64,000 bases of DNA, from contig NC_047023.1 in the NCBI RefSeq assembly GCF_902652985.1, positions 16,058,001 to 16,122,000 of the forward strand. Reading direction: 5' to 3'. Shown one piece after another: positions 1 to 64,000 of this stretch. The number at the start of each line of letters is the position of its first letter. Positions within the stretch are counted from its first letter, which is position 1. Made by a program: the position numbers and the translations under genes. Below the pieces are notes generated by a model, which saw only the letters and a list, made by a program, of their open reading frames with translations, made no database searches and was not told where the DNA came from. Source of the DNA: Pecten maximus (lineage: Eukaryota).

Positions 1-2250
1 AGACTTCATATCGCACAATGAAATGGAATGTTTTTAAATGAGATCATGATGTCCATCCCGTGGACTTCAGCAACTTGCATCACTCGAAGCATTTTGTTGC
101 CATTTACTCAAAATTGCTGAAATCGTTATAAAACTATCTAAGTATATTGAATATAATATAAATCTACAATTGAAAATTAACAATTTGGAAATTCGCGTTT
201 ATCATATTATCTGCTGGTTATATGGTTAGTAGAGATAAAACATAGTTGCTAAATCTTTAGGTGACTTTGAAGGGCTATGTAAGCTCACTTTTAGATTCTT
301 TATAGGACAATCAATATAATCAACCTTGTATGAAAACAGTAAGTTTTCAAAGAAAGAAGCACATTTTTTTCCAAACGGGTGTGCCAAAAAAAGCTGTTGG
401 AAAGTCTACCTAACAAACTCGCTATTTTCACCTTGGTTTTATTTTTAGTCATTAAAGAAATATACTCCATTAAAAACCATAACTTAGAAAAAAATCCTTT
501 ACTTAGAATTCTGTGTCCATTTTATTAAAAATGTCGAAGGGTTTCTTAAAGTTTATATTGGTGAATGGTAGTAATATTTGGCATATCAAAAGTTTCTGGA
601 AAGTCTCCCTGGTTATCAATACTAGTTCCTTTTACAAACTGGAACTATAATCGTGATTTTAGACTGGGATTAAATCAGTAGATGCCTTTTCCATAGGAAT
701 ATCCTCAAACCTGTCATTTAGATAAGTGTGGTTTTGACATCAGGGAATAAAGACATGTAAATTGTTTTCAGTTTAGATATTAAGCTGTACACCAATCTAT
801 TAATTATGGACCTAATTGTAGAATGCTGTGATGCTGATTTGACTCATTTTCTGGCATATTCATCCCCGATATCCTTCAGTATTTTAATATTCATATTTCA
901 TTTAATGGAAACACTCTCTCGATTATTCGAAGCTTTTCTGAAAATTTTTGACTTTGTCATTGTCACTAACAAATTAATAATAATCTTCAAAAAAATTCAA
1001 AACTCAAGTTTCTGGTGCCATTATATTAATTAAGCATTTCAAAAGAGTATGTACAGCTTTTAGTGCATCTACACACTTACAAGAAACAAGTTTAGGGGCC
1101 CCTTGGTCTAACGCCAAGGGACATAACTCCCATGAAATAAATGGACAATAAATTAATTATATTAAGTTGTATAACCCTCATGAAACCTAAATGAAAAAAA
1201 ATGTAAAATACGAAATAATTCTATACATAAATTAAGCTTAATATTTAGTTACCTTATGGGTGGCATTGTATATTATACTGTATATCAATATTGTTTATGC
1301 TAGGGGATCATTATCATCATGATCAGTTACTTCTATAAATCGTTGACATTTTATGCCATACACCAAGCGAAATGAACATAAAATATTTTTCTCTATTTCT
1401 AAGACTCCATAAACAAAGTGATATCAACAAGTTTAAATAGATGCCCCGAATATTTACTTAATTGTTCGTGATTTAAAATCCAATCAAACTTTATTTGTTA
1501 CACGCTTGACCATATAGTTTATAATATGTTTTGCCACGTTGTGTCCATTTTGAGTTTTAATTACGGTATTGTGTGTATGTTTCTATTATCTGTTTGTTAT
1601 CATGAATTTTGCAAAAACTCTACAATTGAAAGCTGAATATGTTCTTCATTCCGATCTTAAATGCTTCAATATGACAATATTTAATCTAAGCAGTGCAGTG
1701 TATTTACCAACTCCCTCCTTGGTAGAAAGGCAGCACTTTTAGAGCTTTGTCAAAAGAGAAAATGAGTGGGAAACACTATTTTCTCTGCTACCACCTCGAG
1801 AAAAGTTAAGACCGCCTCATTTCAATAACATGCATTATTTTTATAGAGGAATACAAATGTAGAAATGTAACAAAAGTAATCTCGGATTCAATATTGCGTT
1901 TTAAGAAAGCGCAAAATACATATACTAAAAAGTTCCGTACTAATTAGTTGAAAACTAAGTCAGCTTATCGTCGAACAAGATTAAAATGCTGAACCATAAC
2001 TTAAAGAAAAAATAAAAGGATACATCGCAAATATGTCAATTGGATTTATTTGAACATACATGGAGGTTCAGATCTTCCCAGCATGCTACTAGCCCAATTT
2101 CTGGATCTTTCCCCTCTTGGTTACTGCAAAATAAGTCGTTTAAAGATTAGAGAATAGGAAAGGGTAATTCTTATTAACAAACTTGATGATCCCTTTATCC
2201 AAGCATGCTATTAACCCATAATCATGATCCTTTGTTTTTTGAGAGAAAGA

Positions 2251-2690
2251 GGACACCGAACGGGCCATGGTTGACTCACCACATCTTCGAACCAGTGACA
2301 CCAAACGGACGATGGTTGTTTTACCACGTCTATGAAAAAGTGACACCGAACGGACGATGGTTGTTTTACCACGTCTATGAAAATGTGACACCGAACGAAC
2401 GATGGTTGTTTGTCCGTGTCTTCGAGCAGGTGACACCGAACGGACGATGGTTGAATTACTATGTCTTCGAACAAATGACACCGAACAAACGATGGTTGTC
2501 TGTCCGTGTCTTCGAGCAGGTGACACCGAACGGACGATGGTTGAATTACAATGTCTTCGAACAAATGACACCGAACAAACGATGGTTGAATTACCATGTC
2601 TACGAACAGATGACACCGAACAAACGATGGTTGAATTACCATGTCTTCGAACAAATGACACCGAATAGACGATGGTTGCCTCACAATGTC
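2251..2690. repeat. 45-bp minisatellite, ~10 copies
   Basis: TGACACCGAA recurs at 2341, 2386, 2431, 2476, 2521, 2566, 2611 and 2656. The unit is approx TGACACCGAACGGACGATGGTTGAATTACCATGTCTTCGAACAAA. Confidence 0.95.
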
Positions 2691-3999
2691 ATCAGGTGAA
2701 ATACAAAAGTAAATTGAATACTTCTAGGACCACACAACACGAATTGTTACACATGAAATTTACAAATGTTATGAACTTGTCAGTTGGATGCACAAAAAAA
2801 TCATATTCACAACGCAATCATTTCCTAATAATAACTCGAATTCCGCCCAGGTTGTTGACTTCGTCCGGAAGGTGCACAGGTACAGGTGTATATGTAATAG
2901 GAAGGCGTAAAATCACCTGCCTGCGCTTAGGCTAGAACTAAACTCCAAGCATGACATAGTAAGATGGACTATACACTCCAATTTTACGGTGATAACTTTA
3001 ATTTATCTTCTAAATCAGAATGTCTGTTACTCAATACTGGTCTGACGACACGAAAATACTCAAAAAAGAAAGTTATCTTTGACGAAGGATCGAAACGTCA
3101 TATTCCTATTTTCGTATAAATGTATATATTTATGATATTTTCAGTATGATATTATTGCTTTATTAAAATGACATCAGTGAAACTCTTACGAGGATTTTTC
3201 ACCACACATACGTTAATCACATATTGACACACACCAAGGTATTGCAGCGGCGATTTACAAAGAAGATTTGCCGTTATATTCCATACATTTCCCTCTCAGG
3301 TTGAGTTTTAAAACGTCTTTTAAATACATATTCTGTAATCGTTTTCAAGAAATAAAGTCGGAAAGCCTCTAATTTTGTCACATAGAAACGTGTACTGAAG
3401 TTTATTTAGTGATCGGAGATGTGCCGTTTACCGGTCCGTCTGCGGGTAAGCCTCTTTAATTATGCCGAATTTAAATCGAAAGTTTCTCCATACAACTATT
3501 TAGGGCAAAAGTGTAAAACCCCAAAAAAAGAAGATAGAAAAAACACAACCGGGTTAAATCCATGTTTAAAAATAAATGGGAAGGTGTACTATTAGTATTA
3601 GTATTATTATAAATTTTGAAAACGGAAGAGGAATATGTATTATTGATATTGTTTATTATTTGGAAGATATATTAAAAACTAAATTTGGCGAAATCGATGT
3701 TTCAAATAAGGGCGAAGGTGTATTACTATCTTTTTTTAATATGATAAACGTTGATATTTCCAAAACGTAACAGCATAATGGTGGTGTATCCTGAGGAACC
3801 TCTACCATCATATATTGGTTCCGAGACACCTGTTTCTATTCAATAATGTAAAGGTAAAGTATCGGTTTAGAACTCTAAACTTTGTATAGTCAAAGTTATT
3901 TGTGAAAATGCTCAGCGATTGTTTCGAAACAGAAGTACATGTCAATGAAATACAGTTGATACATACATTGTATGGTTGTTGTGCACTACAGGCTCGGTC

Positions 4000-4234
4000 A
4001 GTTTTTATCACTGTTTATTAACATAACTCACTGGACACAGGTCACTAGAAGTAGGGAAACGTCAGGATCCTCACTGGTCATTTACCGTCATAACTACGAT
4101 TTTTTTGTCATTTTTACGAATCGCAATTGACAAACATTTCCTAATTTTCTAGTGCAACTGGTATAAATATGGAGGGGAATCGTCCCCGAATCATTCTCAA
4201 TCTTTACTCCTCAGCGAATCATACCAACGTGAAG
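4000..4234 (+). promoter_or_regulatory. Gene 1 promoter and non-coding exon 1 (DR1 4032-4044, TATA 4162-4169, Inr TCATTC with +1 ~4193, exon 1 ~4193-4234)
   Basis: TATAAATA lies 31 nt upstream of an Inr-like TCATTC and is followed by donor AAG|GTGAGT at 4235. It is homologous to the promoter/exon 1 of genes 2-7. Confidence 0.8.
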
Positions 4235-4792
4235 GTGAGTTTTGTTTGCCGTGTTAACATATATACAGTTCTATTGTCTTGTAGTCAGATCTTATGAGTA
4301 TTTACCGTCTGACTATATATCTCTTAGCACTTCAACAGGCTCGATTATTTTTTAATCTCTGAATGTCTATTTCGCTAAAATTGATGTAAAACCCGAGACT
4401 ATGTTAACGTAATTCAGACACTTGGTTTTGGTAAACATCACTGTTTAACAACATATCATGTTTTCGTTATTGTATTTGTTTTAAAGTAGTAACAAGCTCC
4501 CGATACGTTGTTTCTTTTTGCTCGGTATATTTCATGTTCCTGTGAATATTTAATGTCGTATGTAGATCCTATTATCAACAAAATGATTTTCATCAATACA
4601 TTTTCAATTTGTTTATTTTTTATGTATCACTTGTACAAAAATATCAGTAAATAATATACATTTTTGATTAATTATTGATTAAAATCAGTTTCTAGTTAAA
4701 CTGGTGTAATCCTGGAAATAGTTATGTGTTCATTACAGTGTATTGTTTGGTGGTCATATCCTTACAGCAGATATCTCGGGAATCAGTATCTA

Positions 4793-5254
4793 AGGGAACA
4801 ACCAACGAATTGAAAAAATAGACTTTTGAAACACCCCCTGTGTATAGGGGGAAAGTTGAGCCAGGGATAAATGTCTGGCAGCCACTGATTGGCCAGTATA
4901 TTATGAAGTTACACAATAGATATGTAGCCTGATATGTAACTTTCCATAGGAAATGTTGATATGAATTTCGTAAGTCCGATTGAATTGTTTTGTTTTTTTT
5001 CAAAAATTCAGGTCATATTAATTAACAGGTAAACATTTCAGATTTTTGAGAATTTTTACTGCGAAATTCACCCATTTTCAAAATGGCTACCCTGGACAAA
5101 GTTTCAGCTAAAGACCCAACTGTTTTTGTGTCATATGAGACCCCAAACTTTTGTTATGAACCATAATTGCCAAATTGAATTCAAGAATTTTAATCATATA
5201 CTCCAAAACTTTCACACCAAATTCTATTGAAAAACAATTGGTTGGTTGGTCTCT
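4793..5254. mobile_element. ~460-bp MITE with terminal inverted repeats (Kolobok-like termini) in gene 1 intron 1
   Basis: Imperfect TIRs AGGGAACAACCAACGAATTG ... CAATTGGTTGGTTGGTCTCT. A second, inverted copy lies at 54050-54508. Confidence 0.8.
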
Positions 5255-5456
5255 GTAAACGTCATTGTGATGAAAACAAGAAACCAGATATTTATTAAAT
5301 TAAAGTGTTTTATCCTATTTCGACAAAACTTCAGTACTAAACTGTCACCATGTTTTAACTGCAAATTTATTTCATATTATGCTCCAGGTCCAGGAATTAC
5401 AAAATATCATTTTTGCTGTTATTTGTGTATGTTACAGTCCCTACCGACCCGACACC

Positions 5457-6180
5457 ATGATGAAGGTATTGTTTCTCCTGTCCTGCCTCGTGGCTTGTGG
5501 GCTCTGCCATTACTATGGTGAGTATTCATGTAGTCAGGTCACACTACAAAAGCGGCACCTGTTATTTCCTGTAGCTGATAATCTGTTACATCATTTGATT
5601 TCTATTTTTTTACTTTGTAAAGAATATATAAAAAAAAAAACTACGAGACAATTATTCATGTTCATTGATCTTTATATAAAATCCAGTAAATATGTAGATA
5701 AGTAAGCGGATGACTACTAAAAGTATCTTTTTCCTATCATCTTTATACATTACGTCTCCAGCTTACCACGTGTTTTGTTTGTGTATCATTGTTAGTTAGA
5801 TTTACTAAACAATAAACCATTTATGGCAGGAAATTCCTTTGGTAATGGTTTTGGGAATGGATTTGGGTCATCACGATTTGACGATGGATATGGACAAGAT
5901 CTTGGATTTTCTGGTTCGGGATGGATTTGGATCTGGATTTGGATCTGGAGTTGGATCTGGATTTGGATCTGGAGTTGGATCTGGATTTGGATCTGGATTT
6001 GGTTCCGGATTTGGATCCGGATTTGGATCCGGTTTTGGATCTGGATTTGGATCTGGATCCGGATTTGGAAATTTCTACGGCCGAGGAGGAAACGGACAAG
6101 GAGGAAACGGACAAGGAAGCTTTGGACGTGGATACGGAAACAGGGGGATGAGGAGAAGTCCTGTAATTGGTGGATATTAA
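5457..6180 (+). pseudogene. Gene 1: secreted Gly/Ser/Phe-rich paralog, join(5457..5517,5830..6180), with an apparent frameshift at ~5921 (pseudogene, null allele or sequence error)
   Basis: Exon 2 encodes MMKVLFLLSCLVACGLCHYYG with donor G|GTGAGT, and the acceptor is CAG|G at 5829/5830. The frame reads GNSFGNGFG...GFSGSG, but the family C-terminus (GFGSG...GRGYGNRGMRRSPVIGGY*) is in another frame. The CDS length of 412 is not a multiple of 3. 3'UTR intron 6198-6580; AATAAA 6643-6648. Confidence 0.75.
5922..6069 (+). repeat. 12-bp coding tandem repeat (GGATCTGGATTT)n encoding (GSGF)n
   Basis: Visible periodicity ggatttggatctggatttggatctggagttgg... Confidence 0.9.
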
Positions 6181-8365
6181 GACAGCAGAAATTCAAGGTG
6201 AAGGCAAAAAATAGTCCTTTGTTCTTTTGATCTTATTACTGTTTTTCTTGTTCGATACCTTTTTTGAACTTGTTACCGGCTTTCATCGTTCATTTCATAT
6301 TGTTGTTGGTTTTCCTGACTTGTTTTGGTAATGAGTATAATATAATACATAAAGGGATAATCATTACCATCAGTACATAGTCCACATTTAAAAAACACAA
6401 ATATATAGCTGTGAAAAGGAAATAGTAAAATCAGCAATGATCTTTCTGTTAGTTTAGTAATTGAAATAATATTATGTCGAACAAATTTTTAATAAGAAAA
6501 AATGTAAATGTTTATCTACAGGTATGTAGATTGATGTTAAGCTTAGCAATTGATTAAAAATATTCCCTCTTTCTTTACAGATTTATCTCATCCAGCATCA
6601 TAGATCATCTTATTTATTGCGTCATTATAATATTTCCCACTTAATAAATTGTGTTTCTAAACAGAAATATGTTGTTATTTTTATTAAAATCGCGAAAGGT
6701 TCAGGGAACTTCTAAAATCATAATCACCGCAAAGGTATATTTTTCTGACAGTAATATATTCCAAAGATGAATATCAATATTTGAAACCGCAAACCTTCTG
6801 ATGATGATGGGAAACACCTCATTACACATATTATAGATTGAATAAGGAGAAATAAATGTTATAAATTGTTTTTGTTTTTAAAAGACGTTATTTCTTAATT
6901 TTGTCCATGTAAGAAATAAATATGATTTTTGGTTTGTATTGTTTAACGTCCGATCAACAGATATGGCTGTGCAACTGGCCCCTCGTGACTTCTGATTCAG
7001 AAACGAAAACGGAACTGAAATGAAAAACATTTTCCTTGCTTCACTAATCAGTATGTTGCTTGGGTCAATATGGTCTTAATAGTACAATCAAGGAAGCTAT
7101 CGTTACCATTTGATATAAAATTGTGATAGATTTTAGCGTTTTGGAAACGACGTTCTTTATTTAAACGAAACCCAATTTGGATTAATCTAATTCTACAAAT
7201 ATGTTAGGCGCACTGTAATCTCCTGAACGAATTGTATTTCAATTAAAATCAGTATTCTTAATCATATCTATATAAATCAATATTCATATCATCCTTTATT
7301 AATATCTGGTAACCATAGATAAAAGTTACTTCGTGTTGTCAAATGCCATATCTTACTCTAGGATAATGGAGAAAATACGAAATAGTATTGCCAGTATTAT
7401 CGTACAAAAAGGAAAGTTTCCGTGGAAATCGTGACATATGTCTGTTATTTATCCAAATTATTTTTGATGGACATTGTGTTGTTTTTGATCTCCGCGTATA
7501 TTCTGATGGCGCTAATTGACATACTTATATTCGTTTTGTCGGAAACATATTTTATCATTTATTCTGAGTGATGCCTATATAATAAAGTCGTTTAATGGTC
7601 CCGATATGGTATAGCACTATACACAAGTACTCCGTGTGCTTTTAGAAATACCAAACACAAACATTACAAAATTGATTGGTGGTGTTAATGTACTTCTCCT
7701 TCCATACTTTAAAACTGGTCAGCATTCCTGAAATAAACAAAAATGGAAAACTGATAGACTTATCCATTTCTACTTTCTCTGACTTTATATGACGATCTTT
7801 TGTTCAGCTTGACCAGAACAAATACTGAATAACCTAATCGTAGACCTGTGAAAAAGCTTTATTTGGCACATTGACGACGCATACCCAAAACGAAGCGTAT
7901 GTCCTTAGGTATCAAGTAGGCATCGAAATCTTCTCTCGTTCTCAAAACTCCATAATTGTATTCTGTTTTTGTGCGGTATCTTTATTCTATCGTCAGAACA
8001 TATTTTTCCCTGCATTATGGGATCCGGGATTAGATAAGAAAACCTCATTTACAAAGTTGTTAGCCGGTCGAAATAGATGGAGGAAGGATTTTAATAGATA
8101 TCTAAGTTTAATAGATTTTCTGGAAATCAGCGTGAAATGGAATTAGATTAGGGAATAGACAACCTAAGTTAGCACTTTGCTCAATTCCATATCGAAATTT
8201 TCGGTTGCTGCAGTGACCATCTTAAACTGGTTATGACCATTTTGAGTTTCCTGGCTCCCCTTCCAATAGCCAATAGCATCATTGACGAAGCCTAGAAGGA
8301 CGAGACAGCCAGTTGGACCACAATGTGTTCATCGACGTCGTGGTGAGCGCTGTTCTGAAGCTTGC

Positions 8366-8728
8366 GTCATATGAAGACGGTACAATATCAGGGTTTGTAA
8401 CATCCCCGTAACAGTCAAGGTCATATGAAGATGGTACAATATCAGGGTTTGTAACGTCCTCGTAACAGTCAAGGTCATATGAAGATGGTACAATATCAGG
8501 GTTTGTAACATCCCCGTAACAGTCAAGGTCATATGAAGATGGTACAATATCAGGGTTTGTAACATCCCCGTTACAGTCAAGGTCATATGAAGATGGTACA
8601 ATATCAGGGTTTGTAACATCCCCGTAACAGGCAAGGTCATATGAAGATGGTACAATATCAGGGTTTGTTTGGGGTGTTTAAACATCCTCGTTACAGTCAA
8701 GGTCATATGAAGACGGAACAATATCAGG
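8366..8728. repeat. 54-bp minisatellite, ~6.5 copies
   Basis: The unit GTCATATGAAGATGGTACAATATCAGGGTTTGTAACATCCCCGTAACAGTCAAG is repeated in tandem. Confidence 0.95.
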
Positions 8729-8933
8729 TATTCATTCAAAATGTGTGATAAACATTTACCTGGGTTACAACAACTATGCTTACACCAAACGAAGCGTCAG
8801 AATACCGACAATATGTTCGGTTTTTATTCACATTTTAGACGGGATAAACATTCAGAAATTAAATTCTCATATAAATTGCCTAAGAGAGAGTGTAAATATA
8901 TACTTCAAACGCACCGCAAAGACAGGTACTTAC

Positions 8934-9870
8934 CTAGAAGTCTGTACGATTCGGTGTCGAGTAAAGAATGGTTCGGAGATGGTTCTCCTCCATATTTATA
9001 TTTGTGTAAGCCTGGATCGTGTTCAGAGACTGAAGCTTGTTTGTTGCAAAAAGATGACTCGCAAATTAAAGACAACAAAAATTATATTGTTGTTCAAAGG
9101 TCATTTATTGAATGACTGATGAACTCTTGCGAGACCACAATATATCATAATTCAACATGAATAATGTTTGATGTAATGGAAAAAACAGAGTGTATTTACA
9201 GAATATAATGATGTAGCAACAAAGATGGGGTACAAATGATGGCGCCGATGATGAGTAATAGATACATGCAATGGACTGTACATACAGTACATGCATGTAC
9301 ATCAATGTTCATCATCACCCCATCCAAAGCTCTGAACATGTACATGTAACTTAATAATATATAGCTATAGTGTGCCCAATACACAATGCTATCATAGAGT
9401 GGACAGGCACATCGGTATCCTGGCCCCACATATGAAATGAAGGCATTGACATTCTGAACCACATATCTGTAATAATACAATTAACAAATTGATAATGCAA
9501 TAGATAACCAATCTGTAAGGAAATGCAATTTTGAGCAGGCAGATTCTGACCCGAAATACATAAATAGGTTAGAATTAATGATGAACAGATCGATAAGGAC
9601 AATACGTACTCATAGTTACATGTGATATAATATATATATAATTGTTAAATGAACGCTTGACCTCACCTTCGAAGAATTGAGTGCTATCAACATATTTTCA
9701 GCTTGTTATCATACTTTCAAGTATGTCAATTACGATTCGTAAAAATGACAAAAAATCGTAGTTATGACGGCAAATGACCAGTGACGATCGTGACGTATAC
9801 GTACTTCCAGTGACCTGTGTCCAGTGAGTTATATTAGTAAACAGTGATCAAAACTGCCCGGGGCTGAACT
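8934..9870 (-). pseudogene. Orphan promoter plus exon 1 of the Gly-rich gene family; no coding exons found
   Basis: Minus-strand TATAAATA at 8993-9000, exon 1 ~8969-8934 and donor AG|GTAAGT. A proximal module with DR1 (TGACCTGTGTCCA, 9811-9823) at ~9730-9870 is the reverse complement of 4000-4130, but it is displaced ~700 bp from the TATA. Confidence 0.75.
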
Positions 9871-12274
9871 ATACGATAGTCATTCAATAGGTAGAGAATG
9901 TGCCGATGTCCGTTACTTATGTATTGAAACAATAGTTGAACTGATATATATATACCAACATTTTACCTAAACATCAGCTAAAAGGCGAAATTAAATTCAT
10001 AACAAAATTATACATGTGACATCTTGTAGAATTAGAGCAGGTGTTTCAGAAACATATTTTAGTTTAAACAGGTATCATTTTTACATACGCACGTATTTGA
10101 GATTGTAACCAAATAAGTAAAAAAAAAATTTTAATGTGGACTTTTACAATTTTCCTCTAGCATTACTGACGATTCCTAGAAGAATGAAACAGGCATGAAG
10201 CAGTTTTACATTCATTATTTATATTAATATATTACAAGCTTTATCTTTTGTTCTACTTCAGCTATAATTAGTTTCCAGTAAGAGAACCACTGACATCATT
10301 GTTATTAGAAATATAAACAATAATGATATATCAATAGTAAAATACAATATCAGAAATACCAGATTCAATAGCCTTAGACCCTTTTTCATACACAGTTTTT
10401 GTCTTGTATATTCTCGTATCGTCAATTTTGTATGGTGTATAAGACATTGTAATTCAGTAATATAAATCATACATTTTCCGTATATTACGAGGTGTTTTAG
10501 TTCGAGCGCCAGCACTGGCAGGGTTTTGTTCATTTCTCATTCACATGCATATGTACACGTGTGTAAACAACCTGCGCAAATGTCGAGCTATACCTAGGAA
10601 AAGATTACAGAACATTTTGTATATAACGAATTTCTTCGGAACATTGAAACACTTCATTATTTCATTAATCTCGCATAGAATTTTTTTTTTATTTCAAAAT
10701 AGCAAAAACAATCTGGAATAAGGTCCTGTAGAACATGTCTGGTAGTGTCTTTCATTTGGCAGGATTCTTAGAAATAAAACAAGGCTTGTCATGGGCGTCA
10801 TATTTATTCTTTGGTATATTTTCGAGATGGGATAGTGAAGGCACTGCTAACCCGTATGGTGTCGTTTTTCTACTAATACAAACTTGAGGGAATTGAACAT
10901 TCCACTTCATATAAACACTTTCAAAGTGGATGTGGAGTGAACAAAATATTCACCATTAAACAGTTTTGGGTTGTTTTTTTCAAAATTTATTGAAATCGTA
11001 GTAGAAATATGTGGTACATAAAACTGAAGTGGAAGTATAATCCAGACCTCAACATGTACCTCAATGCGATATGTTGATGAAAGGCGATGGATCTGGATAT
11101 TTATTCAAACCGACCTGATACCACTTGGAAATTATACAACATTAGTGAAGTCTAAAGAAGGAATTGAAATAGTGTATTGCCTTTCGTTTTCATTTTAAAG
11201 TGACTTGTTGGTGCTCTAGTATTTTATGGTTAAGTAAAATGTCTAGGATTTATAGAACTAACCACTGTCGCTTTATTCCACTAACGTTATTGATATACGT
11301 AAATAATTCTATGTAATGACCGACATTTCAATGTGTGGCTTCAACTCTCTCTGAGATTGTATCTTGGCCAGAAAGTGCATGGATTTGAATAGTTTGACAG
11401 TGACAGTTTTGTTACAGTAACATGTCCAATTTTGTCATTTGTGAGCTGACTCTTTGATATTTGAGATTTTATTATGGCGTGTTGACGTTGTGGAACATGT
11501 TGTGTCGTATTTATGAAACATCACATGCGTGTTGGTGAATCAAATTTTATGTGATATTTTTGACAGATATAGGCGTTATATAACGTTAAGTGTTTTCAGA
11601 CGGAAACAAGTGTATTATTATGAATGACGTTCGTTATCAAATGTAAACATGCTGCGGGCGACAACCGTCGGTAATGACCTGTACAATGTACTTTTAGGAT
11701 ATGCGTGTGTTAACATACATTTATATATAACATATACATATATCACAAACATATTTTTATCTTTTCAGTGTAAAGCCTTAAATTGATACTAGATGGTCAG
11801 GGTAATCGTCTCGTTAATTAACATATTATTTACGATATTATAAACAATCAATTATAACTGTTTATTGCAATTGTGTAATTGGCCACTCGGATATTTTGTT
11901 GGTTCTGTTACCAAAGTATTGTCACTATAAAAATGTTTAAGGCAATTTCTGCAATCTTTAAAAGGACCCGAACAAAGTGTACAATATAGTACATGGTTGC
12001 ACTTTACAAACTTCCAGTACAGCCGATTTGATGATTTCAAATCTGCAACATGACCAAAGATGTAAGTTAAATACATCATTATGTCATTACAGTCTCCCGC
12101 TGGTGAAAACATTTGATCAAATGTTTTGTTTATTATCGACCATTTTGACATAGGTATGGCCCTATTTACTAAGAAGTTTCAGAAATTTTCTTTTCGCGGT
12201 GTTTGTTTTGCGTCGTGCGATATCGAGCTTAAATTCCTTGTTTGAATAATGTTTTATCACAGAACACATTTAAA

Positions 12275-12730
12275 TATTTGTGTCTTCATTTCTACAAAAG
12301 GTATATGTACCTATACCACCTTTTATATATTAATTAAGTAACAGATCGAGTGTATGTATTCAACACAAAAGCTCATGTACGTATACCACATTCAGGTGTA
12401 AATTAGTTGCAGATAGAATATATGTATTCTACAATAGGAACATAATTTTGTAACAGATAGAATATATGTTCAAGGTTCAGGTCGGTTTAACACTTTAAGA
12501 TGTCAATTCAGTAACAAATAGAGTATTTGTATTCTACAATGGACATGTAAGTTTACCACCTTTAGATGTAAATTTGATACAGATGATATATTTACATTCT
12601 GCAAAATGCTCATGTACGTATACCATCTTAAGATGTAAATTTGTTAACAAATGATATATATGTTTGCAACAAAAGGCACATGTAAGTATACCACTTATAC
12701 ATGTAAATTTAGTAACATATAGAGTGTATG
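12275..12730. repeat. Degenerate ~65-bp tandem repeat
   Basis: Recurrent TATTCTACAA..CATGTACGTATACCAC..AGATGTAAATTTAGTAACAGATAGA motif. Confidence 0.7.
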
Positions 12731-15313
12731 ACTAATAATGATACCGCAGGTCAAGTATTTAGAATTCCGGAAGGGAAGTCAGGAAAATCAAAATGGCTGC
12801 TACGAAAAACAAAAGTTATTGTTTTGACGGGAAAGTCCATCAATACTGTTTGCATATGTATTGAATTTTATTTTAAATTTTTAAAGTGGTTTTGTGTAAT
12901 GTCATTATTTACGGAAGCGGTGAGGGGATATGTATTGCTTAAGCATTACTTAGAATGAATGTTGAAATACATTTTCATTCGATAAGAGTATTATCATATC
13001 TCTGTCAATTATCACCAAATGCATGACTAAGTCATCCCACAAATTTCGGTACATAATTGAGAACTGATGAGGATGCAATATTTTCTACGCCTCTCAAGCT
13101 CAATAGAAAAGTCTATAACATGTATAATGCGGTTTATTCTACTTGTGTTGTATTTCTCCGCCAAAAAAAGGATAACTCATTATTATTGAAAGGTGCAAAT
13201 ACCTTGTAAGTGAAGGTGGTAGGAACTACTGGTGGACCTTAGTCCCCGAGGTCAGCCTTAGATTGGAGGCCACGTATCAATTCATTTGAACAGTGGCATG
13301 CAATGATGAAACACCTTTATAATACAACCTTACTATATCCATCTCTCAATATTTATAGAAAGGTGTTAATATTTGCGCATTTTGAACATTTTTTAATGAA
13401 ATTAGATTACAATTACAATAAGATTTCTATGAATGACATCGATTTAGATAAAAACAGTACATCTTTATATTTGCATATTTGAATTACCTCCTAGAAAAAG
13501 TGTTGTACCAAGCTAACATCAGCGTGTAAAATAGATATTCTACATATGTAATTTTAATATCAAACGACCATAGCTTGTTCTTCTTGAAATTAGTTGAAAT
13601 TACCAATACTAATTATGATATTATTTCCTGAATTAAATTTACATGATCATATTAAATGTGATTGAATTTCTTTCAACAGGAAGAGCAAAATAAAGAAACC
13701 ATTAAAATTATAATGATATAGTAACTTAAATTCAAAAGACAATCTATTCATTTTGTTTTAATCAACTTTATTGCTTTTTGAAGGATCAAACGGTTCTTAG
13801 TCTTGATATTTGGCATGTAGTGTTTTTGATCAGAGAAAATGGTTTTATTCATCATGAATGAGATCTTGTTTGGTATTTCATATACTGTTGATGACATAAT
13901 TCAACAAGTGGAACCGTTACTGATGGTCCAGGAAAGATTTTCAGGGGCTAAATTTTCTGCATCCGTTTTTGTTGTGGTTTAAAGTATTTCTTTGTTTTCA
14001 TTTTAATTCCTCTTCGTGTCGTTTCAAATTATCCTCCTAATTAACACACTTAATCTCATAACAGATATTGTGGATTCAGGTTTAGATGTGGGTTTTTTTT
14101 TCAACTGAAATTGTTGTATGCAAATCGCACTCAGGTGCATTTGTAAGTTTACCATGCTAACACAAAACACGTCGATGAATACTTGGATCAGGAAAATCCA
14201 TTTGGGCGAACACTATCTCTGTATGTTCATAGGGCGAGAACACAGGTAAATAATACATTATACAATCATCATACGTACGGCTTGAATTATCTTGTTTCGA
14301 AGATTTGAGGGAGATTATTATTTCCATTATGAGTTGAAGAAAAAACGCATTTTCACAAATACTAAAGCTCTCTGCCATAATCGTATATATGATTTTTTTT
14401 ATTTATCTATTTATACACACAATTCACTACCGGGATCTTTTCACAAGGTCTCCGTCACAGAAGCTATTCTTTGTACATAGCTTGATCCCTAATTGTCTTT
14501 ATATGGACTTTATAATACTTCTGAATATTTCAAAAATGGCTTTAGCGTTTCAAGTGAACATACGAAATTTCCAATTTACATATGTGGATTAATGGCAATC
14601 AATCATATTTCAACCTTTTGACATTACTTAATATCAAAATATCTGCTTAAAATTGGACATTGCAATGAAATACATTCTCAACTTCCACGTTAGAGAAAGT
14701 CTATACGTCATACTAATTGTTCGTTCATTACCTTTAGACTATAATTAACCCTGTCTCTTCTCTTAGACAGCTAGACGAGTGTTTGCATTAGTATATAGAT
14801 AAAAAAAAACATTCCGTTTAACAAAAACATTTTATTACATGAAAACAATCATTTTTGGCAATAAATTAAATGGCAAGTTATGCTGAGTATGATGAATCTG
14901 AAAACGAAAAAGGGGAAAAAATTAAAATAACTTTCAAGGCTATTATCTAACATGTTTACCAGTGACACGTGTATTTTTTCAGCTAGTTGTTCAACATAAA
15001 GTGCACATGTGGATCAAGGATTTGTTTTCCCTTTAACGGCTACAATATATAGATAAGAACTGAGACAATTTAAAGCGTGCGGTTAATGCTCCTCCTTTTT
15101 TATCATCATTATTCGGCATTTACTGCAATGATTACTACTGTGTATGATAATAATTCACCTTTAGTGGTGCTGTTAACTTGTTTTTCCTTTTTATAGGCCT
15201 ATGTTTAGTACTGAATGATAAACTTTTTTGATTTTGTAAATTAGGAGTATCTGCTACCATATGAATTCGGGCAATGAGCAATGACTTCGTGCTTTACCTT
15301 GAAATTCTATTGT

Positions 15314-16269
15314 TTAATATCCACCAAATACGGAGCCTCGTCGTCTCATCCACCTGTTTCCGTAACCACGTCCATAGCCTCCAAGACCGTATCCCCCACG
15401 ACCATAGTTATTTCCGTATCCGTTTCCATATCCATATCCACCACCAAGAAGTCCAAGACCACTTCCGAATCCATCGTCTAACATTGATCCCAAGCCATAG
15501 CCATAGGAATTTCCTGCAATAGATGTTTTCGTTATGTAAAGCTATATATGCAAACAACAACAATGTCACAAAATTATAAAAATAATTTTGACTTGAAAAT
15601 GATTACCAATAGATTCATTGAAGCGAACATATCTTGAAAATAAACGGTCATGAAAATAGATTTACATTAGCTATTTGGTCAGTCAGTTTCATTTAAGGAC
15701 GTGTGAGGTTTGGGGGTTTGGAGGTTTGGGAAACCGGGAGTACCTGGAGAAAAAACATCGATCTACCGTCAATACCAGACAACTGCCCGTGTGTTTCGAA
15801 CTCGCGACCGAGAGGTGAAGGGCTTGTGATAAAGTGTCGGGGCACCTTAACAAACGCCGCCGCGATCCCTAACTTTAACCAAGTCGTAAGGCTTATTTAT
15901 AATATGCGGAGGTCATCATATATAAGTAACGTAAACTGGGTTGTTTTTGCATCTTAAAATATGAAAAATTAGCCGGTTTGTAAACAAGGAAGGAAAACCT
16001 TTCAAATATAATGTAAGCAGCGTTTTATTTTCTAGAGTCTAGGATATCAGAATAAAATTAGGACAAATGAAATTGTCATCTTGTTTTCTAGAGATTACTG
16101 AATATTTCTATATTTTTACTACTGGTTATGTTAAACGTAAGTGGTGTAGTGTGTACCATGTGATTATATGTTGATGTGTAAACATCCACCGCATCTAGTA
16201 CTCACCATAATAATGAGTGCAGAGCCCACTAGCCACGAGGCAGGACAGGAGAAACAATACCTTCAGCAT
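15314..16269 (-). CDS. Gene 2: secreted Gly/Tyr-rich protein, 87 aa, complement(join(15314..15513,16206..16269))
   Basis: Protein: MLKVLFLLSCLVASGLCTHYYG|NSYGYGLGSMLDDGFGSGLGLLGGGYGYGNGYGNNYGRGGYGLGGYGRGYGNRWMRRRGSVFGGY*. Phase-1 GT-AG intron. Exon 1 ~17245-17204; 3' exon from 14897; AATAAA 14836-14831. Confidence 0.92.
15680..15869 (-). mobile_element. tRNA-derived V-SINE-like element in gene 2 intron 2
   Basis: On the minus strand there is a B-box-like GAGTTCGAAAC followed by a V-domain-like TTTTCTCCAGGTACTCCCGGTTTCC. It is absent from the same intron in genes 3-6. Confidence 0.65.
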
Positions 16270-17203
16270 AGTGTCGGTTTGGTAGTGACTGAAAAACACC
16301 AAAGTTTTATCATTAAATAATACTCTGAATGATTAATTAATACTTGATTTTATCTCGCTATTACAGACGTCTGGTTCGGTTAATTAACAGGTAATACTCC
16401 TAAATAATGCATATGTCAACTTATTGATGTATCGGTATCAAAACAGATTATCAGTTAGCGATTGAGATCAACTTCAGAATGACTAAAAATATTCCATAAA
16501 CTAGTAAAAGAACGAATATGGAACGATAAATAAACGTTTAACAACAGTTTAACACTATATATATCTTTCAGATACATATCTTAGTAAAACGAAAAGACAG
16601 AATGAGAATACCAATATGTAAACAGAATCATTATCCTAAAACAATAGAGAATACCGCCTTATCAACCAAAATTCTAACATGAAATTGATAAAACGAGGGC
16701 AATATATCAACAAAAGATCTCGATTTGTATGCAGACTCTTGAAAAAGAACAAGAAGTTTAAGATCGCTGTTCCCGAACAACAGAACAAGCAGACAAATCA
16801 ACGAGCATCGAATCAGTTTAACTGACATCGATCAATGAAACAACATACTGTCGTACACTGATAGTGTGAAGTGCGGTTGTAATGTTGTAACAGCATGATG
16901 AAAATACATGAAAGATAGTGTCACATTTCTATCAATTGCTAGAATTTCAATTGGTAATTTTTTCGTTGTGACAGTATGGATTTATAACAACAATGCTCGA
17001 ACGAAATATAGCATCAGGATAACGAAAGAGAAACTTCTGTTTTAACAGCAATACATATTAAAAGAAATATAGCGTAAACATTTCAATAGATAATTATGTC
17101 TTCAGTCGTAAAAATAATGATACAACTAAATATAACGACAAAATTCAGATGACAATAGAAATATACATATTGTACTCATAAACACACTCCAACAGGTACT
17201 TAC

Positions 17204-17460
17204 CTAGACGTCGGTACGATTCGGTGTCGAGTAAAGATTGAGAATGGTTCGGGGATGGTTCTCCCCCATATTTATACAAGTTGCACAAGGAAATCAGGAA
17301 ATGTTTCTCAAATGCGATTCGATAAAACGACAAAAGCTCACAATAATGTTGACGAATGACCGGTGACGATTATGACTCATCCATACTACTTGTGACCTGT
17401 GTCCAATAAGGTGTATTAGTAAGATCAACAGTGATCAACCTGGGGCTATCTAGGCTACTA
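17204..17460 (-). promoter_or_regulatory. Gene 2 exon 1/promoter: TATA 17269-17276, tandem AGGAAAT, AP-1 TGACTCA 17373-17379, DR1 17393-17405
   Basis: The module is conserved upstream of genes 2-7, with TATA ~31 nt from an Inr-like CCATTC. Confidence 0.8.
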
Positions 17461-18245
17461 CGCAACTGTCATGGAGATGTGAATGAAATGATTACAAGTA
17501 ACGCAGTCATGTTTGGAAACCAATCATAGAAAAGTATTGATTAGACATATATATATGTACTGTTAAAAAGAATAACAAAGAATGCATTCTTGTTATCAAA
17601 ACCGTAGGTCGGTCACATCTTATTCGACGAAATACATATAGACAGGAAATTACACGTCCACAATGGATCCAATCAATGTCAAATAATAAATCATAAACTA
17701 CGTGTTGTCATATGTTAAGTCGTTAGTTCCACTTAGTCATTATGGTAAGTTGTAAGCAAACTCTGAAATTTACTAAAACAAGTATATACAGTATTTCAGA
17801 AATTGTCTCAAAATTTCTCTATATAGTAAATGATAGTTAAATTGCATATGCAATAAAGTTCAGAATTACAGCATTCCTAACTTATAGAGTCGCTGGACCG
17901 TACATTTTCGGTGTTATTCTATGAGTGATTAGCGCGTTGAGATATCCAATAATGATGTAACTATCTTCCAAAGTTGGTCAAAGTTGAAGATATACATTTT
18001 GAGTAACAGATCTAAACGCAAAACTTTAAAATAAAATGTTTACGACGACACCACCATGTTTGTCGCTGTTGCCGCTTTCGCGACTTTTCTTCGAAGTTTA
18101 GACAGTAAAACTGCATAATACTTATGTTCCATTATCATATATCTTAAATCAGTTATGCAAAGTGCAAAAAGCGTGGGAATAAAAAAAAAAAAAGGATTCC
18201 ACAAAAAATCTGTCTCAAATACTAACTATATAAGATGCTAGTAAT

Positions 18246-18595
18246 ATAATCTAGCATGGGTCTGTTCAATAAACAAGATAACTCAACCCGAGTGTAAGAG
18301 TTTAGCCAGTCAGAACGAGGCTTGACGAGTGCTGACGAGCCAAACTCTTACACGAGGGTTGAGATATCGCTGTTTGTGTAACAGACCCATTTTTGTTTAT
18401 TTTTCTCACATGCTTGAAAGCAAATTTTTTATGAAAGTATTGCATCGCGCCATCTACAATGCTCCTTTTAATATGCGTCAAAATTGATGACGTCATCATT
18501 TACGACATGGCGTAAAATGATGACGTTACGTTATTATTTACCCCCTGTGTGGGATGGATTTATCTTTTCCCTAGCACACACGTATGTGAGAAAGA
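18246..18595. mobile_element. Non-autonomous element with ~135-bp internal palindrome (Crypton-like); copies at ~28952-29323, ~36428-36523 (deleted) and ~42514-42862
   Basis: Hairpin ATGGGTCTGTT..CAACCCGAGTGTAAGAGTTT..CGAGGCTTG[A/C]CGAG..AAACTCTTACACGAGGGTTG..AACAGACCCAT (18256-18390). Confidence 0.55.
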
Positions 18596-18874
18596 CTATA
18601 ACTCTATATAATTCAATGCAAATGGCGATCAGTTTAAATATGTTTCACATCACATCAAATGGTTATGTATTTTTAAACTGTGTGTCACTATCCGTAAGAA
18701 TCTAGATATGGCATTCAGGGTGTGACAACAAGTCTCTGGAACTAAAAGGATTTATCAAAGTTAACAAAAACGAGGAAAAGGTATAACAAAATGATTTACT
18801 CGGCAGTACTTGCTAAAATTATCAGGGGAACAAGACTCGATGTTCCGAAAATCATTTCAAAATATATATGATGA

Positions 18875-19030
18875 TTGATAAGACTTACCATACTGAGCAG
18901 GTTATACTCAAGGACAATGACAGGATATAAGTACAATTCCCCAATAACAAATGTTCCCTTTGGAGATAGTAACATCCCTGCTTCCCATACATACGATACA
19001 TCTGTATTTATATGTTCCAGATGCCATATT
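18875..19030 (+). pseudogene. Decayed Penelope-like retroelement RT C-terminal fragment; copies at ~29610, ~36575, ~43145 and ~53600
   Basis: The translations YNSPITNVPFGDSNIPASHTY and FIIINFPFLDNNTPAFLTYGVY resemble the Penelope-like motif FNFPIVNFPFLxSNIPxxPAYGVY. Confidence 0.55.
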
Positions 19031-19837
19031 TCCTTGCGCGATATTAAGTGTTTGATACTTGTTAGTATACCTACTGGTTACGTTGTCACAGCACTGGTTT
19101 TCATTTTACGAACGTTACTTAACGAAGATTTAACCTAGCTTTGCATGGAGGGTGCCGTCGACGAGCCATAAGATTCTTACCCGTATGTCGGGATTATTTT
19201 TTTTATAATGATACTTGATAATGACAACGATTGGTTTAATGTATAGAAGCAGTTGTCTGTGTTACTGTTCCGACGTCACTAGCATAGTGTTCTGACTTAC
19301 GGAATATGTGGTAGCACGCCACAGAAAGTCTGGGTATCCATGGGTGTTTTTTTAAAGCAAATAACTCCTGTATTATGATATGCATAAAAAATGAAAAAAA
19401 TAAATGCACACTATAATTGGTATATTCATTATGAACAAAATTGGTTCCGGACTTTCCGAAAGTGTGTTTACACAGGAAATTCGGTTTTGCCTACAACGAA
19501 AAATGGAGGCTCATAATCAAGGTAAGATTGCGGGAAAACTTAATCTACAACATATGTCAAAACATTAATTCTGTCTTTGGGATAGATATTTAATTTCAAA
19601 TAGGTTTCAGAAAAAAAATTGTGAAGAGAATTGTGTCATTTTGGGTCAACTATAATATTTTGCAATTTTTAAGTTATTTTTAAGTTGTTACCGTGGTATT
19701 CTAAGCTGTTTAAAAATTGCAAATGTTGTATAGATTACAAATATATATACTTAATTAGAGGTAATATGTAAGGTTAACTGGCAATATTTAAATATCTAAA
19801 CATGTGTTATATTTTTCAGAATTGGGCATTTTTACTG

Positions 19838-22800
19838 GGGAGCCTGAAGTTGGTTCTGAGTTCCGAGTTCCGAGTTCCGAGTTCCGTTTAAGATAAACGG
19901 AACTAGGAACCAGTTCCGAGTTCCGTTTAAGAAAAACGGAACTGCAATGCATTAGATTTACGAGTTTTGGTCCCAGTTCTGAGTTCCGTTTAAGAAAAAC
20001 TGAAATATTAAGTATTAGCTTTATTGGTTTTGGTCCCAGTTCCGAGTTCCGTTTAAGAAAAACTGAAATACTATGTATTAGCTTGATTGGTTTTGGTCCC
20101 AGTTCCGAGTTCCGTTTAAGAAAAACGGAACTAGGAACCAGTTCCGAGTTCCGTTTAAGAAAAATGAAACTTCAATGTAATAGCTTTACGGGTTTTGGTG
20201 CCAGTTTCCAGTTCCGTTTAAGAAAAACAGAAATACTGTGTATTAGCTTGATTGGTTTTGGTCTTAGTTCCGAGTTCCGTTTAAGATAAACGGAACTAGG
20301 AACCAGTTCCGAGTTCCGTTTAAGAAAAATGGAACTAAGAACCAGTTTTACGGGACTTGGTCCTAGTTTTCAGTTCCGTGTAAGAAAACCGAAAATTGGA
20401 ACCAGTTCCGAGTTCCTTTTAAGAAAATATTCTATGTACTTTATCTCAATATGAGACCCGAATCTGAAGAAGAAAAACTACATGTGTCAAATGGATGCAA
20501 AGTCATTTATGAGTCACGTATGAATTTTACGGGACACGGTCCTAGTTTTCAGTTCTGTTGAAGAAAATCGAAACTAGGAACCAGTTCCGAATTCCGTTTA
20601 AGTAAACGGAACTCGGAACCAGAGTTCCGTTTAACCAGTTCCGAGTTCCGGTTAAGTAAAACGGAACTCGGAACCAGTTCCTAGTTCCGTTTAACCAATT
20701 CCGAGTTCCGTTTAAGGTAATGTAAGTATGTAGAAGATTTACGGGTTTTGGTCCCAGTTCCGAGTTCCGTTAAAGAAAAACTGAAATACTATGTATTAGC
20801 TTTATTGGTTTTGGTCCCAGTTCCGAGTTCCGTTTAAGATAAACGGTACTAGGAACCAGCTTGCGTTGTAACTTCTGGGAAAAAGGATAACAACACGACT
20901 GGTGTTGTAAAATTACGAGACATTGTTGTGTTGTAACCTCCAAGAGAGAATGTTACAACGCAGTTTTCGTTCATGGTACATTTTTTTTTTTTTTTACCCT
21001 TTCCTAAATTACAAGTAGCTTGTTAAAGCAGCTTTCTAGATATCGCGAAATATGGGTCTATGGAGGGAGATATGAGTTTTTATTTGTAGTTAATGTATCT
21101 ATATGTGTGAAGTTAAAGTACACAAACAAAGCAATAACTGCAAAGTATATTTCATACACCATTTTGTTTTTCAATATGGCTTCTACTGTTGAGGTGAAAT
21201 GTCTATATGACGACTGGGAAAAATCTTTAATTGGTATTACTGAAGTTTTATTCAACACAAATAAAAAAAAAATACAATTTCATTGAATAATATTGAAAAG
21301 TTCTTTCATTGGTACCTGGAAACATAGAAATACGCGGGGTAGCAGGAAACTTCTAAGGAGTTGCCAAAGGCCTTCCTTGTAATTCGCTGTCAATGATTAG
21401 ACTAAATGATTAGATTAAATCTACAATTTGTGATATCACTAATTCGAATATATGGTATCATTAAATGATTAAACGATATCATGAATTCTAATTTATGATA
21501 TCATTTAATGAATAAATTATATCAATAATTCGTATTGATATCACTTTATTCCTTGAATTAATGATATCAATAATGGAATTATTCATATAAATAAATCGAA
21601 TAAATGATAACCATTAATTATGTCTCCCCCGTAAGTTTCGGAGAGACATATTGCTTTGTTCCCGCGAGGAGGGGATGCTTGGGATTGCACTTGAGTTTTG
21701 TAAGTCAGAGCTCACATGATCTGCTACTGAAAATATTAAATTTATTCATTCGTTTGTTTCCGTGCGATAACTTGTATTCTTGTTAACAAATCGTCTCCAT
21801 TTTTTTTTCTTTGTATTTATTTTATTTTTTAAGTTTTTCAGCATAGTAAAATACAAAAACATAAACCCCATATACGTTTATCTTAAACGGAACTCGGAAC
21901 TGGGACCAAAACCAGTAAAGCTTATACATGGTTGTTCCGTTTTTCTTAAACGGAAATCGGAACTGGTTAAACGGAACTCGGAACTGGTTCCGAGTTCCGT
22001 TTTACTTAAACGGTAATCGGAACTGGTTAAACGGAACTCGGAACTGTTTATAAATAGTAGTTCGTTTGTCTTAAACGGAACTCGGAACTGGGACAAAACC
22101 CGTAAATCTTCTACATACCTACATTACCTTAAACGGAACTCGGAATTGGTTGAACGGAACTAGGAACTGGTTCCGAGTTCCGTTTTACTTAAACGGAACT
22201 CGGAACTGGGACCAAGTCCCGTAAAGTTTATGCATAGTAGTTCGTTTGTCTTAAACGGAACTCGGAACTGGGACCAAAACCAATAAAGCTAATACATAGT
22301 ATATTAGTTTTTCTTAAACGGAACTCGGAACTGGGACCAAACCTATTACATTTCAGTTCCACTTTTCTTAAACGAAACTCGGAACTGGTTCCTAGTAATC
22401 TTAAACGGAACTCGGAACTGGTTCCTAGTTCCGTTTTACTTAAACGGAACTCGGAAATGGTTTCTAGTTTCATTTATTTTAAAAGGAACTGGGAGCAAAG
22501 ACCAAGTCCCGTAAAGTTTATACCTAACTGATAATTGTTCCTACACTCATTGACATATCATTTCTTTTCATATTCGGGTCTTGTAATGAGATAAAGTACG
22601 TAGAATATTTTCTTTAATGAATTTGGAAACTTATTCCTAGTTCCGTTTTTCTTAAACGGAACTCGGAACTGGCACCGAAACCCGTAAAGCTAATACATTG
22701 AAGTTCCATTTTTCTTAAACGGAACTCGGAACTGGGACCAAAACCAATCAAGCTAATACATAGTATTTCAGTTTTTCTTAAACGGAACTCGGAACTGGGA

Positions 22801-22945
22801 CCAAAACCAATAAAGCTAATACTTAATATTTCAGTTTTTCTTAAACGGAACTCAGAACTGGGACCAAAACTCGTAAAGCTAATACATTGCAGTTCCGTTT
22901 TTCTTAAACGGAACTCGGAACTCGGAACTCGGAACCAACTTCAGG
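19838..22945. mobile_element. 3.1-kb foldback element: ~1-kb inverted arms of modular subrepeats, ~1-kb non-coding loop, 8-bp TSD TTTTACTG
   Basis: Ends CCTGAAGTTGGTTC...GAACCAACTTCAGG. The left arm is made of CCAGTTCCGAGTTCCGTTTAAG units and the right arm of their reverse complement. TSD at 19830-19837 and 22946-22953. The empty site CATTTTTACTGTACAC is at ~44141. Confidence 0.92.
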
Positions 22946-25862
22946 TTTTACTGTACACTGCTACTGTGCAGATATGTTGTGTTTTTTTTTTTTTATCAGA
23001 GTCGTATTATAATCTTACTTTGCAATGGACATTACCGTCTCTGTTATCAAGTTACCATTTACATTTTAGTTTCCTCCTCCGCCCCTGGCTATAGGAATAA
23101 GAGACATAGCCCTTTAACTTTGAAATTTTTGGCATTTGTTAGGGTTGTGTGATTGGTATTGACCTGAAGAGTAATAGATATTGTGTTGAAAAATAAAGAA
23201 TGAATTATTTACAATATGTTGTTTTTCATTTATTTTATTAGTATTTACGCCACTTTCAGCTGTATTTTTGTTTTTTATTTTCAGATTTACGCGTGAAAGA
23301 AACCATAAACTAGGGGAAGTACTGACACGTGACATGTATCTATCAATATTTATAATTCTATAGCAAACCTATAACACAGGTTGAGCTCTTAATAGTTTGT
23401 TTAGAAATTGTCAGACATGTTACGGTCCCACAACCTTGCCAACATATGTGCGAATATCGTTGAAGGGCCATAACTCGTAAAACTTGATTTGCAGAAACTG
23501 TTTTAAGGTATGTGATAATGTCCAATTGAGGGATTAATAAGATTAAATAGAAAATCATAACGAAAGTTTAGGAAATAAGAATACCAAAAGCATATGTGTC
23601 AACATTTTGAGTCATATCGGGTTATAATTTTCATAAAACTTGACACGGCAACAATATTTTGCGACATGCCCTGTCATACTGATGAAGCATGTGAAATCAC
23701 AAAGTTTTTCGTTGAAAACTGTAACACAAGTTACACTCACCACAAATTGCTAATGATGGAACGTATGACCTGACCAGCGCAATAACATAATACACACTGG
23801 TATATGTATCACATTTCATTCCATTTTCAAAGAAGAGTAGCATTTTCTTGATGTTCGCCATATAGTTTTTGTTTCGAGATTTTGTTTGGTATTCAAGAAG
23901 ACTTTGAATTTGTTAAGAAATTATGAGACTATTGTGGGGGTCACACCAAATTGTAAACATGTGCGAATATTCAGAAAGAACCATACCTTGTTTGGTATTT
24001 TAGCCATTGACTGTGGGAGGATTCAACCATGCCTGACGGACGTAACTTTTGGTTTGGGGAAGATGTTCCGGGGCGAAGTATGCTGTATCATTTTTGTGAG
24101 AGTTTGCACATATATATATACAGTGTATATATATATATATTGTTAAATTGTATTGACATCCAGATTCAAATCAATGTTATTTCCAATTATCCAGTGTCTC
24201 TGAAAAATCATATATATATATTAAATGACGTGGAATCTGGTTCAGCTCATCTGAATTTCCCTATGCTTACAACTTAACAGTGTTGATACAAACAGGATTT
24301 TTCTATTTTGTTTCCGTCGTTGAATTAGGAGAATTCATCAGCATAAAACTCCTAAGGGCAATAACACAGATGATTATTTTTAATGTACACCTTTAAAATC
24401 TTTTTTCGACGTCCTCATAGAGACAATGACTTTTTCAGATATTAAAAATGACATTAATGTATATTTTCTTTCTATGGATTCCATTGTAAAACATCGGTTA
24501 AAAGCATTATACATGTTACTCGCAACTCTCCACAATCATTCTTCACAAGGAATCCGTCGCAGTAATCATTATATGTATCTTCTGATAATTAACTTCATAT
24601 TTAATTAGGTATTTCTATCATCATTCGCTATGACAGTAAAAAGAGACATTTGTTCCCTTATAAGTTAATAGTCATGTAAATTGTATGCAAATTGCACTTT
24701 AGAACATAAACTTGTCATTTTAGGACATCTAATAACATAGCAAGGGAATTCATTGATAAAGTTCCCGCTTATAAATATTGATAATACTTTTATTTTCTGT
24801 AACATCCAGAAGTATTCAATATAATAACACTACATGAACAAACTTGTAACGTCGTGGGGTCAAAAAGCCGTCAAAACCAATCAAGTGAGAATTCTTTTCA
24901 AACGTTGGCGTCATTTTAACATGTAAAACTGGTATGAGGAAACAATCAGTCCGTGCGATCATGCTGTGATATCTCAATATCTCAACCATTTGAGATTAGT
25001 TTACATCATAATTTGAATCTGGTAACGATAATCAAAACACAGAGTCAAGTCTACGCGGCAGGGAGGGGTCTGTGTGTCATACTAATTATCCAGCACTTAA
25101 CGAATATCACCTCTAGAATTTTCTGGTAGAAACATCTTCTTCGGTGCATTATTTTGACTATTCTGACTTTATATACAAATAAAAACCATATTTCATTCAT
25201 TAAACACATTTTATTAAGTGAAAACTATTTTTGGCAATAAATTAAATGGTTAAAGCATGAAGGAGAGTGTGATGAATCTGCAAAAAAAAGAAACACATTT
25301 AATACAATTGCCAATGATATCATCTATAATATCTATAATTACCAATATATGTATCTATCAGTTACTATCTGTCCATATTTCTTACTACGGGCAATTTTTT
25401 TCTTTCCTGGTTATATTTAACACTTTATAGATAAGAACTGACAAAACTCAATTGATAAGCAATACGGTTAATGCTCCTAATTTTCGAACTTTAACATTTT
25501 CAGTGCAATTTGTCTTAAAATAATGCAATTTTATCATCGTTATGAAGCATTTACTGCATTGATTATTATTTTATGTGAAAAATGTTAAATTTCTATTTGA
25601 TGATGCTTGATTTGTCTATTTTAAAAGCTTACATTTACCACTTAATGACAAACTTATTTGTGTAGATTAGGAGAATATATTACAATGTCAAATTAGGTAA
25701 TAAACAGACAATGCCTTCGAGCTTTACCTGGAAATTTTATTTGCTGATTTACATACTCATTTGATTCTGAGTTATCTATATTAATTACTCCCTACCAAAC
25801 TTATCGACAACAAGGTCAAATAAGCAAATCTAAAAAACTTCGATCTTTACCTGGAAAACGTT

Positions 25863-26598
25863 TTAATATCCACCAAATACGGAACCCCGTCGTCTCATCC
25901 ACCTGTTTCCGTATCCACGTCCATAGCCTCCAAGTCCGTATCCCCCGCGACCATGGTAATTTCCGTATCCGTTTCCATATCCATATCCACCACCAAGAAG
26001 TCCAAGACCACTTCCGAATCCATCGTCTAACATTGATCCCAAGCCATAGCCGTAGGAATTCCCTGCAATAAATGTTTTCTGTTTGTAAAGCTGAATATGC
26101 AAACAACAAAAATGTCACACTTAACAACCTTGGAAAGAAGGTTGACTCGAAACTTTTAAGCAATAGACACCCAGCAGGGAACATATCTCAACATAAACGA
26201 TCTTGAAAATAAGCCATTAAGTGTAACCAGGTTATAGGGCTGTTTTGTGATAAACAGAGGTCGGCATCATATACAAGCCTCGTAAATTATGTATTTGCAT
26301 CTTAAAAATGTGAAAAGGTCAGTCGGTTTCTCACATAAGCCATTTATTTTCTACAGATTATGGGATACGAATAAAATGCATACACACATAATTGTCACTT
26401 TGTTTCCTAGTGAATATTGAATAGTTTTTACCCAAAATTATAAAAAAAAAAAAATGGCTGCTGGTTATGTTATGTATAAGTTGTGTAGTGTATACTATGT
26501 GAATGTATGTTGGTGCGTGAACATCCACTGCACTCACCATAATAAGTGCAGAGCCCGCTAGCCACGAGGCAGGACAGGAGAAACAATACCTTCAGCAT
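25863..26598 (-). CDS. Gene 3: secreted Gly/Tyr-rich protein, 86 aa, complement(join(25863..26062,26538..26598))
   Basis: MLKVLFLLSCLVASGLCTYYG|NSYGYG...GNYHGRGG...RWMRRRGSVFGGY*, GT-AG intron. Exon 1 ~27797-27756; TATA 27821-27828; 3' exon from 25277; AATAAA 25215-25210. Confidence 0.93.
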
Positions 26599-26900
26599 GG
26601 TGTAGACTTGGTAGTGACTGAAAGACAAAAATGTCATTATATAATAACAAATGTAAAATATCTTATTTATTCTACAACAAGCCGTATCTCTGTTCAATTA
26701 CAGCGTCATTCCATGACTCTTATCTAATTAAAACACAAAAGCACAAACATATTTAGAGCTAACGGAGGCGAAGAAATAACTTAGTGGATAGCAATACGCT
26801 ATAATCATAAACGGATATACAAGTAAAAGCATAAATAGAAAACATAACAAAGCAAAGCAAAGAGTCGTATGCTGATAATGTATAGTTCGGTTACAATGTA

Positions 26901-27525
26901 TTCTACCATGTTTGCTATGTAACGACAGTTTTGATTGGTTTAAAACCATGTATTATTTTCCAATAACCCACGCTCGTGCCAATAATACACGGTAGTGAGT
27001 CACGGCTGTTACAATTTTATATATCTAATATTCACACATTTTATAAAAGGTTACTATAGCCGAGTGGGTTAATGGGTTAGTTTTTCAATAAATTTTTATC
27101 ACGATGCGAGTTCGAATCCTACGGAGGCCCCGCCTTTTATCTTTTTTTATTTTTTTTTTATCATTTTTTTTTCAAAATCAATGCTATATGATAGATACTC
27201 TTGATCGTAGTACTGTATTGCCTGTATATTTCATCAACAAATAATGCAATACTCCAGAAATAAATTACAAGGTTTTCTCGGGGTTTCTTTGCTTTTTTTC
27301 TATTAGAAAGAGGTCGGTCTCAGAACTAAACAGTACATGGTAGAATAGAAATAATCAACTTTGACTCGTGTATTGTTGCAGGATATATAACTCGGACTCG
27401 GATATTTTGCAATTTTAATTAATAACTCAGGCCTGCGGCCTTCGTTATTAATTTAATTGCAAAATATCCTCGTCCTCGTTGTATATCCTGCAACAATACA
27501 CGAATCATCGTTAATTATTTCTTAA
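26901..27525 (-). mobile_element. 625-bp insertion with a subterminal ~138-bp palindrome and no clear TSD (CryptonV-like non-autonomous element) in gene 3 intron 1
   Basis: The empty site TACAATGTA|ATAACAGTAAG is at ~33966-33985. Minus-strand termini are TTAAGAAATAA...CATGGTAGAA(TA). The palindrome at 27366-27503 is centred on AGGCCTGCGGCCT. Confidence 0.75.
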
Positions 27526-30500
27526 ATAACAGTAAGATGAAAATACTAGACAGTATGAACTGATAACAGCAATGATCAAACGAAATATATCGTCAGAATG
27601 CGGATAGATTAACTCCAATTGGAACAGAATGCCTATTAAACTAAATATAGAGTCGAAATTCGATATGGTTAAACGAAATATGAGGACAAAATCCAAATGC
27701 CATTAATAAATAACAGAAAGATATATTCATTAACATACTATAAACAATGACTTACCTAGACGTCGGTACGATTCGGTGTCGAGTAAATATTGAGAATGGT
27801 TCGGGGATGGTTCTCCTCCATATTTATACATGTTGCACAAGGAAATCAGGAAATGCTTCTCAAATGCGATTCGATAAAACGACAAAAGCTCGCAATAATG
27901 TTGACGAATGACCGGTGACGATTATGACTCATCCACACTACTGGTGACCTGTGTCCAATAAAGTGTATTATTAAGATCAACAGTGATCAACCTGGGGCTA
28001 TTTAGGTTACTACGCAACTGTCATGGAGATGTGAATGAAATGCTTACAAGTAACAAAGTCATGTTTGGAAACCAATCATAGAAAAGTGTTGATTAGACAT
28101 ACATATATATGTATGTACTATTAAAAAGAATAACAAAGAATGCATTCTTGTTATCAAAACCGTAGGTCTGTCACATCTTATTCGACGAAATACATACAGA
28201 CTGGAAATTACACGTCCACAATGGATCCAATCAATGTCAAATAATAAAGCATAAACTACGTGTTGTCATATGTTAACTCGTTGGTTCCACTTTGTCATAA
28301 TGGTTAGTTGTAAGCAAACTCTAAAATTTATTATTTCTTTTGTTTTTATAATCAAACAAATTTTCACATTAATAAAGTAATAGTATGGACCCTTTCATAG
28401 ACATGTGTAAATGTTGATGCATTGCAAAAGAAATAGCAAATCTTGCAAAATCACAAATTCTCAAACTTCAACTAATATGATTTTTATCCAAAACAAATAT
28501 GTTTACAGTATTTCAGAAATTGTCTCAAAATTTCTCTATAAAGTAAATGATAGTTCGATTGCATATGCAATAAAGTTAAGATTCCCAGCATTCCTAACTT
28601 ATAGAGTCGCTGGACCGTACATTTTCGGTGTTATTATATGAGTGAAGAGCGCGTTGAGATATCCAATAATGATGTAACTATCTTCCAAAGTTGGTCAAAG
28701 TTGAACATATACATTTTGAGTATTAGATCTAAACGCAATTTCTTTTAATGAAATGTTTACGACGACACCCCCGCCAGAACAGTAACACCATAATGTCGCT
28801 TTTCTTCGCAGTTTAGACAGTAAAACTGCACAATATTTATGTTCAATCATAATATATCTTAAATCAGTTATGCAAAGGGCAAAACGCGTGGGAATCAAAG
28901 AGGATACTACAAAAATCTGCCTCAAATACTAACTATATAAAGTGAGATTAATATAATCTAACATGGGTCTGTTCAATACACAGGGATAATTCAGCCCGAG
29001 TGTAAGAGTTTAGCCAGTCAGAACGAGGCTTGCCGAGTGCTGACGAGCCAAACTCTTACACGAGGGTTGAGATATTACTGTTTGCGCAACAGACCCATAT
29101 TTGATTATATTTCTCACATACTTAAAAGCAGATTTTTTATGAAAGTTTTGCATCGCGCCATCTACAATCCCCTTTGAATATGCGTCAAAATTGATGACGT
29201 TATCATTTACGACATGGCTACTCCACGTAAAATGATGACGTTACGTTGTTATTTACCCCCTGTATGAGATGGATTTATCGTTTCCCTAGCAACCACGGGA
29301 CAATCACGTGAAGTATGTGAGAATCACTAACTCCATATAATTCAATGAAAATGGCTATCAGTTTAAATATGTTTCAAACCGCAATAAACGATTATGTAGT
29401 TTTTAATTTTGCGTCACTATCCGTAAGAATCTAGATATGGCATTCAGGGTGTGAGAACAATCCTCTGGAACTAAAAGGATTTTTATCAAAGTTAACAAAA
29501 ACGAGGAAAAAGTATAACAAAATGATTTACTTGGCGATACTTACTTAAATTATCAGGGGAACAAGACTCGATGTTCCGAAAATCATTCAAATATATATCA
29601 TGATTGATTAGACTTACCATTCTGAACAGGTTATACTCAAGGACAATGATAGGGTAGAAGTACAATTCCCCAATAGCAAATGTCCCCTTTGTAGATAGTA
29701 ACATCTCTGCTTCCCATACGATATTTATATGTCCAAATCCAATATTTCCTTGCGCGATATTAAGTGTTTGATACTTGTTAGTATATCAACTGGTTACGTT
29801 GTCACAGCACTAGTTTTTATTTTACGACCGTTACTTAACGCGAGTTTAACCCAGCTTTGCATGGAGGGTGCCGTCGACGAGGCAACAGATTCTTACCCGT
29901 ACAAAAACCCCACTGATCTATATACAAATCTACATTTGTGTTCGTAGGGTGTCCTCTTTTTATCAATTTTGAGTTTGAATTACGGTTCTGTTTGTATGTC
30001 GGGATTATTTTTTACAATGATACTTGATGATAGCAACGGTTTAATGCATAGAAGCAGTTTCTGTTTTACTGTTCCGATGCCACTATCATAGTGTTCTGAC
30101 TTACGGAATATGTGGTAGCACACCCCAGAAAGACTGGGTGGCCATGGCGACAAATAATTCCTGTATCATGATTTGCATAAAAAAATAAAACAAAAATAAA
30201 TGTAAACTATATATTTATTTTTGCCAACAGCGAAAAATGGAGGCTCATAATCAAGGTAAGATCGCGGGAAAACTAAATGTACAACATACATGTATGTCAA
30301 AACATGATTAATTATGTCTGTATTAAAATTGCAAATGTTGTATAGATTACAAATATATACTTTATTAGAGGTAATATGTAGGGTTAACTGGCAATGATTA
30401 CATATCTAAACGTGTGCCATATTTTTTTCAGAATAGGGTATTTTTACTGTACACTGCTACCTGTGCAGATATGGTTTGTTTGTTTTGGGGTTTTTTTTGG

Positions 30501-33039
30501 TTTTTTTCATCCGAATCGCATGATGATTTTCTATGCAATGGACATTACCGTCTCTGTAATTAAGTTACCATTTACATTTTAGTTTCCTCAGCCGCCCCTG
30601 GCTATAGAGATAAGATATATAGCCCTTTAACTTAGAAATTGTCTGCATCTGTTAGGATTGTATGATTGGTATTGATCTGAAATGTAATATTGTGTTAAAA
30701 AATAAAGAATAAACTATTTACAATATATTTTTATTCATTTATTTTATTGGTGTTTATGCCACTTTCAGCTGTATTTGTGTGCTTTGTTTTCAGATTTACT
30801 GGTAAAAGAAACCATCAAACTATGGGGAAAGTACTGACACGTGACATGTATCTACCAATATATATAATTCCATATCAGACCGAGGACACATGTGAGCACT
30901 TAATTTGTTTAGAAATTGTCAGACATGTTTTTTGCGACATGCCCTGTCATACTGATGAAGCATGTGAAAGTATTTTCGTTGAAGACTGTAACACAAGTTA
31001 CACTCACCACAAATTGCTAATGACAGAACGTATGACCTGACCAGCGCAATAACATAATACACACTGCTATATGTATTGCGGACGTATAAAACTTCCTGTT
31101 GTTCTTTTAATCACCTTCCATTCCATTTTCAAAGAAGAGTAGCCTTTTCTTGATGTTCGCCATATGATTTTTGTTTCGAGAATTGTTTTGGTATTCAAGA
31201 AGACTTAAATAATTTATTGAGAAATTATGAGACTATTGTGGGGGTCACACCAAATTGTAAACATGTGCGAATATTCAAAAAGGACCATACCTTGTTTGGT
31301 ATTTTAGCCATTGACTGATGGGAGGATTCAACCATGCCTGACGGACTTAACTTGTGGTTTGGGAAAGATGTTCCAGAGCGAAGTATTCTGTATCATTTTT
31401 GTGAAAGTTTGCATATATTGTTAAATTGTATTGACATCCAGATGCATATCAATGTTATTTCCAATTATCTAGTGTCTATGACATATTATATATATTAAAT
31501 GACGTGGAATCTGGTTCAGCTCATCTGAATTTCCCTATGCTTACAACTTAACTGTGTTGATACAAACAGGATTTTTCTATTTTCGACGTCCTCATAGAGA
31601 CAATGACTTTTGCAGATATTAAAAATGACCTTAATGCATATTTTCTTTCCATGTATTCCATTGTAAAACATCGGTTAAAAGCATTATACATGTTACTCGC
31701 AACTCTCCACAATCATTCTTCACAAGGAATCCGTCGCAGTAATCATTATATGTGTCTTCTGATAATTAACTTCATATGTAATTAGATATTAAATTGATCA
31801 TAATTCGCAATGACAGTAAAAAGAGACATTTGTTTCCTTATAAGTTAATAGTCATGTAAATTGTATGCAAATTGTACTTTAGATCATAAACTTGTCATTT
31901 TAGAACATTTAATAACATAGCAAGGAAATTCATTGATGAAGTTCTCGCTTTTAAATATTGACAATACTTTTATTTTCTGTAACATCCAGAAGTATTCAAT
32001 ATCATAACAGTACATGAACAAACTTGTAACGTCGTGGGGTCAAAATGCCGTCAAAATCAATCAAGTGAGAATACTTTACAAACGTTGGCGTTATTTTAAC
32101 ATGTAAAACTGGTATGAGGAAACAATCAGTCCGTGCGATCATGATATGATATCTCAACCATTTGAGATTAGTTTACATCATAATTTGAATCTGGTAACGA
32201 TAATCAAAACACAGAGTCAAGTCTACGCGGCAGGGAGGGGTCTGTGTGTCATACTAATTATCCAGCACTTAACAAATATCACCTCTAGAATTTTTCTGGT
32301 AAAAACATTTTCTTCTGTGCATTATTTTGACTATTCTGACTTTATATACAAATACAAACCATATTTCATTCATCAAACACATTTTATTAAGTGAAAACAA
32401 TTTTTGGCAATAAATTAAATGGTTAAAGCATGAAGGAGAGTGTGATGAATCTGCAAAAAAAAAAAAAAAAGTATTTAATACAATTGTCAATGATAGCATC
32501 TATAATATCTATAATTACCAATATATGTATCTATCAGTTACTGTCTGTCCATATTTCTGACTACGGGCAATTTTTTTCTTTCCTGGTTATATTCAACACT
32601 ATATAGATAAGAACTAATAAAACTCAATTGATAAGCAATACGGTTAATGATCCTAATTTTCGAACTATTAACATTTTCAGTGCAATTTGTCTTAAAATAA
32701 TGCAATTTTATCATCATTATGAAGCATTTACTGCATTGATTATTATTTTATGTGAAAAATATTAAATTTCTATTTGATGATGCTTGATTTGTCTATTTTA
32801 AAAGCTGAGATTTACCACTTAATGACAAACTTCTTTGTGTAAATTAGGAGAATTTGTTAGAATGTCAAATTAGGTAATAAACAGACAATGCCTTCGAGCT
32901 TTATCTGGAAATTTTATTTGCTGATTTACTTACTCATTTGATTCTGAGTTATCTATACTCATTACTCCATACCAAACATATCGACAACAAGGTCAAATAA
33001 GCAAATCTAAAAAACTTTGAACTTTACCTGGACAACGTT

Positions 33040-33765
33040 TTAATATCCACCAAATACGGAACCCCGTCGTCTCATCCACCTGTTTCCGTATCCACGTCCG
33101 TAGCCTCCAAGTCCGTATCCCCCGCGACCATAGTAATTTCCGTATCCGTTTCCATATCCATATCCACCACCAAGAAGTCCAAGACCACTTCCGAATCCAT
33201 CGTCTAACATTGATCCCAACCCATAGCCATATGAATTCCCTGCAATAAATGTTTTCTGTTTGTAAAGCTGAATATGCAAACAACAAAAATGTCACACTTA
33301 ACAACCTTGGAAATAAGGTTGACTCGAAACTTTTAAGCAATAGACACCCAGCAGGGAATATATCTCAACATAAACGGTCTTGAAAATAAGCCATTAAGTG
33401 TAACCAGGTTGTAGGGCTGTTTTGTGATAAACAGAGGTCGGCATCATATACAAGCCTCGTAAATTATGTATTTGCATCTTAAAAATGTGAAAAGGTCAGT
33501 CGGTTTCTCACATAAGACATTTATTTTCTACAGATTATGGGATACGAATAAAATGCATACACACATAATTGTCACTTTGTTTCCTAGTTTTTTCCCAAAA
33601 TTATCAAAAAAAAAAAAAAAATGACTGCTGGTTATGTTATGTATAAGTTGTGTAGTGTATACTATGTGAATGTATGTTGATGCATGAACATCCACTACAC
33701 TCACCATAATAAGTGCAGAGCCCACTAGCCACGAGGCAGGACAGGAGAAACAATACCTTCAGCAT
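33040..33765 (-). CDS. Gene 4: secreted Gly/Tyr-rich protein, 86 aa, complement(join(33040..33239,33705..33765))
   Basis: Intact ORF across a phase-1 GT-AG intron. Exon 1 ~34246-34205; TATA 34270-34277; 3' exon from 32450; AATAAA 32388-32383. Confidence 0.93.
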
Positions 33766-34498
33766 GGTGTAGACTGGGTAGTGACTGAAAGACAAAAATG
33801 TTATTATATAATAACAAATGTAAAATATCTTATTTTGTCTACAACATGCCGTATCTCTATTCAATCACAGCGTCATTCCATGACTCTTATCTACAAGTAA
33901 AAGCATAAATAGGAAACATAACAAAGCGAAGCAAAGAGTCGTATGCTGATAATGTATAGTTCGGTTACAATGTAATAACAGTAAGATGAAAATACTAGAC
34001 AATATGAACTGATAACATCAATGATCAAACGAAATATATCGTCAGAATGCGGATAGATTAACTCCAATTGGAACAGAATGCCTATTAAACTAAATATAGA
34101 GTCGAAATTCGATATGGTTAAACAAAATATGAGGACAAAATTTAAATGCCGTTAATAAATAATAGAAAGATATATTCATTAACATACTATAAACAATGAC
34201 TTACCTAGACGTCGGTACGATTCGGTGTCGAGTAAAGATTGAAAATGGTTCGGAGATGGTTCTCCCCCATATTTATACATGTTACACAAGGAAATCAGGA
34301 AATGCTTCTCAAATGCGATTCGATAAAACGACAAAAGCTCACAATAATGTTGACGAATGACCGGTGACGATTATGACTCATCCATACTACTGGTGACCTG
34401 TGTCGAATAAGGTGTATTAGTAAGGTCAACAGTGATTAACCTGGGGCTATTTAGGCTACTACGCAACTGTCATGGAGATGTGAATGAAATGCTTACAA

Positions 34499-34970
34499 TC
34501 AAGCTTGTTATCACGGTCCAGAATTCATTCTTAGTTTAATTTGATCTCATTTACTTATTTATGTTATATTACATTAGTACATTTTCCGTCTCCTGCATTT
34601 GCTGTATAGTCCATCCCCTGACAGCACCACTTGACATATAGACCCTACTATTGTTTTGCTAATATATTTTACTTAGCCCCTTTTTCAGAATTGCTGCCGA
34701 TTCTTCAATTATTCACCATCAATTATGAATTAGTATTTATGTTTAAAATTGCATTTGTCACTTTAGAGCCGCCCATCTTTATAAATTTCTTGATCTTGTA
34801 CCTATAATTGTTTTCGAACATCTATATTGTCCATGCAATGTACAAGATCATGTTTATTATTTGATGATAGAATTATTTAGTATTTCATATGATTGATTAT
34901 ATATTATGTTATTATGTATATGTATCCTTATGAGCCGTAAGGCTTAAAGTGAATAAACAATACAATACAA
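34499..34970 (+). mobile_element. 3' end of a non-LTR retroelement with a (TACAA)n tail
   Basis: Absent from paralogous units (empty site GCTTACAA|GTAAC). It ends CCTTATGAGCCGTAAGG...AATAAACAATACAATACAA. Confidence 0.7.
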
Positions 34971-35106
34971 GTAACGCAGTCATGTTTGGAAACCAATCAT
35001 AGAAAAGTATTGATTAGATATATATATATATGTACTATTAAAAAGAATAACAAAGAATGCATTCTTTTTATCAAAACCGTATGTCTGTCACATCGTATTC
35101 GAGGAA

Positions 35107-35668
35107 ATGCAAGCTATGCAAATAGCTGAGTTTATGCTGTAATACATTAATTTTCTTTTGTAATTTTATTCTGTTTGGGTTATGTCCCTTTATGGGGCCC
35201 TTTTTTATCCCGTTGGGGGCCCAAGAGCATTCAGCACTTGCTGGTCGGTGATTGGCTGTTTACTTTTCTTCACTTGAATTTTTTTTTTTCATCATCGCCA
35301 TTTTGTTTTTACGCATATAGAACTAAATCTAAAATTAAGCTATTTCGAAGCCCACCCTCATTCCACCCTTTTACAAGTAATACGGTTTAGGGTAATTCTG
35401 CCAAATATCCACTCATGATGTAAATTGTCATTCAATTTGTATTTTGTTCTATTTCGGCGTAATTCTGTCGAATACCCACCTAAGGATGTAAATTGTCATA
35501 CAATTTGTATTTTGTTCTAATACTGACGCGGAATTAGCCATCTTATGATGAGCTTTTCAAAATATTTCTGATGATAATAATTTTCATGTTTCTATAATAA
35601 ATTGTCATCTTGTATAAGATGGCCTTTTCAATTCAATCATTGGTTTTAGTTTTATGTGGAGCATGCAT
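35107..35668. mobile_element. ~560-bp unclassified insertion with short imperfect TIRs
   Basis: Absent from paralogs (empty site CGAAATACATATAGAC). Ends are ATGCAAGCT...AGCATGCAT, with an internal ~68-bp duplication. Confidence 0.55.
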
Positions 35669-38600
35669 AAATACATATAGACAGGAAATTACACGTCCAC
35701 AATGGATCCAATCAATGTCAAATAATAAAGCATAAACTACGTGTTGTCATATGTTAACTCGTTGGTTCCATTTTGTCATAATGGTAAGTTGTAAGCAAAC
35801 TTTAATATTATTTCTTTTGTTTTTACAATCAAACTAATTTTCACATTAATAAAGTAATAGTATGGACCCTTTCTTAGACATGTGTAAATGTTGATGCATT
35901 GCAAAAGAAATAGCAAATCTTGCAAAATCACAAATTCTCAAACTTCAACTAATATGATTTTTTATCCAAAACAAATATGTATACAGTATTTCAGAAATTG
36001 TCTCAAAATTTCTCTATAAAGTAAATGATAGTTCGATTGCATATGCAATAAAGTTAAGATTCCCAACATTCCTAACTTATAGAGTCGCTGGACCGTACAT
36101 TTTCGGTTTATTCTATGAGTGAATAGCGCGTTGAGATATCCAATAATGATGTAACTATCTTCCAAAGTTGGTCAAAGTTGAACATATACATTTTGAGTAT
36201 TAGATCTAAACGCAATTTTCTTAATGAAATGTTTACGACGACACCCCCGCCAGAACAGTAACACCCTAATGTCGCTTTTCTTCGCAGTTTAGAGAGTAAA
36301 ACTGCACAATATTTATGTTCAATCATAATATATCTTAAATCAGTTATGCAAAGGGCAAAAAGCGTGGGAATCAAAGAGGATACTACAAAAATATGCCTCA
36401 AATACTAACTATATAAGGTGAGATTAATATAATCTAACATGGGATAATTCAACCCGAGTGTAAGAGTTTAGCCAGTCGGAACGAGGCTTGCCGAGTGCTG
36501 ACGAGCGAAACTCTTACACGAGGGGAACAAGACTCGATGTTCCGAAAATCGTTCAAATATATATCATGATTGATTAGACTTACCATTCTGAACAGGTTAT
36601 ACTCAAGGACAATGATAGGGTAGAAGTACAATTCCCAAATAGCAAATGTCCCCTTTGTAGATAGAAACATCCCTGCTTCCCATATGATATTTACATGTCC
36701 AAATCCAATATTTACTTGTGCGATATTAAGTGTTTGATACTTGTTAGTATATCAACTGGTTACGTTGTCACAGCACTAGTTTTTATTTTACGAACGCTAC
36801 TTAACGCGGGTTTAACCCAGCTTTGCATGGAGGGTGCCATCGACGAGGCAACAGATTCTTACCCGTACAAAACCCCACTGATCTATATGCAAATCTACAT
36901 TTGTGTTCGTAGGGTGTCCTCTTTTTATCGATTTTGAGTTTGAATTACGGTTCTGTTTGTATGTCGGGATTAGTTTTTACAATGATACTTGATGATAGCA
37001 ACGGTTTATTGCATAGAAGCAGTTTCTGTTTTACTGTTCCGGTGCCACTATCATAGTGTTCTGACTTACGGAATATGCGGTAGCACACCCCAGAAAGACT
37101 AGGTGGCCATGGCGATTTGTTTTTTTGTTCAGCAAATAATTCCTGTATTATGATTTGCATAAAAAATAAAACAAAAATAAATGTAAACTATATATTTATT
37201 TTTGCCAACAGCGAAAAATGGAGGCTCATAATCAAGGTAAGATCGCGGGAAAACTTAATATACAACATACATGTATGTCAAAACATGATTAAGTATGTCT
37301 GTATTAAAATTGCAAATGTTGTATAGATTACAAATATATACTTTATTAGAGGTAATATGTAGGGTTAACTGGCAATGATTACATATCTAAACGTGTGCCA
37401 TATTTTTTTCAGAATAGGGTATTTTTACTGTACATTGCTACTTGTGCAGAAATAGTTTGTTTGTTTTGTTTTGTTGTTTTTTCATCCGAATCGCATGATG
37501 ATCTTTCTTTGCAATGGACATTACCGTCTCTGTAATTAAGTTACCATTTACATTTTAGTTTCCTCAGCCGCCCCTGGCTATAGAGATAAGAGATATAGCC
37601 CTTTAACTTAGAAATTGTCTGCATCTGTTAGGATTGTATGATTGGTATTGATCTGAAATGTAATATTGTGTTAAAAAATAAAGAATAAACTATTTACAAT
37701 ATATTGTTATTCATTTATTTTATTGGTGGTTACGCCACTTTCAGTTGTATTTTTGTGTTTTGTTTTCAGATTTACTGGTAAAACTATGGGAAAAGTACTG
37801 ACACGTGACATGTATCTACCAATATATATAATTCCATATCAGTCCGAGGACACATGTGAGCACTTAATTTGTTTCGAAATTGTCAGACATGTTTTTGCGA
37901 CATGCCCAAGACTGTAACACAAGTTACACTCACCACAAATTGCTAATGACGGAACGTATGACCTGATCAGCGCAATAACATAATACACACTGCTATATGT
38001 ATCGCGGACGTATAAAACTTCCTGTTGTTCTTTAATCACCTTCCATTCCATGTTCAAAGAAGAGTAACGTTTTCTTGATGTTCGCCATGTAGTTTTTGTT
38101 TCGAGAATTGTTTTGGTATTCAAGAAGACTTAAATGATTTGTTGAGAAATTATGAGACTATTGTGGGGGTCACACCAAATTGCAAACATGTGCGAATATT
38201 CAGAAAGGACCATACCTTGTTTGGTATTTTAGCCATTGACTGATGGGAGGATTCAACCATGCCTGACGGACTTAACTTGTGGTTTGGGAAAGATGTTCCA
38301 GAGCGAAGTAGTCTGTATCATTTTTGTGAAAGTTTGCATATATATATATATTGTTAAATTGTATTGACATCCAGATGCATATCAATATTATTTCCAATTA
38401 TCTAGTGTCGATGACATATAATATATATATTAAATGACGTGGAATCTGGTTCAGCTCATCTGAATTTCCCTATGCTTATAACTTAACTGTGTTGATACAA
38501 ACAGGATTTTTCTATTTTGTTTCCGTCGTTGAATCAGGGGAATTCATCAGCATGAAAACCCTAAGGGCAATAACACAGATGATTATTTTATATATAAAAC

Positions 38601-40058
38601 AACTTTAAAATCTTTTTTTCGACGTCCGCATAGATACAATTATTGTATTAAAAATGGCATTAATGTATTTTTTTCTTTCTATGTATTCCATTGTAAAACA
38701 TCGGTTAAGTCTTATACATGTTACTCGCAACTCTCCACAATCATTCTTCACAAGGAATCCGTCGCAGTAATCATTATATGTATCCTCTGATAATTAACTT
38801 CATATGTAATTAGGTATTAAATTTATCACAATTCGTAATGACAGTAAAAAAGACATTTGTTCCCTTATAAGTTAATAGTAATGTAAATCGTATGCAAATT
38901 GCACTTTAGAACAAAATTTTGTCATTTTAGGACATCTAATAACATAGCAAGGAAATTCATTAATGAAGTTCCCGTTTTAAATATTGACAATACTTTTATT
39001 CCGTTACATCCAGAAGTAGTCAATATCATAATACTTCATGAACAAACTTGTAACGTCGTGGCGTCGAAATGCCGTCAAAACCAATCAAGTGAGAATTCTT
39101 TTCACACGTTGGCGTCATTTTAAAATGTACAACTCGTATGAGGAAACAATAAGTCCGTGCGATAATGCTATGATAGCTCAACCATTTGAGATTATTTAAC
39201 ATCATCATTTGAATCTGGTAACGATAATCAAAACACAGATTCAAGTCTACGCGGCAGGGAGGGGTCTGTGTGTCATACTAATTATCCAGCACTTAACGAA
39301 TATCACCTCTAGAATTTTTCTGGTAGAAACATTTTCTTCTGTGCATTATTTTGACTATTCTGACTTTATATACAAATAAAAACCATATTTCATTTATCAA
39401 ACACATTTTATTAAGTGAAAACATTTTTTGGTAATAAATTAAATGGTTAAAGCATGAAGGAGAGTGTGATGAATCTGCAAAAAAAGAAGAAATATTTAAT
39501 ACAATTGTCAATGATATCATCTATAATATCTATAATTACCAATATATGTATCTATCAGTTACTGTCTGTCAATATTTCTGACTACGAGCATTTTTTTTCT
39601 TTCCTGGTTATATTTAACACTATATAGATAAGAACTGACAAAACTCAATTGATAAGCAATACGGTTAATGTTCCTAATTTTCGAACTATTAACATTTTCA
39701 GTGCAATTTGTCTTAAAATATGCAATTTTATCATCATTATGAAGCATTTACTGCATTGATTAATATTTTATGTGAAAAATATTAAATTTCAATTTGATGA
39801 TGCTTGATTTATCTATTTTAAAAGCTTAGATTTACCACTTAATGACAAACTTCTTTGAGTAAATTATGAGAATATGTTACAATGTCTAATTAGATAATAA
39901 ACAGACAATGCCTTCGAGCTTTACCTGGAATTTTTATTTGCTGATTTACATACTCATTTGATTCTGAGTTATCTATATTCATTACTCCATACCAAACATG
40001 TCGACAACAAGGTCAAATAAGCAAATCTAAAAACTTCGAACTTTACCTGGAAAACGTT

Positions 40059-40790
40059 TTAATATCCACCAAATACGGAACCCCGTCGTTTCATCCACCT
40101 GTTTCCGTATCCGCGTCCGTAGCCTCCAAGTCCGTATCCCCCGCGACCATAGTAATTTCCGTATCCGTTTCCATATCCATATCCACCACCAAGAAGTCCA
40201 AGACCACTTCCGAATCCATCGTCTAACATTGATCCCAAGCCATAGCCGTAGGAATTCCCTGCAATAAATGTTTTCTGTTTGTAAAGCTGAATATGCAAAC
40301 AACAAAAATGTCACACTTAACAACCTTGGAAATAAGGTTGACTCGAAACTTTTAAGCAATAGACACCCAGCAGGGAACATATCTCTACATAAACGGTCTT
40401 GAAAATAAGCCATTAGGTGTAACCAGGTTGTAGGGCTGTTTTGTGATAAACAGAGGTCGGCATCATATACAAGCCGCGTAAATTATGTTTTTGCATCTTA
40501 AAAATGTGAAAAGGTCAGCCGGTTTCTCACATAAGCCATTTATTTTCTACAGATTATGGGATACGAATAAAATACATACACACATAATTGTCACTTTGTT
40601 TCCTAGTGAATATTGAATAGTTTTTACCCAAAATTATAAAAAAAAAATGACTGCTGGTTATGTTATGTATAAGTTGTGTAGTGTATAATATGTGAATGTA
40701 ATTGATGCGTGAACATCCACTGCACTCACCATAATAAGTGCAGAGCCCACTAGCCACGAGGCAGGACAGGAGAAACAATACCTTCAGCAT
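40059..40790 (-). CDS. Gene 5: secreted Gly/Tyr-rich protein, 86 aa, complement(join(40059..40258,40730..40790))
   Basis: Intact ORF with the variant RWMKRR. Exon 1 ~41360-41319; TATA 41384-41391; 3' exon from 39474; AATAAA 39412-39407. Confidence 0.93.
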
Positions 40791-43700
40791 GGTGTAGACT
40801 GGGTAGTGACTGAAAGACAAAAATGTTATTATATAATAACAAATGTAAAATATCTTATTTTTTCTACAACAAGCCGTATCTCTATTCAATTACAGCGTCA
40901 TTCCATGACTCTTATCTAATTAAAACACCAAAGCACAAAAACATTTAGACCTAACGGAGGCGAAGAAATAACTTAGTGGATAGCAATAGGCTATAATCAT
41001 CAACGGATATACAAGTAAAAGCATAAATAGGAAACATAACAAAGCAAAGCAAAGAGTCGTATGCTGATAATGTATAGTGTCGGTTACAATGTTATAACAG
41101 TAAGATGAAAATACTGGACAATATGAACTGATAACAGCAATGATCAAACAAAATATATCGTCAGAATGCGGATAGATTAACTCCAATTGGAACAGAATGC
41201 AACCTAAATATAGAGACGAAATTCGATATGTTTAAACGAAATATGAGGACAAAATTCAAATGCAATTAATAAATAACAGAAAGATATTTTCATTAACATA
41301 CTATAAACAATGACTTACCTAGACGTCGGTACGATTCGGTGTCGAGTAAATATTGAGAATGGTTCGGGAATGGTTCTCCTCCATATTTATACAAGATACA
41401 CAAGGAAATCAGGAAATGTTTCTCAAATGCGATTCGATAAAACGACAAAAGCTCACAATAATGTTGACGAATGACCGGTGACGATTATGACTCATCCATA
41501 CTACTTGTGACCTGTGTCCAATAAGGTGTATTAGTAATATCAACAGTATTCAACCTGGGGCTATTTAGGCTACTACGCAACTGTCATGGAGATGTGAATG
41601 AAATGCTTACAAGTAACGCAGTCATGTTTGGAAACCAATCATAGAAAGGTGTTGATTAGACATATATGTATGTACTGTTAAAAAGAATAACAAAGAATGC
41701 ATTCTTGTTATCAAAACCGTAGGTCTGTCACATCTTATTCGACGAAATACATATAGACAGGAAATTACAATGGATCCAATCAATGTCAAATAATAAATCA
41801 TAAACTACGTGTTGTCATATGTTAACTCGTTAGTTCCACTTAGTCATTATGGTAAGTTGTAAGCAAACTCTAAAATTTACTATTTCTTTTGTTTTTACAA
41901 TCGAACAAATTTTCACATTAATAAAATGATAGTATGGACCATTTCATGCGTTATAGACATGTTTAAATATTGATGCATTGTAAAAGAAAGAGCAAATCTT
42001 GCAAAATCAAAAATTCTCAAGCTTCACCTAAATATGATTTTTTATCCAAAACAAGTATATACAGTATTTCAGAAATTGTCTCAAAATTTCTCTATATAGT
42101 AAATGATAGTTAAATTGCATATGCAATAAAGTTCAGAATTACAGCATTCCTAACTTATAGAGTCGCTGGACCGTACATTTTCGGTTTTACTCTATGAGTG
42201 ATTGCGCGTTGAGATATCCAATAATGATGTAACTATCTTCCAAAGTTGGTCAAAGTTGAAGATATACATTTTGAGTAACAGATCTAAACGCAAAACTTTA
42301 AAATAAAATGTTTACGACGACACCACCATGTTTGTCGCTGTCGCCGCTTTCGCGACTTTTCTTCAAAGTTTAGACAGTAAAACTGCATAATACTTATGTT
42401 CCATCATCATATATCTTAAATCAGTTATGCAAATGGAAAAAAGCGTGGGAATCAAAAAAAAAGTATTCCACAGAAATCTGTCTCAAATACTAACTTTATA
42501 AGCTGCTATTTATATAATCTAGCATGGGTCTGTTCAATGAACAGGGATAACTCAACCCGAATGTAAGAGTTTAGCCAGTCAGATCAAGGCTTGACGAGTG
42601 CTGACGAGCCAAACTCTTACACGAGGGTTGATATATCACTGTTTGTGGAACAGACCCATTTTTGTTTATTTTTCTCACATGCTTGAAAGCAAATTTTTTA
42701 TGAAAGTATTGCATCGCGCCATCTACAATGCTCCTTTTAATATGCGTCAAAATTGATGACGTCATCATTTACGACATGGCGTAAAATGATGACGTTACGT
42801 TATTATTTACCCCCTGTGTGGGATGGATTTATCTTTTCCCTAGCACACACGTATGTGAGAAAGACTATAACTCTATATAATTCAATGAAAATGGCGATCA
42901 GTTTAAATATGTTTCACATCACATCAAATGGTTATGTATTTTTAAACTGTGTGTCACTATCCGTAAGAATCTAGATATGGCATTTAGGGTGTGACAACAA
43001 GTCTCTGGAACTAAAAGGATTTTATCAAAGTTAACAAAAACGAGGAAAAGGTATAACAAAATGATTTACTCGGCGGTACTTGCTAAAACTATCAGGGGAA
43101 CAAGACTCGATGTTCCGAATATCATTTCAAAATATATATGATGATTGATAAGACTTACCATACTGAGCAGGTTATACTCAAGGACAATGACAGGATATAA
43201 GTACAATTCCCCAATAACAAATGTTCCCTTTGGAGATAGTAACATCCCTGCTTCCCATACATACGATACATTTGTATTTATATGTTCCAGATGCCATATT
43301 TCCTTGCGCGATATTAAGTGTTTGATACTTGTTAGTATACCTACTGATTACGTTGTCACAGCACTGGTTTTCATTTTACGAACGTTACTTAACGAAGATT
43401 TAACCTAGCTTTGCATGGAGGGTGCCGTCGACGAGCCAAAAGATTCTTACCCGTATGTCGGGATTATTTTTTTTATAATGATACTTGATAATAACAACGA
43501 TTGGTTTAATGTATAGAAGCAGTTGTCTGTGTTACTGTTCCGACGTCACTTGCATAGTGTTCTGACTTATGGAATATGTGGTAGCACGCCACAGAATGAC
43601 TGGCTATCCATGGGTGATTTTCTTTAAGCAAATAACTCCTGTATTATGATATGCATAAAAAATGAAAAAAATAAATGCACACTATAATTGGTATATTCAT

Positions 43701-44397
43701 TATGAAGTAGTGCATATAGTCTTCACATTTGTTAAAACTAAAATAACAAAATTGGTTCCGGACTTTCCGAAAGTGTGTTTACACAGGAAATTCGGTTTTG
43801 CCTACAACGAAAAATGGAGGCTCATATAATCAAGGTAAGATTGCGGGAAAACTTAATCTACAACATATGTCAAAACAAGATTAATTTTGTCTTTGGGATA
43901 GATCTTTAATTTCAATTAGGTTTCAGAAAAAAAATCGTGAAGAGAATTGTCATTTTGGGTCAAACATAAAATTTTGCAATTTTTAAGTTATTTTTAAGTT
44001 GTTACCGTGGTATTCTAGGCTGTTTAAAAATTGCAAATAGTGTATAGATTACAAATATATATACTTAATTAGAGGTAATATGTTAGGTTAACTGGCAATA
44101 TTTAAATATCTAAGCATGTGTTATATTTTTCAGAATTGGGCATTTTTACTGTACACTGCTACTGTGCAGATATGGGTTTTTTTTATCAGAGTCGTATGAT
44201 AATCTTACATTGCAATGGACATTACCGTCTATGTTATCAAGTTACCATTTACATTTTAATTTCCTCATCCGCCCCTAGCTATAGAAATAAGAGACATAGC
44301 CCTTTAACTTTGAAAATGTTGGCATTTGATAGGGTTGTGTGATTGGTATTGACCTGAAGAGTAATAGATATTGTGTTGAAAAATAAAGAATGAATTA

Positions 44398-45418
44398 CAG
44401 TCAAACCTCGATGATTCGAACTTCGTCGATTCGAATTTCTCGCTGTATCGAACTTTTTGCTTGGTCCCGAATTTCCTTACTATATAACGCTACTAACGAA
44501 CCTATGCATGATTCGAATTTTTATAAATCGAAGTTTTCGATATATCGAACTTTTTTCATGGCCCGTTAGCTATGATGTCATAGGTAATTGACATCTCATG
44601 ATTCCAACAAAAGTTTACCTGTACTGACCACTGGACAGGTGTTGGTCGTGACCCCCGCGGCAAGATTTCACACTTCTCCCCTAGATGCCCTGACTGACAA
44701 TAGGGATAACGATAGCGTGTGTTGTCACTCCCTATCATGGGGTTGATTAATATATAATCAGACCAAATTGATAGATAAAAGGTGTATTTAGAAGCCATGA
44801 CATTTAATCACTCCGGTAAAACATTTCGGTAGTCGTCTCTGATAATCTTCGCCGCCATTGAAATCAGCGGTCGGTGAGTAAATTTTACGGAACTATAAAA
44901 CAAGCGGACCAATTTTAAACACAAACAATTAGCGATGTCTTCACTCATAAGTGTCACATTGCAAACTTATACATAAATATCCAAGTAAATCGATTATTTG
45001 TCATTCAATCATGCATTCTCCAACCGATCGGCATTCCGTATTTTATATGCAAAAGTAACCGCACGTGTCTTTAGCAGAAAAGCCTAACGACTTACGTAAG
45101 TGTGCATTGTACTTCTTTTGCTTTCTCTGTTAAACGCGATATAAGTGTTTTGTAACCGATACATAGTTTGTTTAATAATAAAATGCTTAGGTATAATTAA
45201 TGAAAAGTATTTTCATTTTGTTGTGTTTGAGGTATAAATTAACTTTTGAGCCTGACAGGCGACGATCCTCACGAAGACACCGAGGACATGTAACGTTAAC
45301 ATATATGGTCATTATCAAGAAAACATCGATCTATTGTCACCCATGAATAATTCGAAGTCCCGCTGTTTCGAAGTTTTTCTGTTAGTCCCTTGAACTTCGA
45401 AACATCGAATTTTGACTG
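44398..45418. mobile_element. 1021-bp non-autonomous Tc1/mariner-superfamily (pogo/Tigger-like) element with TA TSD
   Basis: TA|CAGTCAAACCTCGATGATTCGAA ... TTCGAAACATCGAATTTTGACTG|TA. The empty site TGAATTATTTACAAT is at ~23201. Confidence 0.9.
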
Positions 45419-46964
45419 TATTTACAATATATTGTTTTTCATTTATTTTATTAGTATTTACGCCACTTTCAGCTGTATTTTTTTCAGATTTACTGGTGAA
45501 AGAAACCATAAACTAGGGGAAGAACTGACACGTGACATGTATCTTTAAATATTTAAAATTCTATATCAAACCTATAACAAATGTGAGCTCTTAATAGTTT
45601 GTTTAGAAATTGTCAGACATGTTACGGTCCCACAACCTTGCCAACAGATGTGCGAATATCGTTGAAGGGCCATAACTCGTAAAACCTTATTTGCAGAAAC
45701 TATTTTAAGGTATGCGATAATGTCCAATTGAGGGATTGATAAGATTAAATAGAAAATCATCACGAAAGTTTAGGAAATAAGAATACCAAAAGCATATGTG
45801 TCAACATTCTGAGTCATATCGGGTTATAATTTTCATAAAACTTTACACGGCAACAATTTTTTGCTACATGCCCTGTCATACTGATGAAGCATGTGAAATC
45901 GCAAAGTTTTTCGTTGAAAACTGTAACACAAGTTACACTCACCACAAATTGCGAATGATGGAACGTATGACCTAACCAGCGCAATAACATAATACACACT
46001 GGTACATGTATCACATTTCATTCCATTTTCAAAGAAGAGTAGCATTTTCTTGATGTTCGCCATATAGTTTTGTTTCGAGATTTTGTTTGGTATTCAAGAA
46101 GACTTTAAATTTGTTAAGAAATTGTGAGACTATTGTGGGGGTCACATCAAATTGTAAACATGTGCGAATATTCAGAAAGAACCATACCTTGTTTGGTATT
46201 TTAGCCATTGACTGATGGGAGGATTCAACCATGCCTGACGGACGTAACTTTTGGTTTGGTGAAGATGTTCCGGGGCGAAGTATTCAGTATCTTTTTTGTG
46301 AGAGTTTGCATATATATATATATATATTGTTAAATTGTATTGACATCCAGATTCATATCAATGTTATTTCCAATTATCCAGTGTCTCTGACAAATCATAT
46401 ATATATTAAATGACGTGGAATCCGGTTCAGCTCATCTGAATTTCCCTATGCTTACAACTAAACTTTGTTGATACAAACAGGATTTTTCTATTTTGTTTCC
46501 GTCGTTGAATTAGGAGAATTCATCAGCATAAAAACCCTAAGGGCAATAACACAGATGATTATTTTAAATGTACACCTTTAAAAAAAAATTTCGGCGTCCT
46601 CATAGAGACAATGACTTTTTTCAGATATTAAAAATGACATTAATGTATATTTTCTTTCTATGTATTCCATTGTAAAATATCGGTTAAAAGCATTATACAT
46701 GTTACTCGCAACTCTCCACAATCATTCTTCACAAGGAATCCGTCGCAGTAATCATTATATGTATCTTCTGATAATTAACTTCATATGTAATTAGGTATTA
46801 AATTTATCACAATTCGCAATGACAGTAAAAAAAGACATTTGTTCCCTTATAAGTTAATAGTCATGTAAATTGTATACAAATTGCACTTTAGAATAAAACT
46901 TGTCATTTTAGGACATCTAATAACATAGCAAGGAAGTTCATTGATAAAGTTCTCGTTTTAAATA

Positions 46965-47223
46965 ATTTTTTTTTAGCTTTCAAAATTTTTTATTTTCTTC
47001 CATACATATGCACACACGTAGCAATACATAATATTGGTGTATATTTAATTGCAACAATTACACTTTTTCATACGCTTAATAAAAAATTCGCTCATCAATA
47101 CATGAAGTATACCTCAGATGCAGTTTCGTCCCAATACATTAAATCGTGCAATCGTATAAAATGAAAGTGTTCATCACGATATCATATTATCTCATTGTGT
47201 AATGTGGCTGATAGAACATGCTC

Positions 47224-47258
<35 letters not shown>

Positions 47259-49823
47259 ATTGTGCTGCTATAGCTATTTGTGGTATACCTCAGGTAAGGA
47301 TATTGCCATATTAGTTCAGAAGAAAACTTTTTATACATGTAGATATACAAAAAAAAAAAAAAAAAACATACATAAAGACTTCTTACATGCACAGACTCAT
47401 ACTTTAACAGTAATAGAGTTCTAAAAGTAACAATAACAAGTTTTTCTTTTTTTGATTTGTTACGTTACAAGTGCTTTCAAATCAACCCATCGTTTTTCAA
47501 ATTTTTGGACATGATTTTTATACTTTTGCTTGTATATGTGCAATTTTGCTAAAACAATAATTAAGTTTATGTTGTTTATTTCGTTGTCCGTTTTCCCAAG
47601 GATAACATCTGAATTAATCAAACTCAGAGTTTTCCCGGTTTTGTTTTCTACCCATGTGGTGAATTCTTGCCAAAATTTTGTAACAAGAGTACATTCCCAA
47701 AACAAGTGGATTATTGATTCTATATTTGCTTTACAAAATGAGCATACAGGCGAGTTAATTACACCTATCATACGCAGGTATTTGTTTGTGCTAATGATTC
47801 TGTGAGTAATTCGGTATTGGAACCATTGAAGTGTTGAGTCCGAGGTTAACTTAAATATTATAAAGTTAATCTTTTCCCACCAATATTGATTTTGATGTAT
47901 ATCAAGTTCAAGTGACCATTTGACTTTGTATTTATCATTTGTAGATAAATCTTTAATAAAAAGATTATATATCGAGAGTCCTCGTTGTTTATTTGTTAAG
48001 ATGTGATAAATGTACTTTTGACCATGTGGAAGTATAATAGTGGAATTATAATTTCTCAGAAAAGGCCATTTAGACAGAATGGTATTCCTGATGCCATAAA
48101 ACTGAGTTAGTATTGGTGAAAAAGAAACTTTTTCGCAAAATTCTTCATAGTTTTCAATTAATTTACCTTGGTCATTACATAAGTCATACACATAACATAT
48201 CCCTTTTCGTGACCATTGTTTAAAATGTAAGGTCTTGTTATCAATCTTTATTTCTGGATTGTGCCACAAGGGACGATACAAAACACTTTCTTCGTTGCAT
48301 GGAAGGTACAAAAAACAATGTATATTTTCAAGGACTTCTTTCCAGAACAGATTTTTAATAGATTTCGACTTTTTTCTCCAATAGTCCGCCCCATATGAAA
48401 TAATAGTAAATTTTGATTCGCCAATCACTTCTTCAAAAAGGTAGGTCCATGAATTCTCATTTGTTAACAGGCGTTTTATCCAGGATAGTTTCATGGATTT
48501 AATGAAAGCATCAATTTGAACCATTTTAAGACCGCCATCTTTGTAATTTTGAACTATCAGGTTTCTCGAGATTCTGTCGTTTTTCCTGCCCCATATAAAA
48601 TTGTATAAAAGTCTTTCTAGGATTTTTACAAAGTCCTTATCAGGTCTTGGAATACTTATAAATAAATGTGTTAATTTAGAAAGAATGATGCTTTTAACAA
48701 CTGTAATTCTACCTATTGGACTAAGACACCTCTTTGACCATATGTGAATGAGAGTTTTAATTTCTTTAAGTTTGTCACAGTAATTCAAGTCAGCAAGCTC
48801 TGACAGATTCGGACTAAATTTCACTCCTAGGAAAGTGAATGGTTCATTTGACCAAGAAAGGTTATTATTAGCACATATCCTATCCGTACTTAATTTTTTA
48901 GTTCCAAACCATATACACTTTGTTTTTTCGATGTTGGGTTTTAACCCAGAGTATTTGGCGTATTGAGTAAGAAGATCTAAAGTTTTCTTGAGTGCTTTGT
49001 CTGAGCCATCTAATGTGAGACCAGTATCATCAGCATACTGCGATAACTTGAATTCTTTATTACCGACTTTGATGCCTTTTATGTCTTTATCATTTCTTAT
49101 TAATATGCCAAGTATCTCCACACACATAATAAAAAGATAGGGTGACAGCGGATCGCCTTGTCTACATCCTCTACCAATATTAAAAAATTGAGAGAAAAAA
49201 CCATGTTGTGTAACACATAAAGATGCCTTTTGGAATAAAGTATGGATAACATTTTTGAGATAATTACCAAAGTTAAAGTATGTTAAAACCTTTGTTATGA
49301 AGTTCCATGAAATAGAGTCGAAGGCCTTTTCGAAATCTATTAATAATAATAAACCAGGTATCTCCTTCTCTTCTGCATATTGCATTAAGTCATAAATTTG
49401 TCTAACATTTTCACCAATAAATCTACCTTTTAAAAAAACCCTTTGATTTTCATGTATTATACTGTTTAAAACATCTTTTAATCGATAAGCAACTGCATTA
49501 GAGAGTATTTTATAGGAAACATTAAGAAGAGATATTGGTCTCCAATTTTTTAGGAGTTCTCTAGGTTTATTACCCTTAGGTAGTAGAGATACAACACCTT
49601 GTTTTTGTGTAAGTGATAACTCGCCTTTTTGAATACCCATAGTTAAGGAGTTCGTGATAAAAAGCTTGAGATCAATCCAAAAGAACTTATAGAATTATGT
49701 TGTAAACCCATCTGGGCCGGGACTTTTGCCATTTTTAAGACATTTAACTGAATGAGCTAGTTCTTTCATGGTAATTGGTCGATCTAACTCTGATTTAGTT
49801 TCATTGTCTATTTTAGGCACTTC
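46965..49823 (-). mobile_element. 5'-truncated L1/Tx1-clade LINE
   Basis: RT ORF plus ~500-bp 3' UTR ending in an A-rich tail. The endonuclease and ORF1 are missing, and there is an in-frame TAA at 49697-49695. It is absent from paralogous units. Confidence 0.92.
47460..49640 (-). pseudogene. LINE ORF2 fragment: reverse transcriptase plus C-terminal zinc knuckle (726 aa open)
   Basis: Motifs NWRPISLLN, IDFEKAFD, RQGDPLSPYLF, QYADD, YLG-like FLGV and CSFC..ESIIHLFWEC. Upstream KSPGPDGFTT*FYKFFW is in the same frame. Confidence 0.92.
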
Positions 49824-51180
49824 ATCGGTTAAAAGCATTATACATGTTACTCGCAACTCTCCACAATCATTCTTCACAAGGAATCCGTCGCAGTAATCAT
49901 TATATGTATCTTCTGATAATTAACTTCATATGTAATTAGGTATTAAATTTATCACAATTCGCAATGACAGTAAAAAAAGACATTTGTTCCCTTATAAGTT
50001 AATAGTAATGTAAAGTTGTATACAAATTGCACTTTAGAACAAAAATTTGTCATTTTAGGACATCTAATAACATAGCAAGGAAGTTCATTGATAAAGTTCT
50101 CGTTTTAAATATTGATACTACTTTATTTCTGTAACATCAAGAAGTAGTCAATATCATAACACTTCATGAACAAGCTTGTAACGTCGTGGGGTCAAAAAAC
50201 CAATCAAGTGAAAATACTTTTCAAACGTTGGCGTCATTTTAAAATGTACAACTGGTATGAGGAAACAATCAGTTTGTGCGATCATGCTATGATATCTCAA
50301 CCATTTGAGATTAGTTTAAATCATAATTTGAATCTGGTAACGATAATCAAAACACAGAGTCAAGTCTACGCGGCAGGGAGGGGTCTGTGTGTCATACTAA
50401 TTATCCAGCACTTAACGAATATCACCTCTAGAATTTTTCTGGTAGAAACATTTTCTTCTGTGCATTATTTTGACTATTCTGACTTTATATACAAATAAAA
50501 ACCATATTTCATTTATTAAAAACATTTTATTAAGTGAACACAATTTTTGGCAATAAATTAAATGGTTAAAGCATGAAGGAGAGTGTGATGAATCTGCAAA
50601 AAAAAAGAAACACATTTAATACAATTGTCAATGATATCATCTATAATATCTATAATTACCAATATATGTTTCTATCAGTTACTGTCTGTCCATATTTCTG
50701 ACTACGGGCAATTTTTTCTTTCGTGGTTATATTTAACACTATATAGATAAGAACTGACAAAACTCAATTGATAAGCAATACGGTTGATGCTCCTAACTTT
50801 CGAACTTTTAACATTTTCAGTGCAATTTGTCTTAAAATAATGCAATTTTATCATCATTATGAAGCATTTACTGCATTGATTATTATTTTATGTGAAAAAT
50901 ATTAAATTTCTATTTGATGATGCTTGATTGGTCTATTTTAAAAGCTTAGATTTACCACTTAATGACAACTTCTTTGTGTAAATTAGGAGAATATGTTACA
51001 ATGTCAAATTAGGTAATAAACAGACAATGCCTTCGAGCTTTACCTAGAAATATTTTATTTGCTGATTTACATACTCATTTGATTCTGAGTTATCTATACT
51101 CATTACTCCATACCAAACATATCGACAACAAGGTCAAAAAAGCAAATCTAAAACACTTCGAACTTTACCTGGAAAACGTT

Positions 51181-51886
51181 TTAATATCCACCAAATACGG
51201 AACTCCGTCGTCTCATCCACCTGTTTCCGTATCCGCGTCCGTGGCCTCCAAGTCCGTACCCCCCGCGACCATAGTAATTTCCGTATCCGTTTCCATATCC
51301 ATATCCACCACCAAGAAGTCCAAGACCACTTCCGAATCCATTGTCTAACATTGATCCCAACCCATAGCCGTAGGAATTCCCTGCAATAAATGTTTTCTGT
51401 TTGTAAAGCTGAATATGCAAACAACAAAAATGTCACACTTAACAACCTTGGAAATAAGGTTGACTCGAAACTTTTAAGCAATAGACACCCAGCAGGGAAT
51501 ATATCTCATCAAGTGTAACCAGGTTGTAGGGCTGTTTTGTGATAAACAGAGGTCGGCATCATATACAAGCCTCGTAAATTATGTATTTGCATCTTAAAAA
51601 TGTGAAAAGGTCAGTCGGTTCCTCACATAAGCCATTATTTTCTACAGATTATGGGATACGAATAAAATGCATACACACATAATTGTCACTTTGTTTCCTA
51701 GTGAATATTGAATGGTTTTTACCCAAAATTATCAAAAAAAAATGACTGCTGGTTATGTTATGTATAAGTTGTGTAGTGTATAATATGTGAATGTATGTTG
51801 ATGCGTGAACATCCACTGCACTCACCATAATAAGTACAGAGCCCGCTAGCGACGAGGCAGGACAGGAGAAACAATACCTTCAGCAT
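51181..51886 (-). CDS. Gene 6: secreted Gly/Tyr-rich protein, 86 aa, complement(join(51181..51380,51826..51886))
   Basis: Intact ORF with variants LDNG, GGHG and RRRSS. Exon 1 ~52462-52421; TATA 52486-52493; 3' exon from 50593; AATAAA 50531-50526. Confidence 0.93.
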
Positions 51887-54049
51887 GGTGTAGACTTGGT
51901 AGTGACTGAAAGACAAAAATGTTATTATATAATAACAAAATGTAAAATATCTTATTTTGTCTACAACAAGCCGTATCTCTATTCAATTACAGCGTCATTC
52001 CATGACTCTTATCTAATTAAAACACAAAAGCACAAAAACATTTAGAGCTAACGGAGGCGAAGAAATAACTTAATACACTATCAATACGCTATAATCATCA
52101 ACGGATATACAAGTAAAAGCATATATAGGAAACACAACAAAGAGAAGCAAAGAGTCGTATGCTGATAATGTATAGTTCGGTTACAATGTAAAAACAGTAA
52201 GATGAAAATACTAGACAATATGAACTGATAACAGCAATGATCAAACGAAATATATCGTCAGAATGCGGATAGATTAACTCCAATTGGAACAGAATGCCTA
52301 TTAAACTAAATATAGAGTCGAAATTCGATATGGTTAAACGAAATATGAGGACAAAATTCAAATGCCATTAATAAATAACAGAAAGATATATTCGCTAACA
52401 TACTATAAACAATGACTTACCTAGACGTCGGTACGATTCGGTGTCCAGTAAATATTGAGAATGGTTCGGGGATGGTTCTCCTCCATATTTATACAAGTTG
52501 CACAAGGAAATCAGGAAATGTTTCTCAAATGCGATTCGATAAAACGACAAAAGCTCGCAATAATGTTGACGAATGACCGGTGACGATTATGACGCATCCA
52601 TACTACCTGTGACCTGTGTCCGGTGTATTAGTAAGAACCAGTTATCAACCTGGGGCCATTTAGGCAACTACGCAACTGTCATGGAGATGTGAATGAAATA
52701 CGTACATGCAAATGCAACTTATATTTGGAAACCAATCATAGACGAGTGTTGATATGACATAAATGTATGTACTATTTAAAAATGATAATAACAGAGAATA
52801 CATTATTGTTATCGAACCAATGGGTCTGGCTCAACTAATAGGATGAAATACATACAGGCAGGAAATAGAACGTCCTCAATGGATCCAATTAATTACTAAT
52901 AATAGTGTTGGTATATATTACGTCGCTAGTTTCACAGTGTCAACATTGTTTTAAGTTTTAAGCTCCACAATTCACTATTTCATGAATTCCCAAAAGCAAC
53001 CAAGCATTTACATAAATAAAATGATAGTACAGACCCTGTATGTTTGATACACAAGTTTAATAATTATAATTGATGCATTGCAAAATCACTAATTCTCAAA
53101 ATTCATCTAAATATGACATTCTCATCCAAAACAAATATATACCTGTATGTAGAGTATTACAGAAAGTGTACCAAAATTAGTCTACAAGCTAATTTATAAG
53201 TCCATTTGAGATGTAATAAAGATAACAAAAAACAAAGAAATCTCAAAACCTAAGTTCAGATTCTTAGCATTGCCTGATTTCCATAGTCACTGGACAATGC
53301 ATGTGTCTAAACGTCCAATATGTGGTCTAACTATATACCGAATGGTTAAAGTGGAACATTCACGTTTTGAGAAATGGATCAAAACAAAAAAACTTTAAAC
53401 TTTAAAATGACGATGCAGTCGCCACCGGAAAAGTACCACCATAGTGTCGCTCAAGCGTCTCAAACGTATCAGAAAGGATTTTTCATCAAAGCTGACAAAA
53501 ACGAAGACAAAATTTAACTTCAGCGATACCTGGTAAAATTATCAGCATATTAAGACTAGATGTTCCAAAAATAATAGTTAAATAAATACGATAATTAATT
53601 ATGCTTACCATACTGAACAGGTTCTACCCAAAGACAAAGACACGATATAATTACACTTTCATAATAATAAATTTTCCATTTCTGGATAATAACACCCCTG
53701 CTTTCCTTACCTATGGTGTTTATACCCCCAGTATGTCCCAAATGCCATATTACCTTGTTGGTATGCCTAGTGGTCCCCTTATCACCATCAAAGTAATCAT
53801 GTTAAGAATGTGACTGAACCCATATTTGACCCAGATTTTTATTGCCGGATGCCTTCAAGGATGTAAAAAACCATTTCAAATCTTTATTGGTCTCCATGAA
53901 CATTTGTATTTTGTTCATATTTGTCCAGCTTCATCGCCATCTGAGTGTATGTATACACTAGTGTGTCCTATGTTACTAACACCGAATTCAGTTTGCAGGC
54001 GTGATTTTTTTACTTAGATTAACAGAACGGTCATTGTTCACCTTATTCA

Positions 54050-54508
54050 AGAGACCAACCAACCAATTGTTTTCCCATAGACTTTAGTGTTAACGTTTTG
54101 GAGTATTTCATTCAAATTCTTGAATTCAATATGACAATTATGGTTTATAACAAAAGTTTAGGGTCTGATATAACACCTAACCAAAAAAAGGTGGGTCCTT
54201 CAGCTCAAATTTTCTCCAGGGTAGCCATTTTGAAAATGGGTGAATTTCGCAGTAAAAATTCTCAAAAAATCTTAAATTTTTACCTGTTAATTATTATTAT
54301 CTGAACTTTTGGGAAACAAATCAATCGGACTTACGAAATTAATATCAACATTTCTTATTGATTGTTACCTATCAGGCTACATATCTATTTTCTCGCTTCA
54401 TAACATACTGACCAATCAGTGGCTGCCAGACATTTTGTCCTTGGCTCAACTTTCTATACACAGGGGCTGTTTCAAAAATCTATTTTTTCAATTGGTTGGT
54501 TGTTCCCT
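54050..54508. mobile_element. Second copy (inverted) of the ~460-bp MITE at 4793-5254
   Basis: AGAGACCAACCAACCAATTG ... CAATTGGTTGGTTGTTCCCT. The body is the reverse complement of the first copy. Confidence 0.8.
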
Positions 54509-54833
54509 AAAAGGATCGCCGAATATATTGTGACCTTTATGCCTTTGTTTTATTGATTTTTAGTCACGGTTTCCATTATATTTAAGTACTCTGCTGCTGT
54601 CTTTAGAATAAATTTACAAAAAAAAAAACCTTTATGTTTCCGTATTTAAATGCTTGGCGTTCTTTGAGGGAATTTTCCTGAAGTGGAAGCGTCTGACTTA
54701 TATTTAGAGTTTATGAGGATTTTTGTATTCTTTAGTCTTTATTACTATAGAATTATGGTCTTCATTTGCAATACACAATACCGTCTTAGTAATTAAGTTA
54801 CAATTTGCAATTTACTTTTCCCTAAGTCGCCTC

Positions 54834-54903
54834 TTGCCCGAGTTTCCTCTGGCCCTGACACCGTGTCTAGACACGGTGTCAGGCCCAGAGGAAACTCGTG
54901 CTA
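54834..54903. mobile_element. 70-bp loop-less palindromic MITE with 9-bp TSD AGTCGCCTC (Academ-like T[A]G...CTA ends)
   Basis: TTGCCCGAGTTTCCTCTGGCCCTGACACCGTGTCT|AGACACGGTGTCAGGCCCAGAGGAAACTCGTGCTA, with TSD at 54825-54833 and 54904-54912. Confidence 0.85.
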
Positions 54904-55009
54904 AGTCGCCTCCTACATTATGTATCATTTCAAACGTGTCCTAGAAGGACCAAATAATTATATGAGGCAGTTTAATTCATTTTGGCTCTACATGGGGGTT
55001 TTTTCAGGT

Positions 55010-55312
55010 TGTTAGTTGTTAAGGGGTTTAACGTCCTCGCTAAGCCAGAGTCATATGAGGACGGGTGTCATGGCGACAACTAAAGTAGTAAAAAAATCAC
55101 AGAGCAAAGAAAAGAAATGAAAACCCATAAAAAGACAAGGAAATTATCTCAGCTCTTGCAGTTGGGGGAAGTAGATCAAGCTTGGTATTTTAATATCCCC
55201 TATATAAGAATTCTATATGAGAATTCCTGGTTATGGACGAACCCCACATTAAGGTTGGGGCACAATTAGTCGCCACTTACAACATGCAGTGAGATTTCAG
55301 TAGGCATATTCT
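55010..55312 (-). mobile_element. MetaSINE-like fragment
   Basis: The minus-strand sequence AGAATATGCCTACTG..TGCATGTTGTAAGTGGCGACTAA resembles the Meta domain, and the tail ends GACGTTAAACCCC..AAC repeats. Confidence 0.5.
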
Positions 55313-58020
55313 TTTTTCGCTCATACATGTGTTACTGTATCTAACTCTGAATCTTAATTGAAAGTTAATCTGATACCTTGTATGTATTTTGTACAATACT
55401 TGGAGATTGCAAGTGGTAGGCAACGCTGGTTGACTTTAGATTATAGCAGCCTCAATGCAACGTTTTTAGTCATGACACGGTCCATAACACTTTGACTTGG
55501 CGTTCTTTTATAGTTCAATATGGAATTTATGTAGAATTGGACTATTTCCCTTCTCCACCTAGATTTTGATATTTCTTTCGACTCATGTTACGTTCCTCTG
55601 TCGCCTCTTAGGTATAGAAACATAAAGCCCTTAGCATCACTGACGAGTTATAGAAGGACGAAATAATTGTATTTTGATTTTGGCTCTACTGAGATTGTAT
55701 TAAAAAGTGTGCTATCTAATGTGTCTTTAGTACAATCCTTTGTACACACTATGATCATACACATGGTGATGATGGTAATGCTTTCATGCCTTAGGATAAA
55801 AAACGGGTGTTATGATACAACTGCGTGCCATTTCAGTCAAAGATTGATACATGTATATGAAATATCTTCTTAGCAGTATCCCAGACTATTAAATCATGGC
55901 AAACAATACTACCCGATAGAAAGCGAATTATTTTATACACATACTTTCACATATCCCTTAAATATTATTTCATTTCACATTCATTCATTTTATAAGCAAA
56001 CCAATGTTCTATCATTGGATAACATAAGATCTATAAAATGCATGTTCGTTCGATGATATTTCCTCAAAACAGATTTTGAATATAAACGACATTCTATGAC
56101 AAAAATGATATTAATTCTCAATTAAGTACTAATACTACAATGACACATTTCTGGGGATATCAGATGAGGTCTATGCCATATTCCCGCTTCTATGTTAAAT
56201 CTATGAGACCAATTAAGTCAATTGGAAAAGGTATACAACATCTGGCTCCTGGTGACTCTAAAAGTATCTTCTATAAACATTTTCCATAATCTTTATTGAA
56301 ATACTAATATAAATGCATCAATAGTTTCACTAGTTTAACCCAATTTATGATAAGAGTGTACAACTCATTATCAACAAGTACATTATTTTAGTTACGTATT
56401 TTAGCCAGTATTTAGTGATATTGTAGCTAGTTAATTTAGATTAGTATGTGATACTTGTCCGTGTATAACAAGTTGCAATTAGTTCATCAGCTAATCATGC
56501 GATACAGCAACACATTATGGAGACTGACCTGAGATAACATGATATAATAACATTTTATGGAGACTAGCTGACGATTCATGGAATCCATTAACGTGTATTA
56601 TATGTACTTTATATTTTATTCATATTTTCATATTATCTAAATAACAATACATTTTAGGTGCAAACAAATACCAAAGTAAAATGACGTAAATTATTATGAT
56701 CAGTTCACTCTCAGGAACCTTAAATGTTAGAATTGTGAAGATTAACAGTTACCTACCTGACTGGGTCGGAAACGTTAATAGTGCTATATGTTTACATGGC
56801 CCTTAATGTCTCATAAACATTATTAGTGACGCCGGTTCAGAACACATCTGTATTTGATGTAATATGGTCGCGTTGTGAGATTGGTACGTTTCTTCGTTTT
56901 ATTTCGTCGTTCGATCGACCTGTGATGGGTTGGTATATTTACACATAGGTCGCGTGACATTTGTATGGTATGAACTTGCTCATATGGCATCCACATTTTC
57001 TGGAGTTATAGTCAATTACCTTGAAAATTGTCGGTATCTTTTAGGATCGTGTGATTGATTTGATCTCAAGTGTAATATGTATGGTGCTATGTTGAAAACT
57101 ATATACAGTATATTATTATCTGATTATTTAATTTATTAATTTGATACATCATTTTCAGCTCTATCGTGGCTGTCAAATTTACTGATGGAAGAAACCATAT
57201 AATTTTATGGGGAAAGTACTGACACGTGACATGTATCTATAAATACATATAATTCCGTTTTAAAGCGAGGACACCTGTAAGCTCTTAATAATTTGCCTGA
57301 AATTGTCAGACTAGTTGCGGTCACTCAAACTTGTCAACAGATGTGCTAATATCGTAAAAGGACAATAACTCGTAAAACTTGATATGATAAACCCTTTAAG
57401 ATATGTACATGTATACCATGTGTATATTGCGCGTTAGAACAAATATATGTCATTTAAGGACATTGAATGACATAGCAAGGAAGTTCATTAGTGAAGTTTC
57501 CTATGAAATATTAAGGATATTTCTGTAACAAGTATGACGTAGTTCATATTGTAACACTACAAGAACAAGCATCTAACGCATGTTGGTCATTTTGACTATT
57601 CTACTCATTTATATACAATAGAAAAACCACATTCCATTTAACAAACACATTTTATTAAGTGAAAATAATTTTTGGCAATAAATTAAATGGTAAAGCATGA
57701 AGGAGAGTGTGATGAATCTGCAAAGAAAAAAAGAAACATTTAATACAATTGTCGATGTTATCATCTATCATATATTATAATCATCAATATATATACATTG
57801 TAAATATATATCAGTTACTTTTCGTCCATATTGCTGACTACGGGCAATCTTTCCTTTCATAGTTATAGCTAACAATATATCAGTGAGAACTGATGAAAAT
57901 TATTTATCAAATAACATAATTTATCAAAAACATAATTTTAACAAAATAACAAACATTTGTTCACGTCAAGAAAGGGATATCTAAAACAAAACTTCGAACT
58001 TTACCTGGAAATTCTATTGT

Positions 58021-58675
58021 TTAATATCCACCAAATACGGAACCCCGTCGTCTCATCCACCTGTTTCCGTATCCACGTCCGTAGCCTCCACGTCCGTAGC
58101 CTCCAAGTCCGTATCCCCCGCGACCATAGTAATTTCCGTATCCGTTTCCATATCCATATCCACCACCAAGAAGTCCAAGACCACTTCCGAATCCATTGTC
58201 TAACCCTGATCCCAAACCATAGCCGTAGGAATTTCCTATAATTCATTTTGAAGAAAATGTAAATAAAGCAATCAAAATACCAAAACAAAAATCTTTCAAA
58301 TAATCCATCTCGAATTAAGCAACGGTGTCCTTATAATAGAATTACCATGTAAACAATCTGTCTGGAAATCTTAAACTGGTTTCGAAAATAAGTCGAGAAA
58401 TCTTTTTTCTAAAAGACATATGAAAGCCGCGACGTATTTTTAGAATTGTGCTTAAAGGATAAAATGAGGACACACATAATTGCTATGATTTTTTCAATCT
58501 TCACAATTTTAAGTTTTCTCTTAATAAAACAGATTATGACTGCTGGTTTTGCTATACTTAAGTGGTTTGGTGTGCACCGCGTAAATATACTTGGTATATG
58601 TATCCAATACTCACCGTAGTAATGGCAGAGCCCATTAGCCACCAGGCAGGACAGGAGAAACAATACCTTCAGCAT
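58021..58675 (-). CDS. Gene 7: secreted Gly/Tyr-rich protein, 91 aa, complement(join(58021..58235,58615..58675))
   Basis: Protein: MLKVLFLLSCLVANGLCHYYG|NSYGYGLGSGLDNGFG...GGYGRGGYGRGYGNRWMRRRGSVFGGY*, TAG acceptor. Exon 1 ~59701-59660; TATA 59725-59732; 3' exon from 57717; AATAAA 57656-57651. Confidence 0.92.
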
Positions 58676-61600
58676 GGTGTCGGTTCGGTGAGGACTGAAA
58701 CATAGCAAAATTGTATCGTAAAATAATATGTTGTACGCCTTCGAACAAAACATACTCAATATACATTATGAAATTGTATTTTCGATATTTAATGATGTTT
58801 CGTTTTTAGCGATTTAAATTAGATTGGTACTGAAGTCGAGTTTTGTATTAATATGACAAAGCGTACCGATGTTTATCATAGTCGTTTTACACCAATACTA
58901 ATCATTGTCCCACAGACTGTTAATAAATATCTTATACAAGTATTTCATGTGATATAACATTTAATCAAAATGTTTTTGAATACGCTTGCATTAAAAAAAA
59001 GATACCGACATGTGATTCTAACTCAAAATCAATTAAACGTAGGCAAAATAGGAACAAAATATATATATTTCCATGGAGACGACTGAAGATGCACGGAGTC
59101 GGTAAGACCATGTGTTTAAGAAGGGTAAGCGTGGTGAACGCGACACCACCAAACACGTGAACAAGCATGGAATCCTTCTAACTTCATATTGATCAATGAA
59201 ATATAACATATCCCATTGAAAGCAGGATGCCTGTCATAAAAAAATAGCTCTAATTGAATAAAAGTTTAGCACTAAATATTGTTTAAAGCTAATGGAGATA
59301 AAGGATAACGCAGTGGAAAAAATTACCCCCTATGACCATCAAAGGATATGCAAGTAAAGCATAAACAGGGGGTATAAGACAGTCAACAAAAACAAAGATA
59401 CAATTTCTATAGCGTGGTGAACTTCAGATAACACAGTATAATGTTATAGCAATGCTAACCCAAAATATAATGTCAGAATTTAAATAAAATAAAGTTTGGC
59501 TGTTACAGATGATAATTTGACACCAATGCTAACTGAAATATAGTGTCAGAATTTCGGTAGATATAACTTCGGTTGTGATGCTTACGGAAAATGTAAGTAA
59601 CTTAAATTCCCATGATAATGGAAATAGTATATTGACAGATTACAAACACAGGTACTTACCTTGAAGTCGGTACGATTCGGTGTCGAGTAAAGATTGAGAA
59701 TGGTTAGGGGATGGTTCTCCTCCATATTTATACATATTTCACAAGGAAATCAGGAAATATTTCTCAAATGCGATTCGATAAAACGACAAAAACTCGCAAT
59801 AATGTTGACGAATGACCGGTGACGATTATGACTCATCCATACTACTTGTGACCTGTGTCCAATAAGGTGTATTAGTAAGATCAACAGTGATCAACCTGGG
59901 GCTATTTAGGCTACTACGCAACTGCCATGGGTATATGAATGAAGTGCGTACATGTTAACGTAACTCATGTTTTTAAATAAGCATAGAAGAGTTTTGAAAA
60001 CAAATATGTACTATTAAAGTCAACATTTTAACCTTGAATATTACGCGAGAAATGATTTTAATGATGTAAATAGAAAATTGTTGTTGGTAAAATTTGGAGC
60101 AAAAACAATTGTCAAAATCTCCCTTTATTACAATTATAACAGTGAAATCAAAACAATGCAAGGTATTTCTAGATTGATGTATTCACATTGAGAGTAAATT
60201 CCTTGAAAAGAATACAATTTATTCACGTGAATATCGTAGATTCTATGACTAAATAGATAGAACTGTTACAATATAGATGTTTCATCATAATAGACCTCAT
60301 ATCACTGTCGCCCTAAAACTACTAAAGCCCAATAAGGAAATCAAGAAAGGATGTTTTAATAATCGTAATCGGTCTAAAAAATAAAACATAGGTGAGAATG
60401 ATTCATTGAAATTGGCAAAATGAGGACAGCATCTAAAAATATATCTGAAACCGATACCAGTGTTCATAATTAACCAAACATTGTATACATTTGAAGACTT
60501 TAGCGGACAAACATAGGAGGCGAAAAAGGACTTTTAACGAAAACGAGGCGGACGAAATGTGAGCACGAAAACAATTTACAAGGTGACAAAAGTACCAGAA
60601 GAAACGGACCAGGATAAATATCATACATGTATAATTGGTTAAACCTAATTAGCGTCAATTAACAGGTTCATGGGCAGTGACTGGATATAATTCAAATTTT
60701 CGCAGTTTTGCCAAAACAAAATAAAGAAAGAATAAATGGAGATATCGTTTTATATCGTTTTTTTCCGTAAAAAAATATTAATAAGATTTGTAAGGAAGAT
60801 ATCTTCAGAGTATCTTTCGTGATTTTCTCGAAAATTGAATTACATGCAAAAGACATTTTACCATAAGGATGATTATAACAACTGTCAATTTGATATCTGA
60901 TCGCATCGCCGACACATCAGCGTGTATGTTTAGACTAGCAATTGTTTGTTTTACTTTTATAGTTCCGTTGTCACTACCCCAGTGGTCTGTTTGAGGACGT
61001 GATATTATCTGAATTACTTAGATCAACTGGATGCCCATTATTCGCCTTTTGCGTGAAGAAACGTGAAGATATATATATTGTTCGTTTTATCCATTTTGAG
61101 TTCGTATCAATCACGGTATTAATGCATATCAGTATTCTGTTGTTGTGTTTAGACGAATTTTGAAAAAAAAACTCCATGTTTCTTCATATACATAATTGTC
61201 ATAATGTGAGGGGATCGAAATTCTTCAGGTTTAGCACCATATTCCTTAGAGTAAAGAAGACATCTATGATTTCGGTCTTTTGTGTAATTGTCAGATTACA
61301 AGTAAATGACTGTGCACGTTCGTTAATCTGACATTATGGAGACTTGCCCTCGCCTTTTTTACATGATTCATGCGATCCTTGGAAGTTAATGATATATATT
61401 TCAATAGTACTCATGTTTTTATTCATGTTAACACATTGTATATTCTAAAACTGACAGAATCATCATGACGTGTTATCAGAAAGGTTAAACAGCTAATTAA
61501 TTGCTTTGGATGACAAGCGTTACCAGCCCTATAATCTTACCTTATCCCTTCATAGCGCATGTGTATCATATGTATCAGAATATACATAATTAATTTGATG

Positions 61601-62165
61601 CAATTATTCAAAATTTATCGAACTGACCGTATTATAGGATTTAGTACACCTCTTCTATTTGAACACTTGTTTAGTTGTTTAGACACGTTTAATCTTTGCT
61701 AAATTTCCCTTTTGACCTATAAACTAACTGCAGAGTCCTGGAGAAACAAAATGGCTGAAAGTAGATATACTTTCATTATCCGATATACACTTTTATATTG
61801 TAATATGCTGAATTGATATTTAAAAGTTATTGTTTTGGTACAACACCTTCTAAGGTGATAATATCATTGTAGCAATCAGTATCTGACATCACGTCAGGGA
61901 CTGTTTCATACCAATAGATATAACAACGTATTAGACATGAGATATCGTTTGACTTAAGGGAGACACGAAATAGTCACAACACATTAAATGAATACAGCTG
62001 TTTAATTGCCGTATGTGTTACATATTAGTATCAAAATATATCAATAAAAACATCGCTTCAAATCTGTCTCTATAAATGAATGTGTTACGGTATTGGGATA
62101 AATGCAATTCAAAGGCCAGTTACTTGCTAACCCTCCCGATTTCTAACCGTTAATCAACACACAAA

Positions 62166-62404
62166 TACGGTGGCTGATTTGTGCCATTTCGCTATTTCCA
62201 CTTTTCGCCCCAAAATGACGAAGATTAAATATCTTAATTCTCGTCATGTTGTTGTATCGCTCCGAAAAGATAAAACACCATACGAGAAAAGACGAAATGA
62301 ATTAACCCAAAAACACGAGAATTAAAGTCACTTATTTGCGTGCGTTTATTTCGTCATTTCGCGTTTTATGTTTTTCGTCTTTTTGGCACAAATCAGACAC
62401 CGTA
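62166..62404. mobile_element. 239-bp MITE with 21-bp TIRs and 6-bp TSD CACAAA (IS3EU-like TAY...RTA termini)
   Basis: CACAAA|TACGGTGGCTGATTTGTGCCA ... TGGCACAAATCAGACACCGTA|CACAAA. Confidence 0.85.
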
Positions 62405-63176
62405 CACAAATCATCAGTAAAACTTTCCGTGATTTCATGATTTTAAAAATCGTAATTTTCCAGTAGAAGAGCAGCTTCAGATAAAGTGTTTAGTTCTAAT
62501 GTATTAGTCTATTTAAAGGAGGTGTATAATGTACTTTTCTAAGTTTGAAAATTTGCAATTTCCACTACGAAAATTAACAGGGGGAAAAGATAATACATGA
62601 CAGTGACATGCATGTAGAGGTGATATGTAATCGTAATACTACATCATACTTTATCAAAACATATTTTCGCTAAATATGTAACTGCCAATAACCGTCAAAG
62701 AAGCACAGACCGTAAGAAAGCGGAAGTTCATATAAGCAGCCCCCTACACTTTAAAGACAAACAATGACATTCACCGAGTAACACGAGTAACAGGATAGGA
62801 GGTTGCACTGACATGGTTAAGAGGGTGATGGATTGGTTTATAGAGACACCAGTATACATACAAGTCAACATGATAGATATGACCGATATATACATATACA
62901 ACACACACATATATCTAACCACACACCTTTCAATCATCTATTTGCGGTATTTCCTCCTACTATAGAATGGCGCATTAAGGAAATAAGTAAATTATGTATA
63001 TATATATATCCTAAAACATTAATCTTATCACAATTGCTTTATTAGTCGAGTTTATTTTCCCGTGAAACTAGTTTAATAAATTCAATGTTATAACAACTGG
63101 GTGTTTGATTGCATTTAGCATACGAGTCGAAATACACATTCCCACAGTATGATGTCATTTTTCTTGGCTTGTATGT

Positions 63177-63325
63177 GATTTTTTTTATTAATCAGTCAAA
63201 TGTTTGGTTCATTTGATTTTTTTTATTAATCAGTCAAATGTTTGGTTCATTTGATTTTTTTTATTAATCAGTCAAATGTTTGGTTCATTTAATTTTTTTA
63301 TTAATCAGTCAAACGTTTGGTTAAT
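63177..63325. repeat. 38-bp tandem repeat, ~4 copies
   Basis: ATCAGTCAAA recurs at 63191, 63229, 63267 and 63304. Confidence 0.9.
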
Positions 63326-63439
63326 TTTTTCAAAATTACACTTGGATTTCCTAAGTACCATTATGTGCTTAAAAGTTTGAATAGGGGATATCACCTAAAC
63401 GTCTGAGTTGACCGAGTCGTTTATGAGTGATGTCACTTC

Positions 63440-63559
63440 ATTTATTTAATATCAGTCGTTTAATAGGTATAATTTATTCAATATCAGTCGTTTAATAGGT
63501 ATAATTTATTCAATATCAGTCGTTTAATAGGTATAATTTATTCAATATCAGTCGTTTAA
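63440..63559. repeat. 32-bp tandem repeat, ~3.7 copies
   Basis: ATCAGTCGTTTAATAGGTATAATTTATTCAAT is repeated in tandem. Confidence 0.9.
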
Positions 63560-63624
63560 GTGATATCACTAAATGGGAATATACTAATCTGTGTAAATTC
63601 AGAAACAGCCCTCTATAGCTAGTA

Positions 63625-64000
63625 CTTTTCAAACCAGGGGAACCTATTATATATAGAATTTAAGATTTAGCGATAATGGCTGTCTGTCGGCCATGTTGTT
63701 TTCGAATTGGTCCCAATATGCATAACTAGGCACTGAGGGAAACCTACATATGAAATTTGAGGAAGATTCCTTCAGTACTTTCTGAGAAATAGCGATAACA
63801 AACTTCAATTGTCAATATCCAAGATGGCTGCCTGTTGTCCATGTTGTTTTCCGATTGGTCTCAAAATGCAATATGCATAACTAGGCACCAAGAAAACCTA
63901 CATATGAAATTTGAGAAAGATCCCTTCAGTGCTTTCTGAGAAATAGCGATAACAAACTTCAATTGTCAAAATCCAAGATGGCTGCCTGTCGACCATGTTG
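63625..64000. repeat. ~150-bp satellite array (Helentron/HINE-type internal repeats), running off the window end
   Basis: The ATGGCTG..CCATGTTG..CATAACTAGGCAC..TATGAAATTTGAG..GAGAAATAGCGATAACAAAC unit is repeated. Confidence 0.75.

What the first reader, a model, noticed from the sequence alone, without database searches (positions are those of the whole stretch)
4162..59732. Tandem cluster of seven small secreted Gly/Tyr-rich protein genes: candidate biomaterial (shell matrix, periostracum or byssus) protein family
Seen: seven paralogs with identical 4-exon architecture and a 17-aa signal peptide. The 69-aa mature chain of gene 4 has 27 Gly, 13 Tyr, 6 Arg and no Cys or Lys. It is organised as an acidic N-part (LDDG), a hydrophobic GLGLLGG segment, YG/RGG repeats and a basic tail ending GGY. 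Known: shematrins, mussel mfp-3 and other quinone-tanned proteins are Gly/Tyr-rich, secreted and basic-tailed, and Tyr/Arg stickers on Gly spacers drive coacervation. Inference: a dosage-amplified, lineage-specific structural or adhesive family, probably DOPA-modified or phase separating. A Gly-rich antimicrobial role is an alternative. I do not recognise it as a named gene, and the ORF track fragments it.
Basis: partly seen in the sequence, partly recalled or inferred. Interest (0 to 1): 0.85.

Follow-up and report, generated by a model that had tools for sequence, protein, structure and literature searches.

The report
Scallop-specific secreted Gly/Tyr-rich gene cluster
The king scallop carries a tandem cluster of very small, secreted, disordered glycine/tyrosine-rich protein genes that are really spliced and very highly transcribed in one public study. 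They are found so far only in scallops, and they most likely build a cross-linked secreted material, but their tissue and function remain untested.

Summary
The window has seven paralogs with the same four-exon plan: a TATA box and 5'UTR exon, a signal-peptide exon, a Gly-rich exon, and a 3'UTR exon.

- **Six Gly/Tyr genes (minus strand).** Mature chains are 69-74 aa, pI 9.4-9.7, with no Cys.
- **Seventh gene (plus strand).** It belongs to a Gly/Phe/Ser-rich subtype and carries a +1 frameshift in this assembly.
- **Cluster size.** Two intact members of that subtype lie just upstream of the window, and a promoter/exon-1 relic lies inside it. The cluster therefore has nine genes plus one relic.
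- **Expression.** Contigs of two public runs from one study join all three introns at GT..AG. Exon k-mer depth is 6,000-35,000 against about 70 in introns. Two runs from two other studies show nothing on the gene.
- **Selection.** Coding exons and a 248-nt promoter block stay 93-97% identical where introns fall to 51-73%. dN/dS is 0.04-0.13 between the old copy B1 and copies B2-B5.
- **Relatives.** The only relative among billions of proteins is an Argopecten irradians protein auto-named "keratin-associated protein 19-4-like". Its locus holds a second member, and the promoter and exon 4 are also conserved there.
- **Family tests.** Pfam, the PDB, abductin and KRTAP membership all fail.

The structural, cross-linkable reading is the best but unproven (about 0.45). 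An antimicrobial role remains open.

The scan had noted a different Gly/Tyr-rich family elsewhere in this genome, not this locus.

The parts
4163..6690 (+). Gene 1 (A3), Gly/Phe/Ser-rich subtype. TATA box at 4163, exon 1 ends 4234, exon 2 is 5438-5517 (ATG 5457), exon 3 is 5830-6197, exon 4 is about 6580-6690. The conserved tail and TAA (6178-6180) lie in the Gly frame.
5914..5918 (+). One extra base in gene 1 compared with its two intact paralogs (+1 frameshift). Either a recent pseudogene or an assembly error.
8928..9000 (-). Relic TATA box plus 5'UTR exon with a GTAAGT donor. No signal-peptide or Gly-rich exon follows it.
9726..9840 (-). Upstream promoter block of the relic, separated from its TATA box by an insertion of about 700 bp.
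   Evidence: (D16)
14810..17276 (-). Gene B1 (Gly/Tyr subtype, 87 aa). TATA box at 17276, exon 1 ends 17204, exon 2 is 16288-16206, exon 3 is 15513-15298, exon 4 starts at 14897 (AATAAA at 14836).
25190..27828 (-). Gene B2 (86 aa). TATA box at 27828, exon 1 ends 27756, exon 2 is 26617-26538, exon 3 is 26062-25851, exon 4 starts at 25277.
32365..34277 (-). TATA box at 34277, exon 1 ends 34205, exon 2 is 33784-33705, exon 3 is 33239-33028, exon 4 starts at 32450.
39385..41391 (-). Gene B4 (86 aa), the model checked against RNA contigs. TATA box at 41391-41384.
41319..41362 (-). B4 exon 1 (5'UTR). The 3' end at 41319 is fixed by a spliced joint. The 5' end is estimated from the TATA box position.
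   Evidence: joint 40809/41319, GT..AG on the minus strand
40730..40809 (-). B4 exon 2: 19 nt of 5'UTR plus 61 nt that encode the signal peptide and the first three mature residues. Ends in phase 1.
40047..40258 (-). B4 exon 3: the Gly/Tyr-rich mature chain, stop codon at 40061-40059, then 12 nt of 3'UTR.
39385..39474 (-). B4 exon 4 (3'UTR). AATAAA at 39412. The 3' end is approximate.
   Evidence: (joint 39474/40047)
50505..52493 (-). Gene B5 (86 aa). TATA box at 52493, exon 1 ends 52421, exon 2 is 51905-51826, exon 3 is 51380-51169, exon 4 starts at 50593.
57630..59732 (-). Gene B6 (91 aa, with one extra GYGRG unit). TATA box at 59732, exon 1 ends 59660, exon 2 is 58694-58615, exon 3 is 58235-58005, exon 4 starts at 57717. 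Its spliced exon 2-3 junction appears among the loose ends of runs X1 and X3.

Best explanation
A scallop-specific (Pectinidae) family of very small, secreted, intrinsically disordered proteins. One subtype is Gly/Tyr/Arg-rich and the other is Gly/Phe/Ser-rich. Each protein has a conserved signal peptide, a conserved N-module (..YYGNS.G.G.GS..D.G.G), a central G-X repeat of variable length, and a conserved C-module (G.[FY]GRGYGNR.M.RR..V.GGY, then stop). The genes share a strongly conserved TATA promoter, were amplified in tandem, and are transcribed at very high level in a restricted tissue or stage. Inferred mechanism: after secretion, the regularly spaced aromatic residues (median spacing 4) and the Arg residues, held on Gly spacers, make the chains condense. 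The Tyr residues, including the invariant C-terminal Tyr, are then cross-linked by tyrosinase-type oxidation into an insoluble matrix. That matrix could be periostracum, shell framework, ligament sheath or byssus-like material. The genes, splicing, expression, selection, lineage restriction and disorder are shown here. Condensation, cross-linking and the material itself are inferred.
For: Gene models and splicing: all three introns are joined at GT..AG in contigs of runs X1 and X3. Exon depth is 6,000-35,000 against about 20-120 in introns, and junctions from B4-type and B6 transcripts are both present. Signal peptide and composition: 17-aa leader; B-type mature chains of 69-74 aa have 26-31 Gly, 12-14 Tyr, 5-7 Arg, no Cys, pI 9.4-9.7 and 21-23% aromatic residues; A-type chains of about 110 aa have 42-44 Gly, 12-15 Phe, 16-20 Ser. 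Disorder: AlphaFold2 models only the leader as a helix, and most of the mature chain (residues 25-75 and 85-87) has pLDDT below 50. Constraint: between the old copies (B1, B6) and the core copies, exon 3 is 92-96% identical while introns are 51-73%. dN/dS is 0.04-0.13 for B1 against B2-B5. The 248-nt promoter plus exon 1 is 93-97% identical in all six B genes and about 70% identical to the Argopecten promoters, with an invariant TATA box and flanking blocks. Family range: the only relative is Argopecten XP_069136852.1, whose locus holds a second member. Precedent from the literature: Gly/Tyr-rich regions of molluscan KRMPs, and a Gly/Tyr-dominated periostracal-groove transcript, are read as quinone-tanned structural proteins (PMC3191542). 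Tyrosinases are part of the P. maximus shell proteome (PMC5854119). The near-neutral GFGSG subtype (net charge +1 to +2) fits a material better than a cationic peptide.
Against: No protein-level evidence, and the tissue is unknown because the run metadata are coded. Only one study shows strong expression. Two runs laid from two other studies show nothing on the gene, and the best runs of the other studies listed hold at most 0.11 of the sampled words. If any of those are adult mantle, a general shell-matrix role is unlikely. There is no homology to any proven matrix protein. No shell-proteome match could be checked, because no supplements are held.
Confidence: 0.45

Rival explanations
1. Host-defence peptides: a bivalve class of small, cationic, Gly/Tyr-rich antimicrobial peptides made by haemocytes or epithelia. 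They would be convergent with Gly-rich AMPs of nematodes and arachnids (a comparison from my own knowledge).
For: The B-type chains are small (7.2-7.7 kDa), secreted and cationic (net +4 to +6, pI 9.4-9.7). The genes are tandemly amplified and very highly transcribed in one study only. The signal peptide is conserved across subtypes and genera while the mature chain varies. Both Argopecten promoters carry a GGAATTTCC, kappa-B-like sequence next to the TATA box.
Against: The mature chain is under strong purifying selection, not diversifying selection. The A subtype is almost neutral (net +1 to +2). There is no predicted amphipathic structure. The kappa-B-like site is only a half-site in Pecten. 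No induction data exist.
Confidence: 0.2
2. Peptide precursor: cleavage at the basic cluster (RRR, KRR or RR) releases the conserved C-terminal heptapeptide (type GSVFGGY or SPVIGGY) as a signal. The Gly-rich part would be a spacer or a second product.
For: The tail after the basic cluster is the best-conserved part outside the Gly-X repeats, across subtypes and genera. A dibasic site precedes it in 9 of the 10 copies read (8 intact Pecten genes, the tail of frameshifted gene 1, and the second Argopecten gene).
Against: Argopecten P0001 has RQR followed directly by Pro, a poor convertase site. There is no C-terminal Gly for amidation. One peptide per precursor, nine gene copies and extreme transcript depth are atypical for neuropeptides. 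The Gly-rich part is itself under purifying selection.
Confidence: 0.08
3. True homologues of the mammalian high-Gly/Tyr keratin-associated proteins, as the automatic names and PMC10029157 imply.
For: The RefSeq name of the Argopecten relative. The ESM Atlas nearest clusters are KRTAP16, KRTAP6 and KRTAP20 at score 0.79-0.80. A BLAST E-value of 2e-4 is reported for a P. maximus 'KRTAP6-2-like' protein.
Against: No match to Pfam KRTAP PF11759 even at E<=1. An Atlas score of 0.80 is reached by a third of shuffled proteins. The profile search of 1.84 billion representatives returns no vertebrate protein. These proteins have a signal peptide and four exons, whereas KRTAPs are cytoplasmic products of (to my knowledge) intronless genes. 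The similarity is compositional.
Confidence: 0.02

Closest known systems
KRMP (lysine-rich matrix proteins) and shematrins of pearl oysters (Pinctada)
   Same: Small or medium secreted mantle proteins with family-conserved signal peptides and Gly/Tyr-rich low-complexity regions, encoded by multigene families. The Gly/Tyr region is thought to be cross-linked by quinone tanning (PMC3191542). From memory, shematrins also end in a basic cluster plus a terminal Tyr.
   Different: No detectable sequence homology. There is no Lys-rich, Cys-containing basic domain: the mature chains here have 0-1 Lys and no Cys. These proteins are much shorter than shematrins. Expression site and presence in shell are unknown here.
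Periostracum precursors (Mytilus 'periostracin', from memory; Pinctada maxima EST PM241)
   Same: A Gly- and Tyr-dominated, basic, secreted protein of the kind expected for a tanned sheet (PM241).
   Different: No sequence is available to compare. Scallop periostracum is very thin. No localisation data exist for this family.
Abductin, the scallop hinge-ligament elastomer
   Same: A small secreted scallop protein with about 40-60% Gly, Phe-Gly repeats and terminal Tyr residues proposed as cross-link sites (PMC9999432). The A subtype's GFGSG repeat resembles it in style.
   Different: Abductin's defining GGFGGMGGGX repeat and high Met content are absent (1-4 Met). The abductin-type genes of this genome lie on another chromosome-scale contig (C8, 22.78-22.87 Mb) and share neither the leader nor the tail.
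Mammalian high-Gly/Tyr keratin-associated proteins (KRTAP6, 16, 19, 20)
   Same: Size (60-90 aa), Gly/Tyr composition, tandem gene clusters and a matrix-forming role. They are the source of the automatic names.
   Different: No Pfam match. KRTAPs are intracellular with no signal peptide. The gene structure differs. This is analogy, not homology.
Nematode Gly/Tyr-rich NLP and caenacin peptides and arachnid Gly-rich AMPs (from memory)
   Same: Secreted peptides of about 60-90 aa with GYG and RG motifs, encoded in tandem clusters and highly inducible.
   Different: No homology was detected. Induction and activity are untested. The conserved N- and C-modules here have no counterpart that I know of.

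Membership tests
High-Gly/Tyr keratin-associated proteins (Pfam PF11759 KRTAP) | Significant match to the family profile | tested here: not met
   hmmscan of B4 exon 3, A1 exon 3 and the Argopecten protein found no family at E<=1. The profile search of 1.84 billion representatives returned no vertebrate protein.
High-Gly/Tyr keratin-associated proteins (Pfam PF11759 KRTAP) | Cytoplasmic protein without a signal peptide (my knowledge of the family) | tested here: not met
   All copies begin with a 17-aa hydrophobic leader on its own exon, which AlphaFold2 models as a helix.
KRMP / shematrin shell-matrix families | Detectable homology to Pinctada members | tested here: not met
   Profile searches of 1.84 billion representatives and 5.8 billion clusters found only one pectinid protein.
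KRMP / shematrin shell-matrix families | Lys-rich, Cys-containing basic domain (KRMP; PMC3191542) | tested here: not met
   Mature chains have 0-1 Lys and no Cys.
KRMP / shematrin shell-matrix families | Mantle-edge expression and presence in the shell matrix | not testable with these tools
   Run names and tissues are coded. No proteome supplements are held.
Abductin | GGFGGMGGGX decapeptide repeats and high Met content (PMC9999432) | tested here: not met
   1-4 Met per chain. Genes with FGGMGGG repeats lie on contig C8 and have a different exon content.
Gly-rich antimicrobial peptides (functional class) | Small, secreted, cationic, Gly-rich | tested here: met
   The B subtype is 7.2-7.7 kDa with net charge +4 to +6. 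The A subtype is only +1 to +2.
Gly-rich antimicrobial peptides (functional class) | Antimicrobial activity or induction by infection | not testable with these tools
   No assay or annotated challenge data are available here.
Pectinid Gly/Tyr/Phe-rich secreted family (defined here) | Shared leader, N-module, C-module ending GGY-stop, four exons with the last intron 12-17 nt after the stop, and a conserved TATA promoter | tested here: met
   This holds for nine Pecten genes (gene 1 with a frameshift) and two Argopecten genes.

The most novel reading that the evidence does not exclude
The family is a new class of bivalve host-defence peptides: Gly/Tyr/Arg-rich, disordered, and convergent with nematode caenacins. 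It would be made at very high level by haemocytes or a barrier epithelium. The neutral GFGSG subtype would act as a co-secreted gel former.
Probability: 0.15. Interest if true: 0.65.

Novelty: new member of a known kind. Interest (0 to 1): 0.4.

Why it matters
If the structural reading is right, these are among the shortest natural "sticker-and-spacer" material proteins: 69 residues, Tyr/Arg on Gly, no Cys and no Lys. They come with a ready-made natural series, namely Gly/Tyr and Gly/Phe/Ser subtypes and repeat-number variants. That is useful for studies of secreted condensates and tyrosine cross-linking, and the chains are short enough to synthesise chemically.

The family also shows how automatic names ("keratin-associated protein-like") can mislead evolutionary claims.

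The promoter is very strong and highly conserved. It is a candidate driver for high-level, tissue-specific expression in scallops.

Tried and rejected
- **Protein search with B4 exon 3 alone:** 36 word-sharing candidates, none at E<=10.
- **Profile searches:** only one relative was found. Records of the window's own species seem to be withheld from those libraries, so I cannot say how RefSeq annotates these genes.
- **Pfam and PDB sequences:** nothing.
- **ESM Atlas:** only weak compositional look-alikes, at 0.76-0.80.
- **Full-text search for six family motifs:** no paper. No supplements are held for the P. maximus shell-proteome paper.
- **Abductin hypothesis for the GFGSG subtype:** rejected.
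- **KRTAP homology:** rejected.
- **Tissue of the expressing study:** cannot be decoded. I considered that it might be a mantle or a haemocyte data set but could not verify either.
- **Joined spliced protein:** Searches were run exon by exon by reference. The joined coding sequence was used only inside a script, for composition statistics.
- **Earlier scan notes by sequence or by place near the window:** blank.
Full report
**What is there.** The window is G000:C9:16058001-16122000 of the king scallop genome. The species comes from earlier scan notes and the contig position. A six-frame scan for Gly/Tyr-rich open frames finds seven copies, one on the plus strand and six on the minus strand. A scan for the signal-peptide exon finds the same seven. 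The six minus-strand genes (B1-B6) sit in tandem units 6.4-11.1 kb apart.

**Gene model.** Reading one unit in full gives this model:
- a TATAAATA box;
- a short 5'UTR exon ending in AG|GTAAGT;
- an 80-nt exon with 19 nt of leader and 61 coding nt (signal peptide plus three residues, ending in phase 1);
- an exon encoding the rest of the protein and the stop codon;
- a GT donor 12-17 nt after the stop;
- a 3'UTR exon with AATAAA.

The same sites occur in every copy.

- Gene 1 (plus strand) is a second subtype. Its central region is a run of GFGSG-type units, which the repeat finder scores as 12.3 copies of a 12-nt unit.
- Alignment with its two intact paralogs shows one extra base at about 5914-5918. 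The frame set by the splice phase then runs into a Trp/Ile-rich reading. The conserved tail and stop codon remain intact in the other frame. This is either a very recent pseudogene or an assembly error. I could not test it.
- The two intact paralogs lie just upstream of the window, at C9:16047710-16048335 (minus) and 16052908-16053583 (plus).
- A relic lies on the minus strand at 8928-9000: a TATA box and 5'UTR exon. Its upstream promoter block is displaced to 9726-9840.
- The locus therefore holds nine genes and one relic. Neither a DNA search nor a protein search of the whole genome found further copies.

**Expression.** One run search listed 24 runs. Four runs of one 2015 study hold 36-41% of the sampled words of a 1.4-kb genomic query that is about 25% exon. 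I laid two of them (X1, X3) and two runs of two other studies (X6, X10) on 36000-41600.
- X1 and X3 contain contigs that join 41319 to 40809, 40731 to 40256 and 40047 to 39474. Every skipped stretch starts GT and ends AG on the minus strand, exactly at the predicted exon borders.
- Exon k-mer depth is about 6,000-35,000, against about 20-120 in the introns.
- Loose ends carry the 3'UTR of the B1/B6 type and the exon 2-3 junction specific to B6. At least two sorts of paralog are therefore transcribed and spliced.
- X6 and X10 have nothing on the gene apart from one low-depth intronic contig and a repeat at 37.2-37.4 kb.
- The runs are Logan contigs with coded names. Depth therefore cannot rank genes, and the tissue is unknown.
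- No intronless copy turned up in the genome searches, so the joined forms are cDNA.

**Selection.**
- B2-B5 are recent duplicates: about 92-98% identical in every compared part, introns included.
- B1 and B6 are older. Their introns are only 51-73% identical to the core copies. Exon 3 is 92-96% identical, the signal-peptide exon 80-91%, and a 248-nt block of promoter plus exon 1 is 93-97% identical.
- Nei-Gojobori counts for B1 against B2-B5 give pS 0.13-0.21, pN 0.007-0.027 and a ratio of 0.04-0.13.
- This low-complexity sequence is thus under clear purifying selection. Exon-limited gene conversion could contribute.

**Relatives.**
- A profile of the eight intact exon-3 translations, searched against 1.84 billion representatives, gave one hit at E = 2.8e-6. 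It is an 87-aa Argopecten irradians protein, XP_069136852.1, auto-named "keratin-associated protein 19-4-like".
- That protein has the same leader, the same N-terminal HYY and the same tail type.
- Its 20-kb locus carries a second, uncalled member in divergent orientation.
- The Pecten promoter plus exon 1, and exon 4, align to both Argopecten genes at about 70-75%. The TATA box and several flanking blocks are invariant.
- A broader profile that included the Argopecten sequences again found only that protein among 5.8 billion clusters.
- The multiple alignment shows a real family framework: a conserved N-module, an expandable central G-X repeat and a conserved C-module ending in GGY.

**Negative tests.**
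- Pfam gives nothing, including KRTAP, at E<=1. PDB sequences give nothing.
- ESM Atlas neighbours are KRTAP clusters at 0.79-0.80, a score that shuffled proteins reach a third of the time.
- AlphaFold2 predicts only the leader helix. Most of the mature chain (residues 25-75 and 85-87) has pLDDT below 50.
- Abductin-type genes, with FGGMGGG repeats, exist in this genome but on contig C8. They share neither the leader nor the tail.
- No open paper contains any of six family motifs.
- One paper treats a P. maximus "KRTAP6-2-like" protein as a KRTAP homologue on E = 2e-4. Given, I regard that kind of match as compositional.

**Interpretation.** What is shown: a pectinid-restricted, tandemly amplified family of secreted, disordered 7-11 kDa proteins. 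They have a conserved strong promoter, very high and restricted transcription, and purifying selection.

What is inferred: they form a secreted material by aromatic/Arg-driven condensation and Tyr cross-linking. That inference rests on four points:
- the regular aromatic spacing and the RG/YG motifs;
- the invariant terminal Tyr;
- the near-neutral Gly/Phe/Ser subtype;
- the standing interpretation of molluscan Gly/Tyr-rich regions as quinone-tanned, with tyrosinases present in the P. maximus shell matrix.

I put this at about 0.45. A host-defence role is about 0.2, a peptide-precursor role about 0.08, and the rest is unknown. The restriction of strong expression to one study cuts both ways. 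It fits a specialised secretory zone or life stage, and it fits haemocytes equally well.

**Relation to earlier scan notes.** Note s1-787178 describes another family of at least 17 small Gly/Tyr-rich secreted scallop proteins with a mini-exon-encoded hydrophobic tail, on another piece of this genome. My whole-genome DNA and protein searches with the present family found only the C9 copies. The two families are therefore not detectably related, and here the stop codon lies before the last intron. Note s1-788486 reports a Gly-Met-rich cluster 27.5 Mb further along this contig. I did not examine it.

**Limits.** The joined spliced protein was not searched as a whole. Tissue, protein, modification and activity are all untested.

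Noticed in passing
window 8928-9000 and 9726-9840 (minus strand), with 8366-8668: A relic of a tenth family member: a TATA box plus 5'UTR exon, with its upstream promoter block split off by about 700 bp. It is followed by 5.6 copies of a 54-nt tandem repeat that stays open as an 18-aa repeat in one frame. No signal-peptide or Gly-rich exon follows.
   Followed up: partly
window 5830-6197 (plus strand): With the extra base in gene 1, the splice-phase frame stays open through a Trp/Ile-rich reading to the end of exon 3. The conserved tail and stop codon survive untouched in the other frame. This suggests a very recent change or an assembly error.
   Followed up: partly
G000:C9:16047710-16048335 (minus) and 16052908-16053583 (plus); loci L005, L003: Two intact Gly/Phe/Ser-subtype members lie 4-10 kb upstream of the window, in divergent orientation.
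   Followed up: yes
window 19854-20881 and 21869-22952: Two satellite arrays of a unit of about 63 nt (core CCAGTTCCGAGTTCCGTTTAAG), in opposite orientation, form a large inverted structure in the long spacer between B1 and B2.
   Followed up: no
window 47463-49694 (minus strand): A 744-aa open frame with reverse transcriptase (RVT_1, E = 2e-35) and zf-RVT domains. This non-LTR retrotransposon insertion accounts for much of the 11-kb spacing between B4 and B5.
   Followed up: partly
window 41300-41560 and paralogs; L008:8215-8500 and 20114-20395: The promoter has invariant blocks across both subtypes and both genera: GTATAAATAT, ATTTCCT about 25 nt upstream of it, two (A/T)GGTCA-type half-sites further upstream, and CATTCTC inside the 5'UTR exon. 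Both Argopecten copies read GGAATTTCC (kappa-B-like) where Pecten has only ATTTCC.
   Followed up: partly
window 2207-2738 and 63176-64000: Tandem repeats flank the cluster: a 45/90-nt unit x 9.5 at 2.2-2.7 kb, and 38-, 32- and 154-nt units at 63.2-64.0 kb.
   Followed up: no
L001, window coordinates about -15547 to -14951: A repeat region open in several frames, one of them Gly/Arg/Ser-rich (units like VVSGRRGGAVF), lies 5 kb beyond the outermost family member. It might be another low-complexity gene or a satellite.
   Followed up: no
G000:C8:22777575-22874951 (L006, L007): Abductin-type genes with FGGMGGG-type repeats (open frames of 191 and 323 aa) cluster on another contig. They are useful as the genome's true hinge-ligament elastomer locus.
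   Followed up: partly
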